Assembly (NCBI GenBank): GCA_023253175.1
Contig: JALRHH010000001.1
Location: 428,020 to 492,019, forward strand
Source of the DNA: Candidatus Saccharimonadia bacterium
Lineage (GTDB): Bacteria; Patescibacteriota; Saccharimonadia; Saccharimonadales; JALRHH01
Length of the DNA stretch: 64,000 nt
Reading direction: 5' to 3'
The notes below the pieces were generated by a model. That model made no database searches, was not told the DNA's origin, and saw only the letters and a list, made by a program, of their open reading frames with translations. How positions within the stretch are numbered: position 1 is the stretch's first letter; each line of letters starts with the position of its first letter. Position numbers and translations under genes: made by a program. Below are positions 1 to 64,000 of this stretch, one piece after another.

Positions 1-318
1 ATCCTTAGAGAGTTGAGCTAACTCCCAGGCAGTCATATTATCCGGTGCCACTACTTCTACCATGCCGTCATTTTTGGTTGCATGGTCAGGCCTCGCGCTT
101 GCATCCCAATCACCGAGAGATGCTGCCCCTGCTCCAATAACAGTAGTAGCTGCCGCAAGTACAAGACTTGCACGGCCTAATCGTACTTTTACCCTTGTTC
201 TTGGGGCCTCTACTGCGTTAACTTCGATCTGCCTTGCAGAATGTGCAAGGTTAATCGCCTCATTGGTATGAGTTTCAAGTGACTTTTCTGGGACTGATGG
301 ATTATTGCTTTGTGCCAT
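1..318 (-). CDS. hypothetical protein, N-terminal part only (gene runs off the window start); one hydrophobic segment
   Basis: Manual reverse translation from ATG at 318-316 gives MAQSNNPSVPEKSLETH...RASLVLAAATTVIGAGAASL...VVAPDNMTAWELAQLSKD. 106 codons with no stop down to position 1. Absent from the ORF track because it is truncated. Confidence 0.4.
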   Translation of the reverse strand, partial: MAQSNNPSVPEKSLETHTNEAINLAHSARQIEVNAVEAPRTRVKVRLGRASLVLAAATTVIGAGAASLGDWDASARPDHATKNDGMVEVVAPDNMTAWELAQLSKD

Positions 319-377
319 AATAGATACATTATATCAAATCATTAGCTTTTTGTCAATATTATGGCAAAGCTAACAGA

Positions 378-1643
378 TTAGGACTGAAGCTTCTTTATGG
401 TTGCCGCGAACCATTTGGCGCTTGGACGAATTGTTCGCTTCATTGTCTTGCGGTCAACGTGGATCAGGCCAAATTCTGGCCACCAACCGTATTTCCACTC
501 AAAGTTATCCAGTAAACTCCAGTGGAAGTACCCACGCAGATCAACACCTTCGCTAATTGCCCGCTCCATGGCCACAATCGTTTCTTCTATCCACCAACGG
601 CGATGCTCATCAGATGCATCTGCCAGGCCATTCTCGGTAATAAAAATTGGCTTTTTGAACCTTGTCCAGGCACGAAGCATCAATGGGTATATACCCTCCG
701 GTTCCATATACCAGCCCAGGTCATTAACAGGTACTGATGGATTGATTCTCTTACCAAAACCAGTGTAATAATCTGTAAAGTAATAGTTGATGCCGACAAA
801 GTCCTGATAACGCTTAATGCGCGCCAGGAACCACCAGTTCCAGAAGTAACGCATCCATTTGGTAGAGACGTTATCAAGTACGTTGTGGGGACGCTTGGAC
901 TGAATATTGCCAAGCTGTGCTGCAACGCCCACATATAGGCTCGGCTTTGCAGCCTTCAAGATCCGGTATGATTCGCGGTGCGTACGGGTTAGGTTCCAAT
1001 ATACTTTGCAGAATTTGAACAGGCTCTTTTCCTGCGGTGGCCATTCCCCTGTTAGGTATCCAAATGAGGAATAGACGTTGGGCTCATTAAGCGTGATGAT
1101 GTATGTTATGTCATCGATAAGTTCATCGGCCACCTTTTGAACAAATCGTTCAAAATATTTGCGATTTTCCTTCTTGCCAAAGCCGCCCTTTTCCGTAAAC
1201 CATACTGGCATCGTCCAGTGCCAGATATTCAGGAATGGTTCTAGCTTGCGCTTGCGGAGCTCGGCGATATAACGACGGTAGTGCTCGATTTCGGCCTCGT
1301 CCCACTTTCCCTCTTCTGGTTCGATACGGGACCATTCGATGCCAAATCGAAAGGCATTTAGGTTAAGCTCCTGAGCGAGCGCAAAATCTTCCGGATAGCG
1401 CTTGTAGTGCTCAATACCCTTACCTGACACATAATTCTCTGGCTCCTCGGCCTGATCCTTAATACGATCCCATGATGGTAGCCAGTGCAATCTTTGGTGT
1501 GCGGTCTGCGCCAGCTCTTTAGCTTGCTCTAGCTCCCACTTGGACCACTGATTGTAATTACCACCTTCTACTTGGTGCGAGGCAGTAGATCCGCCCCAGA
1601 AAAAATGTTTTGGAAAGTTTCTGTCTGGATGTTGTTCGTTCAT
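378..1643 (-). CDS. glycoside hydrolase family 1 beta-glucosidase
   Basis: 421 aa. GH1 signatures: FPKHFFWGGSTASHQVEGG at the N-terminus, acid/base TLNEPNVY and nucleophile FITENG. Confidence 0.9.
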   Translation of the reverse strand: MNEQHPDRNFPKHFFWGGSTASHQVEGGNYNQWSKWELEQAKELAQTAHQRLHWLPSWDRIKDQAEEPENYVSGKGIEHYKRYPEDFALAQELNLNAFRFGIEWSRIEPEEGKWDEAEIEHYRRYIAELRKRKLEPFLNIWHWTMPVWFTEKGGFGKKENRKYFERFVQKVADELIDDITYIITLNEPNVYSSFGYLTGEWPPQEKSLFKFCKVYWNLTRTHRESYRILKAAKPSLYVGVAAQLGNIQSKRPHNVLDNVSTKWMRYFWNWWFLARIKRYQDFVGINYYFTDYYTGFGKRINPSVPVNDLGWYMEPEGIYPLMLRAWTRFKKPIFITENGLADASDEHRRWWIEETIVAMERAISEGVDLRGYFHWSLLDNFEWKYGWWPEFGLIHVDRKTMKRTIRPSAKWFAATIKKLQS

Positions 1644-1695
1644 TACTGCCTAGTATACCGCATAAGCTTGCTGTTACTTGAATTAGCCTATATCA

Positions 1696-2202
1696 CTATC
1701 TACGGTACTGCTCGACAGCCCGAATATTACTTATGACCGAAGTCAACGCCTCGCAGTCCGCTAGAGTCATCGGCACAGTCAAGTCTTCTGCTAGAAAATC
1801 AGCCCGATGTACTGTACCTACATATGGCTCGTGCTGGCCTCCTATATTTTCTACTTTATAGATATCGATACGCGGACTTTCACCCACCAATTTTGAATCA
1901 TCTTCTATGGCCACTGCGAAATTAATCAGCTTGAATGTAAAGCTTTCCTGGAGCGCGCAAGTCCCAATTGGCCGTAACCGCTGCACTAATAACCTAACAT
2001 TTTCAAGCATCCGAGCATCATCATCAACATTAACTTGCAAGTACTCTGCCATAAGCAGGGAGACAAACTGGTCACCTTGTGAGTATGATTTACGCTTACC
2101 TGCCGATAAAGGCCTGGTCTTCTTGAACGACAATAGGACATCCGCCGATTCTACTATAGTTTCTAGCTCACCGCCTGGTAGGCCTATTTGTTCTACACTC
2201 AT
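1696..2202 (-). CDS. hypothetical protein
   Basis: 168-aa ORF with no recognisable motif. It sits 4 nt downstream of the preceding gene in the same strand block. Confidence 0.5.
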   Translation of the reverse strand: MSVEQIGLPGGELETIVESADVLLSFKKTRPLSAGKRKSYSQGDQFVSLLMAEYLQVNVDDDARMLENVRLLVQRLRPIGTCALQESFTFKLINFAVAIEDDSKLVGESPRIDIYKVENIGGQHEPYVGTVHRADFLAEDLTVPMTLADCEALTSVISNIRAVEQYRR

Positions 2203-2206
2203 CTAT

Positions 2207-2635
2207 TTATAGTCCGTATACTGCTTCGCCATTTTTGATGCGTTTTTCAAGGGTTTGTAATATCTGAGCTAAGTTATTCAGATTCAGATCTTCTAATTTC
2301 TTAAAGCGCACACAGCTTTTACCGACACTCACCTTGCCCAGCTCTGCTTTGTGCTTTTCGGCAACATACTCACCATCTTCGAGTGCACAGACGTACAGGC
2401 TCATGTAATTCTTTTGGTTTGCAAGTGCTAATACCGGCCATTCCTGTTCTTTGCCACTGCTATTCTTGTACGTAAACAGACCATAGCCAACCATATTCAT
2501 GGCCATGCCAGATACCATGGTTCGCTCAAGACTCGGTGCAGATTCTCTGATGAGTTCATCCACCGTGCGAAGCGCGGCTTCCCTATCATCTGTTTTGGAA
2601 AAATACTCGTCAGGGTTAGCTGCCTCGATTCTCAT
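2207..2635 (-). CDS. DUF1801 (YdhG-like) domain protein
   Basis: 142 aa. Size and pattern (…LIRESAPSLERTMVSGMAMNMVGYG…NYMSLYV…) resemble the YdhG/DUF1801 family. The call is from memory of that family. Confidence 0.55.
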   Translation of the reverse strand: MRIEAANPDEYFSKTDDREAALRTVDELIRESAPSLERTMVSGMAMNMVGYGLFTYKNSSGKEQEWPVLALANQKNYMSLYVCALEDGEYVAEKHKAELGKVSVGKSCVRFKKLEDLNLNNLAQILQTLEKRIKNGEAVYGL

Positions 2636-3066
2636 TACAGACCAATTGCTCCGATAACCGCTGCCATCACCATAAATGTCACGAGTTCGTGCAGGCTATT
2701 TAAGCCCGTAAGCTTTTTACGGCGACCCTCAAATGTATCATGTACGTATAACCGAGCAGCCGTGAAGCCAAGCCACAGCCAAAATGCGGTTGTGAGCGCC
2801 GATTCCATCAAATCCTTATTAAAGAACTGTGACGATAGGTACGTAACGTGCGCTAAAACATATGCCGTTACCAGTGAGGCAATAAATGTGGATCCAAGCA
2901 AAAGCCCCATTTGCCCGGGCTTCACCTCTTTGCTCATATCAACCTTTGCAAGTTTCGCCCACTGTTTGCCAAATACGCTCTGCGCGTACCAAATTGCGCC
3001 CACAGCCATTGAACTGGCTGCAGCCAAGAATACCGCTAGATAGTTTACCTGTACTTCCATACCCAT
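2635..3066 (-). CDS. DUF1761 family small membrane protein
   Basis: 143 aa with about 4 TM segments. The N-terminal pattern AVGAIWYAQSVFGKQW is typical of DUF1761. Its start codon overlaps the downstream gene by 1 nt. Confidence 0.6.
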   Translation of the reverse strand: MGMEVQVNYLAVFLAAASSMAVGAIWYAQSVFGKQWAKLAKVDMSKEVKPGQMGLLLGSTFIASLVTAYVLAHVTYLSSQFFNKDLMESALTTAFWLWLGFTAARLYVHDTFEGRRKKLTGLNSLHELVTFMVMAAVIGAIGL

Positions 3067-3126
3067 ATACTCCTTCGGTTAGTATGAGTCGAATTATCTA
3101 CCTAAAGTTTCTGGCTGTCCAGTTAT

Positions 3127-4164
3127 TTATTTTGGTTGCTCATCGATAGCACCAAGTGCTTCTTTAAGCTCGTCTGGCTCTTCGAGCTTCAGCGGCTTCT
3201 TGCTCTTGATCTCGTACTTAAGACCAGTCATTGGTGATTCGTAGTAATCGTCGTTTAGGAGGTTTACGAACTTGGTGAGGTCTTTGGTATCCATGATGAT
3301 AATTGAACCGTTTGTGTCGGTCATCATTTCGATTCCCAGCTCTTCTGCGTGATTCAGCAGTTCATCTTGTTTCACGTTAGTTGGGTCAATCTTTTGCAGC
3401 TTATTAACAAGTGCTTTCTTTTCCATAACCATTGAATTGAGACTGGCGCCTTCTTCAAAGCTGAGTTTGAAGTTATCCTGAATTTCCGCGACTTTCTTTT
3501 CTGCGATCGCTGCTTTTTTGGCGTTGTAGTTAAACAGCTGTTCAAGCTTGGTCTGGTTAAAGACGAAAATATCCTGGTCGACAATAAGTAACTGGTTGTC
3601 GGTTGGAATACGTAGCGCCCCGTCTGCGTCGAACGGCACGAACTTACCGCCGCGGACTAACCACCCAGCGTTACCCTTCATCATGTTTGAACTTGGCAAT
3701 ACCTTTGCAACGTAAAATGGCTGTTCCATTTCAGGATGAGAGATACGTGCAATCACGCCCTTAATACGCTTGAGGTCGTGTTCTTCCTCAACAAACTGTT
3801 CGATCTCGGCCTCTTGTGTACGGAGCCAGCTCAGCACTTCCCTGGCCTTCACGACGTTAATGAGCTTTGTTTTCTGAAGAACCATTTGCTCTTGCTCTGC
3901 ATCCTCAAAATTACGGACTACAAGTCCCTGGTCTGCACCCTCAAGCACGTATTCAAGGATTGGATCAATTAAGATTGAGTGCAGGTGCATCTCAAGGTCC
4001 TTGGACCTCGAAGTCTTATACACCACTGAGTTTTTGTTAATCAAAAATAATTCTATTTTGAGGTCTTCCTTGAGCTGCACAAGGTTGTTCGCCCATAAGA
4101 AAATGTCTGTCTCCTGGTAATCATCCTGAAGCTCTTGTTCGTTCACTGATTTGTTTTCTTCCAT
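3127..4164 (-). CDS. KwaB-like (DUF4868-like) protein
   Basis: 345 aa, soluble. Central segment LLIVDQDIFVFNQTKLEQLFNY and C-terminal LLNDDYYESPMTGLKYEIKSKK resemble my recollection of the DUF4868/KwaB family. Not verified by any search. Confidence 0.5.
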   Translation of the reverse strand: MEENKSVNEQELQDDYQETDIFLWANNLVQLKEDLKIELFLINKNSVVYKTSRSKDLEMHLHSILIDPILEYVLEGADQGLVVRNFEDAEQEQMVLQKTKLINVVKAREVLSWLRTQEAEIEQFVEEEHDLKRIKGVIARISHPEMEQPFYVAKVLPSSNMMKGNAGWLVRGGKFVPFDADGALRIPTDNQLLIVDQDIFVFNQTKLEQLFNYNAKKAAIAEKKVAEIQDNFKLSFEEGASLNSMVMEKKALVNKLQKIDPTNVKQDELLNHAEELGIEMMTDTNGSIIIMDTKDLTKFVNLLNDDYYESPMTGLKYEIKSKKPLKLEEPDELKEALGAIDEQPK

Positions 4165-4169
4165 GAAAA

Positions 4170-4182
4170 CTATTCTAACCCA
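4170..4182 (-). promoter_or_regulatory. putative extended -10 promoter (TGGGTTAGAATAG) for the KwaB-like gene; apparently leaderless
   Basis: The reverse complement of 4170-4182 is TGGGTTAGAATAG. The TAGAAT hexamer (4172-4177) lies 7 nt from the ATG at 4164. No Shine-Dalgarno sequence in between. Confidence 0.4.
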
Positions 4183-4204
4183 GCATGACTCAAAGACGTG
4201 TTGT

Positions 4205-4227
4205 AATTATCAAGCGGCTTGATAATT
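4205..4227. promoter_or_regulatory. perfect 23-bp palindrome AATTATCAAGC-g-GCTTGATAATT (operator or RNA hairpin)
   Basis: 11-bp arms read directly from the sequence. The right arm overlaps the stop codon of the 209-aa gene. The palindrome sits just upstream of the -35 region of the putative KwaB-like promoter. Confidence 0.5.
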
Positions 4228-4856
4228 TAGTACCTGCGGGACTTTAGTAAAGTCTTTGTGACGAGGCCGCCAAGCGCAAGTCCGACGCCCACTATGGCGG
4301 CATTTTTAAGATTTGCCTTGACATCCTCTACATCAACATCAATTTCCAACCAGAAGCGCTTTATGCCCTCACGAGGCATTTTTTCAGATATATCAATAAA
4401 ATTATCTATGTCTGCACATAAATTACTTGAGTACTTACTATAAATTAATTCTCCGAGTTCCTTTACACTTTCAGCTTTTTCAAAAAGCGACTCCACAATT
4501 GTGATAACTCGTGTCTCATCAAACATGTCGTAGTATTCAGAGCCAACAAGACGATTAAATAGCTCACCTCGCTTATTGTCATCGGCGACCCAAAGACGAG
4601 CAATAGTGGTTCTTGCTTCCTCGGCAGATTCTGCAAGAGACCCAAACACCTCTGTTGATAGATCAGTAAAATGAGTCGCTTGATTCGTAATCTGCTCTGC
4701 GAGCACATCTGAGTATTGTTCGTAGTCCGGCTTGTCTTTAAATATGCCACTCAAAAGACTATGTAGCATGAACTGTCCTTCGTCAAAACTCGCCATTGAA
4801 TCAAGTAGGCCCGAGTCTAGCCCCTCGAACGGCTCTTCATAGCCAAATTTACCCAT
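4227..4856 (-). CDS. hypothetical tail-anchored membrane protein
   Basis: 209 aa. Acidic soluble body with a single C-terminal TM (AAIVGVGLALGGLVTKTLL) followed by KSRRY. Overlaps the upstream gene by 8 nt. Confidence 0.55.
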   Translation of the reverse strand: MGKFGYEEPFEGLDSGLLDSMASFDEGQFMLHSLLSGIFKDKPDYEQYSDVLAEQITNQATHFTDLSTEVFGSLAESAEEARTTIARLWVADDNKRGELFNRLVGSEYYDMFDETRVITIVESLFEKAESVKELGELIYSKYSSNLCADIDNFIDISEKMPREGIKRFWLEIDVDVEDVKANLKNAAIVGVGLALGGLVTKTLLKSRRY

Positions 4857-5643
4857 TAACAGACCTCTCTTCCTCTTCTTCGTGTGGAAGAATAACTTTC
4901 AAAATATTCTTTGCGGCATTCATGACACCCACCTCTGTAACAATGCTATTACTCTCAATATTCTGGTACAACATGTCAACTGCCATGGTTAGCTGAAGCT
5001 CCTTGAGCACGGAAGATCCGAGGTCAGCAAACATCTTTAGATCATCTTCATCAAATACCTCATCAAGATCGGCAGATTCAGGCCCTTCTAGCGTCTCTGC
5101 TACCAACGAAGCCTCGGACTGCGCCTGCATTGGTAAACTAGACTGAGCTCGTGCACCAGGTAGCTCAACAGGAGTCTCATCAACATATGCATATACCTGC
5201 AGTAAATCTTCTATTGTTCCATCAGACGTAACGGTTACCGTATAATCACACCCGATTGCGAGCCTCGTTTCCGAATTATCAAGCAGCCTAAGCCACTCTT
5301 CTGTCGGAACTAATTCTCCGTCAACCAGCTCAGTCTGACCATACTGTAGTGCCTCCCAAACATCGTCCGGAAAAGCAATTCTTGAAAGCTCGTTGAACCT
5401 TGCCTCGCCAATAATTTTGTATGTTGTTAAAAGAATCTCATCATCCTCATCCGAGACAACACGCTCCGCATTGAAAGAATAGCTATTTGACGTCAGGTTA
5501 TAGAAATCGGCATTAGAGCGAGCAAATCTCGTAAATGATTCATCGTGTTCTTTATATCCTTGATCGAGCTGCCCCGCAATCTTTTCGAGCTCCATGGCAA
5601 ACCTAAGTACATCCGATTCCGACTCTGCCCCAAATTCGCTCAT
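4849..5643 (-). CDS. hypothetical acidic protein
   Basis: 264 aa, strongly D/E-rich, no recognised motif. Translationally coupled on both sides (4-nt and 8-nt overlaps). Confidence 0.55.
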   Translation of the reverse strand: MSEFGAESESDVLRFAMELEKIAGQLDQGYKEHDESFTRFARSNADFYNLTSNSYSFNAERVVSDEDDEILLTTYKIIGEARFNELSRIAFPDDVWEALQYGQTELVDGELVPTEEWLRLLDNSETRLAIGCDYTVTVTSDGTIEDLLQVYAYVDETPVELPGARAQSSLPMQAQSEASLVAETLEGPESADLDEVFDEDDLKMFADLGSSVLKELQLTMAVDMLYQNIESNSIVTEVGVMNAAKNILKVILPHEEEEERSVNG

Positions 5644-6281
5644 GCTGCGGCCTCATTATCAAACTGATTCACTGTGTCCAGCATACGTTCCTTTATCTCT
5701 TCAATTGCTTCTGGATAGAGTGGTTGACGCCATTTTGAACCGTATGGCACCACTTGGTCTATGAGCACTTGAGTATCTGGATGTAGGTAAGTATCAACGA
5801 CTGGGTTATAGTTAACGATCGTTAGTTTTGTGCCAGTCGCCTGGCCATCCGCGCCCCACTCCAACTGATAAAGTTCGCGTGTATTTGAATATCGAAGTTT
5901 ATCGTTAAGAATATATTCCAGAAACGATACGCTTAGCTTCCAAGATCTGAAATCAACCATACCTGTCCTTATGCTAACGAATCGATCAACATCGTTTGAA
6001 CCAATTGGACTGCCGGAGTTTTGGAGTAACGTAAACTGGTGAAGCCTATTTCTAACTCGTGGCCTTCTGGCGCTTTCTCTAAGTACACCCATCGCCACTG
6101 CCTGCAAAGATAGCACATCCTTTAATGGCAATCCTGGCAAATCGTCTACAGATTCAATTTCAACCACACTAGATTTTCTGCTTACAGTGTGACTTAGATC
6201 AGATAATGCGTGGAGCCTCAGATCATCTGTATCTAGATGACCTTGTTTTTGCTCCACCCTTTTTAGAGCTTCGGTTTCCAT
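5640..6281 (-). CDS. hypothetical protein (first gene of the accessory operon)
   Basis: 213-aa ORF. On the minus strand a TATAAT box (6288-6293) lies 6 nt upstream of the ATG. Confidence 0.55.
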   Translation of the reverse strand: METEALKRVEQKQGHLDTDDLRLHALSDLSHTVSRKSSVVEIESVDDLPGLPLKDVLSLQAVAMGVLRESARRPRVRNRLHQFTLLQNSGSPIGSNDVDRFVSIRTGMVDFRSWKLSVSFLEYILNDKLRYSNTRELYQLEWGADGQATGTKLTIVNYNPVVDTYLHPDTQVLIDQVVPYGSKWRQPLYPEAIEEIKERMLDTVNQFDNEAAA

Positions 6282-6422
6282 ATGCTGATTATAGTCCTGC
6301 TATTTTTGTATGCAAGAATTAGCACTTTTTTACAACTAGCTGAGCAAGTATTGTATACAAAATTGATGCAATGTGATATAATATAATTAATATATCGGTG
6401 GGATTATCAAACAGGAGTCAAT

Positions 6423-7079
6423 GTGCCCACCTTTCCAAACACCTTCGATGAATCAACGCATATCTTAGTACCAACTGACTTAAAAGCCAGCCACGCAGAA
6501 CATCTTATAAAACTCAACATGGCAGGCTACGATGTAGTAGCTGGGCTCCGACGCGAAGACGTGCCTGCCCTTGCTGAAATTGCGGCTCAAGAAGGCACCA
6601 GAGAATATTGCCCAAATGACCTAAAACGCCGCTGGGGCGATGAGGCTATGGCCGAGGCAAAACTAGCAAAAGCAGGTGGATCCGGCGTACTTCGTCTTGT
6701 CTCCCAAAAGAATGGAAACACACTTGGCTTCGGCTGGACCGGACACATTGACGACGAAGATCAGGAGCATCTGCCAATGTGTGAGAATATATTTGCACTT
6801 CGCCTGCATGAAGCATCGCGGGGCAAAAGACTAGGCACAACATTCTCTAGGGTTATTGTGGCCGGTTCGATGGCATTATGGGGAGCCAGAAATGTAGGGC
6901 TTGCCACTTGGGCTAGCAACACACCAGCCGTCCGGACATATTTATCCGCAGGCGCAGAACTTGTAACAACTAAAGATGATGTGCGTCCCACGATTTTACG
7001 CGGTCCCGGCAAATTCCAATACGAAAACCACCGCAACGACGTCCGTCTTTATATGCAGTTCCCCTGGTCGGCTAAATAG
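6423..7079 (+). CDS. GNAT-like N-acetyltransferase (putative)
   Basis: 218 aa with a GTG start preceded by AGGAG. RGKRLGTTF resembles the acetyl-CoA binding R/Q-x-x-G-x-G/A motif. An extended -10 (TGATATAAT) lies upstream. Confidence 0.45.
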   Translation: MPTFPNTFDESTHILVPTDLKASHAEHLIKLNMAGYDVVAGLRREDVPALAEIAAQEGTREYCPNDLKRRWGDEAMAEAKLAKAGGSGVLRLVSQKNGNTLGFGWTGHIDDEDQEHLPMCENIFALRLHEASRGKRLGTTFSRVIVAGSMALWGARNVGLATWASNTPAVRTYLSAGAELVTTKDDVRPTILRGPGKFQYENHRNDVRLYMQFPWSAK

Positions 7080-7082
7080 AAA

Positions 7083-8438
7083 CTATTTCATTTTAGGTTT
7101 TAAAGGATCCTGGCTACCCCTGGTATATTGCCTGATCGGCTTTCTGCTTGCTGCCCAGGCGTCCAGTACTGGCTGCACGACTTCCCATGCGGTCAACAGC
7201 TCTTCGCTGCTCGAAAATAATGATTGGTCACCTTTTACCGCGTCCATAATGACACGTTCATACGCGTCAGGATGACCAGGCTGATTCGTAAACGTATTTT
7301 TATACGAGAAGTCCAGTTCAGTGCCATGCATCTGATTATCAAAGCCGGGTGCTTTTACAAACAGGTCGAGTGATATTCCTTCATTGGGTTGCAACCTGAA
7401 ACTGAGCTGGTTACGGCGCCGTTCATGTGGATATTTAAACCGTACGATTACCTCTGTCGTCTTCTCGCTGAGTGCCTTGCCTGTTTCTAGAATAATCTCG
7501 GTATCTCTCCACCTGTCTAATTCTGATTGTAGTTCGATGAGTGCATATGTTTCTGTACGCGAGCTAGGGTTGCCCACTTCATCTCTATAACCCTTATACT
7601 GCGCCCGAGCCGCTTTGGTCGGATCCGCAGGTGCAAGACTTTTAAGGAATGCCAATTTAGCCGTACGGATGTCTTCACTGCTGTTACTCAGCGGCTGATC
7701 CATCATAACTACAGATAGAAGCTGCATAAGATGACTTTGGATAATATCGCGGAGTGCGCCTGTGCGCTCATAAAAATCGGCGCGGCCCTCAATGCCTAAC
7801 GATTCGTGCGCCCTAATATGCACACGGTCAATGTGTTCATCATTCCAAAGTGCAGCAAAAATCGGATTATTCAGCCGGAACGCGAGCAGATTCTGGGCAG
7901 TCTCCTTTGCCAAATAGTGATCAATACGGTAGACCTGCGACTCGTCGAAATGTTCATTGGTAATACGAACGAGCTTTTCCGCCGAGGCTACATCATGACC
8001 AAATGGCTTCTCGACCAGAAGTCGGGTTCGGCTGTCATTAAGTTTATGCGCGCCAAGTTGCTTAATAATCGGCGTGTAGGCACTAGGCGGAATCGCCATG
8101 TACATCAATCGATCACGTCGACCTTTCGTATCAAATGAATCCAGCAGGCGGGCCAGTTTGTCATAATCGTCAGCTACAGTCGGATCAAGCTGAACAAGCT
8201 GCAGTGCATCATGGAGCTTTTGTAGTCCTTTAGGATCACAGATTTTGTCCGCCTCCAGTACACAAAGCTCAACCTGGTCGAGCAGTTTATCTACCGTCAC
8301 CTTACTTCGGCTCACGCCAATAATACGAGTCTTTTTATCCAGTAAATCTTGCGAGATCAAATGGTACAGCGCCGGCAACAACTTGCGCCGGCTTAAATCC
8401 CCCGTAACACCGAATATAACAATGACCGTCGGCTTCAT
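7083..8438 (-). CDS. zwf: glucose-6-phosphate 1-dehydrogenase
   Basis: 451 aa. Motifs: NADP-binding GVTGDLSRRKLLPALY, EKPFG, and active-site RIDHYLAKE. GGAGGA SD 7 nt upstream. Confidence 0.95.
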   Translation of the reverse strand: MKPTVIVIFGVTGDLSRRKLLPALYHLISQDLLDKKTRIIGVSRSKVTVDKLLDQVELCVLEADKICDPKGLQKLHDALQLVQLDPTVADDYDKLARLLDSFDTKGRRDRLMYMAIPPSAYTPIIKQLGAHKLNDSRTRLLVEKPFGHDVASAEKLVRITNEHFDESQVYRIDHYLAKETAQNLLAFRLNNPIFAALWNDEHIDRVHIRAHESLGIEGRADFYERTGALRDIIQSHLMQLLSVVMMDQPLSNSSEDIRTAKLAFLKSLAPADPTKAARAQYKGYRDEVGNPSSRTETYALIELQSELDRWRDTEIILETGKALSEKTTEVIVRFKYPHERRRNQLSFRLQPNEGISLDLFVKAPGFDNQMHGTELDFSYKNTFTNQPGHPDAYERVIMDAVKGDQSLFSSSEELLTAWEVVQPVLDAWAASRKPIRQYTRGSQDPLKPKMK

Positions 8439-8506
8439 AAGCCGTCCTCCGTATACTTCGTAGGGTCATTATGCTCTACAAATTCCAGAGTCTCAACAAT
8501 AATTCA

Positions 8507-8845
8507 TCAATCGATGAGGAAGTCTAATTGCTCTTCCGGAATATCAATGGACTTACCGTAGCTGACAGCGTCTGTCCACGTGCTTTTATCGTCTCTGCTC
8601 ATAAGAAACGTCTTGCCGGGAAATACCACATAGATATTTTCATCGTCCCAGAAGTGAGCGTACCATTTCTCTGGCTTGAGCTGCTTGGCCAAATGCTCTA
8701 TCTGCTCAATTGTCATACGAACCTGATATAAATGCCACCGATCCTCGGGCTTCTCGGCACTAGATATCCGGACAGATAAAATATCCAGTTCATTTAAGAA
8801 CCGATTGTCTACCAGGCTTTCTTCAACAACTGTTCCGCGCAGCAT
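8507..8845 (-). CDS. hypothetical protein
   Basis: 112-aa ORF starting 1 nt after the preceding gene. No recognised motif. Confidence 0.5.
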   Translation of the reverse strand: MLRGTVVEESLVDNRFLNELDILSVRISSAEKPEDRWHLYQVRMTIEQIEHLAKQLKPEKWYAHFWDDENIYVVFPGKTFLMSRDDKSTWTDAVSYGKSIDIPEEQLDFLID

Positions 8846-8846
8846 A

Positions 8847-9539
8847 TTACTTCAGGTTTTTAGGCTTTACTGCATCGCAGGAATTTACGACTAATTCGTG
8901 CACAGCATCTAGCACATCACTTTGATCAAAGTTGATACCACTGCTCTTTTTAAGCTTTAAGCGAATTGCCTTTATAACATCTGCCGTATAGATAGTCTTG
9001 ACGAGACTAGATGGCGTTAATGCGTCAAAGCGCTTCCAATACATCTCCATCTCGCCTTTTGTAACGGCTGGCTTAGTTAGGTGTACGAGGTGTTCGGCGG
9101 CAGACTTCATACTACCGAGATCGCTCAGATCAAAATCAAAGACCTTATGCACACTAATTGGTTTGGCAAAGATGACACGGTACAGTTGGATCTGCTTACC
9201 GTTGAATAAAAGAATCCAATCAATACCTTCATTCGCTGCATAGCTGGTACTTTGACGCAGATGTCGATCGTTTAGGTCGATCTGGATGGACTTCACCTCA
9301 ATAACAAAGTGCTTCTTACGCGCCAACTGGATTACATAATCAGCATACTCACCGCGGATATTGTACTCGGTCTTGATATCATCAAGCTCCACATACCCCA
9401 TAACACCAGTCAGGAAATAGTTCACCATCAGGCGAGTCGCCGACTCATCAAGTTCTAAATTAGCTTTTTTAGTTAAATATTTCTTGCGATACTCTCTTAG
9501 CCGTTTCTCAAGTTGTACTCGTTGATGCTCAGTCGCCAT
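8847..9539 (-). CDS. PD-(D/E)XK nuclease-like protein, type I restriction HsdR N-terminal-domain type
   Basis: 230 aa. GEYADYVI…FVIEVKS gives a D…E-x-K arrangement. The overall pattern resembles stand-alone HsdR_N domain proteins. Confidence 0.55.
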   Translation of the reverse strand: MATEHQRVQLEKRLREYRKKYLTKKANLELDESATRLMVNYFLTGVMGYVELDDIKTEYNIRGEYADYVIQLARKKHFVIEVKSIQIDLNDRHLRQSTSYAANEGIDWILLFNGKQIQLYRVIFAKPISVHKVFDFDLSDLGSMKSAAEHLVHLTKPAVTKGEMEMYWKRFDALTPSSLVKTIYTADVIKAIRLKLKKSSGINFDQSDVLDAVHELVVNSCDAVKPKNLK

Positions 9540-9541
9540 AA

Positions 9542-9895
9542 TTAACTTTCTGGGTGAAAACCCATTATTTTTTCCTTATCTTCTGCAGAACTAATAAGTT
9601 GTACGTAGTTTAATGATGCATCTAGTTTTGTCATTAAAAGAGATCGGTCGCAGAACTTCTCTCGAGTATATCGCTTTTCACCCGTCCTACTATTAGCTGA
9701 TGCCAATCTATGCACGACGTCTTTTTCAGGAATTTCAAAATCATGACTATCAAAGATATCTTCACCAAATTCTTCAGAAATTTGTTTTAAAGCCACATGA
9801 AACTGCTCTACATACTTCTCCTCAATATGATAGCTATCCGGTAAGTTATTCTTTAGTGCAATCAATGTAGAATAAGCAACTAGAAGTTTTGTCAT
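9542..9895 (-). CDS. hypothetical protein
   Basis: 117-aa ORF wedged 2 nt after the glyQS stop and 2 nt before the nuclease-like gene. Confidence 0.5.
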   Translation of the reverse strand: MTKLLVAYSTLIALKNNLPDSYHIEEKYVEQFHVALKQISEEFGEDIFDSHDFEIPEKDVVHRLASANSRTGEKRYTREKFCDRSLLMTKLDASLNYVQLISSAEDKEKIMGFHPES

Positions 9896-9897
9896 AC

Positions 9898-11307
9898 TTA
9901 GAGCTCCTCAACAGAAAGTCTTTTTTGTTCGGTGGTGTCGCGATTTCTTACAGTGACCGTGCTGTCTTCTAGGGTGTCAAAGTCGATGACGACGCAGTAT
10001 GGCGTACCAATCTCGTCTTGGCGGCGATAGCGCTTACCGATATTTCCATTGTCGTCCCACATGACTGCACCATGCTTTTTCTTGAGCAATGAAAACACTT
10101 CGCGGGCTTTTTCAACAAGCTCTGGCTTGTTCTTAAGCAGCGGTGATACCGCAAATTTAACAGGCGCAAGATGCTCTGGAAGTTTTAGGTATACGCGCTT
10201 TTCGCCGTTCACTTCGTCTACTGTATACGCAGCTGATAGCACTGCCATAATTGCACGCTCTAGGCCAAATGACGGCTCGATCACGTGCGGCACAAATTTG
10301 TCATTCGTACCCTTGATGGTGTATTCCATACTCTTACCCGACACCCGCTGAATGTTACCCAGATCAAAATCAGTCCGGTACGCCAGACCAAGTAATTCTT
10401 CGCGGCCAATCGGGAAATCAAATTCAAAGTCGATAGTACGCTTACTGTAATGTGCGCGGTCGTTTTCTGGAACTTCTAATTCATGCACTGATTCTTTTGG
10501 AAGGCCAAGTGCTTCGCACCATTCCCATACAGCCTTGCGCCATGATTCGAATGATTCTTCCCACTTGTCTGGGTGTACAAAATACTCAATTTCCATTTGT
10601 TCGAACTCGCGGCTGCGGAAAATAAAGTCACGTGGGCTAATTTCATTACGAAACGCCTTACCCTGCTGACCAACACCGAATGGCAAGTCTGGATAGAACG
10701 TATCAACAACGTTCTTGAAGTTCGTGAAAATACCTTGAGCGGTTTCAGGTCGTAGGTAACTTACGTTTAGTGCAACCTCATCATTACTATCCGCACGAAC
10801 TTCACGTTCTTCCTTTGATAGATCAATTGTATATAGATAGTTGTTATCTTTTATCCTTACTGTGTCTTTGTCGGGGAATGAGATTTCAGTATCAAGACTA
10901 ACTGGACCTACCACAGTCTTGAACATCATGTTGAACTGTTTAGCTTCACCAAAAGTACCCTTTTGACCACATGATGGACACTTATTAGGATCGTCTAACT
11001 TATCCGCACGGAAACGACCCCTACAGTTGCTACATTCAACCAATGGGTCAGTAAACGTATCGACGTGACCACTGGCCTGCCATACTTTTTGGTTCATCAA
11101 GATAGCTGCGTCGACACCATACATGTCATCACGGTCCTCAACGAACATCTTCCACCAAAGCGCCATGATGTTGCGCTTTAGCTGCACACCAAGTGGACCG
11201 TAGTCCCACGTCCCCGAAAGTCCACCATATACTTCGCTACCCTGGAATATAAATCCACGGCGCTTACATAGGCTGACAATATCTTCGAGTGAGGTTTGCT
11301 TATTCAT
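9898..11307 (-). CDS. glyQS: glycine--tRNA ligase (alpha2 dimer type)
   Basis: The N-terminus MNKQTSLEDIVSLCKRRGFIFQGSEVYGGLSGTWDYGPLG is typical of GlyRS. I prefer the ATG at 11307 to the track start at 11352. Confidence 0.95.
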   Translation of the reverse strand: MNKQTSLEDIVSLCKRRGFIFQGSEVYGGLSGTWDYGPLGVQLKRNIMALWWKMFVEDRDDMYGVDAAILMNQKVWQASGHVDTFTDPLVECSNCRGRFRADKLDDPNKCPSCGQKGTFGEAKQFNMMFKTVVGPVSLDTEISFPDKDTVRIKDNNYLYTIDLSKEEREVRADSNDEVALNVSYLRPETAQGIFTNFKNVVDTFYPDLPFGVGQQGKAFRNEISPRDFIFRSREFEQMEIEYFVHPDKWEESFESWRKAVWEWCEALGLPKESVHELEVPENDRAHYSKRTIDFEFDFPIGREELLGLAYRTDFDLGNIQRVSGKSMEYTIKGTNDKFVPHVIEPSFGLERAIMAVLSAAYTVDEVNGEKRVYLKLPEHLAPVKFAVSPLLKNKPELVEKAREVFSLLKKKHGAVMWDDNGNIGKRYRRQDEIGTPYCVVIDFDTLEDSTVTVRNRDTTEQKRLSVEEL

Positions 11308-11355
11308 ATGACGCAAATTATACCCCAAACAGGGGTAAAACACCACATGCACAAT

Positions 11356-12051
11356 CTAACGGTCGATGGATTGGCGAAGTAAGTTTTTGCTCAAGGGTTG
11401 GAGTGCAGCGATGTATTCATCTGCGTCCTGTACTTGCTTAAGAAGCACGGGGCTTTGGAGCGAATGAATAAGACGGAGTAGCTTAAGGTGATTGACGTTG
11501 TACGGGCCGCCGTCCTGGACCCGAAAACCACTGGACTCAAAATCAAATAAATACGATTCTTCGGCCGATAATTTATTACCTTCTGTATCCGTACTGAGGT
11601 TCGGTGCATGCCCTGTTATTTGCAGCAGTTGCAACGCAAACCAGGTCTCAATGTACGGCAACGGCACATCAGCGTCATTAAGTCCCGCAAGTGCTGCAGA
11701 TAATAGATCAAAGTATTCCTCGCCGGCCTCGTCCTCGATATAACGGTTCAGTTGTTTTATTAAATCATAGCCAAACATCGTGCGCTGAATGTCTTTGACG
11801 ATGTTGCCGTAGTTAACCGCCATACGGCTGCTAATGAGCGTCTTCAGATCACTTTTGCTAGGCATGATTGTCAGTTCGTTAATCGTGAACAATTCAATGC
11901 CACCTGCCATTTTTGATTTGGGCCGCCTGACGCCTTTTGCAATGATACTGAGCCGTCCATTATCCGGTGTCAGCACGTGTAAAATCCGATCAGCTTCCTG
12001 GTAGTCCCGGCGTGACAGCACGATGCCGCGTGTAACAATCTGCGCTTTCAT
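11356..12051 (-). CDS. recO: DNA repair protein RecO
   Basis: 231 aa. The N-terminal OB-fold pattern VTRGIVLSRRDYQEADRILHVLTPDNGRLSIIAKGVRR is typical of RecO. Confidence 0.85.
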   Translation of the reverse strand: MKAQIVTRGIVLSRRDYQEADRILHVLTPDNGRLSIIAKGVRRPKSKMAGGIELFTINELTIMPSKSDLKTLISSRMAVNYGNIVKDIQRTMFGYDLIKQLNRYIEDEAGEEYFDLLSAALAGLNDADVPLPYIETWFALQLLQITGHAPNLSTDTEGNKLSAEESYLFDFESSGFRVQDGGPYNVNHLKLLRLIHSLQSPVLLKQVQDADEYIAALQPLSKNLLRQSIDR

Positions 12052-12422
12052 TACTCAGTCGCCTCTACGACTGACCGCACGAGTTGCTGCAAATTAGTGG
12101 CTGGTTTGTACAGAATGTCGACGATGCCGAGCTGCTCCAGTAAATCTTTCGTAATACCAAGCGAATGCGGCGCAACCATTGTCAGCAGCACAATTGGAAT
12201 CTCTTTCCATTCTGCATACGATCTAAATTCATAGATAAATTCAATGCCATTATGCCCCACCAGTTGCAATTCAAGCAGCACAACATCAGGAGTAAATTCA
12301 TCAGCAGTATGTACCGCCAATTGGGCTGACTGTGCATGACGCATCACATGACCAGCATTCGTAAACGCCTGGGTGTAGATCGCCGCAAGTTTTGCGTCTG
12401 GTTCAATCAGCAAGATATTCAT
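12051..12422 (-). CDS. stand-alone receiver-domain protein with Glu at the phospho-acceptor position
   Basis: 123 aa, CheY-like. DVVLLELQL occupies the position where receivers have LLD. The conserved Thr (LLTMV) and Lys-Pro (YKP) are retained. Confidence 0.75.
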   Translation of the reverse strand: MNILLIEPDAKLAAIYTQAFTNAGHVMRHAQSAQLAVHTADEFTPDVVLLELQLVGHNGIEFIYEFRSYAEWKEIPIVLLTMVAPHSLGITKDLLEQLGIVDILYKPATNLQQLVRSVVEATE

Positions 12423-13165
12423 TAGACCAAAGAAAGCTGACGACTTGGCGACAGCGTGGCAGCCAGACCAGACAACGAATTATGTTTTGAGACATGAAGC
12501 GGTGCGTTAATTGAACGAAGTAAACTATTTGCGATAAAAACTCCAGCACCAGCGCTACCACTCAGCTGCGGAAGTGCCTGTTTGGCCGATCCGAAAAGCG
12601 CAATACCGCGCTTTAGCGCTTCGCTACTCATCGCCGGCTGATTACCATATGCACCAACTACCAAGCCCTTAGTGCTTTGATGCGCGCCCAAAACAACGGT
12701 GTGCTTCCGTTCACCTTCTGCAGTAGATTCAATAAATCCGTAGCCTAGGCTCATGAGTGCTGACTCAAGACTACTTCTATGGGCCATAACCGGTTGGTAC
12801 TTGCCCTTCAAATTGATTTGAAGTTCCGTATCATACTGACGCGCAAGTTGACTCAGCGCATGTGCAGTGTCCTGCAGCGTAGCGCTAACTGAAACGGGCT
12901 CGAGCTCTAGTGATGGCTGGGCCTGCAACTCTACGCTGAGCAGATAGCTATCAATCAGCCGAAGCGCCATGTCGGCCGTATAAGTGATTGACGCATAGGA
13001 AGATGTATCATTAGTCCCCTGTGCCAGCTCAGCACCGCGCGCAATCTGTAATAACGGCAACTTTAGCTGCTCTGCAAGCGCACGCAAGAGACGCTCGTGC
13101 TCATCATTACCATACCCCGAAATACCCAAAGCTGTTGTTACCCTCTCGTTTGCTGTCGATTGCAT
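12422..13165 (-). CDS. degenerate histidine-kinase-like protein (no phospho-His, degenerate ATP-binding boxes)
   Basis: 247 aa. AEQLKLPLLQI aligns to the H-box HELRTPLTAI with Glu at the His position. The C-terminal GSAGAGVFIANSLL is G2-box-like, while the N and G1 boxes are degenerate. The start codon is uncertain because a TACAAT box sits only 2 nt upstream of the ATG. Confidence 0.45.
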   Translation of the reverse strand: MQSTANERVTTALGISGYGNDEHERLLRALAEQLKLPLLQIARGAELAQGTNDTSSYASITYTADMALRLIDSYLLSVELQAQPSLELEPVSVSATLQDTAHALSQLARQYDTELQINLKGKYQPVMAHRSSLESALMSLGYGFIESTAEGERKHTVVLGAHQSTKGLVVGAYGNQPAMSSEALKRGIALFGSAKQALPQLSGSAGAGVFIANSLLRSINAPLHVSKHNSLSGLAATLSPSRQLSLV

Positions 13166-13250
13166 CTATTGTACAACGAACAAGGGTCAAAAACTATCAC
13201 AACAAAATTACAAATTGAGCAAAATATGTGTATAAATATACTGTTTATGG

Positions 13251-14012
13251 TTACGGAACAAAGGTAAGATTTGCGAGTATGATGTCGTTAAAATCACCGA
13301 GGAATGTTTGCGTAGACTCCGTTGAAACCTTAATTGTCTTGTCGCGAAGTGGGAAGATTACCATGCTGTCTTGCTGGCCCGTGTTGATTTCGCCGTCAAC
13401 ACGAACACCAACTTGGCCCTCACCCATTTTTGGAGCCTTGTAGGCAGAAATCTTTACCTTGCCGGTCTTCGCTTTTGATTCAAGTTGCTTAACAACCTGG
13501 TCGTAGCTTTGTGACACAACCTCTACGCGAAGCGCAAAGTCAGTACCAGAATCAGCTGCTGGCACAAATCCAGGGTGGAAATAGCCATTCACAAGCGTGC
13601 TTCCTTTGTCTGATTCATCTACAAAAGCACTCCAGGTTTTTGGATATACGATCACGAGATTTCCGGCAGTCTGACCAGCAGTGTATGTCCTGGTTGGTAT
13701 CTTTTCTTTCTCTACAAATTCCTTGTCTTTTGCAGTCGAGGTCTCCTCTTTCGCAATCTCTACAGCCTTATCAATCTTAGGCTGGACATTGGTCTTGTAG
13801 TCCTGCATTCCTACAAATGCCCAAATACCAAACCCAAGCGAGCTAATAAAGAATATGATTGCTACGATTAAAGGAATTAGTAGGACATTCAACCCCTTCT
13901 TTGGCTGACCAACCGGCATACCACCATACTGCATCTGCTGCAATGGCTGCTGCGGCTGATTTGGCTGCACCCCATACTTGGGCGCAAATGGGTCATTTTG
14001 CTGAGGATTCAT
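13251..14012 (-). CDS. membrane-anchored extracytoplasmic protein, Pro/Gln-rich N-terminus
   Basis: 253 aa with a single TM (LLIPLIVAIIFFISSLGFGIWAFV) after a PQ-rich leader. No recognised domain. Confidence 0.6.
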   Translation of the reverse strand: MNPQQNDPFAPKYGVQPNQPQQPLQQMQYGGMPVGQPKKGLNVLLIPLIVAIIFFISSLGFGIWAFVGMQDYKTNVQPKIDKAVEIAKEETSTAKDKEFVEKEKIPTRTYTAGQTAGNLVIVYPKTWSAFVDESDKGSTLVNGYFHPGFVPAADSGTDFALRVEVVSQSYDQVVKQLESKAKTGKVKISAYKAPKMGEGQVGVRVDGEINTGQQDSMVIFPLRDKTIKVSTESTQTFLGDFNDIILANLTFVP

Positions 14013-14059
14013 TACGCTTATGGTAAACGAAGTACCCCGTTACTGCAATAGGTAAGCCG

Positions 14060-14548
14060 TTATTTATAGGTGTATAAATACACGCCCTGTTTTTCCTTCA
14101 TGATCTTTTTTTCTGGAATTTTGAATGCGAAACTCACAAGTTTGACAGGCTTACGACTTTCTTGAGTAATCTTTGTATCCAACTTTGCCATATATTTTGG
14201 TAATAAAAATACGAATATTCCCTCTGATGGAGGCAGCTTTACGCGCCAAAAGTTACCACAAACCACCTTTACGCGCTTGCCATATCGCCGTGTTCGAAGC
14301 CATGCAATTGCCGCCAATATTGGGTTAAGCTCATAGCCCGTAACTCGCAGCCCCCTCTCTGCCGCCGCGATCATAACCTTACCATCGCCGCAACCAAGCT
14401 CCAGCAAATGATCTCCTGGCTTAAGATCTACTAAATCCAGCGCCGATTCTGCCTGCGCTGATAATGTTGGCAAATAAGGTGCGCCAAATAACAAGACAAA
14501 ACTAAAAAGAAAAATGAGCAGCAAAGCAAATGCAAATAGCAGCTCCAT
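14060..14548 (-). CDS. class I SAM-dependent methyltransferase with N-terminal TM
   Basis: 162 aa. Motif I is LLELGCGDGKVMIAAA. The N-terminal helix is hydrophobic. Confidence 0.7.
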   Translation of the reverse strand: MELLFAFALLLIFLFSFVLLFGAPYLPTLSAQAESALDLVDLKPGDHLLELGCGDGKVMIAAAERGLRVTGYELNPILAAIAWLRTRRYGKRVKVVCGNFWRVKLPPSEGIFVFLLPKYMAKLDTKITQESRKPVKLVSFAFKIPEKKIMKEKQGVYLYTYK

Positions 14549-14554
14549 GGTGAT

Positions 14555-14746
14555 CTAACCCTCTACGCCGCTCACCTTTGAAACCGTATTCTCTGCTGCC
14601 TTCAGATACTTCTCCAGCTGCTTTGTGATTTCAATCCCACGTCCATGTAGCCTTATTGCATCATCGATCGCCACATCTTCGGACTGCAGTTTGTTCACGA
14701 TCTCGTCTAGTTCGCGGCTTAGCGCCTGATAATCAATATCTTTCAT
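14555..14746 (-). CDS. xseB: exodeoxyribonuclease VII small subunit
   Basis: 63-aa helical protein immediately downstream of xseA, with a typical XseB pattern (LDEIVNKLQSEDVAIDDAIRLHGRG). Confidence 0.85.
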   Translation of the reverse strand: MKDIDYQALSRELDEIVNKLQSEDVAIDDAIRLHGRGIEITKQLEKYLKAAENTVSKVSGVEG

Positions 14747-14750
14747 AATT

Positions 14751-15863
14751 CTATTGTACCTTTTTTACTTCTACTTCGATTGATCCATCAATAAGGCGGA
14801 TATCCAATACTTGACCCTGCTTCACACCTACGGCAGATTTAATAACACTACCTTGGCTCGTCACCAGTGCATAACCTCTCTTCATAGCCTCCTCTGGACT
14901 AAGCGCCTCCAGTAACCGAGAAATACCCACCAGATTCCTTTTTCGATCACCAATCAGTCGTAGCACGACTTCACTTAATTGTTCTCGTTTAATGCGCAGC
15001 GCCGTCTGCTTGTCACTGACCTGCGCCAGTAGCCCAGCGGATAACCTACGCTTTATATCAGCCAAAACTTGCTGCTCATACGTCCTATCTGGCGTGAGCA
15101 TTTCCGCAGCATTACTTGGAGTACTGGCTCGTCTATCAGCAGCAAGCTCAGCCAAACTAACATCAACCTCGTGACCAATGGCAACCAGCGTGGGTACACG
15201 ACTTGCCGCTACAGCACGAGTAACTTGCTCCGTAGAAAACGCTGCCAAATCATCACTGCTTCCACCGCCGCGCGTAATGACGAGTACATCAACTGGCTCG
15301 GCCTGGCTATTAAAAAACTCAATAGCTTTGATAATCTGTGCCGGCGCTGCTTCGCCCTGAACCTGGACATCAAATAGTTCGATATCGATACCACCCCAGC
15401 GGCTGCTGAGTATTTTCATAAAATCGTGATAAGCAGCGGATTCAGACGAAGTGACCAGACCGATGCGCTTTGGTGGATACGGCAAGCTTCTTTTACGTGA
15501 TTCATCAAATAGGCCTTCGAGCGCGAGTTTCTTTTCAAGCAGCGCAGCAGCTTTTTTAAGCGAACCCTCGCCCACCGGCTGGACGGCTCGTAGGTTCACA
15601 CTAAAGCCAAACTGTTGGTGCAATCTCGGGCTACCGCCAATTTGAACCATCAATCCGTCTTCGAGCGGCCCCGGCAACATGTATACCGTACCAAAACATT
15701 TAACGCTGGAGTACTCATCCTTTAGGTCAAAATACACCCAGCGATTTTTACTGACACGGTAATTCGATATTTCACCGACAATCGCCACATCTGGATACGC
15801 ATAATCCATCGTCTGGTTCAGTACCGCAACAAAATCAGAGACCGAAAAAATGATATCAGACAT
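14751..15863 (-). CDS. xseA: exodeoxyribonuclease VII large subunit
   Basis: N-terminal OB-fold (VAIVGEISNYRVSKNRWVYFDLKD) and the catalytic region VLVITRGGGSSDDL. I prefer the ATG at 15863 (MSDIIFSV…) to the track start at 15926. Confidence 0.9.
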   Translation of the reverse strand: MSDIIFSVSDFVAVLNQTMDYAYPDVAIVGEISNYRVSKNRWVYFDLKDEYSSVKCFGTVYMLPGPLEDGLMVQIGGSPRLHQQFGFSVNLRAVQPVGEGSLKKAAALLEKKLALEGLFDESRKRSLPYPPKRIGLVTSSESAAYHDFMKILSSRWGGIDIELFDVQVQGEAAPAQIIKAIEFFNSQAEPVDVLVITRGGGSSDDLAAFSTEQVTRAVAASRVPTLVAIGHEVDVSLAELAADRRASTPSNAAEMLTPDRTYEQQVLADIKRRLSAGLLAQVSDKQTALRIKREQLSEVVLRLIGDRKRNLVGISRLLEALSPEEAMKRGYALVTSQGSVIKSAVGVKQGQVLDIRLIDGSIEVEVKKVQ

Positions 15864-16902
15864 GTATCTTCGCAGGCTTACCGTGCAGCGCTCGGTAGTA
15901 GAGCCAGCCTCCCTGCGGCAACGCAATTGCCATGTTTAGCACGCGGTACATAATCGTAACCGGCAGACTCACGCTTGCCGGCACGCCCGCAGCGATCAGC
16001 ACACCGGTCATTAAGGCCTCGTAGATACCGATTCCACCCGGAAGCACCGAAATAATACCCGCAAAGTTCGCAATCGCATACGCCAGAATAATCGCACCAG
16101 GGTTCACCAGCTCACCAAACGCTATATACACCACATAAATAGATGCAAGCTCCGCCAGGCTGAAACAGAGCCCGAACAAAAACGGCCGCTTCAGCTGGTG
16201 CAAATTACGACGAATCTTCATGTAGTTATCATGTAGCTCCATGAATGCGTTCTGTGCTTTGCTGATATTAATTGTTTCTGGGTGCTTTGGCCTGACAATA
16301 TGAATCAGGAGATTCACGGCTTTTGTAACAAACGTAAAGAATGCCGTAATCCTGCCTCTGTGACCAATGATGTATGCCAAAAGTCCCGTACCAACCAACA
16401 GTAGCGTCGTCAGTGAGCTTGCCGCTAGAATAGTCAGGTTGTTAACGTCGCCGTGCAGTGACAACATAAATACACCGACAAATAACAACACCTGGAATCC
16501 ACTAAAGATCGTCATAAATCGCATGAGCTGTACAAGCGTAGCCTGTCCGGTGGTGATTCCTTCATTCTTTAATCGAATTGGCAGGTATGAGAATCCACTG
16601 ACACCACCACTTGGAAACACATTATTAATAAAGTTCAGTTCAAGCGTCAGGCGATACATTGATTTCGTACGGAATCGCTCGCCCAGAGCCCTAAAAATTC
16701 CCTGATATAGCTTTCCTTGGCTGTAGTAACTTGCCACATGGAGCGGAATGAGCAGTAGTAGCACCCAAGCGTTAACCCTTGCGAGGTTTTGGATCGTTTC
16801 CGCGATCTGTTCGCGCAAAATGTATGCCAGACCCACCATTGCTAAAATGGTGAACCAGGTAAAAAACATTCGCGCGCGTCGGCGCTTTTGTTGTTCGGTC
16901 AT
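15856..16902 (-). CDS. polytopic membrane protein, flippase-like / lysylphosphatidylglycerol-synthase TM-region family (putative)
   Basis: About 8 TM segments. The family assignment comes from the general pattern only. I prefer the ATG at 16902 (MTEQQKRRRARMFF…). Confidence 0.45.
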   Translation of the reverse strand: MTEQQKRRRARMFFTWFTILAMVGLAYILREQIAETIQNLARVNAWVLLLLIPLHVASYYSQGKLYQGIFRALGERFRTKSMYRLTLELNFINNVFPSGGVSGFSYLPIRLKNEGITTGQATLVQLMRFMTIFSGFQVLLFVGVFMLSLHGDVNNLTILAASSLTTLLLVGTGLLAYIIGHRGRITAFFTFVTKAVNLLIHIVRPKHPETINISKAQNAFMELHDNYMKIRRNLHQLKRPFLFGLCFSLAELASIYVVYIAFGELVNPGAIILAYAIANFAGIISVLPGGIGIYEALMTGVLIAAGVPASVSLPVTIMYRVLNMAIALPQGGWLYYRALHGKPAKIHV

Positions 16903-16977
16903 CAGGAAATAGTATACCGCAGGATCGAATAAATAGATGCGTCCCATTATTCTACAGAGACAAAACACCTATAAAAT

Positions 16978-16986
16978 TGCTATAAT
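16978..16986 (+). promoter_or_regulatory. extended -10 promoter TGCTATAAT, 7 nt from the ATG (leaderless)
   Basis: TGCTATAAT at 16978-16986 and ATG at 16994, with no SD sequence between them. Confidence 0.5.
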
Positions 16987-16993
16987 AACGTGA

Positions 16994-18199
16994 ATGTCAC
17001 AATCCGTACTAGTTCTTGGACGCCAGCCAGCCCTCGGTATCGCAGAAGCCGAGAGTCTATTTGGTGCCGATAAAATCACACCTATTGGCAGCCAGTTCGT
17101 GCTCCTGGACGCCCGTATTCAGGATGTACCGTTCAGTCGACTTGGTGGATCCACGCGCGTCGCCAAACTTTTAACCTTCCTTCCTTATACTGACTGGGAA
17201 AAAATTGAAAAGTATCTTGCCGAAGAACTGCCGAAACATACGTGCTGCTTGCCCGAAGGAAAGATTCGCCTCGGACTCAGTGTCTACAACCTCAGTGTTA
17301 ATATCAGGCGCCTTAACGCGACTGGCCTGACCCTTAAAAAAGCCGTCAAGGCGGACGGACGTTCTGTTCGCGTGGTGCCTAACAAAGAACATGAGCTCAA
17401 CACTGCACAGGTCATTCACAATCAGCTGACTGGCCCGACCGGCATGGAGCTACTATTGATCAGAGACGGCGAACGAACCGTACTTGCCCAAACAACTGCT
17501 GTTCAAGATATCGAAGCATACGCAGCCCGCGACCAAGCCCGCCCGGCCCGCGACGCCCGTGTTGGCATGCTTCCACCTAAACTCGCCCAGATCATCATCA
17601 ACCTCTCGACCGGCAATCAACCAGTTTCTATGGACACAGAAATACTTGATCCATTCTGCGGCACCGGCGTAGTACTGCAAGAGGCAGATCTTATGGGCTT
17701 CCGCGTAGAAGGATCTGATCTAGAAGAAAGGATGATCGATTACTCACACGACAATCTTGTGTGGCTTTCCCAAAAACCAGAGTCTGGGCTCCACGGGCTA
17801 AATCCTGATCAAATAATGTGCCAACTCTCGGTTGGTGATGCGACAACTTTCAACTGGAAACCAGTACCAAACTTCATCGCATGCGAAACATATCTTGGAC
17901 AACCCTTCTCTACTGAACCTAATCCTGAAAAACTCAAGCAAGTCATGAGTGATGTCGATACCATTCACCGCAAATTTCTACAGAATGTCGCTCGCCAAAC
18001 TGAATCTGGATTCCGTATGTGTATCGCCGTGCCGGCTTGGTTCACTAAAAGCGGTGTTCGGCACCTCAAAACCCTTGATTCTCTCGAGGAATTAGGCTAT
18101 AATCGTGTAAGTTTTGTCCATTCGGACACGCGGGATCTCATTTATCACCGAGAAAATCAGGTGGTGGGCCGCGAACTAGTAATACTTATAAGGAAGTAA
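16994..18199 (+). CDS. putative RNA (guanine-N2) methyltransferase, Trm11/UPF0020-like
   Basis: 401 aa. The SAM motif DPFCGTGVVLQEA is followed by GSDLEERMI. The expected (D/N)PPY motif is replaced by CETYLGQPF. Confidence 0.55.
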   Translation: MSQSVLVLGRQPALGIAEAESLFGADKITPIGSQFVLLDARIQDVPFSRLGGSTRVAKLLTFLPYTDWEKIEKYLAEELPKHTCCLPEGKIRLGLSVYNLSVNIRRLNATGLTLKKAVKADGRSVRVVPNKEHELNTAQVIHNQLTGPTGMELLLIRDGERTVLAQTTAVQDIEAYAARDQARPARDARVGMLPPKLAQIIINLSTGNQPVSMDTEILDPFCGTGVVLQEADLMGFRVEGSDLEERMIDYSHDNLVWLSQKPESGLHGLNPDQIMCQLSVGDATTFNWKPVPNFIACETYLGQPFSTEPNPEKLKQVMSDVDTIHRKFLQNVARQTESGFRMCIAVPAWFTKSGVRHLKTLDSLEELGYNRVSFVHSDTRDLIYHRENQVVGRELVILIRK

Positions 18200-18200
18200 T

Positions 18201-18473
18201 ATGTCTAAAGTTAAAGCAGGTGGATCAAGTAAAAACGTCCATGACAGCCCTGGACAGCGGCTTGGCGTTAAGGTTTTCGGTGGCCAGAAAGTTAACGCTG
18301 GTCAAGTAATCGTACGTCAAACTGGTCTTACTAAGCGCGCTGGTGAAGGTGCATTCGTATCACGCAATTTCACTATCCACGCAGCAAAAGACGGTGTCGT
18401 AGAGTACACCAAGCGCCGCGTTCGCCTATTCACAGGTAAAACTGTACAGCGTACCGAAGTTACTGTTAAGTAA
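18201..18473 (+). CDS. rpmA: 50S ribosomal protein L27
   Basis: The 90-aa sequence MSKVKAGGSSKNVHDSPGQRLGVKVFGGQKV is a canonical L27 N-terminus. Confidence 0.95.
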   Translation: MSKVKAGGSSKNVHDSPGQRLGVKVFGGQKVNAGQVIVRQTGLTKRAGEGAFVSRNFTIHAAKDGVVEYTKRRVRLFTGKTVQRTEVTVK

Positions 18474-18491
18474 TTTTATCTCGGATCAATT

Positions 18492-18520
18492 AAAAACCGC
18501 CCGTTCTTTGGGCGGTTTTT
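18492..18520. terminator. bidirectional rho-independent terminator
   Basis: AAAAA-CCGCCC-gttcttt-GGGCGG-TTTTT between the convergent rpmA and FHA genes. Confidence 0.8.
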
Positions 18521-18522
18521 AA

Positions 18523-19116
18523 TTATTCTGGGGTGTCGAGCTGATCTTTTACAATTACTCTACCAAAGTATTTTTCTTTAGGTATACCAATTAATCGATC
18601 AAGTTTATCGCGCGGCGCTTCTTTGATGACAAGCTTTGTGCCATTTGATGAAAAGTCATAAATTCTAAGCTGTCCTTCAGAACTACGCTCTATAGCAAAA
18701 TGATTTCTAGAGACTCTCTCGTCATTGACCAGACCAAGCCTTGTCTTAAATCTCATGCCATCACCTCGGCCGAACCACTGGGAACTTCCTGGGTCAATCG
18801 GTACTAAATTAATAGCTTGTAGCTTGCCTTCCTTATGTTCTTCAACTTTTCCGGGGGTTAAGTACATGGACCTGTCGCGGCCTTCACCGAAACCATACAT
18901 TCTTAATGCTGTATCCCCTACGCCAATAATGCCGATGAGTCCTTCGTTATCAATAGATTGCAGCTCACGGATATCAAACGTAATCGCTTCCCTGTGCAGC
19001 TCCTCGTATCTCGCCCCCTTGAGTAGCAGCGGGTCGACATTCGCCCGGCCTGCCAGTTCCAAGACTTGGCGCTGGTGAATAAATTCTGCTTGGTTTCCAG
19101 TGTTAGATTCGCTCAT
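18523..19116 (-). CDS. FHA domain-containing protein
   Basis: The C-terminal pattern GRGDGMRFKTRLGLVNDERVSRNHFAIERSSEGQLRIYDFSSNGTKLV matches the FHA core (G-R…S-R-x-H…S-x-N-G-T). Confidence 0.75.
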   Translation of the reverse strand: MSESNTGNQAEFIHQRQVLELAGRANVDPLLLKGARYEELHREAITFDIRELQSIDNEGLIGIIGVGDTALRMYGFGEGRDRSMYLTPGKVEEHKEGKLQAINLVPIDPGSSQWFGRGDGMRFKTRLGLVNDERVSRNHFAIERSSEGQLRIYDFSSNGTKLVIKEAPRDKLDRLIGIPKEKYFGRVIVKDQLDTPE

Positions 19117-19133
19117 GATATGATCTTAGCTCC

Positions 19134-19616
19134 TTATCGTAAATCGTACGTCCGCGGTGGTAAACCAGCCTGCGCGCGGTTACTACGATCTGCTGCACTA
19201 ATAGCCATTTGCTGGCGGGTACGAATAGCGACGTCGCTTTCACGTGAGGGTTGTGCTGAAGCAGGCTGAACCTCTATGTCTTCAGGGCCTTCTACATTCC
19301 ATAAACTCTCAAATTCATTCGCATCAGCAACAGGCGCTTCTAAACTTGCCTGATCTACTTCTACAAGACTTTGCACGGCCGTACTACCTACGGCTTCGGT
19401 TGGACCAGAAATTGATTGCTCGGCAGAATTTGCAGCCATTTCCGGCTTGAATGCTCCGGCATGAATATTATTAGGTGAGCCCAGAGCATTTGCGTGCATT
19501 TGCGCTGTGACTTTATCTGCAGGAATCGTGACAACTTCCCTGCTTGGCATCTGACCTGCGTACGGCTCCATGCCTGGTACTTCGGTAATCATTTGGCCTG
19601 GTTGTTCAAGTGACAT
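19134..19616 (-). CDS. hypothetical low-complexity, probably disordered protein
   Basis: 160-aa ORF rich in A/Q/E/P/S, co-oriented with the FHA gene 17 nt downstream. Confidence 0.45.
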   Translation of the reverse strand: MSLEQPGQMITEVPGMEPYAGQMPSREVVTIPADKVTAQMHANALGSPNNIHAGAFKPEMAANSAEQSISGPTEAVGSTAVQSLVEVDQASLEAPVADANEFESLWNVEGPEDIEVQPASAQPSRESDVAIRTRQQMAISAADRSNRAQAGLPPRTYDLR

Positions 19617-19693
19617 TGCTATAACTTTCTTTTATTTGTGGGGTTTATATTAATTATATTAGCATAAGCATGACATTCTGTCAATATGGGTAA

Positions 19694-19966
19694 CTACCTA
19701 TATTTGAACTGGTAATATCTGTCACCGTCAGGATATACAACCACATCGACCAAATCAGCTGAGACTACGAGCCGTGACCCCTCAGCGAGAACGTCGTCGG
19801 ACATCAATGGCGATACAACTACCTGGACCTCCTCATAGCGGCTTGCATCAGTGTCCCAGCCAAATCCCTCATCGCCATAACTCACTGTCAGCCACTCCTT
19901 CATGGAAATATAACCAATAATACCTGGCTTATTGCCCGGTTTTCTTCTTTCAACTTTTTCATACAC
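19694..19966 (-). CDS. hypothetical small protein
   Basis: 90-aa ORF with no recognised motif. Confidence 0.4.
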   Translation of the reverse strand: MYEKVERRKPGNKPGIIGYISMKEWLTVSYGDEGFGWDTDASRYEEVQVVVSPLMSDDVLAEGSRLVVSADLVDVVVYPDGDRYYQFKYR

Positions 19967-20028
19967 TAAGCATGGTGGACCTTCGAAATTACGTTATGGT
20001 GGTGTATATGGTTGAGGCATAGACATAG

Positions 20029-20062
20029 AAAAATACTATACCCCTATCATGATAGGGGTATA
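20029..20062 (-). terminator. rho-independent terminator after the response-regulator gene
   Basis: Palindrome TATACCCCTATC-at-GATAGGGGTATA (20037-20062), followed on the minus strand by GTATTTTT. Confidence 0.75.
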
Positions 20063-20087
20063 GTGAGATAGCCTACAGTTGTGCTAT

Positions 20088-20480
20088 CTATACGAGACCA
20101 AGGTGACGCTTGACGCGGTCTACTACATCGGCAATTACAACCTGCGACTTCACGAGATAATCATCAACACCGAGGCTCTTAGCACGTTCCTGGTCGCTTT
20201 CCTGACTGAGTGCAGTTAGCATAATTACCTTCACATTAACTGTTTCAGGAGTATTGCGGAGAATATCCAGCACATCAAACCCACTTACCTTTGGCATCAT
20301 TACATCCAGCAAAATCAAATCAGGACGATATTCCAGCGTTGCAGCCAATGCATCTTCGCCGTTTGGCACACGACGGATGTCAAAGCCTTCTGCCTGTAAC
20401 CTGGTTTGATATACACTTGCGAGCGCGTCGTCGTCCTCAACGAGCAAGATTTTTTTAGAATGTGTGTTTGTGCTATCCAT
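20088..20480 (-). CDS. stand-alone CheY-like response regulator (canonical)
   Basis: KKILLVEDDD, phospho-acceptor LILLDVMMP, MLTA and LVKS are all present. There is no output domain. I prefer the ATG at 20480. Confidence 0.85.
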   Translation of the reverse strand: MDSTNTHSKKILLVEDDDALASVYQTRLQAEGFDIRRVPNGEDALAATLEYRPDLILLDVMMPKVSGFDVLDILRNTPETVNVKVIMLTALSQESDQERAKSLGVDDYLVKSQVVIADVVDRVKRHLGLV

Positions 20481-20535
20481 ACTGCTTATGCTAGCACTAA
20501 CAGCCCGTATTTGCAAGTAGACACCCTATATGGTC

Positions 20536-22128
20536 TTATTTGATTGCCTGAATAAAGCCGACGAAGAGTGGGTGTGCACGGTTGGGGCGTGATTTGAATT
20601 CTGGGTGTGCCTGCGTTGCAATAAAGTACGGGTGATCAATGCCTTCGATCATTTCGACCAGCGTACCCTCTGGACTCGTACCTGAAGCTTTGATACCCCA
20701 AGATTCATATTGATCACGGTACGCATTATTACACTCATAACGGTGACGGTGGCGCTCCACGATCTTGTTACCGGCATATACTTTTTCGGCAAGACTGCCT
20801 TTTTCAATTTTACAAACATAATCACCAAGACGCATAGTTCCGCCGGTGTTTTCAAGGCCTTTTTGGTCTGCCATAGTGCTGATTAGCAGGTCTTTGCCAT
20901 TTGGATCAAGCTCTTCACTGGTTGCGTCTTTAAGCCCACCGTTTCGCGCTGCAGCTACGACCGCCATCTGAAGTCCCAGGCAAAGCCCAAGATACGGTAA
21001 TTTAGTGTGCAGCGCATGCTGGGCTGCCTTGATCTTGCCCTCGAGTGCTCGTTGGCCAAAGCCACCCGGTACAATAATTCCGTCACAGCCTTCCAGCGCT
21101 TCATGAATCACATCTTTGGAATCTAATTTTTCGGCATCTATCCACTTTACGTTCAAATCAACACCCTCTTGCCATGCGGCGGCCGACAATGCTTCGGTAA
21201 CGGACATATACGTGTCCTGATTGTCCATATACTTGGCAATCATACCCACGGTCACTTTCTTGGCCGGAGTGCTGAGTGCACGGTCGACCATTGCTCGCCA
21301 ATCCTTAAGGTCTGGTTCATCTGTCTCAAGTCCAAGTCGCTTACAAAGGACGTCAGCGATACCCATTTCCTCAAGTGTTAACGGAACCTGGTAGATTGAC
21401 TTGGCATTTGGAAGTAATGCGATTGCTTCTGGCGCCACACCAGAAAAGAGGCTGAGTTTCTGAAGGACACCTTTTGGTGCCTTGGTTTCACTTCGCACCA
21501 TCAGTGCATCAGGAACAATACCAAGACCGCGAAGATCACGCACCGCGTTCTGTGCCGGCTTCGTCTTAAATTCGTGACTTGCTCCAAGATACGGCATGTA
21601 TACCACATGCACAAAGGCGCTGTTTTCACGGCCAACCCTTAGCGACAGCTCACGAATAGCCTCTACAAAACTGAGGCCCTCGTAGTCACCAACCGTACCG
21701 CCAATTTCAACAATCTGAACGTCAAAGCCTTTGCTAGCCTTAAGTACTTCCTCCTGAATTGCATTCGTAACATGTGGAATAAACTGCACAGTCTTGCCAA
21801 GGTATTTACCGTTACGTTCGTCATCAAAAACTTTGCGCAGGATACGGCCACTCATAACAGAGCTGCTCTGCGTCAGCTCTTCGTCAATAAAGCGCTCATA
21901 GTGACCAAGATCTAGGTCTGTTTCTGCACCGTCCTTGGTCACGAAACACTCGCCGTGTTCAGCAGGGTTTAAAAGACCCGCATCAATATTGAGATACGGG
22001 TCGAGTTTCTGGATGTTTACACTGAGGCCGCGGGCCTTAAAGAGATTTCCGAGAGAGGCGGCCGTGATACCCTTTCCCAGTCCGGAAAGCACACCACCTG
22101 TTACAAATACATATTTAGTCTGCGCCAT
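20536..22128 (-). CDS. pyrG: CTP synthase
   Basis: N-terminus MAQTKYVFVTGGVLSGLGKGITAAS and the glutaminase region GLCLGLQ…HRHRYE. I prefer the ATG at 22128. Confidence 0.97.
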   Translation of the reverse strand: MAQTKYVFVTGGVLSGLGKGITAASLGNLFKARGLSVNIQKLDPYLNIDAGLLNPAEHGECFVTKDGAETDLDLGHYERFIDEELTQSSSVMSGRILRKVFDDERNGKYLGKTVQFIPHVTNAIQEEVLKASKGFDVQIVEIGGTVGDYEGLSFVEAIRELSLRVGRENSAFVHVVYMPYLGASHEFKTKPAQNAVRDLRGLGIVPDALMVRSETKAPKGVLQKLSLFSGVAPEAIALLPNAKSIYQVPLTLEEMGIADVLCKRLGLETDEPDLKDWRAMVDRALSTPAKKVTVGMIAKYMDNQDTYMSVTEALSAAAWQEGVDLNVKWIDAEKLDSKDVIHEALEGCDGIIVPGGFGQRALEGKIKAAQHALHTKLPYLGLCLGLQMAVVAAARNGGLKDATSEELDPNGKDLLISTMADQKGLENTGGTMRLGDYVCKIEKGSLAEKVYAGNKIVERHRHRYECNNAYRDQYESWGIKASGTSPEGTLVEMIEGIDHPYFIATQAHPEFKSRPNRAHPLFVGFIQAIK

Positions 22129-22196
22129 AGCAAACACCCTCTCCCTTTAAAGTACCTTTGGGTAATACTACCACAGTTTTATGCGCCAATAGAAGG

Positions 22197-23423
22197 CTAT
22201 TTTTTTAGTTCAGCGATAGCGGCGTCTTTTTGTGGGTCGCGGCCATTTTTAAAGTCGTCATCGGTGCGTTCTACCTTTTGAGTGGGTTCGATGCCCTTCT
22301 TGTCTATTCCATTGCCTGATGGCGTAAACCAATGTGCGCTTGTGACCTTCAGCATACTGCCGTCTGCCAGCGGAAGGATTTGCTGCACGCTTCCCTTGCC
22401 GTAACTCTTTTCGCCAATCAATGTTGCGACCTTATTATCTTGCAGTGCACCTGCAGTGATTTCACTCGCACTGGCACTGCCTCCATTAATAAGGACAACC
22501 GTCTTCATACCCTTAAGAATTGGATTGCCAGTGGCATTAAATGTCTTAATCACCTTACCGTCGCGCTTTTCCTGAAGGACCACCTGACTGCGATCAAGCC
22601 ACAGACTTGAAAGGCCAACAGCCGCATCCAATAGTCCACCTGGATTGCCGCGCATATCAAGAATTACACCACGAACATTAGCGTTTTTAAATTCTTGAGC
22701 CGCCTCTGTCGCAAGCTTTACCGTATCACTTCCAAATCGGCTTATTGTAAGAATGCCGATACCGTCGACGATTTCGTGCTTCACACTTGCAACCGTAATT
22801 TGTGCGCGAGTGATCTCAAAGTTCAGTTCTTCCTTATTATTCCGTATAACCTTGAGCTTCACCTTTGTATTGGCTTCGCCGCGAATCTTACTGACTGCCT
22901 CTGTAACGGTAATTCCGACTGCAGACTTGCCGTCAATCTCGGCAATGACGTCCTTAGCCTTAAGGCCCGCTTTTTCTGCTGGATAGCCTGCAATTGGAGA
23001 GATAATCTCAATATTGTCAGCTGCGTTCTTGCTAAGCTCCGCACCAATTCCAGTAAAGGAACCATTTAGTTCGTCATTGAATTCACCCGCAGCTTTGGTA
23101 TTAAAGTATTCCGTATATGGATCGCCAGAAGCCTGAGCGAGCCCTTGCTTAATCCCGTCCATGAGCTGATCGGCCTTCAGTTCGCCATCATAAGAAGTAC
23201 GGAGCTTGTCATAGATCGCTTCGACCGATGCATAATCAAGATCGGCGGGTAATTGACTATTAGAGTTGATTGATTGCTGGCGATTAAACTGCAATCGGCC
23301 ATTGCCAACGTTTACGCCAAGCGCAAATACGATCACTCCGGCAAGTAGTGCATACAAAACCCGAATGCTTCTGCCTTTTGTTTTTTCTTCTGGTTGTTTT
23401 GGAATAGTAGCGTGCGACGTCAC
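22197..23423 (-). CDS. ctpA: S41 family C-terminal processing peptidase with PDZ domain
   Basis: N-terminal TM, a PDZ domain (AGYPAEKAGLKAKDVIAEIDG), the catalytic INGGSASASEI and the later GEKSYGKGSVQ. GTG start. Confidence 0.9.
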   Translation of the reverse strand: MTSHATIPKQPEEKTKGRSIRVLYALLAGVIVFALGVNVGNGRLQFNRQQSINSNSQLPADLDYASVEAIYDKLRTSYDGELKADQLMDGIKQGLAQASGDPYTEYFNTKAAGEFNDELNGSFTGIGAELSKNAADNIEIISPIAGYPAEKAGLKAKDVIAEIDGKSAVGITVTEAVSKIRGEANTKVKLKVIRNNKEELNFEITRAQITVASVKHEIVDGIGILTISRFGSDTVKLATEAAQEFKNANVRGVILDMRGNPGGLLDAAVGLSSLWLDRSQVVLQEKRDGKVIKTFNATGNPILKGMKTVVLINGGSASASEITAGALQDNKVATLIGEKSYGKGSVQQILPLADGSMLKVTSAHWFTPSGNGIDKKGIEPTQKVERTDDDFKNGRDPQKDAAIAELKK

Positions 23424-23522
23424 GGTATAGATTGCTCCCTCAAAGAATAATTTCTAGCTTAATCATTATCGCATAGATTGTGCGATAGGTGTAATCCTGA
23501 AAATACTCTTAAGTATATTCGC

Positions 23523-24686
23523 CTAGAAATGAATGAAGACGAGAGAACCTTGGTTTAGGACTGTTGAGCCGCGGTAGAGACCATCACCCATACGGTTGTA
23601 GTCGCTCACAACGACGCGGCCGTCTTCCATAACTGCTTCGACGTACATGATGTGTCCGTAGTAACCACTCATGCTGACAGCTGCGTCACCTGCGCGGGCG
23701 CCCTTACCGTAATCAACAGCATAGCCACGTGCCGCAGCGCCTGATGGCCACTGGTTTGCATTACCAAGATATTTGAAACCTGATTTGCCTTCACTCGCGA
23801 GCTTGTATGCAACCCAAGATGTACAGTTACGGAAGCCCATACCCCATGGATCCCAGGCACTACCGTTAAAATACCAATCGTAGTTGTAACATGCGCCGCC
23901 GACCTGGCCAGTGTGAACACAGTATGCGTTACCCCATGGGTAGCCGCCACCACCAGGAATACCAGCTGAGGTCCCGTTACCGAATAAACGAATGTTTTCG
24001 AGTACCTGTTGGCGCTTGAGGTCCTGAATCTTGCTCTTGTTATCTGAAATTTGCTGGTTGTATGCAGCCTGTTCTGACTGGTTTAAGCCAAGGAGGCGGT
24101 TCTGTTCTGCCTTCTGGGCGGCAACTTGACCCTGAAGAATCTTGTCTTCCTGGATGAGCTGCTCTACTTTTTCTTTCTTAGCATTTAGCTCTAATTTAAG
24201 TGCAGTAATCTTATCAAGTGTTGTCTTGATCTTGTCCTTAACTGAGTTTCGGTACTGCTGCTTGTCAACAAAGGTACTGAGGTCATTACTCGAGGCGAGC
24301 ATTTCTAGCGTACTAATGTCACCTTCTAGGTACATCGCCTTAATGTTTTGGCCAAGTACGTCACGCTGACGCTGCAATTCAACTTCGGCCTCGGCAATTT
24401 TAGCCTTTAATGTGTCACTTTGGGCCTGATTATCATTAATCTGCTGCTGTAGACCATTGATCTGAGTCTGGAGCGCTGCGATTACACCCTGGAGGTTGTC
24501 GGCCTCTACCTGGAGTGCCTGTACCTGGTTTTGCTTTTGTGCGTTTTCGGCACTGAGCTGGTTAATCTGCTCCTGAAATCTATCAGCAAAAACTAAAGAA
24601 TAGGTACTAAACGAACCGACCGTCACGACTAAAGCGGCCGCTAACAGAGATGATTTTGTACTGATTCTTTTGATATTTGTTTTCAT
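23523..24686 (-). CDS. PcsB-like peptidoglycan hydrolase: signal/TM, long coiled coil, C-terminal CHAP domain
   Basis: Q/L/N-rich heptad region of about 220 aa. CHAP Cys in NCTSWVAYKL and His in GHIMYVEAV. Confidence 0.8.
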   Translation of the reverse strand: MKTNIKRISTKSSLLAAALVVTVGSFSTYSLVFADRFQEQINQLSAENAQKQNQVQALQVEADNLQGVIAALQTQINGLQQQINDNQAQSDTLKAKIAEAEVELQRQRDVLGQNIKAMYLEGDISTLEMLASSNDLSTFVDKQQYRNSVKDKIKTTLDKITALKLELNAKKEKVEQLIQEDKILQGQVAAQKAEQNRLLGLNQSEQAAYNQQISDNKSKIQDLKRQQVLENIRLFGNGTSAGIPGGGGYPWGNAYCVHTGQVGGACYNYDWYFNGSAWDPWGMGFRNCTSWVAYKLASEGKSGFKYLGNANQWPSGAAARGYAVDYGKGARAGDAAVSMSGYYGHIMYVEAVMEDGRVVVSDYNRMGDGLYRGSTVLNQGSLVFIHF

Positions 24687-24713
24687 GTTTTTGTCTTAGA
24701 TTTCGACCTTTCT

Positions 24714-24724
24714 ATTGTACCACA
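24714..24724 (-). promoter_or_regulatory. extended -10 promoter TGTGGTACAAT for the first CHAP gene
   Basis: The reverse complement of 24714-24724 is TGTGGTACAAT. It belongs to the recurring TGGGGTACAAT(AG) motif also seen upstream of secA and proS. Confidence 0.45.
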
Positions 24725-24750
24725 GCTTATGCCTAAAATCAATCCCCCTC

Positions 24751-25821
24751 CTAGAAGTGGATGAAGACTAATGAGCCGATTGGAATACGCGCTTCACTGT
24801 AGGTTCCGGTCCAGCTAGCGTTGTACTGGCTGACGTATATTGTGCCGTCATCAAAGACCGCCTCAACATACATGACGTGGCCGTAGGTGCCGGTGTTACT
24901 AACCGCTACGTCACCGACGCGCGGACTGCGGTCAACTGGTATGCCTGCAGCACGGGCGTTATCGTCCCACTGATTTGCATTTCCGCGGCCACCCCAAAAC
25001 GGCATATTTCGGCCAGAGTTTGCGACCTTCCATGCGGTATAGCTCACACATTGACGCTTATACATACCCCACGGATCTGGCATAGAGTTTGGGAATGCCA
25101 CGCCTGCCCACGGATAGCCAGACGTATCAGCAACATTTCGAATTCCATTGCCAAATAGACGTGCGTTAGCTGCAGCCTGTTCACTGCGCAGCTTCGCAAT
25201 CTCAGAACTATTTGCCTTCATTTCAGCATCCAGCGAAGCACGCTGAGATTCATTTAGGGCAAGTAATCGGGCCTGTTCTGCCTTCTGGGCTGTTAATTGG
25301 GCCTGTGCAGCCTTCTGATTCTCAATAACGCCCTCAAGCTTTTTCTTGAGCTGATTAATAGTATCTATGGTCTGCGAAACCTTATCTTTTACGGTATTAC
25401 GGTACTGCGTCTTATCCATAAAGGTGCTCAGGTCATTACTTGAAGCAAGCATTTCGAAGGTACTAATTTCATCTTCTAGGTACATTGCCTTAATGTTCTG
25501 CCCCAGGATATTTTGCTGCCGTACGATATCGGCCTCAAGCAACTTCTTCTCGGCGTCATTAGCAGCAATTTGCGATTCAAGGCTGCTAATTTGCCCGGCC
25601 AGGGCATCAATTGTTGCCTGAAACCCAGCAGCCTCAACAGCAAGCGCGCTGCCCTGCGCCTGAAGCGTATTGTTCTCTGCCTGCAATTGACCAATCTGCT
25701 GGTCATATTGATCTGCAAGCACCTTACCGGCGCCCGAAACTGCCATAACAGCCAAGATAAGAATTGATATAAATGTACGTTTGTTTGTAAGTGTTTGTTT
25801 GACCAAAGTAGTAGTGATCAT
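24751..25821 (-). CDS. PcsB-like peptidoglycan hydrolase paralog (coiled coil + CHAP)
   Basis: Same architecture as the downstream paralog. It shares the block GQNIKAMYLE…EMLASSNDLSTF.DK.QYRN.VKDK. CHAP Cys in QCVSYTAWKV and His in GHVMYVEAV. Confidence 0.8.
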   Translation of the reverse strand: MITTTLVKQTLTNKRTFISILILAVMAVSGAGKVLADQYDQQIGQLQAENNTLQAQGSALAVEAAGFQATIDALAGQISSLESQIAANDAEKKLLEADIVRQQNILGQNIKAMYLEDEISTFEMLASSNDLSTFMDKTQYRNTVKDKVSQTIDTINQLKKKLEGVIENQKAAQAQLTAQKAEQARLLALNESQRASLDAEMKANSSEIAKLRSEQAAANARLFGNGIRNVADTSGYPWAGVAFPNSMPDPWGMYKRQCVSYTAWKVANSGRNMPFWGGRGNANQWDDNARAAGIPVDRSPRVGDVAVSNTGTYGHVMYVEAVFDDGTIYVSQYNASWTGTYSEARIPIGSLVFIHF

Positions 25822-25860
25822 CTCTCTTACGCTAGATTGTTAAAATAATATAAGGACACC

Positions 25861-25885
25861 AAAAATACTCCGCATACGTGCAGAG
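25861..25885 (-). terminator. terminator/attenuator-like hairpin in the ftsX-CHAP spacer
   Basis: On the minus strand CUCUGCA-cgua-UGCGGAG (7 bp) is followed by UAUUUUU. It lies 128 nt after the ftsX stop and about 40 nt before the CHAP gene ATG. Confidence 0.5.
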
Positions 25886-26013
25886 TAGATTACATTCAGC
25901 AATTTACATGTTGGATTAGTGCCCTCCCCATAGTCTTCAGATAAAACCTGGAAATTAAGGTTATATGTGTTCTCTAGGTGAGGTGTGAGGTAAGCCGGCT
26001 AGGGCTCACTAGA

Positions 26014-26973
26014 TTATTTCGGTGTCTTGAATTTTAGATAACGCTGCGTAGCAATGACAGACGATACAGCACCAATTAGTATACCGATTACAAGCTGGCC
26101 GGTCAATATGAGCAAGAAATTGTCAGAGAAATATTTGCTTGCAAAGTTGATGTCCAATAGACCGAAGCTACTTGCACCGAGCGTGCTAGATGATACGACG
26201 AATAAGAAGTGACAGATCGTTACCGAAAGGATTGATGCGATCACGCCGTACACAACTGTCTCGACAACGAATGGCCCACGAATAAACCATGTGCTTGCAC
26301 CAAGCAAGCGCATAATCTGCAGTTCATCGCGGCGGTTAAATATAGCCATTCGAATCGTGTTAAAGATAATCAGCATTGATACGATTGCGAACACCGCCAC
26401 GCCAACGAGACCCGCTGTCTGGAAGAAACGAGTTGCACTCGTAATGTTATCGATGGCGTCCTTGCGCTCTCCAGAATATGAAGTCGCATCTGACTGGAGT
26501 GCCTTGATATCTGGGCTTTCAATAAACGTACGGATCTCTTCGATTTTGTTTGGATCTTTTGGCTTGACACGAAGACTTGCAGGCAGTGGATTGTCGGTCT
26601 GAGAAATTGCCGCAAGCAAGTCCGGCTTGTCCTGGTTTGCTTTCTTGTAATCTTCCAGCGCCTGGTCCTTGGATACGAATTCTACAGACTTTACATTCTC
26701 GAGTGCCTTGAACTGATCAATAACCTCTTCGCGCTTCTGTGCGCCAACATCATCTTTCAGGTATACAGAAATGTCGATCTTATCCGTAATTTGCTGGACC
26801 GTATTATTAAACGTTGCACTGGTAATCAATGAGAATAGAATGATCGTTAAAGTAATGACCATCACCGCAATTGCGGCAATTGCCAGGGTTAAATTACGTG
26901 CGAAGTTCTGTAGACCAGTCTTTACGATACGCCACTGCGTAATTAAGAAGTGATTTCCAGGCGCTTTAGCCAC
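26014..26973 (-). CDS. ftsX: cell division permease-like protein FtsX
   Basis: Four TM segments with a large extracytoplasmic loop, immediately after ftsE. The start is uncertain. GTG at 26973 has AGGGGGG 5 nt upstream; alternatives are ATG at 26997 or the track start at 27036. Confidence 0.8.
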   Translation of the reverse strand: MAKAPGNHFLITQWRIVKTGLQNFARNLTLAIAAIAVMVITLTIILFSLITSATFNNTVQQITDKIDISVYLKDDVGAQKREEVIDQFKALENVKSVEFVSKDQALEDYKKANQDKPDLLAAISQTDNPLPASLRVKPKDPNKIEEIRTFIESPDIKALQSDATSYSGERKDAIDNITSATRFFQTAGLVGVAVFAIVSMLIIFNTIRMAIFNRRDELQIMRLLGASTWFIRGPFVVETVVYGVIASILSVTICHFLFVVSSSTLGASSFGLLDINFASKYFSDNFLLILTGQLVIGILIGAVSSVIATQRYLKFKTPK

Positions 26974-27667
26974 GAGCACCCCCCTGCGTTTGGCCATAGT
27001 CGGCGTTCGCACGGTCACTCGCAATACGGCCATCATCTATCGTTACGACTCGCCTTTTCAGCTTGTTCACAATTTCTATATTGTGCGTTGTGAGGAGCAC
27101 TGTTGTACCGTAGTGATTGATCTTTTCAAGAATCTTGATGATGTCCCACGCGTGCTTTGGGTCGAGATTTCCGGTTGGCTCATCGGCAATCAGGATTTTG
27201 GGCTGACGAACAATGGCACGCGCAATTGCCACGCGCTGGCGCTCACCACCAGAGAGTTCCTGCGGCATACGCTTTTCCTTGCCCTTTAGGCCAACAATAT
27301 CGAGAACTCTTGGCACGGTGTGTTCAATTTCTTTGTTCCCAAAGCCAACTATCTCGAGTGCAAAGGCGACATTTTCGAATACATTTCGGTTTGGTAGTAG
27401 TTTAAAGTCCTGGAACACCACGCCAATTTTACGGCGCAGCAGTGGAATATCCTTGTCCTTAAGCTTGTCATAATCAATGCCGCCAATGACAATCTTGCCA
27501 CTGGTTTGGCGCTCTTCCCTGGTCAAAAGTTTGAGGAGTGTTGATTTACCGGCACCAGATTTACCGATAATAATCACGAACTCTTTTGGTTCAACGTGCA
27601 AGCTAATACGATCAAGTGCGGTATTAGAGCGGTTATAGACCTTTGTTACCCTGTCGAGAAGAATCAT
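26966..27667 (-). CDS. ftsE: cell division ATP-binding protein FtsE
   Basis: Walker A GKSGAGKST, ABC signature LSGGERQRV and Walker B ILIADEP. Confidence 0.95.
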   Translation of the reverse strand: MILLDRVTKVYNRSNTALDRISLHVEPKEFVIIIGKSGAGKSTLLKLLTREERQTSGKIVIGGIDYDKLKDKDIPLLRRKIGVVFQDFKLLPNRNVFENVAFALEIVGFGNKEIEHTVPRVLDIVGLKGKEKRMPQELSGGERQRVAIARAIVRQPKILIADEPTGNLDPKHAWDIIKILEKINHYGTTVLLTTHNIEIVNKLKRRVVTIDDGRIASDRANADYGQTQGGARG

Positions 27668-27698
27668 TGAGTAACATTATACCAGAAACCCTTATGTT

Positions 27699-28784
27699 TT
27701 AAGACGAAATCGAGTGCTCTAGGTAGGCGTCGATGAAGTCGTTTAATTTGCCGTCAAGGACATCGTCTGGGTCGGTAGAGACATGGTTAGTTCGGAGATC
27801 TTTAACCTGCTTGTATGGATGAAGCACGTAGCTACGAATTTGGTTACCCCACGCCGCTTGCTCGTTGGGGCCTTTGAGTTCTCGAATATTCTCTTGATGC
27901 TGTTCTAGCTGCAACTGCGCAAGCTTACCACGAAGGATTGTCATGGCCGTTTCTTTATTTTGGATCTGTGAACGCTCGTTTTGAATTGCGACCACGATAT
28001 TTGTTGGAATGTGCGTTACACGAACCGCCGAGTCTGTCGTGTTAACTGACTGACCGCCGTGGCCACCACTGCGGTACACATCGATCTTAAGGTCTTTTTC
28101 ATCAATCTGAACCGCGTCGGGGGTATCGATTTTTGGCGTGACTTCAGCTTTTGCAAAGCTGGTTTGGCGTAGATTATCGCTATTGAATGGACTGAGGCGC
28201 ACCAAACGATGTACACCATGCTCACCCTTTAATTTGCCGTAGGCGTGAACTCCGGAAATCTCCAGCGTGACACTTTTGATACCCGCCTCTTCACCCGCTG
28301 ACTCCTCTAAGATCGTGGCTTTGAGATTGTTCTGCTCTGCCCAACGCACATACATACGAAGTAACATTCCGGCCCAATCCTGAGCATCCGTGCCACCCGC
28401 ACCTGCATGGAGACTCAATATTGCGTCAAAGTCGTCGTATGGACCGTTAAATCTTAGTTCTTGCTTGAGACCCTGAAATGCGGACTCCACTTCGTCCAGC
28501 TGTTTCGTCAGTTCTGATTCGAGCGAGGCGTCACCAAGCCCCAATAGCTCCACTGCTTCATCGATTTTTGCGCGGAGAGACCGCCATGGCTCGGTGCTGC
28601 CTGATAATTTTGACTGCTGCTTAGCAAGCTGCTGTGCAGCATCTGGATCGCCCCAAACATTTGGATCGGCTAACTTTGTATCAAGCTGCGCGAGCTGAGC
28701 GAGCTTTTCGTCCAACGACAACGCCTGCCATACCGAAGCAATATCCGATTGTAATTGCTCGGCGCGCTGCTGCAAAACTTCCAT
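27699..28784 (-). CDS. prfB: peptide chain release factor 2 (single uninterrupted ORF)
   Basis: SPF tripeptide (RLSPFNS) and the GGQ motif ([22 protein letters not shown]). The N-terminus is contiguous, so there is no programmed +1 frameshift site. Confidence 0.95.
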   Translation of the reverse strand: MEVLQQRAEQLQSDIASVWQALSLDEKLAQLAQLDTKLADPNVWGDPDAAQQLAKQQSKLSGSTEPWRSLRAKIDEAVELLGLGDASLESELTKQLDEVESAFQGLKQELRFNGPYDDFDAILSLHAGAGGTDAQDWAGMLLRMYVRWAEQNNLKATILEESAGEEAGIKSVTLEISGVHAYGKLKGEHGVHRLVRLSPFNSDNLRQTSFAKAEVTPKIDTPDAVQIDEKDLKIDVYRSGGHGGQSVNTTDSAVRVTHIPTNIVVAIQNERSQIQNKETAMTILRGKLAQLQLEQHQENIRELKGPNEQAAWGNQIRSYVLHPYKQVKDLRTNHVSTDPDDVLDGKLNDFIDAYLEHSISS

Positions 28785-28790
28785 AGTACG

Positions 28791-30080
28791 TTAAGCCTTC
28801 CAGAGGGGACTTACTTGCTGGTGTAGTCTGTCGACAAATTCTTCACCTGAACTGCCGAGGCAGCCTAGACCCCAAACATTGTCAGTAAACATGTTCCTGG
28901 AAACGCTTACGATCGCATCCTTGGTAACCGCATCAATACGAGCCGGAATCGCATAGTAATCCTCGATTTCACCATCAAAGAAATATCGTCCACTGTATCC
29001 TGATGCGATACCGCTTACGGTTTGACCACCGCGCTGATAGCGGCCGAGTGCATACTGTTTTGCGCTCGCAACATCTTCATCATCCAGTTTTGCCTCGAAC
29101 ACCGATTCAAGCTCTTTAGTAATAATTCCAAATAGTTTTTCGGCATTCTTTGGCATGACCTGTGCCCCAAACCACCAGTTACTACTCTGCTTCGTTTGGC
29201 CAAAGCCAGAACTCATGCTGTATACCAGACCGTGTTCGCGGGCTGTGCCAAGAATACGTGAATACAGGGTTTCAGTGAGCATGGTATTAATAAGACTGAG
29301 TGCATCTGATTCTGGGTCAGAAATACGAGATTTCTTGAATGTATCTATATAGAAATAAAGGTTATCAATGGTGTCGTTTGCGATGTAGAGTGGCTTTTTA
29401 AGACTAATTGGTGTCTCGTCCGGGAGTGCGAGTCGCTTACTGCCAGGCTGCAATTCAATATTTTTAATGAGATCCTCGAGAATTTTCTGGCGATCAGGCG
29501 TGATATTACCAGCGATAACAAAGCGCATATTGCGTGCCGTGTGCGTGTTGGCGTAGTGTTCGAATATGTCAGATAATTTGACATTATCCATGAGCTGGAT
29601 GCGCTTCTGATCAATCATAACCTTAAATCCGTATGCTTCACGCAGTGCGAGACTGAGATGGCGGAAGTGATTATTGCTCCTAGATGTTAGCTCTTCACGA
29701 ACGTTTCCGAATTCGGCTTCGAACTCTTCCTCTAGGAATAATGGCTTAGTGATTGCCGTAAGTAGCAAATCCGCGACGCGGTCCCACTCAAAATCGGCAC
29801 ACTCAGCCTCGTACGTAATATCGTAACTACCAGTACTGGCATTACAGTACGCACCATTTTTTTCGAATTCAGCCTGGAACAATCGGGCTTTTGGAATAAG
29901 CTCGTTCGCACCGAGGAGCACGTGCTCCATGAGGTGCGGCGTTTCCCACTTATTGGTCGCAACCAGGTATTCACCGGCCCTAAAGTTGTATTCAAACGTC
30001 ATCACAGAGGCGTCTGGGATATGGACAAAGAGTCCTTTGACCCCGTTACTTAAACTAACTTCTGTGACAACGTGCTTCAT
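28791..30080 (-). CDS. M16 family (pitrilysin-like) zinc peptidase
   Basis: 429 aa with the inverted zinc motif HxxEH in PHLMEHVLLG. Confidence 0.85.
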   Translation of the reverse strand: MKHVVTEVSLSNGVKGLFVHIPDASVMTFEYNFRAGEYLVATNKWETPHLMEHVLLGANELIPKARLFQAEFEKNGAYCNASTGSYDITYEAECADFEWDRVADLLLTAITKPLFLEEEFEAEFGNVREELTSRSNNHFRHLSLALREAYGFKVMIDQKRIQLMDNVKLSDIFEHYANTHTARNMRFVIAGNITPDRQKILEDLIKNIELQPGSKRLALPDETPISLKKPLYIANDTIDNLYFYIDTFKKSRISDPESDALSLINTMLTETLYSRILGTAREHGLVYSMSSGFGQTKQSSNWWFGAQVMPKNAEKLFGIITKELESVFEAKLDDEDVASAKQYALGRYQRGGQTVSGIASGYSGRYFFDGEIEDYYAIPARIDAVTKDAIVSVSRNMFTDNVWGLGCLGSSGEEFVDRLHQQVSPLWKA

Positions 30081-30112
30081 CAGCGAATAAACCTTTCTAT
30101 TTGTAGTATCAA

Positions 30113-32704
30113 TTATTTGCGGCGCTTGGCTGCAGTCTTGCGCTTGCGCTCTTGTTTGCGAGCTTTCTTGCGCTGGTCAGTTGTTTTCTTCTGCGTCGCA
30201 GCTTCAACCTTGGCCGGCGTAAAGTCAACTTCGTGGAATTCTTCTGCCTCGATGATCTTATCAGCATTGTCGACTGAGTTACGCGCTGCGCGTGTAAGTT
30301 CAGTTTCGACACTGTCGCTCATATCAGCCGGCTGTGCGTGGAAGAGTGCCTTAACAACTTCGTGGCGCATGGTGTTCTGCATCTGATCGAAGATTTCCTG
30401 AGAACGACGGCGGTATTCAACGAGTGGATCGCGCTGACCAACACTTGCCCATGTAATACCTTCGCGGAGGTGGTGCATGTTCTCGAGGTGCTGCATCCAA
30501 AGATTGTCCATAATCTGCATGAAGACACTGCGCTCTACCTTGCGCATAATTTCTTCGCCAAAGTTAGATTCCTGAGCCTGGTACAGCTGCATTGCCTCTT
30601 CCTTCAGGACATCACCAAACTTGTTTGATTCAGTGTCAAACAGACGATCAAGTGCTGCGCTGTCGAACGGGAATACGTGCGTTACGATATCTTCGAGTTT
30701 GTCTGACAAAAGATCCGGTGAATTTGCAATCGCCTTCACTTCGTCTTCGATGTACAGCTTGATACGCTTTTGGATATCAGTCGCAAGCAGTACTTCGCGG
30801 CGCATTGTGTAAATCGCCTTACGGTGACGGTTCATAACGTCGTCGTATTTCACTACGTCCTTACGGGAGTCATAGTGGAAGCCTTCAACTTTCTTCTGCG
30901 CACCTTCGAGGCTCTTGCTGATTATACGATTTTCAATTGGCGTTTCGTCGTCTACACCGAGACGGTTCATAACCGCGCCAATACGCTCACCGCCGAAGAC
31001 ACGCATCAAGTTATCTTCTGTACTGACGTAGAACTGTGTCATACCTGGATCACCCTGACGTCCAGAACGTCCACGGAACTGGTTGTCGACACGGCGGGAT
31101 TCGTTACGTTCGGTGCCGATTACATAGAGACCGCCGAGCTTCTTAGCTTCCTCATCAAGCACAATGTCAGTACCACGACCGGCGATGTTGGTCGCAAGTG
31201 TAATCGCGCCCTTCTGACCAGCCTTAGCAACAACAGCTGCTTCTTTTTCATTGTTCTTTGCGTTAAGTAGATTGTACTTGAGTCCGGCTTTCTTAAGGAG
31301 ATCGCCGAGCACTTCGTTCTTTTCGATTGAGTTGGTACCGATAAGCACCGGTTGGCCCTTGGCATTAAGTGCTTTAACTTCTTTAATAATTGCCTTGAAC
31401 TTACCCATTTCACTACGGTAAATACGGTCGGTCAAGTCAACGCGGGCTACGGTCTTGTTGGATGGAATCTCGACGACTTCGAGCTTGTAGATCTGGTGGA
31501 ACTCCTCTGCCTCTGTTGATGCTGTACCAGTCATTCCCGATAACTTGTCGTAGAGGCGGAAGTAGTTCTGGAATGAAATGGTTGCGAGCGTCATAGATTC
31601 TTCTTGAACCTCAACGTTTTCCTTGGCCTCGATCGCCTGGTGGAGACCTTCGTTATAGCGACGGCCTGCCAGTAGACGGCCAGTGTGCTCGTCAACGATC
31701 ACGACTTCGCCTTCGCGGGTTACGACGTAGTCTTTGTCACGCTTGAACATTGTTTCTGCCTTTAGAGCCTGTTCAAGGTGATAGAGCGTACGGATGTTAC
31801 CGCCAGCGTAGAGGTTATCAACGCCGAGAATTTTTTCTACATGCTCAATACCCTTGTCGGTCAGGACAACTGCACGGCGCTTTTCGTCCTTTTCGTAGTC
31901 CTCTTCTTTGAGCTGCTTGGCGACCTTTGCAAACTGAGAGTATGCATTACCACTTGTTACAGATGGAGCTGAAATGATCAGCGGAGTTCGAGCTTCGTCA
32001 ATCAGAATTGAGTCAACCTCGTCAACGATCGCAAAGTTAAGTTCGCGCTGGCGAAGCTGGTCAACCTCTTGGACCATGTTGTCACGAAGGTAGTCAAATC
32101 CAAATTCGTTGTTTGTACCGTACGTAATATCAGCCTTGTAGGCCTCCTGGCGAGTCGCTGGGCGAAGCTTGCGCATGCGAGGATCATCGTGATCTTTATT
32201 GTCGTAATTCGCGTCAAATACAAATGAAGCGTCAGCGATAATACAACCAACCGACAGGCCAAGATAGCTGTACATCTGACCCATCCAGCCAGCGTCACGC
32301 TGTGCGAGATATTCGTTAACCGTCACGACATGTACGCCCTTGCCGGTAAGCGCGTTGAGGTAGGCCGGGAGAACTGCCACCTGTGTCTTACCTTCACCGG
32401 TTTTCATTTCCGCAACAGAACCTTCGTGCAGCACCATACCACCGATCAGCTGTACGTCGTAGTGGCGCTGACCGATAACGCGGCGGGTCGCTTCGCGGGC
32501 AACCGCAAAGGCATCTGGCAGGATCTTATCGAGTGATTCTTTCTTGAGGCGCTCTTTTAGTTCATCAGTCTGGGCTTTAAGCTTGGCGTCGCTCAGCTTC
32601 TTATACTTGTCCTCGAGCGCGTTAATATCCTTTACGCGCTTCTTAAGGCGCTTGAGCGTCTTGACCTGCGGGTCACCCAAAATACGTTTCGCAATTTTCT
32701 TCAT
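30113..32704 (-). CDS. secA: preprotein translocase ATPase SecA
   Basis: Canonical SecA motifs MKTGEGKT, DEVDSILIDEARTPLIIS and TNIAGRGTDI. I prefer the ATG at 32704 (MKKIAKRILGD…). The C-terminal tail is basic. Confidence 0.97.
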   Translation of the reverse strand: MKKIAKRILGDPQVKTLKRLKKRVKDINALEDKYKKLSDAKLKAQTDELKERLKKESLDKILPDAFAVAREATRRVIGQRHYDVQLIGGMVLHEGSVAEMKTGEGKTQVAVLPAYLNALTGKGVHVVTVNEYLAQRDAGWMGQMYSYLGLSVGCIIADASFVFDANYDNKDHDDPRMRKLRPATRQEAYKADITYGTNNEFGFDYLRDNMVQEVDQLRQRELNFAIVDEVDSILIDEARTPLIISAPSVTSGNAYSQFAKVAKQLKEEDYEKDEKRRAVVLTDKGIEHVEKILGVDNLYAGGNIRTLYHLEQALKAETMFKRDKDYVVTREGEVVIVDEHTGRLLAGRRYNEGLHQAIEAKENVEVQEESMTLATISFQNYFRLYDKLSGMTGTASTEAEEFHQIYKLEVVEIPSNKTVARVDLTDRIYRSEMGKFKAIIKEVKALNAKGQPVLIGTNSIEKNEVLGDLLKKAGLKYNLLNAKNNEKEAAVVAKAGQKGAITLATNIAGRGTDIVLDEEAKKLGGLYVIGTERNESRRVDNQFRGRSGRQGDPGMTQFYVSTEDNLMRVFGGERIGAVMNRLGVDDETPIENRIISKSLEGAQKKVEGFHYDSRKDVVKYDDVMNRHRKAIYTMRREVLLATDIQKRIKLYIEDEVKAIANSPDLLSDKLEDIVTHVFPFDSAALDRLFDTESNKFGDVLKEEAMQLYQAQESNFGEEIMRKVERSVFMQIMDNLWMQHLENMHHLREGITWASVGQRDPLVEYRRRSQEIFDQMQNTMRHEVVKALFHAQPADMSDSVETELTRAARNSVDNADKIIEAEEFHEVDFTPAKVEAATQKKTTDQRKKARKQERKRKTAAKRRK

Positions 32705-32758
32705 GTACTCCCTCTTCTTCGAAAAAGTCGGTCTATCTGCCGAATAACTAATGTATCT

Positions 32759-32769
32759 ATTGTACCCCA
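32759..32769 (-). promoter_or_regulatory. extended -10 promoter TGGGGTACAAT for secA
   Basis: The reverse complement of 32759-32769 is TGGGGTACAAT, about 55 nt upstream of the secA ATG. Confidence 0.5.
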
Positions 32770-32834
32770 AGGCCTACCCTGTTACCAGAAGCTGACGAAG
32801 TATTTTTCCCAACGTTCCGTAGACAATATAAAAA

Positions 32835-32923
32835 GCGTGAAAACCTTCTTTAGACAAAGTTTTCACGCTGTAACAGATGAAGCTATGCTGTGTGAAATGT
32901 TCTGTAGCCAAAACTTTTCACAG
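32835..32923. repeat. composite double-hairpin intergenic element, copy A
   Basis: GCGTGAAAAC-N14-GTTTTCACGC, then tg-TAACAGATG, then TGTGAAA-N18-TTTCACA. It ends 7 nt from the hpf stop. An A5 run at 32830-32834 gives a U-run on the minus strand. Confidence 0.85.
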
Positions 32924-32929
32924 AAAATA

Positions 32930-33292
32930 TTACGCCGGAGTGCGCTTAAGCCGCATAATTACCTTTCGATGAATTCTATGGGCGTTATGAGTATCCTTGT
33001 ATTTCTTAAGCTGGTTCTTGAGGCGGGCCTCTACGATATCTACAGCCGCGAACATATTGATGGTCGATTCTTTGACGATGATAGTGTCACCAGGAAGATG
33101 AAGTACGACTTCGCACTCGCGCTCTTGCTTGGCCTTAATCGTTCGCTCTTTAACGAAGACTTCAGCGTGGGCGGACTCACGGGCGTGCCGTGGCATGTAC
33201 TTATCAAGTTTGCCAATCTTCCGTGTAATATACTTCTTTAGGTCGTCGGTTAAAACTGTATGAACGCCATTGATCTCCAACTTTTGGATCAT
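32930..33292 (-). CDS. hpf: ribosome hibernation promoting factor
   Basis: MIQKLEINGVHTVLTDDLKKYITRKIGKLDKY… matches the HPF/RaiA (sigma-54 modulation protein) pattern. I prefer the ATG at 33292, which is preceded by AAGGAGGG. Confidence 0.85.
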   Translation of the reverse strand: MIQKLEINGVHTVLTDDLKKYITRKIGKLDKYMPRHARESAHAEVFVKERTIKAKQERECEVVLHLPGDTIIVKESTINMFAAVDIVEARLKNQLKKYKDTHNAHRIHRKVIMRLKRTPA

Positions 33293-33382
33293 ATGCCCTC
33301 CTTGTTTTAGATGCTTCGGGTAGTGACTACCCGATACCATTATTATACGCCTGTCCGTGAAAGAAAACTGTGAATCGTTTGA

Positions 33383-34681
33383 CTAAATACGTTCGCGGCC
33401 GCCCATGTATGGACGAAGCGCTTCAGGTACCACTACATCGCCTTCAGCCGTCTGATAGTTTTCGATAATGGCGATCGGACCACGACTTAGTGGAAGTGCG
33501 GTTGCATCATTGGTGTGAATGATTTCTAGTTCACCAGAGGTTCGTTTTACGCGAGTCTTGAGGCGACGTGCCTGATAATTAGTCATATAGTCAGCAGTGT
33601 GGGTTTCACGGTACTTTTGCTGACCTGGCATCCATGCTTCGATATCAACTCCGCGTGCATTTGGCTTGCCAATATCAGCCGTACATTTACTCAGTACCTG
33701 ATACGGAATTTCTAGAAGCTGCATAATTTTTTCCTGGATTGCTATAAGGAATAGATGTTCGTCGGTACCAACTTCACCAAGTCCTAAGCTCTCCATTTCA
33801 AGTTTATCGAATTGGTGCATACGGAAGATACCTTCCATGTCCTTGCCGTAGGTACCGGCTTCGCGTCGGAAGCTTGAGGCATAACCGATATAACGAATTG
33901 GCAGTTCAGCTTCCTGAAAGACTTCATCTGCGTGCATGCTCCCCAGCACATGTTCGGCACTTCCCTGTAACCACAGATCTTCGTCTTCAATCTTATAACG
34001 GTCATCACGTGGTTCTAAACGGTCCATCGCATCATATAATTCAGTGCGAAGCATGAACGGAGGCAGCACCGGGAGGAATGGTTTGTTGCTCACGCTTAGA
34101 TTATTCTCTGAAATAACTTCGTCAATAAATGACTGGTCAGTTAACTTATCCATGACAAATTGAATGATCGCAAACTGCAACTTAACCAAATCGCCCTTTA
34201 GATATGCGAAACGAGGACCGGTAACTTTGGCAGCGCGCTCTTTGTCGAGCCAGCCTTTTGCGTAGGCAATATCTGCGTGGCTCTTTGGCTCGAAATCGAA
34301 CTTCGTTGGTTCACCAACAATTTTTGCTACGACGTTTTCGTCTTCGCTTGCGCCAACAGGCACATCATCAGCTGGCATATTTGGCACTTTCTTAAGCAGA
34401 TCAATAAATTCTTGCTCGATGCTTCCAAGTTGGTGTTCAAGATCCGCAAGCTGATCTTTGATTTCTTTGCCTTTGGCGATCATTTCATCTGATGGCTTGC
34501 CGCCCTTCATGCTGGCTGCAATTTCGTTACGCTGCTGACGGAGCGCATCTACCTCACCCTGCAGGCTTCGGCGCTTTTCATCAAAGCCAAGTAACTGCGT
34601 GACATCAATGTCATAGCCTTTTTGTTTGCTTTTTTCAGCAACAAGTTCTGGATTATCTCGAATTATCTGTATATCAATCAT
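33383..34681 (-). CDS. serS: serine--tRNA ligase
   Basis: 432 aa with an N-terminal coiled-coil arm (MIDIQIIRDNPE…) and class II motifs. A TATACT box lies 6 nt upstream of the ATG. Confidence 0.97.
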   Translation of the reverse strand: MIDIQIIRDNPELVAEKSKQKGYDIDVTQLLGFDEKRRSLQGEVDALRQQRNEIAASMKGGKPSDEMIAKGKEIKDQLADLEHQLGSIEQEFIDLLKKVPNMPADDVPVGASEDENVVAKIVGEPTKFDFEPKSHADIAYAKGWLDKERAAKVTGPRFAYLKGDLVKLQFAIIQFVMDKLTDQSFIDEVISENNLSVSNKPFLPVLPPFMLRTELYDAMDRLEPRDDRYKIEDEDLWLQGSAEHVLGSMHADEVFQEAELPIRYIGYASSFRREAGTYGKDMEGIFRMHQFDKLEMESLGLGEVGTDEHLFLIAIQEKIMQLLEIPYQVLSKCTADIGKPNARGVDIEAWMPGQQKYRETHTADYMTNYQARRLKTRVKRTSGELEIIHTNDATALPLSRGPIAIIENYQTAEGDVVVPEALRPYMGGRERI

Positions 34682-34695
34682 GCAGACAGTATAAC

Positions 34696-35493
34696 TTACT
34701 TCTTAGAAATCTTGGACTTCAAAGCCTCGAGAGTGAGTTCTGTTCGCTGGCGAGCGTAGGTACAGAATTCGCAAGGACCACCCATCGCAGCAGTGCCAAT
34801 TGGCGGCATCGTGTCACTGTCCATACATGCTTTCATTGCCACAATGGTCTGCTCCACCCAGTCTGATGATCCGGTATGAGGAAACACATGTGTCACAAAT
34901 TCTACTCGATTGTTGAATCCATCGAGATCCTGACGGCCAGTTGCATACACAAAATATCCAGTATCACTCACTGCAAAGCCGTTTTGACGAAGTAGCCACT
35001 GGTATACCTCCATCTGGCGACGGTACATGTCGTGCCACGTTCCCTCTGGGCCAAGCGCCGTTACGGGCTTATCCTTAGCAGTTGCTTTGTAATCAACCAC
35101 GATAAGTTCACCATCGTCGTTTACCCAAATATCATCAACCGCCCCAAAAATATGAAGGTTGGTTGGTTTATGCAGGGTGGTTATGCCTGTAAAGTTGTAG
35201 CGCCATGTATCAAGATCATCGTGTTGATACGGCACTGCTTTGATCTGATTGTCGAGCATCAATGGATGAGGCTCGCCCTTTGCCCGGTAGCCATCAAATT
35301 CTTTTTTAAATAGTTCATCAATAGCTTTGTTGATATTAAACGGAGGTCCGCTTGGGCGCGTAATTTTGAGCCGAGCGTCCAGCCAAAAGCAGCGCTGACA
35401 CTGCATGAACAGTTCTATTTTGCTGCGTGACAATTTAAACGGTGTTTTTTGACCCGGTAAATACGGCTGTGATCGTTCCCTCGTGTAACTCAT
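34696..35493 (-). CDS. PD-(D/E)XK nuclease family protein, Cas4/RecB-like, with Cys cluster
   Basis: 265 aa. N-terminal CQRCFW plus C-terminal CEFCTY resemble 4Fe-4S ligands as in the Cas4/AddB type. The nuclease core is GAVDDIWV…VVDYKAT. Confidence 0.6.
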   Translation of the reverse strand: MSYTRERSQPYLPGQKTPFKLSRSKIELFMQCQRCFWLDARLKITRPSGPPFNINKAIDELFKKEFDGYRAKGEPHPLMLDNQIKAVPYQHDDLDTWRYNFTGITTLHKPTNLHIFGAVDDIWVNDDGELIVVDYKATAKDKPVTALGPEGTWHDMYRRQMEVYQWLLRQNGFAVSDTGYFVYATGRQDLDGFNNRVEFVTHVFPHTGSSDWVEQTIVAMKACMDSDTMPPIGTAAMGGPCEFCTYARQRTELTLEALKSKISKK

Positions 35494-35512
35494 GTTTGTC
35501 TATTGTATCAGC

Positions 35513-37621
35513 CTAGGTGTGCGAGACTTGCAAATGCCCGTGCTGCAAATTGAATTTATAAAGCTTATGTCGTCCATAGTGGCGCATGATAAAGTAAGCA
35601 CCCGCTAAAGTACCGCCCATTCCGATGCCGCCCAACAATATAAGTAATGCCGCAGATGGGTCCTTCACGTCCTTGCCTGCAGCTATTGCCTGGCGTGACA
35701 TATCGGCATATTGTTCAGCAAGCCGATGCGAAGGATAGAGCGCGCGAACTTGTTCAAATTTAGAGAGCGCTTTTGAGTAGTAGTGCTTACTGTACAGATC
35801 GAGTCCCTCTGCCCACAGAGCCTGTACCCTACCGTCTGCATTCAATGTCACATCTTTTTTATTAACTAAATCCTTGAAGTCTTTAATATCACGGACGTAG
35901 CTCTTAGCGGCATCGCCTGATTCGCCGCTATCATAGCGGTATGTTAATAGACCGATTGATTTGCCTTCGCTATTAACCGCAGGGCCACCACTGTTGCCAC
36001 GTGATGCGTCAGCGTCTGTTTGATACAACTTGCCCGCGCCGCCAGCAGCATCACGAACTGAATTGATAGTGCCTTTAGTTACCGTGACATCAGTTGTTGA
36101 ACTATCGATAAGCTCGTTGTCTGCGTCCCCCGGGAAACCAAACAATGTCACTGGCTGGTTTTGACGCGCGACAGTATCCGAAAGTGTGATGTATGGCGCA
36201 TCCTTGACATCTATTTTCAGGAGTGCGACATCACTTGCCGAAAATCCATTTGATGACTTTGCAATGATACTGAGCTTATCTTCTGACTTGTAGTCATAGC
36301 CGATCACGGCCGCTTGCCGAAAATCCATCGTCTGCTCAAAGTTAGTTGTTAGCTTTTTAATATCGGCTTCGCTGCCCAGCGGCAGTGCTGCCCTGCCTGT
36401 TGCAGCCACGGTAATCTCTCGCTGATTACGCAGCCTAAGGGCATTATCCGGTAGATCATATACTTTGCTTACAGCGGAAGCAGTCAGATCACTGCGACTC
36501 ATTACTTCGCCTATTTGCTTCGTGTTTAAGCCCAGGCCAGCTAAATATTTTTGTAGGAGTGGCCTACTTTGAAGCAGTGCGTCAACAAGCATATCTTTTG
36601 CTCCGTACACGACAACATGCCCATTTGTTGCCACATAACCATCACTTGATACGATGAATCCGCTACCTGTTTTTGCGATACATGTATCACTGGAAAGTTC
36701 AGAACCGTTAAATTCCAAGCTACCACAAATAGTGTGGTATATCTTTACGACAGCCGGTGAAACGAGATCAGCAACATAGGCCTCGCCAACAATAGGTTGC
36801 TGCTTTTTTGCAAAAACAGAGAGACCTTTTACGCTCGCGTCAGTACTGAGCTGCATGGATTGGAGTACTGGCTGCATGGTTGTTGGCACAGCTGCCCCGC
36901 CGCTGATACCGCGAATCGTAATGGCAACTGGTTTTGCATTCACCTGCGCAGACCATACGATAGTTCTTGTGGTGCTACCGGCAAATTTTGGAGCAACAAC
37001 ATACACCGTCTTTGTGACGAAGCTACCGCCAAATGATTCAGTAGTGCGTGATTCTTCGGTAATTGTAGCGAGATTAGTTGAAGGCGGCGCGAAATAATCA
37101 GCCGTTATGGCAGTAATATCAGTTTTGCGCTGGTAGTTATTTTTATACGCCGCGAACGCAGCTGCGTCTGTTTCGGCAAGAACTTCGAGTTCTGTAGCAG
37201 CTTCGTTTGCCGGCACGACACTCGGCAGTGGCTTCAGTGTTACGCCTGTGACCGCAGCACTTTTAGCAAGATCGTCAGCGGAAATATTTGGTCCCGACTC
37301 CTGCTGATGAATCGAAGCCGTAAACTGTTCTGGACTATAGACAAACCCAAAACCGTATGAGGAGCGGACCATTGTTGTTTTAATAGCTTGAGTATTGGTT
37401 ACCGCTTGGGAGAAAAGAGATCTTGGATCAATGGTTTGCCGCGTGATAATCGTAGCCACCTCGAGTAGCAATGCGCCAACAAAAAGCACGCTAACGGCAA
37501 GTAGTAGTAAATGACGCCCACGCACCGGCTTTGCGTGGTACGGCAAATGAAGCATATCGCCAACAATGACGCCTATACCATGCGGTGGTGTTTGTTTTGC
37601 TCCTGACGCCGTAAATGGCAT
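35513..37621 (-). CDS. membrane-anchored trypsin-like (S1) serine protease
   Basis: 702 aa. N-terminal TM, catalytic region TNGHVV…GNSGGPAVN, and a C-terminal helical region with a second TM. The start codon is uncertain. Confidence 0.7.
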   Translation of the reverse strand: MPFTASGAKQTPPHGIGVIVGDMLHLPYHAKPVRGRHLLLLAVSVLFVGALLLEVATIITRQTIDPRSLFSQAVTNTQAIKTTMVRSSYGFGFVYSPEQFTASIHQQESGPNISADDLAKSAAVTGVTLKPLPSVVPANEAATELEVLAETDAAAFAAYKNNYQRKTDITAITADYFAPPSTNLATITEESRTTESFGGSFVTKTVYVVAPKFAGSTTRTIVWSAQVNAKPVAITIRGISGGAAVPTTMQPVLQSMQLSTDASVKGLSVFAKKQQPIVGEAYVADLVSPAVVKIYHTICGSLEFNGSELSSDTCIAKTGSGFIVSSDGYVATNGHVVVYGAKDMLVDALLQSRPLLQKYLAGLGLNTKQIGEVMSRSDLTASAVSKVYDLPDNALRLRNQREITVAATGRAALPLGSEADIKKLTTNFEQTMDFRQAAVIGYDYKSEDKLSIIAKSSNGFSASDVALLKIDVKDAPYITLSDTVARQNQPVTLFGFPGDADNELIDSSTTDVTVTKGTINSVRDAAGGAGKLYQTDADASRGNSGGPAVNSEGKSIGLLTYRYDSGESGDAAKSYVRDIKDFKDLVNKKDVTLNADGRVQALWAEGLDLYSKHYYSKALSKFEQVRALYPSHRLAEQYADMSRQAIAAGKDVKDPSAALLILLGGIGMGGTLAGAYFIMRHYGRHKLYKFNLQHGHLQVSHT

Positions 37622-37690
37622 ACATTCCCCTTTTGCTTAAGGATAAGTATATCAGAGGTATACTCGAAAATATATGCTAGAAAATAGTTC

Positions 37691-38383
37691 CTAAGGAAGA
37701 AGCTTTGCGGCAGCCGTAACAGCGGCAGTTTCAGCGCGGAGTGTGAACTGGCCAAGACCAAGATGAGGTAGGTTGTGCTGGGTAAAAAGTTCATGCTCCG
37801 CGTCACTCCAACCGCCTTCTGGACCAATAAGCACACCAATTGAATCACCGCTGGTTGCCTCAGGAATAGCGCCGCCCTGTTCGCATATGACGAGCGGTAT
37901 ACTCTGCCCAACATGATCAAGCGCCGTTTTTACAAGCATTGGCTCCCGTACGTTCGGTATATCGCTACGACCACATTGCTCCGCAGCCTCGATCACGATC
38001 TTATGCGCACGCTCTGCGTCAAAACCAGTCTTTTCTGAACGCTCTGCGAGCATCGGCACAAAATGTGTCACACCGAGCTCAGTCGCCTTTTGGAGCACCC
38101 AATCATTCTTATCCTTTTTGAGCAGTGACCACAGTAGATACACCTCCTTTGATGGAAGCTGCCGCTCGTAATCAGTCACAAGCTCTAAATGCGCTTCGTC
38201 TGGCTTAATTTCCACAATCTTGTACAACCTATCGGTTTGCGCGCCATCAAATAACAAGACATTCTGCCCTGCCTGATAACGTAAAACTTTGTTCCACTGA
38301 TGAATAAGCCGCTCATCGTGTAGCCAAAATGAATGTTTTAATTCAAATTCATTACCGACATAAAACCTGTGAACTCGGCTCAT
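37691..38383 (-). CDS. rsmE: 16S rRNA (uracil1498-N3)-methyltransferase
   Basis: The N-terminus MSRVHRFYV…, the size (230 aa) and the C-terminal GPEGGW motif are typical of RsmE. Confidence 0.85.
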   Translation of the reverse strand: MSRVHRFYVGNEFELKHSFWLHDERLIHQWNKVLRYQAGQNVLLFDGAQTDRLYKIVEIKPDEAHLELVTDYERQLPSKEVYLLWSLLKKDKNDWVLQKATELGVTHFVPMLAERSEKTGFDAERAHKIVIEAAEQCGRSDIPNVREPMLVKTALDHVGQSIPLVICEQGGAIPEATSGDSIGVLIGPEGGWSDAEHELFTQHNLPHLGLGQFTLRAETAAVTAAAKLLP

Positions 38384-39627
38384 TTTACCTCCAGGATCGC
38401 TAAACTTTCTATATGTGGTGTACGCGGGAAGAAATTAAAACCCTCGATACTTTTAATCGTATACTTTTCCTGCAGTAGCGCCAAGTCACGCGCCTGAGTA
38501 ATTGGATTGCAGCTGAGATATATGACTTTCGCGGGTAGCACTTCCAATATCCTGTCGGTCACTTTTTGGTGCAATCCAGCCCTAGGAGGATCAAGGATCA
38601 ATGTTTCATCAGCAGTGATGTGATCAAGCGCGGTTTCGGCGGAAGCATGCACAATCTCGGTTTTTCCCTCTCCAACATTTTGTTTTGCCATAGCGACGTT
38701 ATGTTCGTCAATTTCAATAAGACGGTTAGCGCCTACCGGGATGCCAATCGTGCCTACGCCGGAATACATATCGGCACTAGAGCCGTCTATCTCACCAGCA
38801 ATTCGATCAAGCGCCTTGCTGAAGATTTCTAGATTGACCTGGAAAAATGAATTTACATCGTAGGTTATCGGAACGCCTTTTATAGCATCCGTTAATCTGA
38901 CATCGCCGTATAGATACAGCTCCCGCGTCAAAACACTGGCTGGGCTTTTTGGATTTGAATAGTAAACTGCCACCCCTTTAGCGGCTCCCGCAAGCTCAGG
39001 CAGATCCGGGAATGATTCATCTTTCACAAATAACGCTACAACCGCATCACCGTTTTGATTTGCACGCACCACAACCGTTTTTAACTGAGAACCTCGAATG
39101 TCGTTTTGATTTAGTATCTCTACGATCTTAGCTGCAGTCTCATCAATAAGAGGCATGGCGATACTACTGCCGTTAATGATCTGCTTGCGATGAGAGCCTC
39201 GATTAAATAATGCCAGATGCAGGCCATCGTCATCCGCCCAGAAGCTGTATTCCATCTTATTACGATAGTGCCACTGCTTTTCACCGGCCTGCATTGTGAT
39301 TTCAGATGGAAAATCCACATGTTCGCGCTGCATTGTCTCGACAAGGATTTCACGCTTGTATTCATTCTCTTTATCAAAGTCCATAATCTGCCACGGACTC
39401 GTGCTAAGATACGCATCATCTTTTGGTGGTAGCCTAAATTCAGAAGGAATAACGATCTCTTCTGCAATTCCTTCGGCATGACCACGCTTACTCTTAGTGA
39501 GCCTAACGCTCATGGTCTCGCCAGGTAACGCATTCCACACAAAGACACGCCGACCATCCGCCAGCGTGCCTATGCCTTGCCCACCGTGAACAAGCTTTTC
39601 AATTGTAACTTTTTGGAGTTCCATCAA
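38380..39627 (-). CDS. 23S rRNA (uracil-C5)-methyltransferase, RlmD/RumA family
   Basis: N-terminal TRAM-like domain (VHGGQGIG…), a methyltransferase core with DPPRAG, and a C-terminal nucleophile region (YLSCNP). Confidence 0.85.
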   Translation of the reverse strand: MMELQKVTIEKLVHGGQGIGTLADGRRVFVWNALPGETMSVRLTKSKRGHAEGIAEEIVIPSEFRLPPKDDAYLSTSPWQIMDFDKENEYKREILVETMQREHVDFPSEITMQAGEKQWHYRNKMEYSFWADDDGLHLALFNRGSHRKQIINGSSIAMPLIDETAAKIVEILNQNDIRGSQLKTVVVRANQNGDAVVALFVKDESFPDLPELAGAAKGVAVYYSNPKSPASVLTRELYLYGDVRLTDAIKGVPITYDVNSFFQVNLEIFSKALDRIAGEIDGSSADMYSGVGTIGIPVGANRLIEIDEHNVAMAKQNVGEGKTEIVHASAETALDHITADETLILDPPRAGLHQKVTDRILEVLPAKVIYLSCNPITQARDLALLQEKYTIKSIEGFNFFPRTPHIESLAILEVK

Positions 39628-39630
39628 TCC

Positions 39631-40635
39631 TTATTTTTGCAGACCAACAATTAGGATGACTGCAAGCAGTAGCTTTGAGACTACGAGAATACGACTCAGA
39701 TTGCGGTTCACGAATGCAAAATCATATTGCCTTTTAAAGCCGTTCCACTGAATACGAGTCGTAGCCAGAAGCGAGATTGAAACCACTGCAGCGGCTGCGT
39801 ATGCATACCACGGAGATCGAACCGCAACTGACGCGCCATCAGTACCAAAGATGTATGTGGAGATCATCGTAATAACAAGGAATACGACAGGTAATACCGC
39901 AAGCACAGCACTCACCGCATAAATGCCACGAGTCGGCTTACCAGTTGCTGCGTTCTCACGCTCAAATACCCATGCAAGATATGCCGAGATTAAAATAGCG
40001 ATCGCGCTGAGTTTGAGTGCAATGAGGTCCTGCACGCCATTAAGGAGTGCCGCAATTGAAAATGCCACAGATGTGGTAACCGCATAATCAATCCATCGAA
40101 GACTGCTAACTTTATTGGTAACAGCAGCCTGATCTTTGGCCAAGTACTTGGTTCCACGTAGGATTGCAACAACGGCAGCCAATACGAGAAATCCAACTGC
40201 TAGCCAGCGGAATTCTACTTCGTACAGTACGTGTGCCGCAGGTGCGAGAACCGTACCGGCAGTACTTGCAAGCTCATCCTTCGTAAGATGTCCGAGTAGT
40301 ACCTGCACTGAAGTCGTGTTCATAAAGTATGCTGCAAGTCCTGCGAGAACCGCGAACACAATACCAAGCTGAACCTGAAGACGGTTTAGTAGCGGCGTTA
40401 CACCAGAAACTGAAGCCTTAGCAACTGGCTTTGGAGCCTCTGCTGGCTTGATAGTTGACTTAGTGGTTGCTACCGCTTTTTTTACAGCTGGTTTCTTAGC
40501 AGCCCTTGAGGTGGTAGCCTTGGTAGTTCTTGCCGCCTTTACTGCTGGCTTGGTTGCCTTTGCAGTAGATTTTGTAGAAGGCTTTTTATTTGTAGTTTTG
40601 GTCTTTGCCTGAGTTTTAGAAGTTGTCTTTGCCAT
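39631..40635 (-). CDS. heliorhodopsin-like 7-TM protein with Lys/Ala/Thr-rich N-terminal extension
   Basis: Seven predicted TM segments. LRWIDYAVTTSV aligns with FRWVEYSLSSSV, GVQDLIAL with GIADIVAL, VAVRSPWY with VAVPGFVY, and ILVVSKLLLAV with LSLVAKSALAW (the retinal Lys) of heliorhodopsin 48C12. The 48C12 sequence is recalled from memory. The first ~83 aa are a KAT(P)-rich basic tail. Confidence 0.6.
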   Translation of the reverse strand: MAKTTSKTQAKTKTTNKKPSTKSTAKATKPAVKAARTTKATTSRAAKKPAVKKAVATTKSTIKPAEAPKPVAKASVSGVTPLLNRLQVQLGIVFAVLAGLAAYFMNTTSVQVLLGHLTKDELASTAGTVLAPAAHVLYEVEFRWLAVGFLVLAAVVAILRGTKYLAKDQAAVTNKVSSLRWIDYAVTTSVAFSIAALLNGVQDLIALKLSAIAILISAYLAWVFERENAATGKPTRGIYAVSAVLAVLPVVFLVITMISTYIFGTDGASVAVRSPWYAYAAAAVVSISLLATTRIQWNGFKRQYDFAFVNRNLSRILVVSKLLLAVILIVGLQK

Positions 40636-40641
40636 GCGAAC

Positions 40642-40650
40642 AGTGTATCA
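40642..40650 (-). promoter_or_regulatory. extended -10 promoter TGATACACT, 6 nt from the ATG (leaderless)
   Basis: The reverse complement of 40642-40650 is TGATACACT. The ATG is at 40635. Confidence 0.4.
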
Positions 40651-40674
40651 CAACTCTATTTACGGGAAATACGA

Positions 40675-41229
40675 TTATGATTCATAGATAGCCGGATCAA
40701 CACGTTCATATTTCGGCAGAACCTGGCGCAGCACATATAATGCAATCTGCCGCGTACTCTCAGGTATCATACCCTGCTCAATCGCCTCGATCTCGCCGGC
40801 CGTCATGATCTTTATATCTTGTGATTCACCTTCATGTGGTGGGAGCGCAGGCAAATCCTTTGCAACAAATGCATACCCGCGGTCGGTATGATAGTGCGGC
40901 TGGGGTGTGCCATCACCAGTATCAATAAGATGTGTATTTTCGTTTACTGGCATCGGGTGTGACACGGCGTTTTGAAGTATGTCTAATCGAAGTCTTGGCT
41001 GTAAAAGCTCAAGCTCCGAAAGCCGATAGCCTGATTCCTCTACGAGTTCATGTGTTATCGCCTGCCAAGGAGTTTCACTAAGTTCAACATGACCGCCAAA
41101 CTGCATCCATACATGTATTTTCTTATGTAGATGCAATAGAATACCTGGTTCCGCACTTTCTCGCTCAACCACAATATATGCCGATGATGTAGCGTCGTGC
41201 TGTCCTGCCTCTTTGTGAATATGTGGCAT
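40675..41229 (-). CDS. NUDIX hydrolase
   Basis: Nudix box GGHVELSETPWQAITHELVEESGY, matching G-x5-E-x7-(R/H)-E-x2-E-E-x-G. Confidence 0.8.
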   Translation of the reverse strand: MPHIHKEAGQHDATSSAYIVVERESAEPGILLHLHKKIHVWMQFGGHVELSETPWQAITHELVEESGYRLSELELLQPRLRLDILQNAVSHPMPVNENTHLIDTGDGTPQPHYHTDRGYAFVAKDLPALPPHEGESQDIKIMTAGEIEAIEQGMIPESTRQIALYVLRQVLPKYERVDPAIYES

Positions 41230-41234
41230 GTAAT

Positions 41235-41720
41235 TTACTCCTTTATTGGCTCGTACGGGATGTGACAGGCACCGCGCCCGGTTCGCTCTGCAAATTTCTG
41301 GTGATAATCTTCAGCCTCGTAAAAGACGGTAGCCGGAACAATCTGCGTTACGATTGGCCTATCAAAGTTGCTCGACGAAAGCTCGAGCACGGATTGAGCC
41401 ATCTGCTTTTGTGCATCATCTACGAAAAATATAGCCGATCGATAACTATCACCGATATCCGGACCTTGCCTATTTAGCTGAGTTGGGTCATGCATATGAA
41501 AAAACTGTTTCAGGAGCGTTTCGTATGAAACTTGTGATTCATCAAATTCTAACTCCACTGCTTCGGCATGTCCGGTTGTATGGGTACAGACTTCTTCATA
41601 CGTCGGGTTTTCAGTATGACCGCCTGTATAGCCAACACGGCTCGATATCACACCCGGAACTTGGTCGAAATAATATTGCACACCCCAGAAACAACCTGCC
41701 GCAAATATAGCTTTTGCCAT
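41235..41720 (-). CDS. msrA: peptide methionine (S)-sulfoxide reductase
   Basis: Active-site AAGCFWGVQ near the N-terminus. 161 aa. Confidence 0.95.
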   Translation of the reverse strand: MAKAIFAAGCFWGVQYYFDQVPGVISSRVGYTGGHTENPTYEEVCTHTTGHAEAVELEFDESQVSYETLLKQFFHMHDPTQLNRQGPDIGDSYRSAIFFVDDAQKQMAQSVLELSSSNFDRPIVTQIVPATVFYEAEDYHQKFAERTGRGACHIPYEPIKE

Positions 41721-42022
41721 TATTCTTCAACTACCGCGCTGCGCCAAAATGCAACGTAATTAGAGAAATCTTTCTTTACCTGCTCGATCGCAGATGGCAA
41801 GGGTTCAGGATATGACCATGCATCGTCCTGCGCCGTAGTCGTCCCGTCAGTAATCGTAAAGTACTGACAAACGCCTTTCCAAGGGCAAGTATAAGGTGTG
41901 TCGCTTTTTACCAAATAATCAGCATTTACACTTGATGGTGGAAAATACCAATTGCCTTCAATATAAATAAGATCTTCTTTTGGCGCCTCGGCAATTGTAT
42001 TACCATTCCACACTACTTTCAT
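41720..42022 (-). CDS. DUF427 domain protein
   Basis: 100 aa. The pattern WNGNTIAEAP…WYFPPSSV…TCPWKGVCQYF is typical of DUF427. Confidence 0.7.
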   Translation of the reverse strand: MKVVWNGNTIAEAPKEDLIYIEGNWYFPPSSVNADYLVKSDTPYTCPWKGVCQYFTITDGTTTAQDDAWSYPEPLPSAIEQVKKDFSNYVAFWRSAVVEE

Positions 42023-42100
42023 ATACCCTCCTATCAGCCCTATAAACCTATTTAAGCGTATTCGATCTTAATTGTCATTACAACCATGACTCATCAAGTA

Positions 42101-43630
42101 TTATTTCTCGAGACGAAGTCGAGCAACGAGCCAATCACGCGGCAGGAGGCTCAGGAACCAGCCCGCTCGCGGACCTGATGTCTGACCAATGATCAAAGCG
42201 TACAGTGACTGGAACAAATCTTTGGGACCCATTTCATCAGTCTTGAATGCATATATTGCATCATGGAAGTAGCTACCGTCAGCATCGGCCGGGGCAGCCG
42301 CAACTTTCTCTGCAAGTCCCACAAAAAAGGCCTTCTGCTGTTCCGTAAACTGAGATACGTCAAGTGACTCCTTCAGCTCGAACTTTACATCGTCGGGCGC
42401 ACTAACACGTAACCACTCATCAATAAATCGTAGTTCACTGCGAATGATATCAGCTTCTTTGCGGGCTATGTCAGCATACTCAGTTCGAGCAATAACCTCG
42501 ATAGTCTTATCAGCATCCTTAAGCGCAGCTTGGTAACTTGCAACAAGGTGTGTAAATGGAATACGACTAACTGTTTGCTCTGTAACGCCCTCAAGGCACA
42601 GTTCTAACAACTGTTTTTCACCGTCGGTCTTATTAGATTTCGACAACAATTCACTAAACTCATCAACCAGTCGCATTAATGTTGGTCCGGCATCAAAAAA
42701 AAGTAGCTTATCAGGGCTATGACGCATGACGAAGAACCAGACGACCTCTGCCGGTAGTAACTTCAGAAGATCAGCGGCAGTAATGGCATCGCCTTTGCTC
42801 TTGCTCATCTTTTTGGTGTCGCCGGTTTTATTAATGAAATTATATGGGACCGGTAGTGGTGGTCGTGTGTCAAATACCTGCTTTACTAGTTCAACTCCAG
42901 TGTCATATGAGCCGCCTTTGGTTGCATGATCACGGCCAAATGGCTCTGCCTGGACATTAAGTAGTGACCAGCGTGCTGGCCAGTCAATACGCCAGTTCAA
43001 CTTCACCTCACCATGAGCATAACTGACTGTAGCCGGCTGCCCATCCTTGTTCTCGTACACAATTTCTTGGGTGTCTTTCTGAATACTAATGAAACGACGA
43101 TTTTTGAGATAGCCGTCCTCTACAACCTGAACAGGAGACCAGTTTTCGTCAAGGTCGCGGCCCGAGATATCTTTGAGTACTTGCTTAATAACCTCTATGC
43201 TCTCGAGCGCCCTCTCAATGACCGGCACAAAGTAACCACTGCGGTATTTTTCATGAGCACGGATAACGTTAAGATCGAGGTGAAGTCCCCCCGAGGCAAT
43301 TAATAAATCGTTCAGGAAATAGTCCGCATAGGATTGATCACTCCCATCTGGTGAAGGTACATCACAAAGCGGCTTGCCAAGATGTACGCTAAAGTCAGCC
43401 GGCACATCGACCGGTACCTTACGGAAAATATCCAGATCATCAACAACATGATAGTGGATCGCACTTCTGCCCCTGCGGCGCACTTCACGGGCAACAATTT
43501 CTGCTGTTAAAACTTCGCGGAGCGTACCCATGTGGTACGTGCCTGATGGCGACACACCAGAAGACACAACAATATCGCCCTCCGGGTGGCGGGCGATCAA
43601 TTCATCAACAATTGTATTTAACCATTGCAT
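42101..43630 (-). CDS. lysK: lysine--tRNA ligase, class I
   Basis: SGVSPSGTYHMGTLREV (HIGH-type region) and KMSKSKGD (KMSKS) are typical of class I LysRS. Confidence 0.9.
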   Translation of the reverse strand: MQWLNTIVDELIARHPEGDIVVSSGVSPSGTYHMGTLREVLTAEIVAREVRRRGRSAIHYHVVDDLDIFRKVPVDVPADFSVHLGKPLCDVPSPDGSDQSYADYFLNDLLIASGGLHLDLNVIRAHEKYRSGYFVPVIERALESIEVIKQVLKDISGRDLDENWSPVQVVEDGYLKNRRFISIQKDTQEIVYENKDGQPATVSYAHGEVKLNWRIDWPARWSLLNVQAEPFGRDHATKGGSYDTGVELVKQVFDTRPPLPVPYNFINKTGDTKKMSKSKGDAITAADLLKLLPAEVVWFFVMRHSPDKLLFFDAGPTLMRLVDEFSELLSKSNKTDGEKQLLELCLEGVTEQTVSRIPFTHLVASYQAALKDADKTIEVIARTEYADIARKEADIIRSELRFIDEWLRVSAPDDVKFELKESLDVSQFTEQQKAFFVGLAEKVAAAPADADGSYFHDAIYAFKTDEMGPKDLFQSLYALIIGQTSGPRAGWFLSLLPRDWLVARLRLEK

Positions 43631-43849
43631 GTTGCCTACAAGTGTAACCTATTCTACCCCTGTTGAAAAGCCTTCAACCTTTTATTTACGGTGATGCCGG
43701 ACCACATACCATGTCAGGAATAGTGCAATAAACAGAAAAAATGAGCCCAGAAAGAAGAAAAAAGGGCGGCCACGTGAAATCAAAAATATACCACATACTC
43801 CTAACGGGAGTACCACTGATAGCAAATTTATTATTACTATTGCTTTCAC

Positions 43850-44308
43850 TTACGCAATATCTGTGATCTTGTACGTAGTGGTTTCTGCTGGGGTCTTAAT
43901 TTCTACAGCGTCGCCGAGCTTTTTGCCAAGTAGCGCCTGACCAATTGGAGACTCATCAGAAATCTTACCCTCAAGTGGATCAGCCTCGATTGTACCAACA
44001 ACCTGGAACTTCTTAGTTTTACCGTCATTCTTAAGTGTAACGGTCGAGCCAAGCTGGACCTTGCTGTCGCCCTTTGGCTGCTTAATAACTTCTACGTTGT
44101 TGAGGATGTTCTCGATCTCGCTAATACGAGCCTCGAGCTTTTCCTGCTCCTGGCGGGCAGTCTGATATTCAGCGTTTTCTGAAAGATCGCCAAATTCACG
44201 TGCAGTTTTAATCTTTTCTGCAACTGGACCACGCTCTGCAATTAAATTAGCGAGCTCCGCCTGTAATTCATCAATACCGGTCTGTGTCAGACTAAACTTC
44301 TTGTTCAT
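43850..44308 (-). CDS. greA: transcription elongation factor GreA
   Basis: 152 aa with an N-terminal coiled coil carrying DLSENAEY and a C-terminal FKBP-like domain. Confidence 0.95.
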   Translation of the reverse strand: MNKKFSLTQTGIDELQAELANLIAERGPVAEKIKTAREFGDLSENAEYQTARQEQEKLEARISEIENILNNVEVIKQPKGDSKVQLGSTVTLKNDGKTKKFQVVGTIEADPLEGKISDESPIGQALLGKKLGDAVEIKTPAETTTYKITDIA

Positions 44309-44384
44309 AATAACTCCCCCTAAACCTTATGGATCCTGTTACCGTCACCTCGGAATCGCATTCATTATACCAATATGCTAATGA

Positions 44385-45635
44385 CTATGACAGTGCTTTC
44401 ACGATTTCATCGCTACTAACAAGTCGAGCTTCACTTTCCAGGCGACCTTTCAGTTCGTGAGCACCGCCTTCTACGGTGCGACCACTTACTACAACGCGGT
44501 ATGGGATGCCCATCAGTTCGCTATCTGCAAACTTCTCCCCTGGCCTCTTGTCGCTGTCGTCATATAGTACCGTAACTCCAGCAGTAGTCAAGTTATTGTA
44601 CAGTTTGTCTGCCTCTGCAACGACAGCTTCATCGTCTCCAAGTCGAGCTAGATACACCTTAAACGGCGCCACCGCCTCTGGCCATACAAGTCCTTTATCA
44701 TCAGAAAAGTGCTCTGCAAGCATACCAACAAGGCGACTTACGCCAATACCATAGCATCCAGCAATAATCGGCTGCTGCTTGCCGTTCTCGTCAATATAGT
44801 AGACACCGAGCGCGTCTGTATATTTAGACTCGAGCGGGAATATATTACCTACCTCAACAGCACGCTTTTGAACAAGGTCTTCTTTTTTGAGACCCATCTT
44901 CTCAAGGTTCTCGTCAGTATAGACTTCTTCGTTAACAGCAATCTTCTTAGCCTCATCAACGTAAATTGTGTCTTCACCAACATCGCTCAGCGTCTGGTAT
45001 TCGTGACTAAATCGTTTCGTAAAAATACCGCCGTCAGCGTAGGTCCTATATGTAAAATCACCGATTCCAAGCCGATCAAACACCCGTACGTACGCAGCTG
45101 CAATTTGTTCGTACACCTCATCATGCTGCGCCTGGTCACGAGAAAAGCTGTACATATCCTTCATTAAGAATTCACGGCCTCGCAGTAGTCCACTTTTTGC
45201 ACGCAGCTCATTACGAAACTTAGACTGAATTTGATATACCGACAGTGGCAAATCTTTATATGACTGAATATAGTCACTCAGTGCATCTACAATTGGCTCC
45301 TCGTGCGTCAGGCCCATGCCCAGCTCGGTTCCATTCGCAAGCTTGGTCTTAAACCAGTTATCAACTTTTGCGTCATCCCAACGATCAGTTTTTTCAAAGA
45401 TATCTTTTGGCTGCAAGGTAGTCATCTGTACCTCTTGGCCACCAACTGCATTCATCTCCTCGCGAATAATCTGTGCAATGTTATCCAAAACCCTCTTACC
45501 GAGAGGTAGAAAGGCATATACACCAGCCATCTCTTTGTGTATAAAACCTGCTTTAATGAGTAGCTGTGCATTTATGGCTGTCTCGTCAGATGGCGCTTGT
45601 TTTCTTGTTTTTGTGAATAACTGTGATGTTCTCAT
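44385..45635 (-). CDS. proS: proline--tRNA ligase (short form, no INS editing domain)
   Basis: MRTSQLFTKTRKQAPSDETAINAQLLIKAGFI… is a bacterial ProRS N-terminus. At 416 aa there is no room for the ~180-aa INS insertion. Confidence 0.9.
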   Translation of the reverse strand: MRTSQLFTKTRKQAPSDETAINAQLLIKAGFIHKEMAGVYAFLPLGKRVLDNIAQIIREEMNAVGGQEVQMTTLQPKDIFEKTDRWDDAKVDNWFKTKLANGTELGMGLTHEEPIVDALSDYIQSYKDLPLSVYQIQSKFRNELRAKSGLLRGREFLMKDMYSFSRDQAQHDEVYEQIAAAYVRVFDRLGIGDFTYRTYADGGIFTKRFSHEYQTLSDVGEDTIYVDEAKKIAVNEEVYTDENLEKMGLKKEDLVQKRAVEVGNIFPLESKYTDALGVYYIDENGKQQPIIAGCYGIGVSRLVGMLAEHFSDDKGLVWPEAVAPFKVYLARLGDDEAVVAEADKLYNNLTTAGVTVLYDDSDKRPGEKFADSELMGIPYRVVVSGRTVEGGAHELKGRLESEARLVSSDEIVKALS

Positions 45636-45747
45636 ACTGTTTCCTGTAATTAGATTATAAAAAGTCGTCGAAAAGAAAGGCTACTACGGCTACGCCGGGA
45701 GCTTTGGAACGCGGGGTGATAGTACATGCTGCGTCATAATTACCGTT

Positions 45748-45758
45748 ATTGTACCCCA
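45748..45758 (-). promoter_or_regulatory. extended -10 promoter TGGGGTACAAT for proS
   Basis: The reverse complement of 45748-45758 is TGGGGTACAAT, about 110 nt upstream of the proS ATG. Confidence 0.5.
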
Positions 45759-45768
45759 GTTATGACTT

Positions 45769-46608
45769 CTAGACCACTTTAAAAATGAACAGTGCCAGAA
45801 ATGCGATGCCGTTCTTAATGAAGTGGATGCCAATTCCTGGCCATAGACTCTTACTACGCCACCTAACATAAACTAATACCAATGACAGTACAAATGTATC
45901 AATCGCCGCCGTCCAAAGCAGTGGCGCATCACTGCCCCACTGTAGATGAGCCGCAGCAAATACCACACTTGTGATCAGCATTGCTGGCAATAATTTCATT
46001 TTGTTTTTAAGTCCCGTAAATAGAAAACCGCGCACTAGAATCTCCTCGACGAGCGGCGGCAGGATAACAAGGCTTAAGAATACAAAAATCAGCTCAGGAC
46101 CTACGACATTTTTATCGAATCCTAGGTCCTGTTGCTGCTCCGTATCAATCGGCAAGAACTCGTGAACCAGCTGCGCAATAATAAAGGCATACAGCACAAA
46201 ATAGGCGCCGAATCCCGCAAGTGCATATACAATATCGGAAAGTTTCGGCTTTACCCAGCCAATCGCACTCCACGGCGTCTTTCGGCGCACCATAAAATTG
46301 TGCAGCAGCAGTATTGTCAGTGACTCTACGGCCAAAATGTACACAAATTGCGGGAACGAACCTTCAATAAGACTGGTTAACTCAGTGTCTGTTTTGCCGC
46401 TTAAACTGCCAAAAGCACCCAGTCCGAGCGCGGCTATAATCTGAGTCGAGAAGTATAATCCTACCGTAATACCAACCGCCTCTAACGGGGACCAGTTGAC
46501 CAGCTCGTCAGCTTTTCCCTGGCGCTTCCTAAGGAAACAAAATGCACCATAAAAACCAAGCGCACACAGTAGCGTTATTGCCACCATATGCGGATTGAAT
46601 GTTGTCAT
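45769..46608 (-). CDS. CPBP family intramembrane glutamic endopeptidase (CAAX protease-like)
   Basis: Polytopic. Motifs EEILVRGFLF (EExxxR) and FAAAHL. Confidence 0.8.
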   Translation of the reverse strand: MTTFNPHMVAITLLCALGFYGAFCFLRKRQGKADELVNWSPLEAVGITVGLYFSTQIIAALGLGAFGSLSGKTDTELTSLIEGSFPQFVYILAVESLTILLLHNFMVRRKTPWSAIGWVKPKLSDIVYALAGFGAYFVLYAFIIAQLVHEFLPIDTEQQQDLGFDKNVVGPELIFVFLSLVILPPLVEEILVRGFLFTGLKNKMKLLPAMLITSVVFAAAHLQWGSDAPLLWTAAIDTFVLSLVLVYVRWRSKSLWPGIGIHFIKNGIAFLALFIFKVV

Positions 46609-46612
46609 AGGC

Positions 46613-47740
46613 CTAGAAGAACCGTTTTACATCTACAATTGTAATCAGCACGAACAGTACCATGAGCAGTGCGAACCCAGTGCCGTGAATTCGATCCTCT
46701 GCCTTTTCGGTTAGCTGCCTGCGAAGACCGCGGTATATCAATGTCACAAATAAGCGACCACCGTCCAGTGCAGGAATTGGTAGCACGTTCATGATTGCCA
46801 ATGACAGTGAGATTATCGCAATAACAAATAGTATGAACTGAATACCAAGATCAGATCCCTGTTGCAGCACCACAAATATGCCAACAGGTCCTGTCACTTG
46901 TTCAGTTGCCTTAGCGGTGTCACCCTGGAATAGGCCAGCCACCGCAGAACCAAGTCCCTTGAACGTTAGTTCCGTAAACTGGGCCATCAGACCGCCAGCT
47001 ACAACTGGCGCCGACCATGTGTACCTAGCCACCGTGAATTCACCTGGCGAAATACCAAAGTAACCCTTTGGATTATCGGTTTTTTTACTTGCCTCAACTT
47101 CTTCTGTACTGCGGAGTTGTACTTCTGTGCGCTTCAATTCACCATCACGGCGATACTGAACGAGTACCTTTTGACCTGCAAATTCCTTAGTGTATTTTGG
47201 CAGTGCCTCGTCGGTCTTGATGGTATGCTGTGGCCCATCAACCTGGCCGATACTTGCAATAACATCACGGCACTGAAGCCCAGCCTTCTCCGCAGGAGAA
47301 CCTTCCTCAAGATAACCAATGAACACATCCTGGCGCGTAATTGTTTCGTTATTTGTAACCGCAAACTGATTATCAACGAGCTTTGGGATACCCACCAGCG
47401 CAAGCAGCACCAGGAGTACGTATGCGGTCACAAGATTCATAACCACACCAGCAACCATAATCTTGACCTTAGTCAGGAGCGGCGCAGCGCCGTAACTACC
47501 CTTTGTTTTGTTGGCATCATGCTCACCCTTCAGACGCACAAACCCCCCAAGCGGCAGCCAGTTGAGTGTATATTCTGTACCATTTTTCTTAGTTAGGGTC
47601 TTGGCTTTTGGTGGGAAGCCAATCCCAAATTCTTCAACATCGACACCCCCACGGCGAGCCATAATAAAATGGCCCCACTCGTGTATAACAACCAATCCGA
47701 CAAATAAAACAAGCCCCAGAATCAATAAGAAGATCGACAT
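46613..47740 (-). CDS. rseP: RIP metalloprotease RseP (site-2 protease, M50)
   Basis: HEWGHF (HExxH) in TM1, an internal PDZ domain (GSPAEKAGLQCRDVIASIG) and the C-terminal NVLPIPALDGG. Confidence 0.9.
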   Translation of the reverse strand: MSIFLLILGLVLFVGLVVIHEWGHFIMARRGGVDVEEFGIGFPPKAKTLTKKNGTEYTLNWLPLGGFVRLKGEHDANKTKGSYGAAPLLTKVKIMVAGVVMNLVTAYVLLVLLALVGIPKLVDNQFAVTNNETITRQDVFIGYLEEGSPAEKAGLQCRDVIASIGQVDGPQHTIKTDEALPKYTKEFAGQKVLVQYRRDGELKRTEVQLRSTEEVEASKKTDNPKGYFGISPGEFTVARYTWSAPVVAGGLMAQFTELTFKGLGSAVAGLFQGDTAKATEQVTGPVGIFVVLQQGSDLGIQFILFVIAIISLSLAIMNVLPIPALDGGRLFVTLIYRGLRRQLTEKAEDRIHGTGFALLMVLFVLITIVDVKRFF

Positions 47741-47749
47741 ATACGAATA

Positions 47750-47758
47750 ATTATACCA
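47750..47758 (-). promoter_or_regulatory. extended -10 promoter TGGTATAAT, 9 nt from the rseP ATG
   Basis: The reverse complement of 47750-47758 is TGGTATAAT. There is no SD before the ATG at 47740. Confidence 0.5.
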
Positions 47759-47804
47759 AACAGGTCCTGAAAACTATAAGCTTTATACACTACCTGAATG
47801 TATT

Positions 47805-47891
47805 CTGTGAAAACTTTTTGTACCCAATATTTTCACAAAATAACAGATACAGAATGTCCCGTGAAAACTTTATTATCACAAAATTTTCATG
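47805..47891. repeat. composite double-hairpin intergenic element, copy B
   Basis: CTGTGAAAAC-N15-ATTTTCACA, then aaa-TAACAGATA-cagaatgtcc, then CGTGAAAAC-N15-TTTTCATG. It ends at the base before the uppS stop codon. Confidence 0.85.
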
Positions 47892-48584
47892 CTATTTGCC
47901 GAAGCGGCGTTTGCGATTGGAGTAATCTTCAAGTGCTACGTCGAGAGCTTGCTCATCAAAGTCAGGCCACATGGTATCCGTGAAATAGAGTTCAGCGTAC
48001 TCTGAGCGCCAAAGCATAAAGCCAGATGTGCGCCGTTCACCGGAAGTTCGAATGAGGAGGTCAATCTCCGGCACTTCAGGTGCGTAAACATGCTGCATGA
48101 TAAGTTCTGGGGTGATTTCTTCTGATGTAACACCAGAGTTAACAATTCCTTTTACAGCATCAACGAGCTCGGCCTTGCCGCCGTAGTTGAAACAGAGTGC
48201 TAACGTACCCCGTGTATTGTCCCGTGTGAGTTCCTCTGTCTTTTCAATAGCTTTTAAGACTGATTTATCAAGCCCTTCGCGGCGACCAAGCAGCACAATC
48301 TTTATATTGGCTTCATGAAATGTCTTTAGATGTTTCTCGACCGCTTTGATGAGCAGTTTCATCAAGTAACCCACTTCTTCTTCAGTACGTTGCCAGTTCT
48401 CTGTCGAAAACGTATAAGCACTGACATACTTCACGCCGCGATCAAATGCCGCGAGAGATACTGCCCTGAATGCCTCGGCTCCTTGCCTGTGGCCTTCGAG
48501 CGTTGGCAGTCCTTTTGCTTTTGCCCAACGACGATTACCATCAAGAATCAGCCCAACATGTGCCGGAATCGATTGCTCGCTCAT
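47892..48584 (-). CDS. uppS: isoprenyl transferase (undecaprenyl-diphosphate synthase)
   Basis: HVGLILDGNRRWAK and the C-terminal RTSGERRTSGFMLW are typical of UppS. Confidence 0.95.
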   Translation of the reverse strand: MSEQSIPAHVGLILDGNRRWAKAKGLPTLEGHRQGAEAFRAVSLAAFDRGVKYVSAYTFSTENWQRTEEEVGYLMKLLIKAVEKHLKTFHEANIKIVLLGRREGLDKSVLKAIEKTEELTRDNTRGTLALCFNYGGKAELVDAVKGIVNSGVTSEEITPELIMQHVYAPEVPEIDLLIRTSGERRTSGFMLWRSEYAELYFTDTMWPDFDEQALDVALEDYSNRKRRFGK

Positions 48585-48587
48585 AAA

Positions 48588-49151
48588 TTAGACTGTTAGG
48601 ATTTCTTGCTCTTTGGCCTTGGACGCTGCCTCAGCCTGTGTCTTGTACTGTGTCAGGTTATCTTCGACTTGCTTCTGAAGGCGCTTCGCCTCGTCTTCAC
48701 CAATTTCTTTGTCTTTTTTACCCTGATCAATTGCATCCATCGCATCACGGCGAATGTTTCGGAGCACAACCATGCAGTCTTCAAGCTTACCGCCCACAAC
48801 CTTTACGTATTCGCGGCGACGCTCTTCGTTGAGCGGGGGGATTGGCACGCGAACCACACGGCCATCGTCAGATGGATTAAGCCCAAGTGTTGGATTATCA
48901 CGAATTGCAGATGCAATCGCTTGGATGTTACCCGGGTCAAACGGAGTGATCTGTAGTAACTGGCCTTCTGGAGCAGTCACATTTCCAACCTGAATCAGCG
49001 GCATATCGGCGCCATATGCCTTGACGACAACACCATCAAGCATGCTTGGGTGTGCACGTCCCGTTCGAACGCTCTTTAAGTCTTCTTCAAAATGTTTTAC
49101 TGCATTTTGGAATTTTGTATCCGCATCATTGACTGCCTGCACTGGATTCAT
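48588..49151 (-). CDS. frr: ribosome recycling factor
   Basis: 187 aa. Typical RRF pattern (…VRTGRAHPSMLD…VPIPPLNEERRREYVK…). Confidence 0.95.
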   Translation of the reverse strand: MNPVQAVNDADTKFQNAVKHFEEDLKSVRTGRAHPSMLDGVVVKAYGADMPLIQVGNVTAPEGQLLQITPFDPGNIQAIASAIRDNPTLGLNPSDDGRVVRVPIPPLNEERRREYVKVVGGKLEDCMVVLRNIRRDAMDAIDQGKKDKEIGEDEAKRLQKQVEDNLTQYKTQAEAASKAKEQEILTV

Positions 49152-49185
49152 AGAAATCTCCTGTCTTACTAACTACTAAGTATAG

Positions 49186-49215
49186 AAAAAAACAGCGGTA
49201 AATTCTACCGCTGTT
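49186..49215 (-). terminator. rho-independent terminator between the 83-aa ORF and frr
   Basis: AACAGCGGTA-aattc-TACCGCTGTT, with an A7 run on the plus strand that gives U7 on the minus strand. Confidence 0.7.
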
Positions 49216-49235
49216 TTCGTTTTATTGAACGTCCT

Positions 49236-49487
49236 CTATGGATTAAGGCTATCACAACGCGCGGAAGAGTGTTCGGCAAAACATTCATCCATTTGATGCC
49301 GCTCATCCTCACCCCAGTCACGAATAGTGGAATAATTATCCATTACAACATCCCTGAGTTCTAGCGTAGGATTGCCACTCCACCACTGATGGATGACATC
49401 CTGTACGAATGTACGGCACCTCTCTAGCTGCTCAGCATCATCGATTAATCGAAGGCCACACTCACCGCACGGCGATTTCTCTCTCAT
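49236..49487 (-). CDS. hypothetical Cys-containing small protein
   Basis: 83 aa with an N-terminal CGEC plus three further Cys residues. It occupies the position between tsf and frr. Confidence 0.45.
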   Translation of the reverse strand: MREKSPCGECGLRLIDDAEQLERCRTFVQDVIHQWWSGNPTLELRDVVMDNYSTIRDWGEDERHQMDECFAEHSSARCDSLNP

Positions 49488-49494
49488 AGTGAAG

Positions 49495-50094
49495 CTAGGC
49501 TACTTCGCCAAGGGCGATGCGAGAGAAGCGACGCACAACTACGTTCTCGTTCATCAGAGCAGCTTGCTGCTTCACGTAGTCACCGACCGTCTGGTCTGGG
49601 TTCTTGATGTAAGGCTGGTCCATAAGACATAGCTCAGCAAAGTACTTCTTGAGCTGACCTTCAACAATTTGATCAGCCATTTCAGCTGGCTTGTTCTTGA
49701 GTGCATCACTTGCGAGCAGTTCCTGCTTCTTAGCTTCACGTGTTTCTGCAGGGATATCATCCGCACTGACGTATGCAGGTGCTGATGCAGCAATGTGCAT
49801 CGCAACATCCTTTACGAGTTCTGCAAAGATATCACCGCGAGCCACAAAGTCTGTCTCACAGTTAAGTTCAACGATTACACCGATACGGCCGCCATGGTTG
49901 TATGTGCCAACCTGACCTTCGCGTGCTTCACGCTCACCACGCTTTTCAGCCTTGGTAAGTCCCTTTTTACGCATCGCTTCAAGTGCTTTATCAAAGTCGC
50001 CTTCTGCCTCTACAAGTGCAGCTTTAGCGTCGGTAATACCAACACCAGTTAGTTCGCGTAGGCGCTTGATTTCTTCGATACTAATATTTGCCAT
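49495..50094 (-). CDS. tsf: translation elongation factor Ts (short form)
   Basis: The N-terminal UBA-like IKRLRELTGVGITDAKAALVEAEGDFDKALEAMRKKG is canonical. 199 aa. Confidence 0.95.
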   Translation of the reverse strand: MANISIEEIKRLRELTGVGITDAKAALVEAEGDFDKALEAMRKKGLTKAEKRGEREAREGQVGTYNHGGRIGVIVELNCETDFVARGDIFAELVKDVAMHIAASAPAYVSADDIPAETREAKKQELLASDALKNKPAEMADQIVEGQLKKYFAELCLMDQPYIKNPDQTVGDYVKQQAALMNENVVVRRFSRIALGEVA

Positions 50095-50265
50095 TTTTTT
50101 CTCCTTTACGTGCGTGCATACGTATGTGGCACATTCTTAGGCGTCGAGCTTACGTCTGATCCTTCACCGTACTTCAGTACGCTTCAGGCTCAAGCCTCGC
50201 TCGTCATCCTAGACTGCACTCACCTACATATCCACTTAACAGTGGTTATTTCTTGTTAAAAAGAG

Positions 50266-51003
50266 CTATTTCTCGTCTTTGTCAGCTGATTTTGCTTCTG
50301 ACTTTTTAGCAGCCTTAGCAGCACCCGCTGTGATAGCAGCCTCTACGTAACTACCGATAAGCTGGATAGCCTTGATCGCGTCGTCGTTCGCAGGAATTGG
50401 GTATGCAACCTGACTTGGATCTGCGTTGGTATCAACAAGTGCAACGACAGGCACACCAAGCTTGTTCGCTTCGCGCACTGCGTTTACGTCGTGAGTAACA
50501 TCGAATACAAATACTGCACCTGGTTTTGCAGCCAAGTTCTTGATTCCACCATAAATGTGGTTCATGTCATCGATTTCTTCCTGGAAACGCTGTACTTCGA
50601 GCTTGTTGTACTTGGTCGCAAGCGCGCCAGATTCCATCTTGCCCTCAAGATCCTTGAGGTGCTTCACGCGGCCGCCAATAGTGTTACGGTTTGTGAGCAT
50701 ACCGCCGAGCCATCGCTCTACAACAAATGGTTGTTTGGTGTTTTCAGCGATCTGCTTTGCAACATCGTGCGCCTGGCGCTTCGTACCAACGATAAGAATC
50801 TGCTTACCTTCAGCCGCTGTGTTCTCGAGGAAGTTCAGCGCTGACTCAAGGCTAGAAACAGTCTTGGTAAGATCGATGATATGGCTACCACCGCGCTTAC
50901 TGTGGATGTACTGAGCCATCTTAGGGTGCCAACGACTGGTCTTGTGACCAAAGTGAGCACCTGCTTCTAATAGTTTTTTGATATCAACATCAACTGATGC
51001 CAT
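50266..51003 (-). CDS. rpsB: 30S ribosomal protein S2
   Basis: MASVDVDIKKLLEAGAHFGHKTSRWHPKM is a canonical S2 N-terminus. I prefer the ATG at 51003 to the track start at 51069. Confidence 0.95.
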   Translation of the reverse strand: MASVDVDIKKLLEAGAHFGHKTSRWHPKMAQYIHSKRGGSHIIDLTKTVSSLESALNFLENTAAEGKQILIVGTKRQAHDVAKQIAENTKQPFVVERWLGGMLTNRNTIGGRVKHLKDLEGKMESGALATKYNKLEVQRFQEEIDDMNHIYGGIKNLAAKPGAVFVFDVTHDVNAVREANKLGVPVVALVDTNADPSQVAYPIPANDDAIKAIQLIGSYVEAAITAGAAKAAKKSEAKSADKDEK

Positions 51004-51136
51004 AAAATAGAACCTTTCTTGAATCCTTGACCTTCGGATGGATGCCAATACGGATCTCGAGCGAGACATCGTACCAGAGGATTCTTTCCAACCTGCTTAC
51101 TTAATTACCAAGCTATTCTAACAGAGTAGAGACAGA

Positions 51137-51165
51137 TTGACAATACCTAAGCATTGCGGTAAACT
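51137..51165 (+). promoter_or_regulatory. sigma70-like promoter TTGACA-N17-TAAACT for rpmE2
   Basis: TTGACA at 51137-51142 and TAAACT at 51160-51165, about 75 nt upstream of the ATG at 51242. Confidence 0.5.
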
Positions 51166-51241
51166 GTCCCAGTTATAACGTTGACTGCAGCAAGGCCTAC
51201 TGCTAACCAGCGAAATCATTAATTGGCCAAGGATTTATACA

Positions 51242-51580
51242 ATGAAAAAAGATATCCACCCAAGCAACTACCGCCCCGTAGTTTTCCAGGATCTAAATAC
51301 TAACGACACCTTTCTGACTCGTTCTGTTGTTGCAACAGATGATAAGATTACGCTCGACGGCGTAGAATACCCACTCGTTAAGATCCACATTTCTAGCAAG
51401 TCTCACCCGTTCTTCACTGGGCAGGAAAAGATGCTCGACATCGAAGGTCGTGTTGACAAGTTCAAGGCTCGCCAAGAAGCAGCTAAAGAGCGCGCAGAAG
51501 CACTTAAGAAGGCAGCAGCTAAGAAATCAGCAGCTAAGCCATCTAACAAAGAAGCAGCTAAGAAGCTCGGCGAAAAGTAA
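51242..51580 (+). CDS. rpmE2: 50S ribosomal protein L31, type B, with Lys/Ala-rich C-terminal extension
   Basis: MKKDIHPSNYRPVVFQD… without the CxxC zinc motif indicates type B. The C-terminus has about 35 extra residues (AAKERAEALKKAAAKKSAAKPSNKEAAKK). Confidence 0.9.
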   Translation: MKKDIHPSNYRPVVFQDLNTNDTFLTRSVVATDDKITLDGVEYPLVKIHISSKSHPFFTGQEKMLDIEGRVDKFKARQEAAKERAEALKKAAAKKSAAKPSNKEAAKKLGEK

Positions 51581-51595
51581 CTACAGAGATTTAAG

Positions 51596-51624
51596 ACCAC
51601 CCGTCACTTCGATGGGTGGTTTTT
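51596..51624 (+). terminator. rho-independent terminator after rpmE2
   Basis: ACCACCC-gtcacttcgat-GGGTGGT followed by TTTT. Confidence 0.75.
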
Positions 51625-51653
51625 AATTGCATACGGGTATACTAAGTAAGACT

Positions 51654-52718
51654 ATGGAAGCCAAAGAACAAGCCCTTCGCGCGGAATACGCAGAATTACA
51701 GGAAAAGTTACAAGATCCTGGTGTGTTTAGTACACCTGAGTACCCAAAGCTCGCCAAGCGTCAGAGCAAGCTCGAGGCAATCATTTCCCTATTTGATGAG
51801 TATTATCAGCTGCAGGACGCTAAAAAACAGGCAGAAGAGATTGTTGCCAGCGGCGATGCCGAGATGACCGAGCTTGCAGAGCTGGAGCTTACCGAACTAG
51901 AACCCAAGATTGCAAGCAACGACGAGCAGCTCGCAGAAGCCCTGACACCGAAAGATCCAAATGACGAAAAAGACATCGTCATCGAAATTCGCGCAGCTGC
52001 CGGAGGCGACGAATCAGCTATTTTTGGCGGAGAGCTATACCGCATGTATGTCCGCTGGGCAGAAGCGCACGGCTACAAAACAGAACTTATTAGCGAAAGC
52101 CCTTCTGATAATGGTGGTTTCAAAGAAATCGTCTTTGAAATTCACGCTGATGATGCCTACCGCATGCTCAAGTTCGAGGCTGGCGTGCATCGTGTTCAGC
52201 GTGTCCCTGCAACGGAATCTCAAGGTCGCATCCACACCAGTACCGTAACCGTGGCAGTCATGCCGGTGGCCGAAGAAACTGATATCGAAATCCACCCGAA
52301 TGACCTCCGTATCGATGTATACCGCGCCGGTGGCCATGGTGGCCAGTCGGTTAACACAACAGACAGTGCCGTGCGTATTACCCACCTTCCATCAGGTCTT
52401 GTCGTCAGCAACCAGGATGAAAAATCCCAGATCAAAAACAAGGAAAAAGCCATGAGCGTCCTCCGTTCACGACTCCTCCAGCACAAGATCGATGAAGAAC
52501 AGTCTAAGCTATCAGAAGCTCGCCGTAAACTCATCGGCTCAGGTGACCGCTCTGAGAAAATCCGTACCTATAACTTCCCGCAGGACCGTATCACCGATCA
52601 CCGCGTTGGCTATTCACGTAGCAACATCCCCGCTGCCCTTGCTGGTGATATCGACGACATCATCGAACAACTCCATGATTATGAACGCCAACTTATCAAC
52701 GACGAGCCAGCAGCTTAG
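51654..52718 (+). CDS. prfA: peptide chain release factor 1
   Basis: PAT tripeptide ([14 protein letters not shown]) and the GGQ motif ([22 protein letters not shown]). I prefer the ATG at 51654, 10 nt after a TATACT box. Confidence 0.95.
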
Positions 52719-53514
52719 GTTAGCTGAAAAACTTCTAGCAGATGCAGGTATTGAGTCAGCACGACTTGACAGCTTGATATTACTTGAAGATGTGACCGGC
52801 AAGGGTCGTGCTCACTTACTGGCACACCCGGAACTTGAGCTTACAGCTGAGCAACAGGAGAAACTTGATAGCATGGTTCAGCGCAGACTAACACACGAAC
52901 CGCTCGCATATATCCGCGGTAAGGCGGAGTTTTATGGCCGTGAATTCATCGTTAACGAAGATGTGCTTGTTCCCCGCCCGGAATCGGAATCAATGATCGA
53001 TATACTTTCTCGCTATGGTCATATTCCGCTCATCATTGATGTTGGCACAGGTAGCGGTGCACTGGCAATATCTGCCGCGCTAACTAAACCTGACTCAGAA
53101 GTTATTGCAGTAGATATTGATGAAAACTGCCTGGGGGTTACCAAACAAAATGCCAAGCAGCTCGGCGCTGATATCGAAACAAAGCACGGTGATTTACTCA
53201 GAAATATTAATCTTGATGCTTACCCTGGACCTGTTGCTATACTCGCCAATCTTCCATACGTACCGGACGAATATGAAATAAATCAGGCTGCGAACCATGA
53301 ACCAAAACTCGCATTATTTGGTGGACCCGATGGGCTCGACCTGTACCGCATTATGTTTGATCAATTAGACGCGTTTGAAGACCAAGAGATCATTGTGATA
53401 ACGGAGACCCTGGAGTCGCAGCACGACAACCTAGCAGGCATCGCCAAAAATCACGGCTTCGTCCCCGGCAAGACTGAAGTGCTCACCCAATCATTTACAC
53501 GCATCCCCGTATAA
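52681..53514 (+). CDS. prmC: release factor glutamine N5-methyltransferase (HemK/PrmC)
   Basis: SAM motif [14 protein letters not shown]. The catalytic tetrapeptide reads NLPY instead of NPPY. The start overlaps the prfA 3' end (ATG at 52681 or 52675); the track ORF starting at 52492 is over-extended. Confidence 0.85.
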
Positions 53515-53530
53515 CCGTATACTTTAGCGT

Positions 53531-53959
53531 ATGCATAAGATTTATTTTGCCTGCTCTATCCGTGGTGGCCGAGATGATGCAGAAATATACCAAGAACTGG
53601 TTGACCACATTAAAACTAAGGCTGTTGTTTTGACTGAAATTTTTGCCGACAATAAGCTCACGCCCCAAGGCAGCCCTGACCCTAGCGAGTTTATTCATGA
53701 ACGAGACATGTCATGGGTAACCGAAGCTGATGCGGTTATTGCCGAGGTTAGCAATCCAAGCCTCGGCGTAGGCTACGAAATTGCCAAGGCAGAAGAGATG
53801 GGCAAACCGGTACTTGCCCTGTATCGGCCACAAGAAGGCCGTAAACTTTCTGCTATGATCGAAGGATCACCACAGACGGATGTCGTTACCTATACTTCTG
53901 CCAAGGAAGCCTCATTTGCCATCAATGGATTCATTGAATATCTTGCCGTGAAAAGTTAG
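53531..53959 (+). CDS. DNPH1/Rcl-like 2'-deoxynucleoside 5'-phosphate N-hydrolase (nucleoside 2-deoxyribosyltransferase superfamily)
   Basis: KIYFACSIRGGRDD…VLTE…HERDMSWVTEADAVIAEVSNPSLGVGYEIA…LSAMI closely parallels the DNPH1 pattern (YFCGSIRGGRED…PSLGVGYE…LSAMI). Confidence 0.8.
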   Translation: MHKIYFACSIRGGRDDAEIYQELVDHIKTKAVVLTEIFADNKLTPQGSPDPSEFIHERDMSWVTEADAVIAEVSNPSLGVGYEIAKAEEMGKPVLALYRPQEGRKLSAMIEGSPQTDVVTYTSAKEASFAINGFIEYLAVKS

Positions 53960-54038
53960 ACCCTAGGCCTTTTCACGAAATAACAGATATACGAAAACCG
54001 CGTGAAAACTTCTGTAGCAAAAGTTTTCACGCGGTTTT
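53947..54038. repeat. composite double-hairpin intergenic element, copy C (second hairpin is an 18-bp perfect stem and bidirectional terminator)
   Basis: CGTGAAAAG-N13-CTTTTCACG, then aaa-TAACAGATA-tacg, then AAAACCGCGTGAAAACTT-ctgtagcaa-AAGTTTTCACGCGGTTTT. The first arm overlaps the stop codon of the DNPH1-like gene. The element ends 12 nt from the htrA stop. Confidence 0.9.
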
Positions 54039-54049
54039 ATAGTAAGAAC

Positions 54050-55252
54050 TTATTGCTTGAATGCTTCGAGCGTAATAGTTATTTTCTGCTCTTTACCGTC
54101 ACGGACAACGGTTAATTCAACTTTTTCACCCACCGCCTTACGGCTCACGAGCGACACAAGGCTATTCTTTTCGTCGATGCTTGTGCCATCGATCTTGGTA
54201 ATAATATCCTTCTCTTTGAGGCCAGCCTTTTCTGCTGGGCTACCACTTATGATGGCAGAGCCGCTTTGGCTTGGCGCCAAATATGCACCGCGCTTTACAT
54301 TCAAATTATATTGATAGGCATATTCATCATTAAGCGTAACGTAGCGGATACCAAGGTATGGACGCTCTAATTTGCCCTTTTCCAGCACCGTCTTTACAAG
54401 TCCCTGCACATCATTGATTGGGATCGCAAAACCAATGTTTTCCGCACCACCACTTGCAACTGCAGTGTTGATACCAATTACTTCGCCGCTGATATTTACG
54501 AGTGGACCACCAGAGTTACCTTCATTAATTGCAGTATCGGTCTGGAATAAATTCTGGAGTGATTCTGATTCAGATCCATCTGAACTTCCTGCTTCTAGAT
54601 CACGACCATAGCCGGAGATGATGCCAGAGGTAACGGTGTTCTGGAACTGACCAAGTGCATTACCGATTGCCACAGCCTTATCACCAACCTGGACCTTGCT
54701 TGAATCACCCAGCTTAGCAGCGGTCAGCTTCTTGCCCTTGGTATCCTTGATTTTAAGGAATGCGATATCAAGCGTATCGGAGTTAGAAGTCTGCCCCACA
54801 AGCTCTACATCATCAAGCGTCGTGCCATCAGATAAGGTTACTGAGATATCATCAGAAGCGCCGTCTACGACGTGGCGATTCGTAATTACATAGCCGCTCT
54901 CGCTAATGATTACACCAGTGCCAGCACTCTGCTGTTCGTAAGATCGGCTACGACCAAAGAAATCGGTTTGCTGCGCCTGGGTTGTTACATCTATCGATAC
55001 GACGCTCGGACTCACCGTCTTTGCAATATCAGAAATCAGTTGACTCTCATTCAATACCACCTGTTGATCGGCTTTTGAGATAGTCGAATTAACCGCATCT
55101 CGCTCCTTCGCGCCTGAGCCGAGCCAACCACCCAAGAAGCCAAATGATAGACTTGCCACGAGCAAGAATACGACCCCCAAAGATTTAGATTTATCTGCTA
55201 CCGGTATTTTTGGCAATTTCATAGCACCCTCTGTTTTGTTGTCTTTGCTCAT
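54050..55252 (-). CDS. htrA: HtrA/DegP-type serine protease with PDZ domain
   Basis: N-terminal TM, catalytic TNRHVV…D…GNSGGPLVN and a C-terminal PDZ domain (GSPAEKAGLKEKDIITKIDG). Confidence 0.9.
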   Translation of the reverse strand: MSKDNKTEGAMKLPKIPVADKSKSLGVVFLLVASLSFGFLGGWLGSGAKERDAVNSTISKADQQVVLNESQLISDIAKTVSPSVVSIDVTTQAQQTDFFGRSRSYEQQSAGTGVIISESGYVITNRHVVDGASDDISVTLSDGTTLDDVELVGQTSNSDTLDIAFLKIKDTKGKKLTAAKLGDSSKVQVGDKAVAIGNALGQFQNTVTSGIISGYGRDLEAGSSDGSESESLQNLFQTDTAINEGNSGGPLVNISGEVIGINTAVASGGAENIGFAIPINDVQGLVKTVLEKGKLERPYLGIRYVTLNDEYAYQYNLNVKRGAYLAPSQSGSAIISGSPAEKAGLKEKDIITKIDGTSIDEKNSLVSLVSRKAVGEKVELTVVRDGKEQKITITLEAFKQ

Positions 55253-55290
55253 GCTAACCCCCTTTGCTGAGAAACTACTGAAATAACTGG

Positions 55291-56052
55291 TTACAGTGTT
55301 TTATCGCCCCAGTCAGAGAAGACTAGAACAACTAAAACGACCGCAAACATAATAAACATGAATTGACGCTTCACGAGCGGCGTCAGTCGATCCTTATCAT
55401 CAAGGTAGTACATACCGCCAAGCCCGAAACCGAGCACCGTCAAAAGCAGTGCTGGCTGCGGAATAACTCCATAGAACAAGAGCCAGTGCCCAAGCAGCCA
55501 CACGAGCGCTGCGCTGAAATAGGCCCATGTGTAGGCGTAAAAGTCATTAAAATCATCCTCAAAACTCGTGAAGAAATGCCGGGCAGAGAGATACGCTACG
55601 AGCCAGGTCACAATCACCATCAGAAGTGTTGGTGCGTCAACCCAAGTCATGTAGGTCGCCACTAAGCCAGTTGCCAAGCTAATCAGTGCTTGACTTGACA
55701 CAAAGAAGACCGATGAGCGAGGCTTAATAAATACCAACCAAACTCCGTACAGTAGCGCGATAGTAAGCTGCGCGAGCGCGCTCGAGGTGTGACTCATGAA
55801 AATCACGACAGATAGCCCAACAATAATATCAACTGCGTTAGAGATTAAATTAACGAGCCAGTAGCGCGGCCTGACAACAAACATACGCCATTTACTGAGT
55901 AATACAAGCAGTAGCGCAAGTGTTACAAAATCAATCCGAACAAGTACAAAAAGAATTGCCGGCAAGAATGATGCAAGACCAATATGGAAATAGTGGGCGA
56001 AGCCCTGGGCAGGTTTTAGTTTACTAGAGTTCAGTCGGCCGGCAATTTTCAT
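55291..56052 (-). CDS. hypothetical polytopic membrane protein
   Basis: 253 aa with about 7-8 TM segments and no recognised family. GGAGG SD 7 nt upstream. Confidence 0.55.
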   Translation of the reverse strand: MKIAGRLNSSKLKPAQGFAHYFHIGLASFLPAILFVLVRIDFVTLALLLVLLSKWRMFVVRPRYWLVNLISNAVDIIVGLSVVIFMSHTSSALAQLTIALLYGVWLVFIKPRSSVFFVSSQALISLATGLVATYMTWVDAPTLLMVIVTWLVAYLSARHFFTSFEDDFNDFYAYTWAYFSAALVWLLGHWLLFYGVIPQPALLLTVLGFGLGGMYYLDDKDRLTPLVKRQFMFIMFAVVLVVLVFSDWGDKTL

Positions 56053-56187
56053 AATGAAGCCTCCAGACTGAGAGACGAAAAGCTATTAGCAATTGTTGAC
56101 GTAGTCGGTGCTACGCCAACCGGAGATAGTAGTTTTGCAGTCCTTGAGCTGGAGGTTTCAGCTGAAAATCTGACGGTTGATTGATCT

Positions 56188-57831
56188 CTAATTAGTGCTC
56201 TCATTTTGTCCCAATATTATAACAAACTCTGCACCATTTGCATTGATGCCCTGAGGCAACGTTGTCGTTGCTGTTACTTTGAGACGCTTTTCGAGATAGT
56301 TCTTAGTGTATTTCTTTTGGCCATTTGTCAGATCAATCAATGTCGTTTGAGCATAATCTTTAGTTGGTGCATTTGCTACGGTAGTAATGTTATATCCGAA
56401 TGACTTCAGCTCATCAGCTCGTTTACCGGCAAGACCAGTAACAGTAGAGCCATTGAATACTGCGATCGAGGCGTTTTCATTCTTAATATACCCATCCTTC
56501 AATGAATTGCGCACAAAGCTTTGTATCGCCGTATAGTTATACAGACCTGCAATTGGCTGAACAACTGACTGGCCGTTTATCATACCAGTGTTAACTAGCA
56601 CGTTTGGTGGATCCGCGAGGCCCAAGGAACCGACCTTCGTTGAATCAATTCCCTTCATAATGTCATACACGCGGAGCACTTCACCGGTCGTAAGGTTTGA
56701 TCGTACGTGATCACCAAATTCATTTACCAGTTGATTAATCTTCACTGGATTACCGTAGGTGCCCGCAGACATAACCTTATCCTTGAGTGCCAAGATAACT
56801 GCACGTTGACGCTCAGCGCGGTCAAAGTCACCACGTGCACTCGTGTGACGTGAGCGGGCATAGAATAGTGCCCTTTCGCCGTCGAAGTGCTGCCTGCCTT
56901 CTTTGACATCAAGCACGTAGTTCTTACGAGTTACTGGGTTCCAGAGCCGTTCGTATACAACGCCACTTTTAGCGACATTAATATCAACTCCGCCAACCGT
57001 ATTAATGGCCTTTTCAAATGCAGTGAAGTCAACCATCACGTGATAGTGAATTGGCACTCCAAACACTTCTTCGACCTCTGTCTCAATAGCAGCAAGTCCG
57101 GCCTGCTCCGCACGCTCGTTGATATCAGATGTCTTTTTGCCATTCAGAACCTTATATTTAGCGTTCGCATAGACAGCGTTAATCTTTGACTGCCCTGCGT
57201 CTGTCTTAACCCAGAAATCACGTGGAATACTGAGCATTGATGCATCCTTTTGAATTGGATCAATACTCATAATAAGAATGGTGTCGGTCAGATCAGCTCC
57301 GTCGTGCCCTGCGCCACCCTTGCCAAGCATCAACACATTCACACGACCATCACCTTCACCCTTGAGTTTCGTAGGATCAACGTTAGCATCAAGTGCTGGT
57401 GCGTTACCGCCACCACTAAATATCTTCTTTGCTTTTAGATATGCGTTACCGAATAAGAGTCCGCCCAATACAAATAAGACCAAAAAGAGGCTTACCATCA
57501 CTCGCAGCACTATTTTCTTTTTGCTACGTTTTTTGTGCTTCTCACCAGATGACTTTGGAAGATCAAGCTTCATACCAGAGCCCATCGGCTCTGATGAACC
57601 GCGTCCACCATGAGGATTTGCGACCGGATTATTTGAAGTTAACTTGTTCTGAGCAACTGGACGAAATCCGTCCTTGCCTCTAAAATCATCAACCCGCGCA
57701 ATTGGCTTTGCAGCGCCTGCGATCGAGCCGCGACGTGTCACTTGGTTAGCACGCCCTGGTCGATGAGCAAACCCATCCATTCCGCCTCGTGAGGATTTAC
57801 GCGGCGCGTTATGTTTTCGAAAGTTGTCCAT
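56188..57831 (-). CDS. LytR-CpsA-Psr (LCP) family cell-envelope phosphotransferase with C-terminal LytR_C-like domain
   Basis: Basic N-terminus plus a TM segment. LCP core RVNVLMLG…DTILIMSIDP…SIPRD…ARSRH. I prefer the ATG at 57831. Confidence 0.85.
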   Translation of the reverse strand: MDNFRKHNAPRKSSRGGMDGFAHRPGRANQVTRRGSIAGAAKPIARVDDFRGKDGFRPVAQNKLTSNNPVANPHGGRGSSEPMGSGMKLDLPKSSGEKHKKRSKKKIVLRVMVSLFLVLFVLGGLLFGNAYLKAKKIFSGGGNAPALDANVDPTKLKGEGDGRVNVLMLGKGGAGHDGADLTDTILIMSIDPIQKDASMLSIPRDFWVKTDAGQSKINAVYANAKYKVLNGKKTSDINERAEQAGLAAIETEVEEVFGVPIHYHVMVDFTAFEKAINTVGGVDINVAKSGVVYERLWNPVTRKNYVLDVKEGRQHFDGERALFYARSRHTSARGDFDRAERQRAVILALKDKVMSAGTYGNPVKINQLVNEFGDHVRSNLTTGEVLRVYDIMKGIDSTKVGSLGLADPPNVLVNTGMINGQSVVQPIAGLYNYTAIQSFVRNSLKDGYIKNENASIAVFNGSTVTGLAGKRADELKSFGYNITTVANAPTKDYAQTTLIDLTNGQKKYTKNYLEKRLKVTATTTLPQGINANGAEFVIILGQNESTN

Positions 57832-57956
57832 AATTTCCAAGATCTAGTATACGCGAAACCGCCGGCTAGTAAAACGAGAAATGACGTATTTTTTGCCACC
57901 AAACCGCTTTTCTTTATATCAAGTATTTTGGATTTAAGGTATAGTTAGTACCTGAA

Positions 57957-58652
57957 ATGGAACCTAACAACAATCTTCCCCCGCAGCAAAATCTGCAGCC
58001 CAACACAAATCCCGGACAACCCATTCAAGTTATGCCGACACTTCCAGACACTCCAGCCCCGGAACCAAAGGGAGAAGGCCTGCGGGCAATTATATCTACG
58101 GTTGCGATATTAATAGCCGCTCCGATCATTGCCCTGCTCCTCACTACATTTGTGTTTCAATCATATGAAGTTGACGGCCCGAGCATGGAAACAACCCTCG
58201 AAAACCACGACCGACTATTGGTACTTAAGGTGCCCAAGACTATCGCCAGCTTAACCGGAAAAGATTATGTTCCTAACCGCAACGATATCATTATTTTTAA
58301 GACAAGTGTTATCCATGATGGGTCACTCGACGATGGTGGTGAAAAACAGCTCGTAAAGCGAGTCATTGGCGTACCAGGTGACCGTGTTGTCGTTAAAGAT
58401 GGCTCAATCCGTGTATATAATGCGGCATTTCCGGAAGGATTTGACCCTGATGCCGGACAAGATCACGGTGACTCTGTAGACATTACCACTGGCGATGTAG
58501 ATATAACAGTAGAAGAAGGCGAAGTATTCGTGTGTGGAGATAACCGTGTTAACTCCCTTGATTCGCGCGTGATTGGCACCGTACCGTCCAAGGACATTAT
58601 TGGTAAGCTTGTTCTGCGGCTCTATCCCCTGGATACGGTTCGTAAATTTTAG
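57957..58652 (+). CDS. lepB: signal peptidase I
   Basis: Catalytic Ser box DGPSMETTL, the KRVIGVPGD box and GDNRVNSLDSR. Confidence 0.9.
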   Translation: MEPNNNLPPQQNLQPNTNPGQPIQVMPTLPDTPAPEPKGEGLRAIISTVAILIAAPIIALLLTTFVFQSYEVDGPSMETTLENHDRLLVLKVPKTIASLTGKDYVPNRNDIIIFKTSVIHDGSLDDGGEKQLVKRVIGVPGDRVVVKDGSIRVYNAAFPEGFDPDAGQDHGDSVDITTGDVDITVEEGEVFVCGDNRVNSLDSRVIGTVPSKDIIGKLVLRLYPLDTVRKF

Positions 58653-58655
58653 ATT

Positions 58656-59513
58656 CTAGAGGTTGTTAAGCTTTTCGAGTAAGCTACCGAGCTCATCGTC
58701 ACTCTTGAAATGAATCTCAAGACGACCACCCTTTGCAGTACGACGAACACTCACAGGCGTCTTGAGCGTTTTACTGAGACGCTTAGTTTCTGGTGTTTCG
58801 GTAGCCATGCGTTCCTTTACGGCTTCCTCTTTTTTAACGCCTTGCTTATAGGTTGTCGCAAACTGCTCCGCCTGGCGCACCGACCAGCTCTTCTCAATAA
58901 TATTCTGTAGTAGTTCTTCTTGCGCTTCTGGATATGCTTTAAGTGACAAAATCGCCCGGGCGTGTCCTTCACTAATTTTGTTCTCAGCAAGCGCATCGCG
59001 CGCGGATTCAGGAAGCTGCAACAGTCGAACGAGATTGCTGACTGTCGTCTCTGCCTTTGAAAGACGTTCCGCAATTTGCCTATATGTGAGGTTAAACTGC
59101 TGGTGTAGGCGTTCAATCGATATCGCTTGTTCGAGCGGAGATAAATCAACGCGCTGCACGTTTTCAATAAGTGCAATTTCAAGCTCCTCGAGCTGTGCGG
59201 GTTCACGAATAATAACCGGAAGTTCGGTCAGGCCAGCAATTTGCGCTGCGCGCCAACGACGCTCACCGGCTACAAGGCGATAATTGCCATCATCAAGCGG
59301 CACCACGATCAGCGGCTGGAGTACGCCAAACTGCTTCAGTGACCCAGCAAGCTCATTAAGTGCGGCTTGCTCAAAATAGCGTCTTGGCTGGTCTGGATTC
59401 GGCGAAATACGCGTAATGAGTAATTTTTGTATTCGGTCTTTACTGTCGATTAACAGAGATGGATCGAAGTCTGTTGGTATTAATGCATCAAATCCTTTGC
59501 CTAGTCCCGCCAT
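58656..59513 (-). CDS. parB: chromosome partitioning protein ParB (Spo0J)
   Basis: ParB box LVAGERRWRAA, an HTH region, and a position directly downstream of parA. Confidence 0.9.
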   Translation of the reverse strand: MAGLGKGFDALIPTDFDPSLLIDSKDRIQKLLITRISPNPDQPRRYFEQAALNELAGSLKQFGVLQPLIVVPLDDGNYRLVAGERRWRAAQIAGLTELPVIIREPAQLEELEIALIENVQRVDLSPLEQAISIERLHQQFNLTYRQIAERLSKAETTVSNLVRLLQLPESARDALAENKISEGHARAILSLKAYPEAQEELLQNIIEKSWSVRQAEQFATTYKQGVKKEEAVKERMATETPETKRLSKTLKTPVSVRRTAKGGRLEIHFKSDDELGSLLEKLNNL

Positions 59514-60271
59514 TACTTCATCCTTTCTAATATCTCTTTACTTAGCGCCTTATACGCCCTTGCACCCTTAGACCACTTGTCATGCTCTGCGATGGACTTA
59601 CCATGGCTTGGGGCCTCAGCAAGGCGCACGTTACGGGGTACGACTGTCTTAAATAGCTTGTCGCTAAAATGCTTTCCGAGCTCATCATATACCTGCTCCG
59701 ATAGACTCGTGCGACTATCGTACATAGTCACCACCACACCCAAAAGGTCTAATCCTGGGTTCAGCCCTGCCCGCACGCGCTGAACGACACTCAATAATTG
59801 ACTCAATCCCTCCAGCGCGTAATATTCTGCCTGCACGGGAATCAATAAATGGTTCGCTGCAGCTAATGCGTTCACAGTCAGCAGCCCAAGTGACGGTGGA
59901 CAGTCAATCAGCACAATATCATATGAAACATTCGCTAAAATGTTCTTGAGGATTAATTCACGCTGCATCTGACTAACCAACTCTACTTCGGCTGAAGCAA
60001 GACTTGGATTCGCTGGCAGCACAAAAAGCTTATCAATATTCGTTTCCTGGATGGCATCTGATGCCTCCGCACGCCCAAACAGCACGTCGTACATTGTTGC
60101 GCTCAAAGCGTGCTTATCAATACCAAGTCCGCTCGTGGCGTTACCCTGCGGATCGAAGTCCACAATAAGCACCGACTTCCCCGCCTTCGCAAAATAAGCC
60201 CCTAGGTTGATGGTAGATGTCGTCTTACCAACGCCACCCTTTTGGTTTAATACCGCAATAACTTGCCGCAT
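59513..60271 (-). CDS. parA: chromosome partitioning ATPase ParA (Soj)
   Basis: Deviant Walker A NQKGGVGKTT. 252 aa. Confidence 0.95.
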   Translation of the reverse strand: MRQVIAVLNQKGGVGKTTSTINLGAYFAKAGKSVLIVDFDPQGNATSGLGIDKHALSATMYDVLFGRAEASDAIQETNIDKLFVLPANPSLASAEVELVSQMQRELILKNILANVSYDIVLIDCPPSLGLLTVNALAAANHLLIPVQAEYYALEGLSQLLSVVQRVRAGLNPGLDLLGVVVTMYDSRTSLSEQVYDELGKHFSDKLFKTVVPRNVRLAEAPSHGKSIAEHDKWSKGARAYKALSKEILERMK

Positions 60272-60320
60272 ATCTGTATGTTTCCCTCGTTATACCATAA
60301 GCGTAGCATATATAAGAAAG

Positions 60321-60340
60321 CTTTTCACGAGTTTTCACGG
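60321..60340. repeat. tandem half-site copy of the repeat-family arm (CTTTTCACG-a-GTTTTCACG-g) directly upstream of the parA promoter
   Basis: Two direct copies of the TTTTCACG arm lie 6 nt after the giant gene stop. They abut the -35 region of a putative TGGTATAAC promoter for parA. Confidence 0.7.
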
Positions 60341-60345
60341 ACTTT

Positions 60346-63300
60346 TTAACGTATTTGTGTACGGATACTACTGTAATTTACGGTAGCTGTATTATTACCT
60401 CCACTACAGTAAACACGCACGAGCACTTCACCCTTAGCCTCGTTCTTGATCTGAAGCCAGTCACCCTTGACCGCACCGGTACGATCTATCGTTGTACTAC
60501 CGCTGTCAGTAAGATCATGCCATATCGGGTTGTCTTCGGTCAGACTGTACTGGAGCTTACAACTTGCACCTTGGCTACCCGCCGCAGTTACGTTAATAAG
60601 GAGACGTGCCTGGTTGGCATTACTGAGGTCAATCCACGTTCGGTTTTCACCAGGGAGCTCATAGTCACCAGATGGCTGCGTCCATGGGCTTCCTCCAGTG
60701 GCAATCGTGTACTCGCTAAACGCAGTCTGTAGACAATCTTGCCACTTATCATTCTGGTAACAGCGGAACTTCTTCATTGCACTGTTGTAGTACTGCGCAC
60801 CGTTAACACCTGCCGGGTCACCATCACTGCTCTTGGTATCAAGCACAAACAGAACTGTCTTGCCGTTATTGCCAGCACCGATCTTCACCTTACCGGTCAA
60901 GGTATCAATATTAAGTGCGTTATCCCCGTTAGCGCCCTTAACCGTAAATGCGTTGCTACTATCGAGCTTCAGCTCGAGTGCACCATTATTAAATACCGTG
61001 AAGACGCCGTTACCATCTTTCTTTAATGTGAGTAAGTTAGTACTACTATCGGCTTCCAGTGTTACTGCTTGTGCACCAATTGTTGTGGCACCAGTTATGC
61101 TACCCACGGCGGTGATGCCACTATTATTGTTATTCAATCCACCTACAATTGATGCACCACCTGAACTCAAGGTTAGTCCAGTAATATTCTGAAGTGCACC
61201 CGATGCAGTAAGCCGCAGCGTGCCACCCGTGCTGATTGTGTTCAGGTTAGCGTTACCCTGACTATTTAGATACTTAGATAATTCACTAACACCCCTGAGC
61301 GTGTAGATACTGAGACCTTCGTAGTTCACATGCTTGTATCCGTATTCATCAGAGTAAACGAGTCCCGGCAGCACAGTTTCCAGTTGCTGCGCAAGTACAC
61401 CAGTCTGCCGCTTGGTATCACATGATGTATTAGTTGAGCTAAAGTAGTTATTAGTACAATCAAAATCAAAGTTAACAGTCTGGATATCCTTAAGGCTATC
61501 AAGTACAGAACCCTCAAGGCCAACAATGTTAGTCTTAAGCCTCTGGTCAGAGAGACCTACTCCCGTACAAGCACTAACACTCGTGATAATACCACCCCTT
61601 ACAACAGCAGTGTTCAGATACTGACCACCCGAACAAGCAATATCGATACCGGTGTAAGTAGTTGTTGAACGAACAATTCGGTAACTACTTGCGTTGTTCG
61701 TAATAGTCACATTACCGCCCGCATTAAGCACGCCCGATGCTGTGACCGCACCGTTAAGTGAAACATTACCCGTACCGGTGCTAAACGTACCCGTACCACT
61801 CATTGCAAAGTTACCACTCGTCTGTGCGTAGCCTGTTATGCCAGAGAGGCTGCCGGCATTGATGATCAGGCCGTTAATGGTATTGGTGGCGGTGGCGCCG
61901 GTAATTGCACCAGATAATGCAAGTGTCGTTACGCCGCTAATCGCACCCGCGCTTGATACATCAAATGCAGTTGAATTAATTGTCAGCGCATTGCTACCTC
62001 CACCGATGGTTATTGCACCGGTACCCGTAACCGAGAAGGCACCACTCGTTTGGCTGAAGCCAGTAATACCACTAAGACTTCCGGCGTTAATAATCAGGCC
62101 GTTGATGGTATTGGTGGCCGTTGCCGCTGTTATAGCACCCGAGGCAGAGATAGTCGTCACGCCGCTCAAGGCGCCGGCGTTGATACTGAGACCGTTAATG
62201 GTGTTTGATGTTGCGGCCGTGATTGAGCCGGAGGCAGAAATTGAGGTAACTCCAGAAAGTGCACCGGCGTTAATGATCAAACCGTTGATTGTATTTCCAC
62301 TTGTAGCACCTGTGATTGCACCGGATAGTGCAATCGTCGTCACGCCGCTAATCGCACCCGCACTCGTCAGGTCAAAGTTAGTTGAATCAATCGTCAGCGC
62401 ATTGCTACCACCGCCAAGCGTGATATTGCCCGTACCGGTTACAGAGAAGGCACCGCTCGTCTGTGCGTAACCCGTGATGCCAGACAGACTACCACTGTTG
62501 ATGATCAGGCCATTAATCGTGTTTGTAGTCGTTGCTGCAGTTATGGCGCCCGACGCAGATATCGTTGTAGCCCCGCTGATAGCACCCGCGTTGATATTTA
62601 ATCCGTTTATTGTGCCGGTTGTAGCTGCCGTAATTGAGCCAGAGGCGGAAATACTACTGATACCGCTGAGTGCACCACTGTTGATAATAAGTCCGTTGAT
62701 GGTATTTCCAGTTGTAGCCGCACTTACTGCACCCGTAACGCCCAATGATGTACCGGCAATAGAACCAGCACCGGTGATATTACCGCCGCCTAGCGCAAGA
62801 TTACCGCTCGTTAACGTCAGTCCAGCAACGCCACCGATAGATCCCGCGTTTGTGATGCCGCCGCTATTGAGGTTAATGCCGCCAGAACTGAACGTGACAC
62901 CCGTTACACCAGATAGTGCACCCGCGTTGATGCTCAGGCCATTGATGGTGTTTGATGTTGCGGCAGTAATTGAACCCGTGGCGGAAATAGTTGTTACGCC
63001 AGCCAATGCGCCGGTGCCGGTAATACCGCCACCATTATTCGAGATGCCGCCGCTTGATATGATCAGGCCACCACCAGCAGTAATGGTCTTTGTAGCAGCC
63101 GTTTGCAGGTTACCTGCTATATCGACAGTAGTGCCGCTTGCTCCAAGCGAAATATTTGTAGCCGCACCACCGATATTGAGCACTGATACGTTCTCGTTTG
63201 CCACATTGAACGTTCCAAGTGTTGAGGTAATGCCATTTTCGTTGTAATACGTTGTACCGTTACCCGTTACCACACCGGCTATGAAGTAGCCTCGGCCAAA

Positions 63301-64000
63301 TCGGTTTGTCAGAGTAGAAGTTGTATTGCCACCGCCAATTTCAGGAATATAGTATTCCGTAACTGCAGCCCCGGCAGACCAGCTAAGGTTCGGTGTGATG
63401 GACAGTGCAGATGCCGTCTTGGATGTAATCTTCGCATAGGTGCCGTTAACGAGTACATAGTTACCAACGTCAAAGTTAGCAGTGTTGCCACTGCCAACAT
63501 TTATCGTACCCGGACTTAGACCACTGGCACTCGTTGCAGTTGTGGAACCGTCAAGCTGCGTAAAGCCACTCGTTACTCCGCCATTTGCGTCGACATTAAA
63601 CTTGCCGCTCGCAGCCTGCAATGTGGTCACACCAGATAACGCGCCAGCGTTTGTGATGCCACCGCTATTGAGATTAATGCCACCGCTTGTGAAGGTCAGT
63701 CCAGTAAGCCCACTGACATTTCCTGCGTTAATGTTCAAACCGTTGATCGTGTTTGATGTTGCGGCTGTGATGCCACCGCTCATGTTCAGTGTCGTCACAC
63801 CAGATAGCGCACCACTGTTTATGATCAAGCCGTTAATAGTATTTGTGCTCGTTGCCCCCGTAATTGCTCCAGTAACCGTAAGCGTACCTGTAGATACAGA
63901 AGTAAAGCTCGGCGTGCTACTAAGGTTGACTGACAACGTTCCTCCAAGCGCTACACTACTACTACCACTGAGATTCGTGCCAAGGCTGACATTGAAGCTA
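60346..64000 (-). CDS. giant repeat-rich surface/fibre protein with internal peptidase S74 (intramolecular chaperone) domain; N-terminus outside the window
   Basis: The frame stays open to position 64000, giving more than 1217 aa. There are tens of ~29-aa G/S/T/N/I repeats (…ITAATSNTINGLxINAGALSGVTTISASG…). The S74 signature GLSDQRLKTNI…GVLAQQLETVLPGLV…VNYEGL lies at about 61264-61563 and is followed by 305 further residues. Confidence 0.8.
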   Translation of the reverse strand, partial: SFNVSLGTNLSGSSSVALGGTLSVNLSSTPSFTSVSTGTLTVTGAITGATSTNTINGLIINSGALSGVTTLNMSGGITAATSNTINGLNINAGNVSGLTGLTFTSGGINLNSGGITNAGALSGVTTLQAASGKFNVDANGGVTSGFTQLDGSTTATSASGLSPGTINVGSGNTANFDVGNYVLVNGTYAKITSKTASALSITPNLSWSAGAAVTEYYIPEIGGGNTTSTLTNRFGRGYFIAGVVTGNGTTYYNENGITSTLGTFNVANENVSVLNIGGAATNISLGASGTTVDIAGNLQTAATKTITAGGGLIISSGGISNNGGGITGTGALAGVTTISATGSITAATSNTINGLSINAGALSGVTGVTFSSGGINLNSGGITNAGSIGGVAGLTLTSGNLALGGGNITGAGSIAGTSLGVTGAVSAATTGNTINGLIINSGALSGISSISASGSITAATTGTINGLNINAGAISGATTISASGAITAATTTNTINGLIINSGSLSGITGYAQTSGAFSVTGTGNITLGGGSNALTIDSTNFDLTSAGAISGVTTIALSGAITGATSGNTINGLIINAGALSGVTSISASGSITAATSNTINGLSINAGALSGVTTISASGAITAATATNTINGLIINAGSLSGITGFSQTSGAFSVTGTGAITIGGGSNALTINSTAFDVSSAGAISGVTTLALSGAITGATATNTINGLIINAGSLSGITGYAQTSGNFAMSGTGTFSTGTGNVSLNGAVTASGVLNAGGNVTITNNASSYRIVRSTTTYTGIDIACSGGQYLNTAVVRGGIITSVSACTGVGLSDQRLKTNIVGLEGSVLDSLKDIQTVNFDFDCTNNYFSSTNTSCDTKRQTGVLAQQLETVLPGLVYSDEYGYKHVNYEGLSIYTLRGVSELSKYLNSQGNANLNTISTGGTLRLTASGALQNITGLTLSSGGASIVGGLNNNNSGITAVGSITGATTIGAQAVTLEADSSTNLLTLKKDGNGVFTVFNNGALELKLDSSNAFTVKGANGDNALNIDTLTGKVKIGAGNNGKTVLFVLDTKSSDGDPAGVNGAQYYNSAMKKFRCYQNDKWQDCLQTAFSEYTIATGGSPWTQPSGDYELPGENRTWIDLSNANQARLLINVTAAGSQGASCKLQYSLTEDNPIWHDLTDSGSTTIDRTGAVKGDWLQIKNEAKGEVLVRVYCSGGNNTATVNYSSIRTQIR
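61630..62770. repeat. about 2.7 tandem copies of a 411-bp (137-aa) super-repeat inside the giant gene
   Basis: The 20-mer ACGCCGCTAATCGCACCCGC occurs at 61931-61950 and again at 62342-62361, giving a period of 411 nt. Each unit contains three ~29-aa sub-repeats plus a TSGAFSVTGTG…GGGSNALTI linker. Confidence 0.8.

What the first reader, a model, noticed from the sequence alone, without database searches (positions are those of the whole stretch)
3127..6281. KwaB-like (DUF4868-like) protein in a cluster with three unknown proteins: possible non-canonical Kiwa-like defence module
Four co-oriented genes lie between housekeeping genes (GH1 and DUF genes on one side, zwf on the other). They encode a 213-aa unknown, a 264-aa highly acidic unknown, a 209-aa protein with a single C-terminal tail-anchor TM, and a 345-aa soluble protein.

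The first three are translationally coupled by 4-nt and 8-nt overlaps. The 345-aa protein has a central IVDQDIFVFNQTKLEQLF segment and a C-terminal LLNDDYYESPMTGLKYEIKSKK segment. Both resemble the DUF4868/KwaB family as I recall it.

In canonical Kiwa, KwaB is preceded by KwaA, a ~200-aa membrane protein with four TM helices. Here the preceding gene is membrane-associated but has only one C-terminal TM. Two further unknown proteins sit upstream.

If the KwaB homology holds, this would be a different sensor architecture coupled to a KwaB effector, in a reduced genome that carries little accessory DNA. The other three proteins showed no motif I could recognise.
Basis: inference. Interest (0 to 1): 0.65.

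Follow-up and report, generated by a model that had tools for sequence, protein, structure and literature searches.

The report
Solo KwaB homologue fixed in Saccharibacteria
The 345-aa protein really is a relative of the anti-phage protein KwaB, but it is a lone, slowly evolving, vertically inherited gene of Saccharibacteria with its own promoter and no KwaA partner, and the three unknown genes beside it are a separate, fast-changing local insertion rather than a new Kiwa sensor.

Summary
Four minus-strand ORFs of 213, 264, 209 and 345 aa are present, with 4-nt and 8-nt overlaps and a C-terminal TM in the 209-aa protein.

The 345-aa protein is a full-length KwaB homologue. It scores 42.8 bits against Pfam PF16162 (cut-off 26.3). 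A family profile matches solved KwaB over residues 34-317, and Foldseek gives E 1e-13 to KwaB structures only.

The "Kiwa-like module" reading is mostly not supported:
- No KwaA is found in the window or in 85 related loci, and the KwaA-docking loop of KwaB is replaced.
- The gene lies in fixed synteny (RecO-GlyRS ... KwaB ... GH1-MraZ) in at least 440 Saccharibacteria species genomes.
- It evolves as slowly as GlyRS (dN/dS 0.02) and tracks housekeeping genes.
- It carries a dedicated conserved promoter motif inside the 62-nt gap after the 209-aa gene.

The three upstream genes occur only in a genus-level clade. They diverge to about 25% identity, or are swapped, while KwaB stays 97-98% identical, and they are absent from close relatives that keep KwaB.

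The nearest outgroups are solo KwaB-like genes in phage replication and recombination regions. The likely orthologue in Southlakia epibionticum is non-essential by Tn-seq.

Best reading: a KwaA-independent DNA-binding KwaB variant.

The parts
3127..4164 (-). g4: solo KwaB-family protein (345 aa) with an N-terminal Rossmann-like domain and a C-terminal DUF4868 domain
   Evidence: Pfam PF16162 42.8 bits, GA 26.3. PADLOC KwaB E 7.8e-14 over residues 29-327. NCBIfam KwaB E 1.4e-15, but 57 bits against a 200-bit equivalog cut-off. Family profile against PDB KwaB 9o0i/9mrx, E 6e-9, chain residues 34-317. AF2 pLDDT 87.9. Foldseek hits only KwaB structures, E 1e-13.
4172..4206 (-). Dedicated conserved promoter/operator of g4: TTACAACA box, 21-nt spacer, TAGAAT -10 (4177-4172) ending 7 nt before the ATG, so the mRNA is probably leaderless
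   Evidence: The composite motif occurs 48 times in 1.39 Mb of 85 Saccharibacteria loci. 43 of these are directly upstream of the KwaB-like ORF, with a 21-nt spacing in 40 of 43. It occurs once in the 64-kb window, here.
4206..4226 (.). Perfect 10-1-10 palindrome ATTATCAAGC-C-GCTTGATAAT, between the g3 stop codon and the TTACA box
   Evidence: Read from the sequence and detected. Among the 13 of 82 loci where the scan found any palindrome, only L009 (this genome) carried this one. Function unknown (operator or weak hairpin).
4227..4856 (-). g3: acidic 209-aa protein with a single C-terminal tail-anchor TM (nt 4245-4301)
   Evidence: ORF; KD hydropathy 1.82 at residues 186-204. No Pfam, PADLOC, PHROG or NCBIfam hit. 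Only itself among 5.8e9 proteins. Weak full-length similarity (20%) to a 221-aa protein of L007 that also has a hydrophobic tail.
4849..5643 (-). g2: very acidic 264-aa protein (pI 4.05)
   Evidence: No family hit. Only 24-28% identical counterparts, in L007 and L093.
5640..6281 (-). g1: 213-aa protein, first and most conserved gene of the upstream operon
   Evidence: Homologues at 87%, 72%, 41%, 35% and 26% identity, all just upstream of a KwaB-like gene. dN/dS 0.086 against L093, so it is a real gene under constraint. AF2 model unusable, pLDDT 33.7.
6277..6389 (-). Conserved upstream region of the g1 operon, with a promoter-like TTGCAT-16-TATAAT (6315-6288) ending 6 nt before the g1 ATG
   Evidence: 87.6% nt identity to L007 and 84% to L093, while the genes downstream of g1 are unalignable. 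Hexamers read (inference).

Best explanation
g4 is a KwaA-independent ("solo") member of the KwaB family. It keeps both KwaB domains.

Shown:
- It is one lineage of a gene present in at least 440 Saccharibacteria species genomes.
- That gene is inherited vertically in a fixed position between the RecO-GlyRS block and the GH1-MraZ-dcw block.
- It is under purifying selection as strong as on GlyRS.
- It is transcribed from its own conserved promoter.

Inferred: like E. coli KwaB, it most likely forms a dimer that binds ssDNA and dsDNA non-specifically, using retained basic residues (K163, R185, K206, K255). In this way it blocks or shields replication or recombination intermediates. It would do so in the cytoplasm, without a membrane sensor. 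The loop that docks onto KwaA has been replaced by a lineage-invariant acidic motif (Q117-E-x-E-I-E-x-F-x-E-E-E-H-D130), which probably binds a different partner or regulates the protein itself.

Whether the DNA it acts on is foreign (phage or transforming DNA) or the cell's own is not settled. The housekeeping-like evolution, the nucleic-acid-enzyme neighbours and the phage relatives in replication and recombination modules favour a DNA-transaction role over classical mobile immunity.

g1-g3 are a separate operon of acidic proteins, one of them tail-anchored. The operon has its own promoter, evolves fast and is mosaic. It was inserted into the gene-flux hotspot just upstream of the KwaB promoter in one genus-level clade. 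It is not a KwaA replacement by any test made here.
For: Homology and fold.

No KwaA:
- Pfam, which includes KwaA PF28043, on the neighbouring genes.
- 0 of 83 loci have an upstream same-strand gene of 120-260 aa with 3 or more TM. The same counter scores a real KwaA as 4 TM.
- tblastn of a real KwaA against the window and all loci finds nothing.
- The only small multi-TM ORF in the window is DUF1761.

Fixed synteny. 440 species genomes.

Selection: against L007, KwaB has dN 0.015, dS 0.67 and dN/dS 0.023. GlyRS has dN 0.036 and GH1 0.044.

Vertical descent:
- Mantel r is 0.80 against GH1, 0.56 against RecO and 0.30 against GlyRS, each p = 0.001. GlyRS against RecO gives 0.28.
- The chromosomal sequences are monophyletic in an NJ tree.

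Own promoter.

Residue mapping: R142 maps to K/R in 70 of 86 sequences and R167 to R in 79 of 86. The docking loop P100/N101/Q103 is replaced by the acidic motif, and Y157 maps to F in 80 of 86.

g1-g3 restricted and mosaic.

Phage solo relatives lie next to RecT, RusA, a replication initiator and terminase.

Literature: KwaB binds ss/dsDNA and stalls forks (PMC11785009). SEML1_0265 (DUF4868, between a RecD-like helicase and GH1) is non-essential by Tn-seq (PMC10633639 Table S1).
Against: - No biochemical or genetic data exist for this subfamily. DNA binding is inferred from about 14% identity to E. coli KwaB, and only 2-3 of 6 DNA-contact positions are conserved in register.
- Global TM-score to solved KwaB is only 0.43-0.49. 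This fits a different domain orientation but is not proof of the same quaternary structure.
- All loci were found through the KwaB-like gene itself, so the fraction of Saccharibacteria that lack it is unknown.
- g1-g3 are always adjacent and co-oriented with g4 where present. No convincing terminator lies between g3 and g4, so co-transcription and a functional link are not excluded.
- The neighbourhood association with helicase, NYN and RNase H genes (about a third of loci) could be inherited synteny only.
Confidence: 0.6

Rival explanations
1. One reading: g1-g3 and g4 are one four-gene Kiwa-like defence module. The tail-anchored g3, perhaps with g1 and g2, replaces KwaA as membrane tether or sensor for the KwaB effector.
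For: - Constant adjacency and co-orientation in every genome that has g1-like genes.
- A tail-anchored acidic protein recurs in the window and in L007.
- No clear terminator between g3 and g4.
- Extreme divergence and mosaic replacement are typical of conflict genes.
- g2 is acidic enough to be a DNA mimic, and the DNA mimic Gam binds KwaB (PMC11785009).
Against: - KwaB is present without any g1-g3 homologue in about 78 of 85 species loci, including the close relatives L013 and L015.
- KwaB keeps its own conserved promoter in the g3/g4 gap.
- There is no general enrichment of acidic ORFans upstream of KwaB: 23% against a 14% background for pI below 5, and 39% against 28% for singletons.
- KwaB stays 97-98% identical while the supposed partners fall to about 25% identity or are swapped, which is not co-evolution.
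- None of the three matches any PADLOC or Pfam model.
Confidence: 0.1
2. g4 is still an immune protein: a constitutive, chromosomally fixed solo-KwaB defence of Saccharibacteria that blocks phage or plasmid DNA without KwaA. It may use another trigger or partner, for example the frequently adjacent RecD/Pif1-like helicase.
For: - It belongs to the KwaB family, and KwaB is the DNA-binding effector of Kiwa (PMC11785009).
- It is non-essential in phage-free co-culture.
- Homologues carried by phages could serve superinfection exclusion.
- It sits next to a gene-flux hotspot.
- A helicase lies directly downstream in 15 of 84 loci and within 3 genes in 28 of 85.
Against: - Canonical Kiwa needs both genes, and KwaA confines non-specific DNA binding to the entry site (PMC11785009).
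- Kiwa is prone to HGT and lies on mobile elements in about 53% of cases. This gene instead is vertical, syntenic and as constrained as GlyRS.
- Phage copies lie in replication and recombination modules rather than moron positions.
Confidence: 0.25
3. The g1-g3 ORFs are not functional genes but decaying remnants or spurious ORFs in a variable spacer.
For: - No family hits.
- g3 is an ORFan.
- The AF2 model of g1 has pLDDT 33.7.
Against: - g1 dN/dS is 0.086 against L093.
- The same three-gene layout, with the same 4-nt and 8-nt overlaps and similar lengths (219/276/206), recurs in a species whose KwaB is 90% identical.
- The sequence is identical on 7-10 independent contigs.
- The operon has a conserved upstream promoter region.
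Confidence: 0.05

Closest known systems
KwaB of the Kiwa defence system (E. coli O55:H7 / ECOR; PDB 9mrx, 9mtn, 9nyu, 9o0i; Pfam PF16162)
   Same: Same two-domain architecture over the full length: an N-terminal Rossmann-like domain and a DUF4868 domain. It is the only fold match in the PDB (E 1e-13). The C-terminal motifs are shared (DDY..S..T..Y). Basic residues are kept at the positions of R142 and R167, and next to K187 and R233.
   Different: - About 14% identity, and 57 bits against the 200-bit NCBIfam equivalog cut-off.
- No KwaA gene.
- The KwaA-docking loop (P100/N101/Q103) is replaced by an invariant acidic motif, and Y157 is F.
- Vertical, syntenic and slowly evolving, where Kiwa is mobile.
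- It has its own conserved promoter, whereas in the one canonical Kiwa locus examined (L097) kwaA and kwaB overlap.
SEML1_0265 of Southlakia epibionticum ML1 (DUF4868 domain-containing protein; Wang et al. 2023, PMC10633639)
   Same: Same Pfam domain, similar length (337 aa) and the same position directly upstream of GH1. It is probably the orthologue in a cultivated, genetically tractable Saccharibacterium.
   Different: It is preceded by a RecD/Pif1-like helicase and RNase HI, not by g1-g3. Tn-seq calls it non-essential.
Phage-encoded solo KwaB-like proteins (IMG/VR UViGs L100-L122; metagenomic phage contigs L094, L095, L099; Siphoviridae sp. ctQNW6 A0A8S5QWK1)
   Same: They also lack KwaA. 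They share the subfamily motifs D-x-F-x-W-A-N and N-L-L-N-D-D-Y at 27-55% identity. In an NJ tree they form the grade immediately outside the chromosomal Saccharibacteria clade.
   Different: They are encoded in phage genomes next to RecT, RusA, a replication initiator or TerS/TerL/HNH. The acidic-loop motif differs, for example in L100. Their function is unknown.

Membership tests
KwaB / DUF4868 protein family (Pfam PF16162) | Significant match to the family model above the curated threshold | tested here: met
   42.8 bits against GA 26.3, E 7.7e-11. Eight PADLOC KwaB models match, the best at E 7.8e-14 over residues 29-327.
KwaB / DUF4868 protein family (Pfam PF16162) | Two-domain KwaB fold (Rossmann-like N-terminal domain plus DUF4868) | tested here: met
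   The AF2 model (pLDDT 87.9) hits only KwaB chains in the PDB: E 9e-14, probability 1.0, about 320 aligned columns, TM 0.43-0.49. The next hit has E about 1. The profile matches chain residues 34-317.
KwaB equivalog (NCBIfam NF041623, 'anti-phage protein KwaB') | Score at or above the equivalog cut-off (200 bits) | tested here: not met
   57.3 bits, E 1.4e-15. This makes it a family member, not an equivalog.
Kiwa defence system (KwaA + KwaB) | An adjacent kwaA gene encoding a roughly 180-200-aa protein with four TM helices (Pfam PF28043), usually overlapping kwaB | tested here: not met
   - No KwaA hit for g1, g2, g3, DUF1761 or the other neighbours.
- g3 has one TM.
- 0 of 83 related loci have an upstream small multi-TM gene.
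- tblastn with a real KwaA finds nothing.
- The window has no other candidate.
- Positive control: the canonical Kiwa locus L097 shows KwaA PF28043 with 4 TM.
Kiwa defence system (KwaA + KwaB) | KwaB residues that dock onto KwaA (R35, N42, the P100/N101/Q103 loop, Y157), which are required for defence | tested here: not met
   In 86 Saccharibacteria sequences, P100 maps to H/A, N101 to E, Q103 to E, R35 to N/S/K and Y157 to F. Caveat: the alignment is at about 14% identity.
Kiwa defence system (KwaA + KwaB) | DNA-contact residues of the DUF4868 channel (N134, R142, R167, D169, K187, R233) | tested here: inconclusive
   R142 maps to K/R in 70 of 86 sequences, R167 to R in 79 of 86 and R233 to K/R in 54 of 86. 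K187, N134 and D169 are not conserved in register, but the invariant K206 and K255 lie next door (with invariant columns).
Kiwa defence system (KwaA + KwaB) | Mobile, defence-island-type distribution (HGT; about 53% on mobile elements) | tested here: not met
   Fixed synteny, distances congruent with housekeeping genes, and dN/dS 0.023, set against the figures in PMC11785009.
Kiwa defence system (KwaA + KwaB) | Protection against phage or conjugation | not testable with these tools
   The only indirect data are that the probable orthologue SEML1_0265 is non-essential in phage-free co-culture.

The most novel reading that the evidence does not exclude
KwaB-family proteins may have a KwaA-independent, older role in phage DNA replication or recombination. 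Under this reading, Saccharibacteria captured one such phage gene once and fixed it as a lineage-wide cytoplasmic DNA gatekeeper under a dedicated regulator-controlled promoter. It would act, for example, on incoming transforming or phage DNA, or on stalled forks. In the window's genus, the fast-evolving acidic operon directly upstream (g1-g3, including a possible DNA-mimic-like g2 and a tail-anchored g3) would then be a variable regulator or sensor layer for it.
Probability: 0.15. Interest if true: 0.75.

Novelty: new variant of a known kind. Interest (0 to 1): 0.5.

Why it matters
Kiwa is one of the twenty most abundant defence systems. Its effector KwaB is thought to be safe for the cell only because KwaA confines it to the DNA entry site.

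A KwaB homologue that has lost KwaA and the KwaA-docking loop, yet is kept under housekeeping-level constraint across a whole lineage of ultra-small, genome-reduced epibionts, raises two possibilities. The DUF4868 fold may have a second, non-Kiwa function. Alternatively, a defence effector may have been domesticated.

The phage-borne solo relatives point to where KwaB may have come from.

A probable orthologue (SEML1_0265) exists in a Saccharibacterium that can be mutated by natural transformation, so the question is directly testable.

For the scan itself, the lesson is that a true domain hit to a defence protein did not mean a defence island.

Tried and rejected
- Single-sequence phmmer of g4 against PDB sequences found nothing. 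A 27-sequence family profile was needed.
- The search for related loci with the diverse alignment A1 failed because no conserved stretch was found. It was repeated with a closer alignment.
- The homologue search with g3 returned only g3 itself. The search with g1 returned three proteins.
- DUF1761 (3-4 TM, directly downstream of g4) was considered as a KwaA substitute and rejected. It is a clear Pfam DUF1761 with no KwaA or PADLOC KwaA match, and it lies within 3 genes of KwaB in only 7 of 85 loci.
- A general rule that KwaB is preceded by hypervariable acidic ORFans was tested. The enrichment is only weak.
- No flanking direct or inverted repeats suggest a mobile insertion. There is no Rfam RNA in 1-12000. 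No convincing intrinsic terminator lies between g3 and g4.
- tblastn of g4 against 50,697 GenBank phage records found nothing, whereas IMG/VR gave 23 contigs.
- PIF1-like helicase, NYN and RNase H neighbours, common elsewhere, are not in this 64-kb window.


Full report
**Observation**

The four co-oriented minus-strand ORFs exist exactly as described:
- g1, 6281..5640, 213 aa
- g2, 5643..4849, 264 aa
- g3, 4856..4227, 209 aa
- g4, 4164..3127, 345 aa

g1/g2 overlap by 4 nt and g2/g3 by 8 nt. A 62-nt gap lies before g4. g2 is very acidic (pI 4.05). g3 has a single hydrophobic stretch at residues 186-204 followed by KSRRY.

The organism is a Candidatus Saccharibacteria (TM7) bacterium. Identical proteins lie on contigs of up to 950 kb. 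All close homologues carry Saccharibacteria or Saccharimonadales titles.

**Is g4 a KwaB?**

Yes, at the family level.
- Pfam PF16162 scores 42.8 bits against a cut-off of 26.3.
- Eight PADLOC KwaB models match. The best covers residues 29-327.
- NCBIfam KwaB aligns end to end, but at 57 bits against a 200-bit equivalog cut-off.
- A single-sequence search of PDB sequences found nothing.
- A profile of 27 family members matched the solved KwaB chains 9o0i and 9mrx over residues 34-317, at E 6e-9.
- An AF2 model (pLDDT 87.9) hit only KwaB structures in the PDB (E about 1e-13, probability 1.0, about 320 aligned columns). The next hit had E about 1.
- The global TM-score is only 0.43-0.49. I attribute this to a different orientation of the two domains, which is an inference.

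**Is there a KwaA, or anything that could replace it?**

None was found.
- Pfam now holds a KwaA model (PF28043). It appears on a canonical Kiwa locus that I retrieved as a control. That locus is L097: a 180-aa KwaA with 4 TM overlapping a KwaB that is 26% identical to g4, next to an HNH and a DNA methylase gene.
- None of g1, g2, g3, DUF1761 or the other neighbours matches KwaA in Pfam or PADLOC.
- tblastn with the control KwaA finds nothing in the window or in any fetched locus.
- The window's only small multi-TM ORF is a clear DUF1761.
- In 85 species-level loci, no upstream same-strand gene of 120-260 aa has 3 or more TM (0 of 83).

I mapped the E. coli KwaB residues that the Kiwa study showed to be needed for docking onto KwaA (PMC11785009) onto 86 Saccharibacteria sequences.
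- The P100/N101/Q103 loop is replaced by a near-invariant acidic motif, K-T-Q-E-H/A-E-I-E-x-F-x-E-E (g4 residues 115-127).
- The motif continues into the invariant E128-H129-D130 seen in the closer alignment.
- Y157 becomes F in 80 of 86 sequences.
- Of the six DNA-contact residues, R142 and R167 remain basic in 70 and 79 of 86 sequences, and R233 in 54 of 86. K187, N134 and D169 are not kept in register, although the invariant K206 and K255 lie beside two of these positions.
- These mappings rest on an alignment at about 14% identity.

**Distribution and evolution of g4**

The word-index search gave 1,629 clusters, and the top 120 are all at least 61% identical. A pattern scan of one genome per GTDB species found relatives in 440 genomes, nearly all titled Saccharibacteria.

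In every long locus examined, the gene sits in the same chromosomal frame:

xseA-xseB-methyltransferase-x-x-response regulator-RecO-GlyRS-[variable genes]-KwaB-like-[variable genes]-GH1-x-MraZ-RsmH-FtsL-PBP

Selection was compared against the closest species-level relative, L007.
- KwaB is 97.4% identical in protein while synonymous sites are heavily diverged (dS 0.67).
- KwaB has dN 0.015 and dN/dS 0.023. For comparison, dN is 0.036 for GlyRS, 0.044 for GH1 and 0.050 for DUF1761.
- Against more distant relatives, its dN equals that of GlyRS and GH1.

Pairwise KwaB distances correlate with those of GH1 (r 0.80), RecO (0.56) and GlyRS (0.30), each with Mantel p = 0.001. GlyRS against RecO gives 0.28. 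In an NJ tree, all 85 chromosomal sequences form one clade.

Canonical Kiwa behaves in the opposite way. It is shaped by HGT and is on mobile elements in about 53% of cases (PMC11785009).

Caveat: all loci were retrieved through the gene itself, and the 80 kept are the best matches. I therefore cannot say what fraction of Saccharibacteria lack it.

**g4 has its own promoter**

A composite motif, T[TA]ACA[GAC][CG][AG]-N21-TA[GT]AAT (typically AATTTTACAGCAG ... GGTAGAATAG), occurs 48 times on both strands of 1.39 Mb of Saccharibacteria loci. 43 of these lie directly upstream of the KwaB-like ORF, with a spacing of exactly 21 in 40 of 43.

In the 64-kb window it occurs once, at 4206..4172, inside the g3/g4 gap. 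The TAGAAT ends 7 nt before the ATG, which suggests a leaderless mRNA in this clade (inference).

The TTACA box lies 24 nt from the -10. This is too far for a sigma-70 -35 element, so it may be an activator or alternative-sigma site (inference). A second KwaB subclade has a different upstream motif.

No locus shows translational coupling of KwaB to an upstream gene.

**The upstream operon g1-g3**

None of the three matches Pfam, PADLOC, PHROGs or NCBIfam.

g3 finds only itself among 5.8e9 proteins. g1 finds two relatives, at 87% and 72% identity. With the fetched loci, g1-like genes occur only in a genus-level clade whose KwaB is at least 80% identical, and always just upstream of KwaB.

One species with 90% identical KwaB has the same layout: 219/276/206 aa with the same 4-nt and 8-nt overlaps.

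In L007, where KwaB is 97-98% identical, the operon reads 71/182/207/221/261 aa.
- The 182-aa and 261-aa genes are only about 24-26% identical to g1 and g2.
- The 221-aa gene shares about 20% identity and a hydrophobic tail with g3.

In L093, nucleotide identity of 84% covers the promoter region and g1 and stops at the g1/g2 junction. The next gene is unrelated, and a g2-like gene at 28% identity follows. This is mosaic replacement, not gradual drift.

g1 is under purifying selection (dN/dS 0.086), so these are real genes. Two close relatives, L013 and L015, keep KwaB and its promoter but have unrelated genes upstream.

Across 85 loci, the gene immediately upstream of KwaB is highly heterogeneous. 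The commonest is RNase H, in 8 of 83 loci. Enrichment for singleton or acidic ORFs at that position is weak: 39% against 28%, and 23% against 14%.

The GlyRS-to-KwaB interval is therefore a gene-flux hotspot. In this genome it also holds zwf, a GNAT-like gene and an HsdR_N-like gene. None of these recurs near KwaB in the other species, except the HsdR_N-like gene in L007.

**Relatives outside the chromosomal clade**

The exhaustive HMMER search found only 188 cluster representatives at E up to 1e-3. I could look up the contexts of four of them.
- The 40%, 33% and 27% relatives are solo genes on phage-like contigs. One lies with RusA and a large terminase. One lies between RecT and a PDDEXK-FtsK protein, with a CHAP/LysM lysin. 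One lies with YopX.
- The 26% relative is the canonical Kiwa locus.

A scan of IMG/VR found 23 viral contigs with relatives at 27-55% identity. None has a 4-TM gene upstream. The neighbours are TerS-TerL-x-HNH in a 16-member group, a replication-initiation protein in L102, and RecT in L104. BFVD holds two siphovirus proteins with this fold.

In the NJ tree these phage copies form a grade between canonical KwaB and the chromosomal clade, with L100 and L101 closest. That tree has no support values.

**Experimental anchors from the literature**

E. coli KwaB binds ssDNA and dsDNA non-specifically, does not cut DNA, and stalls replication forks. It is inhibited by the DNA mimic Gam, and it needs KwaA for defence (PMC11785009).

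In Southlakia epibionticum ML1, SEML1_0265 is a DUF4868 protein of 337 aa lying between a RecD/Pif1-like helicase and GH1. It has the same position as g4, so it is probably the orthologue (inference from annotation and synteny). Tn-seq calls it non-essential at all three passages. It is not one of the 921 cross-phylum core families (PMC10633639 Tables S1 and S2).

I found no paper that discusses DUF4868 in Saccharibacteria.

**Interpretation**

Shown:
- g4 is a full-length KwaB-family protein without KwaA and without the KwaA-docking loop.
- It is vertically inherited, syntenic and strongly constrained.
- It has a dedicated conserved promoter.
- g1-g3 are a separate, clade-restricted, fast-evolving and mosaic operon.

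Inferred:
- g4 binds DNA as KwaB does and acts in the cytoplasm on replication or recombination intermediates, or on incoming DNA.
- The conserved acidic loop is a new interaction or autoregulatory surface.

I put about 0.6 on this overall picture. Within it, I favour a DNA-transaction role over classical immunity. My reasons are the housekeeping-like evolution, the recurrent nucleic-acid-enzyme neighbours (NYN in 29, helicase in 28 and RNase H in 22 of 85 loci within three genes) and the phage relatives in replication and recombination modules.

A constitutive solo-KwaB defence remains a serious rival (about 0.25).

**Novelty**

The protein family is known, and the gene is already labelled "DUF4868" or "KwaB-like" in some records. 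The new elements are the KwaA-less, lineage-fixed variant with a replaced docking loop, a dedicated promoter and phage-borne sister genes. To my knowledge, within the searchable library, this has not been described. I rate it a new variant of a known kind with moderate interest.

**Method caveats**

- Gene calls in the fetched loci are my own longest-ORF heuristic.
- Families are BLAST single-linkage clusters.
- The TM counts use a Kyte-Doolittle window.

Noticed in passing
window 4172-4206 (-); the same motif in L001-L092 upstream of the KwaB-like ORF: A strongly conserved, gene-specific upstream motif, AATTTTACAGCAG-N21-(G)GTAGAATAG. 43 of its 48 occurrences in 1.39 Mb lie in front of the KwaB-like gene. 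The TTACA box is 24 nt from the -10, too far for a sigma-70 -35 element. A second KwaB subclade (L046, L049, L051-53, L062, L064, L065, L067, L075) instead has TTTTCCG(N)TACACTNG.
   Followed up: partly
window 4206-4226: A perfect 10-1-10 palindrome, ATTATCAAGC-C-GCTTGATAAT, lies directly after the g3 stop codon and abuts the TTACA box. Among the loci where the palindrome scan reported anything, only this genome carries it. It could be an operator.
   Followed up: no
window 4165-9897 (GlyRS to KwaB interval): The interval between two conserved anchors is a gene-flux hotspot. Here it holds a 117-aa ORF, an HsdR_N_2-like 230-aa ORF, a 112-aa ORF, zwf, a GNAT-like gene and g1-g3. Other species have RNase H, GATase, HAD, His_Phos_1, Zn-peptidase or LysM genes there. 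zwf and GNAT were found near KwaB in no other species locus.
   Followed up: partly
window 8847-9539 (-), with 9542-9895 and 8507-8845: A 230-aa protein gives a weak PF13588 (HSDR_N_2, restriction-enzyme N-terminal nuclease-like) hit in precomputed annotations. It is tightly packed between two small unknown ORFs, with gaps of 1-2 nt. It is 96.5% identical to its L007 counterpart although synonymous sites are saturated, so it is strongly constrained. It has no PADLOC or NCBIfam hit.
   Followed up: no
window 1696-2202 (-): A 168-aa unknown between the conserved DUF1801 and GH1 genes is as fast-evolving as g1 and g2 (27.5% identity to L007, 22-32% to L005 and L014). Hyper-divergent small genes are therefore not unique to the KwaB-adjacent operon.
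   Followed up: no
L093:1117-2944 vs window 5632-6389: There is a sharp mosaic breakpoint. Nucleotide identity of 84% runs through the promoter and g1 and ends at the g1/g2 junction. An unrelated 207-aa gene and then a 28%-identical g2-like gene follow.
   Followed up: partly
window 6288-6315 (-) and 4172-4177 (-): Both g1 (TTGCAT-16-TATAAT, 6 nt before the ATG) and g4 (TAGAAT, 7 nt before the ATG) appear to lack a 5' leader and a Shine-Dalgarno sequence. This suggests leaderless translation in this clade.
   Followed up: no
L003, L019, L024, L026, L039, L045, L054-L056, L077-L079 and others (downstream of the KwaB-like gene): A roughly 510-aa RecD/Pif1-like helicase (PF05970/PF13604) lies directly downstream of the KwaB-like gene in 15 of 84 loci. 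A NYN-domain protein lies there in 12 of 84. RNase H is the commonest upstream neighbour. None of these is in the 64-kb window.
   Followed up: partly
L100:7986-8960 (IMG/VR UViG_3300042202_000028, 54.7 kb); L107-L122: A viral contig encodes a solo KwaB-like protein 55% identical to g4. A group of 16 related viral contigs has the gene immediately after TerS-TerL-x-HNH and before a 55-aa single-TM ORF.
   Followed up: partly
L029, L037, L085 (record titles): Three contigs with typical Saccharibacteria KwaB-like genes (58-63% identity) belong to MAGs titled Limnocylindrales, Limnocylindria and Acidoferrum. They are probably mis-binned Saccharibacteria contigs.
   Followed up: no

Follow-up and report, generated by a model that had tools for sequence, protein, structure and literature searches.

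Two palindromic units around a conserved central box make up the E. coli BIME-1/RIP element (REP, IHF site, REP). BIMEs and REPs lie at the 3' ends of transcription units, their presence varies among strains, and their hairpins can stabilise the upstream mRNA. The CIRCE element, which is the HrcA operator, is a spaced inverted repeat with two functions, as an operator in the duplex and, in RNA, as a hairpin that influences the fate of the mRNA. In plasmid P1, the A-box of parS is ATTTCAC/A, with the same TTTCAC core as the word described below. The P1 site is a composite of roughly 80-90 bp, in which heptamer-type boxes read by the HTH of ParB are repeated in both orientations around a distinct central IHF site (PMC2910045). 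ParB of P. aeruginosa occupies isolated half-parS heptamers (GTTTCAC/GTTCCAC) across the genome in vivo (PMC10419367).

The three modules described here resemble P1 parS in this layout of A-box, central site and A-box, and their TCTGTTA box partially matches the IHF consensus WATCARNNNNTTR (7/9 by eye). P1 parS, however, occurs once, on a plasmid, and combines two types of box with a proven IHF site, whereas the modules are candidate sites present as several chromosomal copies at operon ends. With chromosomal parS they have in common CGTGAAA, identical to the centre plus half-site arm of the canonical TGTTTCACGTGAAACA, and a position beside parAB and no more than about 28 kb from it, but the 16-bp palindrome is absent, and the half-sites stand 13-15 bp apart or head-to-tail. 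Like BIME-1/REP elements, the modules consist of paired palindromic units flanking a conserved box, are placed at 3' ends and are variably present; unlike them, they are apparently low in copy number, positionally conserved, free of GTAG and accompanied by no RAYT that we saw, and their arms, which recur as promoter-proximal direct repeats, are fixed while the loops are free.

Architecture of modules A, B and C

From a 950-kb genome, 64 kb (the whole stretch analysed, called the window) and a further 6 kb were read. The modules and their parts are as follows.

32835-32923, minus strand: module A, in the spacer from the hpf stop to the secA promoter; covariance model match of 100.5 bits on the minus strand
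32835-32844 and 32859-32868: module A hairpin 1 arms, GCGTGAAAAC and GTTTTCACGC
32871-32879: module A central box, TAACAGATG
32888-32923: module A hairpin 2
Module A on the gene-sense (minus) strand: PU1 32923-32888, core TCTGTTA 32877-32871, PU2 32868-32835, then T5
47806-47891, minus strand: module B, adjoining the uppS stop, upstream of rseP; covariance model match of 93 bits
47806-47814 and 47829-47837: module B first arm pair, TGTGAAAAC and ATTTTCACA
47841-47849: module B central box, TAACAGATA
47860-47868 and 47884-47891: module B second arm pair, CGTGAAAAC and TTTTCATG
Module B on the gene-sense (minus) strand: PU1 47891-47860, core TCTGTTA 47847-47841, PU2 47837-47806
53947-54038, minus strand: module C, where the DNPH1-like gene and htrA converge; covariance model match of 96 bits
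53947-53955 and 53969-53977: module C first arm pair, CGTGAAAAG and CTTTTCACG
53981-53989: module C central box, TAACAGATA
53994-54009 and 54023-54038: module C second pair, with 16-bp arms
Module C on the minus strand: PU1 54038-53994, core TCTGTTA 53987-53981, PU2 53977-53947

All three are intergenic, co-oriented and about 90 bp long, with two palindromic units each and an invariant TAACAGA. The units are 30-45 nt long and occur in pairs in intergenic DNA at 3' ends. Their arms are CGTGAAAAS/STTTTCACG, and the recognition word CGTGAAAAST is present in four copies per module, arranged as two inverted pairs with a within-pair arm distance of 22-23 bp and a unit-to-unit distance of 54-55 bp. 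A second invariant box, TCTGTTA, stands 3 nt ahead of the second unit. Modules A and B are 55-80 nt upstream of the secA and rseP promoters, and PU2 of module C overlaps the stop codon of the DNPH1-like gene. The original prediction had placed three such copies here, next to hpf, uppS and the DNPH1-like/htrA pair, and their positions, sequences and gene contexts all hold. It had also taken their fixed orientation as evidence, but three co-oriented copies arise by chance with p = 0.25.

The counts confirm that the three-module family is real and beyond chance. Convergent GTGAAA-N14-20-TTTCAC pairs numbered 5 in the window against 0.027 expected (none of 150 Markov simulations gave more than 1), CGTGAAAAS was found 10 times on both strands against 1.4 expected, and CGTGAAAAC with at most one mismatch 33 times against 16.9, a number reached in 0 of 100 shuffles. 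Few 10-12-mers of the window recur as often as the arm words, and the motif logo, built on 43 sites, is C-GTGAAAA-S-T. An excess of the word had been predicted with all sites intergenic; the excess stands, but one of the seven exact CGTGAAAAC sites (21622-21630) lies inside the CTP-synthase gene, and therefore not every site is intergenic. With filters off, a covariance model of six copies matched exactly modules A, B and C in the window (93-100 bits), the next best match reaching only 12 bits. The central sequence TAACAGAT, proposed as the conserved core of the family, is not enriched in the window by itself (4 observed versus 2.2 expected). It is significant only because of its fixed position in the modules, and its invariant portion across relatives is the 7 nt TAACAGA.

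Conservation among relatives

The family is limited to the Saccharibacteria clade, of genus level, to which the window belongs. The 178 kb of DNA examined from this clade contain no distinct sites other than A, B and C: relatives carry the same ones and none that are new. Two modules have orthologues in relatives, B in L004 (1185-1275) and L169 (18060-18150), and C in L167 (5422-5530) and L168 (11203-11315, between htrA and prmC). Module A, on the other hand, is missing from the orthologous spacers of L165 (SecA 97% identical) and L164; one relative without it has an identical secA promoter, and L165 has an ordinary terminator hairpin at the exact place of A's PU2, with the same T-tract downstream. 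Module C is missing from L166, L004, L169 and L171, and one of the relatives lacking it is 92% identical. The absence of A and C from such close relatives means that individual sites are dispensable.

Where the modules are present, the four arms and TCTGTTA are unchanged in all orthologues of B (window, L004, L169) and C (window, L167, L168), whereas loops and spacers are scrambled. Such a pattern, with 43 positions unchanged between randomised loops, points to purifying selection on the module sequence, site by site. Loop conservation had been put forward as a family feature and does not extend to relatives; the loop TTTTG(G)CTACAGAA is common to three units of this genome, but the orthologous loop of the 96%-identical L167 differs, which implies intragenomic copying.

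The word at par promoters and the ParB reading head

The same word is found next to the partition genes of the window.

60321-60339, minus strand: head-to-tail arm-word pair CGTGAAAAC-T-CGTGAAAAG with a 10-bp period, 26 nt upstream of the parA extended -10 (TGGTATAAC)
59513-60271, minus strand: parA, by Pfam domains
58656-59513, minus strand: parB, by Pfam domains, translation and alignment to solved ParB structures

Arrays of this kind stand upstream of parA in six genomes, with two copies each in the window, L004, L166, L168 and L171, and four copies in L169. They are head-to-tail 9-mers with 1-2 bp between them (10-11-bp period), occupy the place of a -35, and are always 16 or 26 nt from the parA -10, two distances that are one helical turn apart. 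A tandem word pair abuts the parB -10 in L008, word sites lie on both sides of the parA -10 in L032, and L026 and L064 have word sites upstream of parA. Across 1.2 Mb of Saccharibacteria loci (about 40), intergenic close word pairs were confined to par promoters, and the intergenic DNA of most loci has no word at all. Direct repeats cannot form a hairpin, so the word would be read on double-stranded DNA. As the modules carry the very word of the parAB-promoter arrays, they look like clustered sites of a partition or replication protein, and not like plain terminators or junk repeats. They lie 6-28 kb from parAB on the origin-distal side, with the origin placed by GC skew beyond the right end of the window.

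The reading head of the window's ParB is altered. Its HTH is LSKAETTVSN versus GKSRSHVAN in canonical ParB, although the CTP motif GERRWRA is present; aligned with ParB of Caulobacter, it shows the exchanges Q162->Y, G170->S and R173->E, and K171, N178, G201 and R204 are retained. R173, described as absolutely conserved across ParB orthologues, contacts G1 of the half-site (PMC7383237). It is missing in 51 of 51 Saccharibacteria ParB segments recovered, and the word, which has the TTTCAC core in common with the parS half-site, differs from it at exactly position 1 (T, not G), the base read by R173. Canonical parS had no match in the window at up to 3 mismatches and none in any Saccharibacteria locus examined. 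Still, the motif does not track the ParB head: L007, L005, L087, L013 and L017, with a head (GKAETT) nearly identical to the window's, lack CGTGAAA in the intergenic DNA of the 10 kb around parAB, while relatives with H, V, P or I at position 173 carry the word at par promoters.

Readings of the modules

As long palindromes at operon 3' ends, the modules make transcripts fold into hairpins, and a hairpin role is partly supported. Pairing covaries at the flanking positions of the units, and the gene-sense strand, at once the template of the lagging strand, gives the better fold in 13 of 14 units; both count against a duplex-site reading, as a duplex protein site needs neither. To this extent the 3'-UTR or RNA role suggested earlier stands. 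That the modules are ordinary intrinsic terminators, alike by accident, is essentially excluded. A's PU2, the promoter-proximal unit, is indeed a canonical hairpin followed by T5, and C's PU1 forms a 16-18-bp stem between converging genes, flanked by A and T runs, but five of the six hairpins fail the terminator scan, no U-tract exists on either strand of the module B copies or the L168 (C) and L169 (B) copies, nor in the sense direction of the L004 module B units, other terminators of the window have unrelated stems, the identity of the arms is far above chance, and the arms occur also as direct repeats without a hairpin. The claim of a true family, more than plain terminators, is thus borne out. 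A REP/BIME-like family seems doubtful, too. On this reading, recombination or a single-strand transposase of the RAYT type would have scattered the units, operon 3' ends would tolerate them or use them as hairpins that stabilise mRNA or terminate transcription, and the par arrays would have co-opted the arm sequence secondarily. The paired units at 3' ends, copies that come and go among close relatives, the loop shared by three units, covarying and sense-biased folding, and the L165 hairpin in place of A's PU2 are all in keeping with the REP/MITE-like role of the original prediction. The few sites in the clade DNA, shared by relatives, are not; fixed arms between random loops reflect selection at each site instead of neutral decay of a mobile repeat, no 5' GTAG, target-site duplication or Y1 transposase was seen (the last among the window's genes), and REP elements do not show half-arm direct repeats at promoters.

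Two further readings call on another DNA-binding protein. E. coli datA and DARS2 are non-coding modules of about 100 bp or larger with oppositely oriented boxes and an IHF site, and the CtsR operator GGTCAAA-NAN-GGTCAAA is built like the word's direct repeats. DnaA-box clusters outside oriC (like datA, DARS and those of B. subtilis) are rather unlikely here; STTTTCACG would be the Saccharibacteria DnaA box, the modules would titrate or remodel DnaA, the par array would couple parAB expression to initiation, and TCTGTTA would be a site for an architectural protein. With its nine nucleotides, the word agrees with the relaxed box TTWTNCACA at 7/9 positions and with the experimentally defined W. 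succinogenes variant TTWTTCACN, an Epsilonproteobacteria box with a TTCAC core, at 8/9 (PMC5043019). The latter match is as good as that to the parS half-site. Non-coding clusters of 2-4 boxes that face both ways, head-to-tail 9-mers spaced as in DnaA-oligomer arrays, and the word's presence alongside differing ParB heads, which fits a reader more conserved than ParB, agree with this. Yet DnaA is universal, and a global box confined to par promoters outside the modules and absent from most intergenic DNA would be odd; the word is off-consensus at positions 1 (S) and 9 (G), hairpin covariation and strand bias are foreign to DnaA-box clusters and left unexplained, and the sequences examined include neither dnaA nor oriC. 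An operator of some other transcription factor, such as a winged-helix response regulator or a CtsR-like repressor reading direct heptads at a 10-bp period, is likewise improbable. Controlling parAB and, via the modules, the envelope/secretion genes secA, rseP and htrA, it would explain the phased repeats in place of a -35, the repressor-like sites in L032 and L008, and the position of A and B upstream of promoters. Module C, however, is conserved in three genomes with no promoter between its converging genes, module A is missing where the secA promoter is identical, and no DNA-binding regulator gene lies near the sites in the window, the response regulators at 12051-12422 and 20088-20516 being receiver-only.

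We favor, with a probability of about 0.4, the view that the modules are composites of ParB-type binding sites and that their transcripts form 3' hairpins as well. Among the three roles offered by the original prediction, a protein-binding module is the best supported, by the head-to-tail words at parAB promoters and by invariant arms and TAACAGA amid diverged loops and spacers. Each module would be an array of sites for one sequence-specific double-stranded DNA-binding protein that also occupies the parAB promoter. Its most likely reader is ParB, with the word as a lineage-specific half-parS in which TTTTCAC replaces GTTTCAC. We know of no chromosomal ParB that loads from split or tandem half-sites. 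In a secondary RNA role, selection may keep the sense-strand hairpins pairable as terminators or 3'-end protectors. Selection at both the duplex and the RNA level would recall CIRCE, which differs in being a single unit at the 5' ends of chaperone operons with an unrelated sequence (TTAGCACTC-N9-GAGTGCTAA). Together with the promoter array, the modules may load or hold ParB and would form a non-canonical centromere/operator cluster within about 28 kb of parAB.

Architecture and setting of the modules

The repeat family was present exactly where the original prediction had placed it, as three intergenic elements of about 90 bp (modules A, B and C), each built from two palindromic units (PU1 and PU2) of 30-45 nt that are intergenic throughout. 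Their gene contexts were likewise confirmed. The features used here, with other genes seen in the same DNA, are the following.

3127-4164 (minus strand): 345-aa protein with a KwaB-like domain (Kiwa anti-phage defence)
4227-6281: several genes without a Pfam match, after the KwaB-like gene
32835-32923: module A, between hpf and secA
39631-40635 (minus strand): heliorhodopsin gene, at a position conserved in two close relatives (L002, L164)
47806-47891: module B, between uppS and rseP
53947-54038: module C, between the convergent DNPH1-like gene and htrA
58656-59513 (minus strand): parB
59513-60271 (minus strand): parA
60321-60339: two head-to-tail copies of the module arm sequence, directly upstream of parA
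60346-64000 (minus strand), with L181:1-9926: Peptidase_S74 (endosialidase chaperone) protein of 1767 aa, directly upstream of parA

The length of the S74 protein among relatives ranges from 968 to 1767 aa; a Kelch-repeat protein of >2058 aa precedes it.

Read on the strand of the upstream gene (the minus strand of the window), each module consists of PU1, 9-13 variable bases, the box TCTGTTA, 3 bases and PU2. The arms are CGTGAAAAS and STTTTCACG (hereafter the word), which gives four word sites per module, with arms 22-23 bp apart within a unit and units 54-55 bp apart.

The family exceeds chance, as had been proposed: convergent pairs of the form GTGAAA-N14-20-TTTCAC occurred five times against 0.027 expected, CGTGAAAAS was found 10 times against 1.4 expected, and the arm words headed the ranking of repeated 10-12-mers of the window. 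The repeated 10-mer ATAATCAGCA lay mainly in unrelated coding contexts and was set aside as chance. A covariance model built from six copies and run with filters off, a check suggested with the prediction, returned modules A, B and C alone in the window. The shared orientation of the three copies carried no significance (p = 0.25), and we do not count it as evidence.

The window is part of a Saccharibacteria (TM7) chromosome: its SecA and HtrA occur without change on a 950-kb NCBI contig, and the closest homologues with a name are those of Candidatus Saccharibacteria. The minus strand carries the majority of the window genes. Plus-strand GC skew is negative across the entire window, which puts the origin beyond its right end. 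The word array at the parA promoter and the three modules lie 0.05, 6, 12.5 and 27.5 kb from parA; nearness to parAB or the origin, as expected of canonical chromosomal parS, is a property of these sites.

Distribution and conservation among relatives

The exact pattern GTGAAAA-N13-19-TTTTCAC-N4-TAACAGAT had no match among 185,579 GTDB species representatives, a set that does not include the source species. In about 1.2 Mb of Saccharibacteria loci gathered through PrfA, SecA and HtrA homologues, modules occurred in only four relatives (L004, L167, L168 and L169; HtrA identity 82%, 96%, 85% and 80%), and each of these occupies the orthologous site of B or of C. The B site, downstream of the uppS operon, is occupied in the window, L004 and L169, and the C site, downstream of htrA, in the window, L167 and L168. 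Module C was not found in L004, L169, L171 or L166 (HtrA 92%), the contig of the last ending 61 nt past htrA with no module in those 61 nt. The L168 contig ends inside uppS, right before the expected module B; a repeat that broke the assembly there would account for this. Among genome contigs reached through PrfA, L004 was the sole useful close relative, and modules were missing from some 40 Saccharibacteria that are more distantly related; the metagenome contigs reached by the same route came from relatives of at most 74% identity and also lacked them. The family is confined to the immediate clade of the window. Among viral contigs there were nine pattern matches, none of them related, and five were copies of one phage coding sequence. 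Another of the nine was a high-GC GGGTGAAAA iteron array on L172 (an IMG/VR contig, 59% GC), where dense GGGTGAAAA(C/T)A repeats with an 11-bp period and inverted TTTTCACC copies occupy positions 1100-1260; the array resembles iterons or a plasmid or phage centromere, and shares the GTGAAAA core; the organism is unrelated.

Module A was found in the window alone. The hpf-secA spacer of L165 (SecA 97%) has ordinary terminators and an extra gene together with an identical secA promoter, and L164 (SecA 88%) has a short spacer at this point. Aligned with window 32707-32929, L165:7852-8744 holds a 176-aa gene without a Pfam match and two terminators at the place of module A. The DNPH1-like neighbour of module C has a different location in other relatives (in the P0005 contig, between the PDDEXK gene and serS), and L004, L168 and L169 lack it. 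Judged by the extra L165 gene and the changing location of the DNPH1-like gene, the module sites fall where genes have been gained or lost.

In orthologous modules all four arms and TCTGTTA are identical, the loops and spacers are scrambled, and the logo from 43 sites reads C-GTGAAAA-S-T, a pattern of site-by-site purifying selection on sequence. The proposed conservation of the loops stands inside this genome, where A-PU1, A-PU2 and C-PU1 share TTTTG(G)CTACAGAA, but not across orthologues: even in the 96%-identical L167 the C-PU1 loop is unlike that of the window. This combination suggests intragenomic copying, and module A appears to be the recent copy.

The word at par promoters and its candidate reader

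The tandem array upstream of parA has counterparts with two copies in L004, L166, L168 and L171 and with four in L169. The repeats follow one another at 10-11 bp, and the distance between the last copy and the extended -10 is in every case 16 or 26 nt. Among more distant Saccharibacteria, L008 has a tandem pair adjoining the parB -10, L032 has two copies bracketing the parA -10, and L026 and L064 have pairs upstream of parA. Direct repeats cannot form hairpins, and regulators bound to DNA typically show such helical phasing to a promoter. We conclude that the word is a recognition site on duplex DNA, and that the module arms are recognised by a DNA-binding protein which occupies the parAB promoter as well. 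Where the GTGAAAA word is absent upstream of parA, at L007:17122 and L014:18757, we observed ATCTGTTA(C/G)GCTTA, which includes TCTGTTA, the 7-nt core of the window modules; CCTGTTA was also seen upstream of parA in L016 and L025. Three head-to-tail words of the GTGAAAAG type, spaced by 12 and 10 bp, fall within prmC coding sequence at L021:11349-11376 (PrfA 76%) and may reflect a repeated VKS peptide or be a coding-embedded site.

Canonical parS was not found. The 16-bp palindrome TGTTNCACGTGAAACA had no match in the window at up to 3 mismatches, its 12-mer core, with as many as 2 mismatches allowed, occurred at chance level, no Saccharibacteria par locus examined had a canonical site, and the abutting TTTCACGTGAAA palindrome was searched for and absent. 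Around parAB a single intergenic word is repeated, a 10-mer resembling a half-site, in which CGTGAAA corresponds to the centre plus arm of canonical parS. The window ParB is otherwise of the standard CTP type (motif GERRWRA). Aligned with solved ParB-parS structures, it retains K171, N178, G201 and R204 and has Y, S and E at Caulobacter Q162, G170 and R173. Arg173 reads G1 in the GTTTCAC half-site, and its conservation in ParB orthologues is reported as absolute (PMC7383237); the word (TTTTCAC) departs from the half-site precisely at this base, and A6, associated with the retained G201, is kept. Arg173 was absent in all 51 Saccharibacteria ParB segments recovered, where the residue is variously E, T, P, V, H, I, A or K among others. 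Centromere recognition thus seems to have changed at the level of the phylum.

ParB is accordingly placed here as the most economical candidate reader of the word. Pseudomonas aeruginosa ParB binds isolated half-parS heptamers (PMC10419367), and in the P1 plasmid centromere repeated boxes flank a central accessory site (PMC2910045). We consider it the most likely reading, with a probability of roughly 0.4, that the modules are ParB-type sites with a secondary RNA-hairpin role. A further-reaching and more doubtful proposal is that Saccharibacteria have abandoned the universal 16-bp parS together with Arg173, the reader of G1. In this clade ParB would then nucleate on scattered arrays of TTTTCAC, a half-site of altered specificity, placed in tandem at the promoter of parAB and, at operon ends nearby, in paired palindromic modules that hold a central accessory box. 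The chromosome would thereby have a composite centromere of the P1-plasmid kind. Relatives with a near-identical ParB head (GKAETT) have no intergenic word near parAB, and others with a different residue 173 have it; this mismatch limits our confidence in ParB as the reader.

Hairpins, rival readings and implications

Pairing in the units covaries at positions flanking the invariant core (CG/UA, CG/GC/UG), with a score of 0.232 against 0.110 in shuffles (0 of 500 shuffles reached 0.232) and 92% of cells paired. The gene-sense strand folds better in 13 of 14 units (summed -218.5 versus -173.3 kcal/mol on the other strand) because its mismatches are G.U where the other strand has A.C. Neither property is needed by a duplex protein site, and we read both as secondary selection on transcripts as 3' hairpins, a dual-level selection analogous to that on CIRCE. 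Transcript hairpins at A-PU2 and C-PU1 would be real terminators. Plain termination as the explanation of the family is essentially excluded, given that the family exceeds chance and five of the six hairpins fail the intrinsic-terminator scan, which flagged A-PU2 and nothing in 47-61 kb; C-PU1 is a debatable case, a U-tract is missing from B and from several orthologues, and the other window terminators have unrelated stems. Rfam gave no match at gathering score over the entire window, and no tRNA or tmRNA was found.

Hairpins formed by single-stranded DNA of the lagging-strand template would explain the hairpin data equally well, which keeps a REP/BIME-like origin alive as a rival. Such elements are intergenic, clustered imperfect palindromes of 20-40 nt, and the modules hold two comparable units each. 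REP/BIME families number tens to hundreds of copies per genome. About 178 kb of clade DNA held three distinct module sites only; of the 950-kb genome itself, the 64 kb of the window contained three modules and another 6 kb contained none. GTAG is confined to some loops and does not stand at the hairpin foot, and no Y1_Tnp domain was detected among the scanned genes of the window, which is 7% of the genome. Near the modules, Pfam scans covering almost every gene of the window revealed neither a transposase nor a regulator. A MITE was rejected: the outer arms could act as 9-bp inverted repeats, but no copy has a target-site duplication beside it, and relatives without a copy hold other sequence in place of a clean empty site.

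Clusters of DnaA boxes are a further live rival to ParB-type sites. The word matches TTWTNCACA at 7 of 9 positions and the defined variant TTWTTCACN at 8 of 9, its positions 1 and 9 being off the consensus. DnaA arrays typically have 9-mers 1-2 bp apart. A tblastn search with a Bacillus-type query found no dnaA in the window or in 184 loci. Sites of another regulator are likewise a live rival, although the genes on either side of module C converge and leave it no promoter to act on. TCTGTTA plus an arm as a sigma-70 or ECF promoter was rejected on misfitting spacings and because module C has nothing to transcribe. A DNA-uptake sequence was rejected on its too low density and because coding DNA nowhere shows enrichment of the word. 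For integron attC, dif, Ter, matS and CRISPR repeats, rejected too, there was no match in sequence or architecture. The TCTGTTA core agrees by eye with the IHF consensus at 7 of 9 positions, as an analogy only.

If DnaA reads the word, it would define the Saccharibacteria DnaA box and control elements of the datA/DARS kind. If ParB does, this would be the first chromosomal centromere made of split half-sites and would show loading of the ParB-CTP clamp without a palindrome. Both parS and its reading residues in ParB are considered nearly universal in bacteria; here a whole candidate-phylum lineage shows no canonical parS around parAB and has a changed ParB reading residue. The word supplies a defined oligonucleotide for binding assays and, with the covariance model, a handle for locating origins or centromeres in uncultured, reduced genomes.

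Follow-up and report, generated by a model that had tools for sequence, protein, structure and literature searches.

The open reading frame at positions 39631-40635 of the window (the whole 64-kb stretch of DNA analysed here) joins a seven-transmembrane (7-TM) domain to a long, strongly basic N-terminal tail. This raises the question of whether it encodes a heliorhodopsin (HeR) that could still bind retinal, and of what such a protein might do with a tail of this kind. The frame called by the first-pass annotation is borne out as a gene for 334 residues, with the correction that it lies on the minus strand. That its product combines an HeR-family fold with a genuine, conserved cytoplasmic tail is, taken jointly, close to certain; the function of the combination can be addressed with less assurance.

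Fold and retinal site of the membrane domain

39631..40635, minus strand: divergent heliorhodopsin-family ORF, 334 residues plus stop (PF18761 match, 84 homologs, predicted fold)
39634..40386, minus strand: 7-TM heliorhodopsin-fold domain, residues 84-334 (profile-PDB match, AF2 model, Foldseek)
40213..40311, minus strand: extracellular AB-loop β-hairpin, residues 109-141 (AF2 strands 109-120 and 129-141; conservation)
40087..40098, minus strand: R180-W181-I182-D183, with D183 at the counterion position (E107 of 48C12); codons read directly
39673..39675, minus strand: AAG codon of K321, in the column of the retinal Schiff-base lysine (K241 of 48C12); read directly

The proposed homology to the HeRs is confirmed by the PF18761 model, which scores 47.9 bits (gathering threshold 26.7) and aligns residues 84-325 with profile positions 2-234 of 242. 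A profile of the gene's family, compared with the PDB, recovers TaHeR (6is6, E=6.5e-42) and 48C12 (~E=3e-30) over their full length. The AF2 model (pLDDT 80.5) displays the seven helices that had been anticipated, at residues 86-104, 142-161, 178-198, 204-231, 236-264, 276-301 and 306-333, along with the AB-loop β-hairpin. The latter is a hallmark of the HeRs, and in the alignment of homologs it encloses a near-invariant GHLTKDELAS motif. When the model was searched against the PDB with Foldseek the top 10 matches were heliorhodopsins only, the best superposition being with TaHeR 6is6 (TM-score 0.83, rmsd 2.5 Å), and type-1 rhodopsins were found at E≥0.09. The protein has the 7-TM fold, the AB β-hairpin and the predicted N-in topology in common with 48C12 (6su3, 6uh3) and TaHeR (6is6), with Foldseek TM-scores of 0.74-0.83, yet is only 16-19% identical to them in sequence.

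The relatives considered below comprise 84 homologs, an 82-member close-family alignment and 229 wider relatives, among which are the best 150 representatives at 50% identity. Every one of the 18 genomic loci matched by the close-family alignment belongs to a Saccharibacteria or Patescibacteria MAG, and the divergent HeR clade to which the query belongs was found here only in these bacteria.

As the first-pass annotation had held, K321 pairs with the Schiff-base lysine K241 of 48C12, and D183 with the counterion E107, in both the profile-PDB and the MAFFT alignments. Three of the four sequence blocks offered in support were reproduced, whereas the TM7 block as written was two residues off register. 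Once it is shifted, NLSRILVVSKLLLAV faces AYIVLSLVAKSALAW, and the conclusion regarding the two residue pairs holds despite this error. In the close family the K241 column contains Lys in 78 of the 82 sequences and Arg in the other four, the E107 column contains Asp in 62 and Glu in 20, being acidic throughout, and the Arg and Trp at the positions of R180 and W181 are invariant (82/82 each). The query also keeps the invariant E225. The TM3 signature R-W-x-(E/D)-Y and the TM7 lysine are shared with 48C12 and TaHeR, and in 48C12 numbering the query retains Y108, F72, Q213, S111 (as Thr), R104, W105 and E149. Its counterion is Asp where 48C12 and TaHeR have Glu; the structure of an E108D variant of TaHeR has been solved (7clj).

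Much of the remaining pocket is altered. Relative to 48C12 the query carries the substitutions H23F, H80A, S237L, W173V, F206L, M141S, N138I and E230N, and Ser76, Asn101 and Trp246 are replaced as well. The polar Schiff-base cavity formed by His23, His80, Asn101, Glu230, Tyr92 and Asn16 characterizes HeR subfamily 1, the 48C12-like proteins (Kovalev 2020). The query has F94, A157, S177, N310, D168 and Q87 at the respective positions, lacks most of the polar cavity residues, and by this measure falls outside subfamily 1. About two thirds of the 48C12 residue classes listed in PMC7049168 differ in the query. The SxxxK motif of helix 7, used as the criterion of a 'bona fide' HeR (Bulzu 2021, Chiriac 2022), is likewise absent, since the residue equivalent to Ser237 is L317 (LVVSK); this column is variable even in the close family (S 44, A 25, N 6, L 3). 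The NCBIfam equivalog NF038020, 'heliorhodopsin HeR', gives 46 bits, below its curated cut-off of 100. As this score is low and His23, His80, Ser237, Trp173, Phe206 and the cavity residues are lost, the query cannot be placed among the canonical HeRs, and judged from its sequence it is a divergent, non-canonical heliorhodopsin.

These losses bear on whether the protein carries a chromophore. The strongest competing explanation is that it has become an HeR-derived membrane scaffold free of retinal, in which K321 and D183 form a buried structural ion pair, the function is independent of light, and the 7-TM domain serves only to hold the tail at the membrane. Apart from the replacement of most pocket and cavity residues, this explanation draws on the exchange of Lys for Arg in 4/82 close and 16/229 wider relatives, with the acidic partner kept in 14 of the 16, as well as on 25 relatives that have lost both Lys and acid, a kind of relative in which the tail is kept. 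In the full set of 229, Lys and counterion tend to go missing as a pair, and at least one relative without either (P0194) keeps its tail and occupies the same genomic slot as the query. Further, the Saccharibacteria do not synthesize retinal, and among the 30 window ORFs surveyed with Pfam none is a carotenoid or retinal gene. The close family nonetheless has Lys, not Arg, in 95% and an acidic residue in 100% of its members. If the pair were no more than a structural salt bridge, more K/R exchange should have been tolerated, so that this pattern counts for a chromophore site; the retained Y108, F72, Q213, S111 (as Thr), R104, W105 and E149 point the same way, and external retinal is taken up rapidly both by HeRs and by Saccharibacterial type-1 rhodopsins. 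We therefore consider a chromophore-free scaffold rather unlikely. Binding of retinal by the query appears probable, falling short of assurance because polar-cavity and pocket residues are missing.

The N-terminal tail and its start

40387..40635, minus strand: polycationic K/A/T/P-rich N-terminal tail, residues 1-83, disordered and predicted cytoplasmic (composition, pLDDT, relatives, positive-inside rule)
40579..40635, minus strand: conserved N-terminal motif, residues 1-19, MAKTTSKTQAKTKTTNKKP (consensus MA[KT][ST]T..[ST]KAKTKTTKKKP)
40642..40650, minus strand: extended -10-like box TGATACACT, ending 6 nt upstream of the ATG (leaderless-mRNA architecture)

The basic, low-complexity composition ascribed to the tail is supported: its 83 residues include K19, A17, T17, S7, P7, V6, R2 and E1, with a net charge of +20 (25% K+R, 20% Ala, 20% Thr, 8% Pro and 1% acidic). 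In the AF2 model the block-mean pLDDT of the tail is 44-58, and it shows no secondary structure before a short helix at residues 80-83. A cytoplasmic location, also claimed previously, agrees with the charge distribution of the membrane domain, whose inside loops carry 11 K/R against 4 outside with the tail excluded, predicting an N-in orientation; the tail would add about 21 K/R to the inside count. HeRs in general have an inverted topology with a cytoplasmic N-terminus and follow a 'positive-inside, negative-outside' rule (PMC7049168).

A survey of N-terminal extensions, with a tail-bearing relative defined as one having at least 30 aa in this region, revealed a tail in 185/229 relatives, canonical-type members among them, and tails under 15 aa in 31/229. 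In the solved HeRs the profile alignment begins within 6-9 residues of the chain start. Tail length, charge density (0.264 ± 0.039 per residue across the 185 tails) and the KAKTKTT motif are conserved across the clade, and in the homolog alignment K9, A10, K11, T12, K13, T14 and K17 are each at least 90% conserved. Identity over the first 19 residues is 57% in a comparison that gives just 22% for the TM domain, and in the mid-tail it drops to 16%. An initial MA is found in 164 of the 185 tailed homologs. The conservation of this start and of the motif, together with a charge density that holds steady while the mid-tail diverges, indicates that the tail is translated and selected; by these comparative measures it is real and under selection.

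It might be argued that such a tail acts at the membrane surface or in topogenesis, resting on the head groups of anionic phospholipids or simply enforcing the N-in orientation, so as to stabilize that orientation or cluster the protein, with no soluble partner. Such a role would suit the net charge of +20 and near absence of acidic residues, a mid-tail that conserves charge density rather than sequence, the charge rule of the HeRs cited above (PMC7049168), and the presence in the window of an MprF-like gene, which implies that the cell manages its membrane charge. However, the positive-inside rule is already satisfied by the TM domain without the tail; tails under 15 aa suffice in 31 relatives and in all solved HeRs, so that 80 residues far exceed the needs of topology; and pure electrostatics leaves unexplained why the first 19 residues are conserved above the membrane domain. 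We thus view a pure membrane-surface role as unlikely.

The position of the start codon matters here, as the tail would vanish if translation began downstream of it. The conserved MA start, the 19-residue motif and the -10 box all back the upstream ATG. The leaderless-type promoter suggested by the first-pass annotation is likewise supported: the arrangement TGATACACT-GTTCGC-ATG, from which transcription would be expected to start at the A of the ATG, is conserved in ~20 loci. The fixed position of TGnTAnnnT 6-8 nt before the ATG across about 20 homologous loci argues for a leaderless mRNA. No Shine-Dalgarno sequence is present in the 39-nt spacer upstream of the HeR ATG. A generic sigma-70 scan upstream of the gene did not flag the site, the box being visible only by comparing loci. 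Within the window five ORFs have such a box, against 0.15 in shuffled sequence. In the codons of the KAKTKT motif the third positions are also conserved (AAG 11/12, GCA 11/12, AAA 12/12; background usage is 53% for AAA and 39% for GCA), and ACG occurs 0 times among the 24 Thr codons compared.

This codon bias above background, the missing ACG and the conserved leaderless architecture could indicate that the motif, instead of being a site of protein interaction, reflects a constraint at the RNA level, namely an A-rich, unstructured mRNA 5' end allowing efficient initiation, with the rest of the tail a tolerated low-complexity expansion. Such a constraint would not fix a specific order of amino acids across 19 codons, nor would it keep 185 proteins within ±15% in the charge density of the ~60 residues that follow, and other apparently leaderless genes of the window have no such tail; it is very improbable as the full explanation. 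Lastly, the idea that the tail is an annotation artefact, with an untranslated K-rich stretch and a true start near TM1, is exceedingly unlikely: although the database relatives P0023, P0033, P0051 and P0053 are annotated with 225-243 aa and a start near TM1, such short entries lie mostly on contigs of only about 1-3 kb, as truncated genes would. In the query the first in-frame ATG after codon 1 is that of Met105, itself beyond TM1. About 185 proteins share the frame, MA start, motif and length, and a promoter-like box is fixed 6-8 nt before the upstream ATG.

Lys/Ala/Pro-rich DNA-binding tails are found in the histone H1 C-terminal domain, mycobacterial HupB, chlamydial Hc1/Hc2 and Pseudomonas AlgP. 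Like that of the query, which is predicted to be so, these tails are disordered, and both are ~25-30% basic, poor in acidic residues and rich in A/P/T/S, with KKP and KPA dipeptides. The description of the query tail as histone-H1-like may hold for composition; no homology was detected, as matches were at chance level only (E>0.3) and the tail had no sequence-family hit. The query tail also has more Thr and less Lys than the histone H1/HupB tails, and differs from all of these in being attached to a 7-TM membrane protein and in its conserved terminal KAKTKTT. Across the window and the fetched Saccharibacterial loci, ~390 kb in total, comparable tails occur in heliorhodopsin genes only. No tandem-repeat origin of the tail was found at the DNA level. 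A free-standing K-rich gene was considered as a fusion donor and rejected, no such small gene lying beside the tail-less relatives. A profile of 30 tails had zero matches in a collection of 5.8 billion proteins even at E≤10, which is uninformative on non-HeR carriers of the tail as the HMMER composition correction is probably the cause. A partly loose literature search, covering text other than the published class tables of N-terminal extensions, found no description of Lys-rich HeR tails or of Lys-less HeRs from the CPR.

Genomic context and a candidate function

38380..39627, minus strand: TRAM + tRNA/rRNA U5-methyltransferase (RlmD/RumA-like), downstream neighbour (adjacent in 5/6 homologous loci, one gene off in the sixth)
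40675-41229, minus strand: NUDIX, upstream neighbour
41235-41720, minus strand: MsrA, upstream neighbour (upstream of the HeR gene in 4/6 loci, directly in three, with NUDIX between the two here)
41720-42022, minus strand: DUF427/NTP_transf_9, upstream neighbour

The neighbourhood is as first described, the gene being preceded by DUF427, MsrA and NUDIX genes and followed by those for the TRAM/U5-methyltransferase and RsmE. A Pfam survey of 30 ORFs of the window detected among them no carotenoid or retinal gene, second rhodopsin, photolyase or glutamine synthetase, and scanning the window for Rfam families and tRNAs returned nothing. An MprF-like LPG_synthase_TM gene is also present in the window. 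The association with MsrA had been taken to hint at photo-oxidative stress, which agrees with a published hypothesis (PMC8612252). The link is also compatible with the MsrA-HeR adjacency conserved in 4/6 loci, which is weak evidence where genomes are so highly syntenic.

Comparison with a canonical-type Saccharibacterial HeR (P0083) is instructive. It retains H23, H80, E107, S237, W173 and K241, is 27% identical to the query and has the same KAKTKTT-type cationic tail. Its closely similar neighbourhood (NUDIX, U5-methyltransferase, RsmE, PDDEXK, SerRS) marks the two as positional orthologs. The 'SLVAK/SLIAK' HeRs reported from Saccharimonadia are of the canonical type (PMC9166423).

Precedents exist for N-terminal additions to HeRs, in the form of the MORN-HeR and Zn-ribbon-HeR fusions and the 'ntv1-10' extensions (Bulzu et al. 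2021, PMC8612252). The fused domains resemble the query tail in being cytoplasmic N-terminal add-ons proposed to recruit downstream partners; they differ in being folded and in occurring in Firmicutes and Thermoplasmatales, whereas the query's is a disordered polycation with a short linear motif, encountered here only in Saccharibacteria/Patescibacteria. HeRs that regulate partners include AbHeR with glutamine synthetase, TfHeR with photolyase and OcHeR with an ABC transporter (PMC9529153, PMC9769723, PMC11109279), and AbHeR binds glutamine synthetase through cationic lysines of ICL3 (PMC9529153). The model applied to the query is the same, a non-pumping photoreceptor with a cytoplasmic partner held by its cationic cytoplasmic face, although here the cationic surface would be a long tail instead of ICL3, and no glutamine synthetase, photolyase or ABC gene adjoins the query.

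We accordingly favour a sensor that scavenges its retinal and draws in a polyanionic partner by way of its cationic tail, a proposal that as a whole package we advance tentatively, at slightly under an even chance. The organism would scavenge all-trans retinal, as suggested by the lack of blh in Saccharibacteria (PMC9296517), and the retinal would be bound on K321 with D183 as counterion. As in characterised HeRs there would be no ion pumping, and signalling would proceed via the cytoplasmic face, from which the two polycationic tails of each dimer would reach into the cytoplasm as flexible tethers. These might catch a polyanionic partner, with the terminal motif providing specificity, and light might modulate its recruitment. 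That the tail is an element for capturing polyanions or partners seems somewhat likelier than not, by analogy with the systems above. The preferred partner would be nucleic acid, in the form of nucleoid DNA or ribosomal or messenger RNA, followed by an acidic protein or anionic lipid; specific binding of nucleic acid is itself a tentative suggestion, with odds somewhat against it. A Saccharibacterial cell is only about 0.2-0.3 µm across. As relatives without Lys and counterion keep the tail, P0194 in the very same slot, the role of the tail is probably not strictly light-dependent and may have no coupling to light whatever, and a scaffold-plus-tail function may persist in relatives without a chromophore site.

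In its most far-reaching version the protein would be a membrane-anchored, light-gated nucleic-acid binder, in which the two +20 tails of a dimer hold nucleoid DNA, ribosomes or mRNA via KAKTKTT, photoisomerisation alters the tethering, and the Lys-less lineages retain a constitutive tether. We regard this as a long shot; if true, it would let a rhodopsin act directly on nucleic acid, a route of output that needs no transducer protein.

Implications for the family

The few HeR functions that have been solved amount to electrostatic capture of a cytoplasmic partner. The present clade is large, with the tail in 185/229 collected relatives, and its output element would be a separable, conserved peptide that could be used as bait for such a partner. 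As the published SxxxK filters would exclude the query, existing counts may miss part of the clade. The clade also offers a natural series of canonical, His-less, and Lys- and counterion-less members, one each in a conserved genomic neighbourhood, by which a light-dependent role may be separated from that of a light-independent scaffold. It thereby bears on how host-dependent, ultra-small bacteria that are unable to make retinal may use light as a cue.

Assignment to the heliorhodopsin family

The open reading frame placed here by the first-pass annotation does exist, although its strand has to be given as minus:

39631-40635, minus strand, heliorhodopsin-family protein (the query), 334 aa, ATG start

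The query matches the Pfam Heliorhodopsin model (PF18761; gathering threshold 26.7) over residues 84-325 with 47.9 bits, and scores 46 bits with the NCBIfam HeR equivalog, below its cut-off of 100. Searched alone, it aligns with the solved heliorhodopsin TaHeR at E=2e-7 to 7.5e-7, limited to residues 90-260; a 50-member family profile aligns over the full length, including TM7, with both TaHeR (E=6.5e-42) and heliorhodopsin 48C12 (E=3e-30). An AlphaFold2 model based on the family alignment (mean pLDDT 80.5) predicts seven helices and, at residues 109-141, the two-stranded β-hairpin that is the AB-loop hallmark of heliorhodopsins. In Foldseek searches against the PDB the ten best matches are all heliorhodopsins, led by 6is6 (TaHeR; target-normalised TM-score 0.83, rmsd 2.5 Å, 18% identity), with type-1 rhodopsins ranking behind them (E≥0.09). 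The proposed homology is thus borne out at the family level, with defined departures. Three of the four alignment blocks given in the first-pass annotation were reproduced, while its TM7 block was two residues out of register. The Schiff-base lysine and aspartate counterion that it named are K321 and D183, which align with K241 and E107 of 48C12, respectively; both codons were checked.

Judged by the residue classes that Kovalev et al. (PMC7049168) list for 48C12, the query retains R104, W105, Y108, E149, Q213, F72 and K241, and shows conservative changes at E107 (D183) and S111 (T187). In contrast, it has lost the Schiff-base stabilisers S237 (L317) and S76 (A153), the polar cavity residues H23 (F94), H80 (A157), N101, E230 (N310) and Y92, the polar-cluster residues Q26, S242, W246, Q247, S201, N138 and W173 (V250), and the pocket residues F206 (L289), M141, I142, M115 and N207. 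It also falls outside the published 'bona fide HeR' filter, reading LVVSK where SxxxK is required. The query is therefore a Pfam-level family member from a divergent clade, and not an equivalog of the characterised heliorhodopsins.

Outside TM3, conservation within the clade is strongest in two segments, the GHLTKDELAS motif of the AB hairpin (residues 109-141; 40213-40311) and VRSPWYAY in the EF loop and start of TM6 (residues 269-275; 39811-39831). Both segments are predicted to be extracellular and are unlike canonical heliorhodopsins; they may form a clade-specific dimer interface or external contact surface.

The cationic tail and the 5' end of the gene

The basic low-complexity tail described earlier is evident in residues 1-83 (K19 A17 T17 S7 P7 V6 R2 E1; net charge +20). 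In the AlphaFold2 model its block-mean pLDDT is 44-58, and secondary structure is absent through residue 79. A homolog search recovered 84 relatives, nearly all of 310-336 aa, sharing the N-terminal consensus MA(K/T)(S/T)T..KAKTKTTKKKP; an exhaustive representative search yielded 2206 relatives at E≤1e-3. Among 229 collected relatives the tail measures at least 30 aa in 185 and 50-89 aa in 158, and the tailed proteins begin with MA in 164 of 185 cases and have a net charge density of 0.264 ± 0.039 per residue. The first 19 residues remain 57% identical to the query where identity falls to 22% in the TM domain and to 16% in the mid-tail. The first in-frame ATG after codon 1 is that of Met105, beyond TM1. 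The terminal motif is conserved, as are the charge density and length of the tail, and the sequence in between varies freely; this pattern marks a functional disordered polyelectrolyte, not junk or a mis-called start. Among the ORFs of about 390 kb (the window and fetched loci), K/T/A-rich segments of this kind occur only in heliorhodopsin genes. The query is a predicted N-in membrane protein of the heliorhodopsin fold, whose disordered cytoplasmic tail of net charge +20 has a conserved tip.

The 39-nt spacer after the stop codon of the NUDIX gene reads ...TGATACACT-GTTCGC-ATG and contains no Shine-Dalgarno sequence; a generic sigma-70 scan did not flag a promoter upstream of the query. The TGnTAnnnT box of this spacer recurs 6-8 nt ahead of the start codon in about 20 homologous loci, in one of which the upstream gene is divergent, so that the heliorhodopsin there must have its own promoter. 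Locus comparison hence supports the leaderless-type promoter suggested earlier, with a putative transcription start. The architecture occurs in five window ORFs of 80 aa or longer, where shuffling predicts 0.15; besides the query, ORFs with the box 5-8 nt before the ATG are:

16994-18199, plus strand
20088-20480, minus strand
26966-27667, minus strand
34696-35493, minus strand

Leaderless transcription may be common in this genome. Codons 9-14 (KAKTKT; 40579-40611) are near-invariant as AAG-GCA-AAR-ACY-AAA-ACY across 12 divergent loci (L005-L027), with third positions conserved in AAG (11/12), GCA (11/12) and AAA (12/12). The remainder of these genes shows roughly equal use of AAA and AAG, and 39% of their alanine codons are GCA. 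The contrast suggests an additional RNA-level constraint in the 5' end of a leaderless mRNA, which cannot explain charge conservation over 80 residues.

Other heliorhodopsins are non-pumping and bind cytoplasmic partners, whose activity is light-modulated, via cationic cytoplasmic residues (PMC9529153, PMC9769723, PMC11109279). The tail would be an extended form of this capture surface, recruiting a polyanionic partner with specificity provided by the KAKTKTT tip. Nucleic acid is our tentative first choice of partner, since the tail resembles H1/HupB in composition and the cell is tiny; the H1-like nucleic-acid-binding tail of the first-pass annotation remains a hypothesis. A tail resting on anionic lipid, or serving a purely topogenic role, is rated somewhat less likely and ranked second, followed by an acidic protein as candidate partner. 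The window also encodes a protein with an LPG_synthase_TM domain (MprF-like lysyl-phosphatidylglycerol synthase TM region; 15856-16968, minus strand), which bears on membrane surface charge and hence on any tail-lipid interaction.

Gene neighborhood

All 18 loci from reference genomes belong to Candidatus Saccharibacteria, Saccharimonadales or Patescibacteria MAGs. A protein identical to the query is encoded on a contig of 950 kb. The gene order is as previously read, with methyltransferases on one side and NUDIX-MsrA-DUF427 on the other:

M50 – Rce1 – aaRS – GreA – class-I LysRS – DUF427 – MsrA – NUDIX – HeR – TRAM/U5-methyltransferase – RsmE – Trypsin_2 – PDDEXK – SerRS

Across six loci compared for synteny (27-100% identity), the U5-methyltransferase gene directly follows HeR in five, with NUDIX intervening in L005. 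MsrA lies upstream in four, directly in three and with NUDIX intervening at the query locus. This is compatible with the oxidative-stress idea for heliorhodopsins of Bulzu et al. (PMC8612252), but as CPR genomes are strongly syntenic the adjacency is weak functional evidence.

The LysRS slot (42101-43630, minus strand) holds a class I enzyme (PF01921) in the query genome and several relatives, and a class II enzyme (PF00152) in loci L025 and L029, a positional swap within Saccharibacteria. A KwaB-like ORF (Kiwa anti-phage defense; PF16162, E=8e-11; 3127-4164, minus strand) is followed by three ORFs without a Pfam match (4227-6281), and together they may be a defense island. Over positions 1-64000 the minus strand carries almost all long ORFs, and GC skew stays negative (cumulative -2.6); no tRNA genes or Rfam matches were found in the 64 kb.

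Retention and loss of the chromophore site

Of 82 close-family proteins, 78 keep the lysine and none lacks an acidic residue at the counterion position, and the structure of a TaHeR E108D variant has been solved (7clj). Saccharibacteria lack blh, yet external retinal loads rapidly into their type-1 rhodopsins (PMC9296517). Against retinal binding stand the remodelled pocket and the replacement of lysine by arginine in 4 relatives of the close family and 16 of the wider set (acid retained in 14 of the 16), together with the losses of both lysine and acid described below. On balance, the query probably binds retinal.

Both saccharibacterial heliorhodopsins and N-terminally extended family members are known in general, Saccharimonadia being heliorhodopsin-rich (80 occurrences; motifs SLVAK, SLIAK, SFVAK; PMC9166423). 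Our literature searches found no description of the conserved polycationic tail and motif, the His-less Asp-counterion clade, or Lys-less tailed orthologs. Many tailed family members in the collection have lost the Schiff-base lysine, among them P0194, P0188, P0190, P0192, P0175, P0207 and P0218; no paper on them was found. They have L, A, T, V, S or Y at the lysine column and often G, S, Y or Q at the counterion. Lysine and acid are both kept in 153 of 229 relatives and both lost in 25, such that the losses co-vary. P0194 (L029, 5001-5918), with K241 replaced by L, E107 by G and a 56-aa tail, is found at the query's own syntenic position, and the fully canonical P0083 has the same tail and a closely similar neighborhood. 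The chromophore site was thus lost at least once at an orthologous locus while scaffold and tail were kept, and the Lys-less tailed proteins look like chromophore-free heliorhodopsin descendants.
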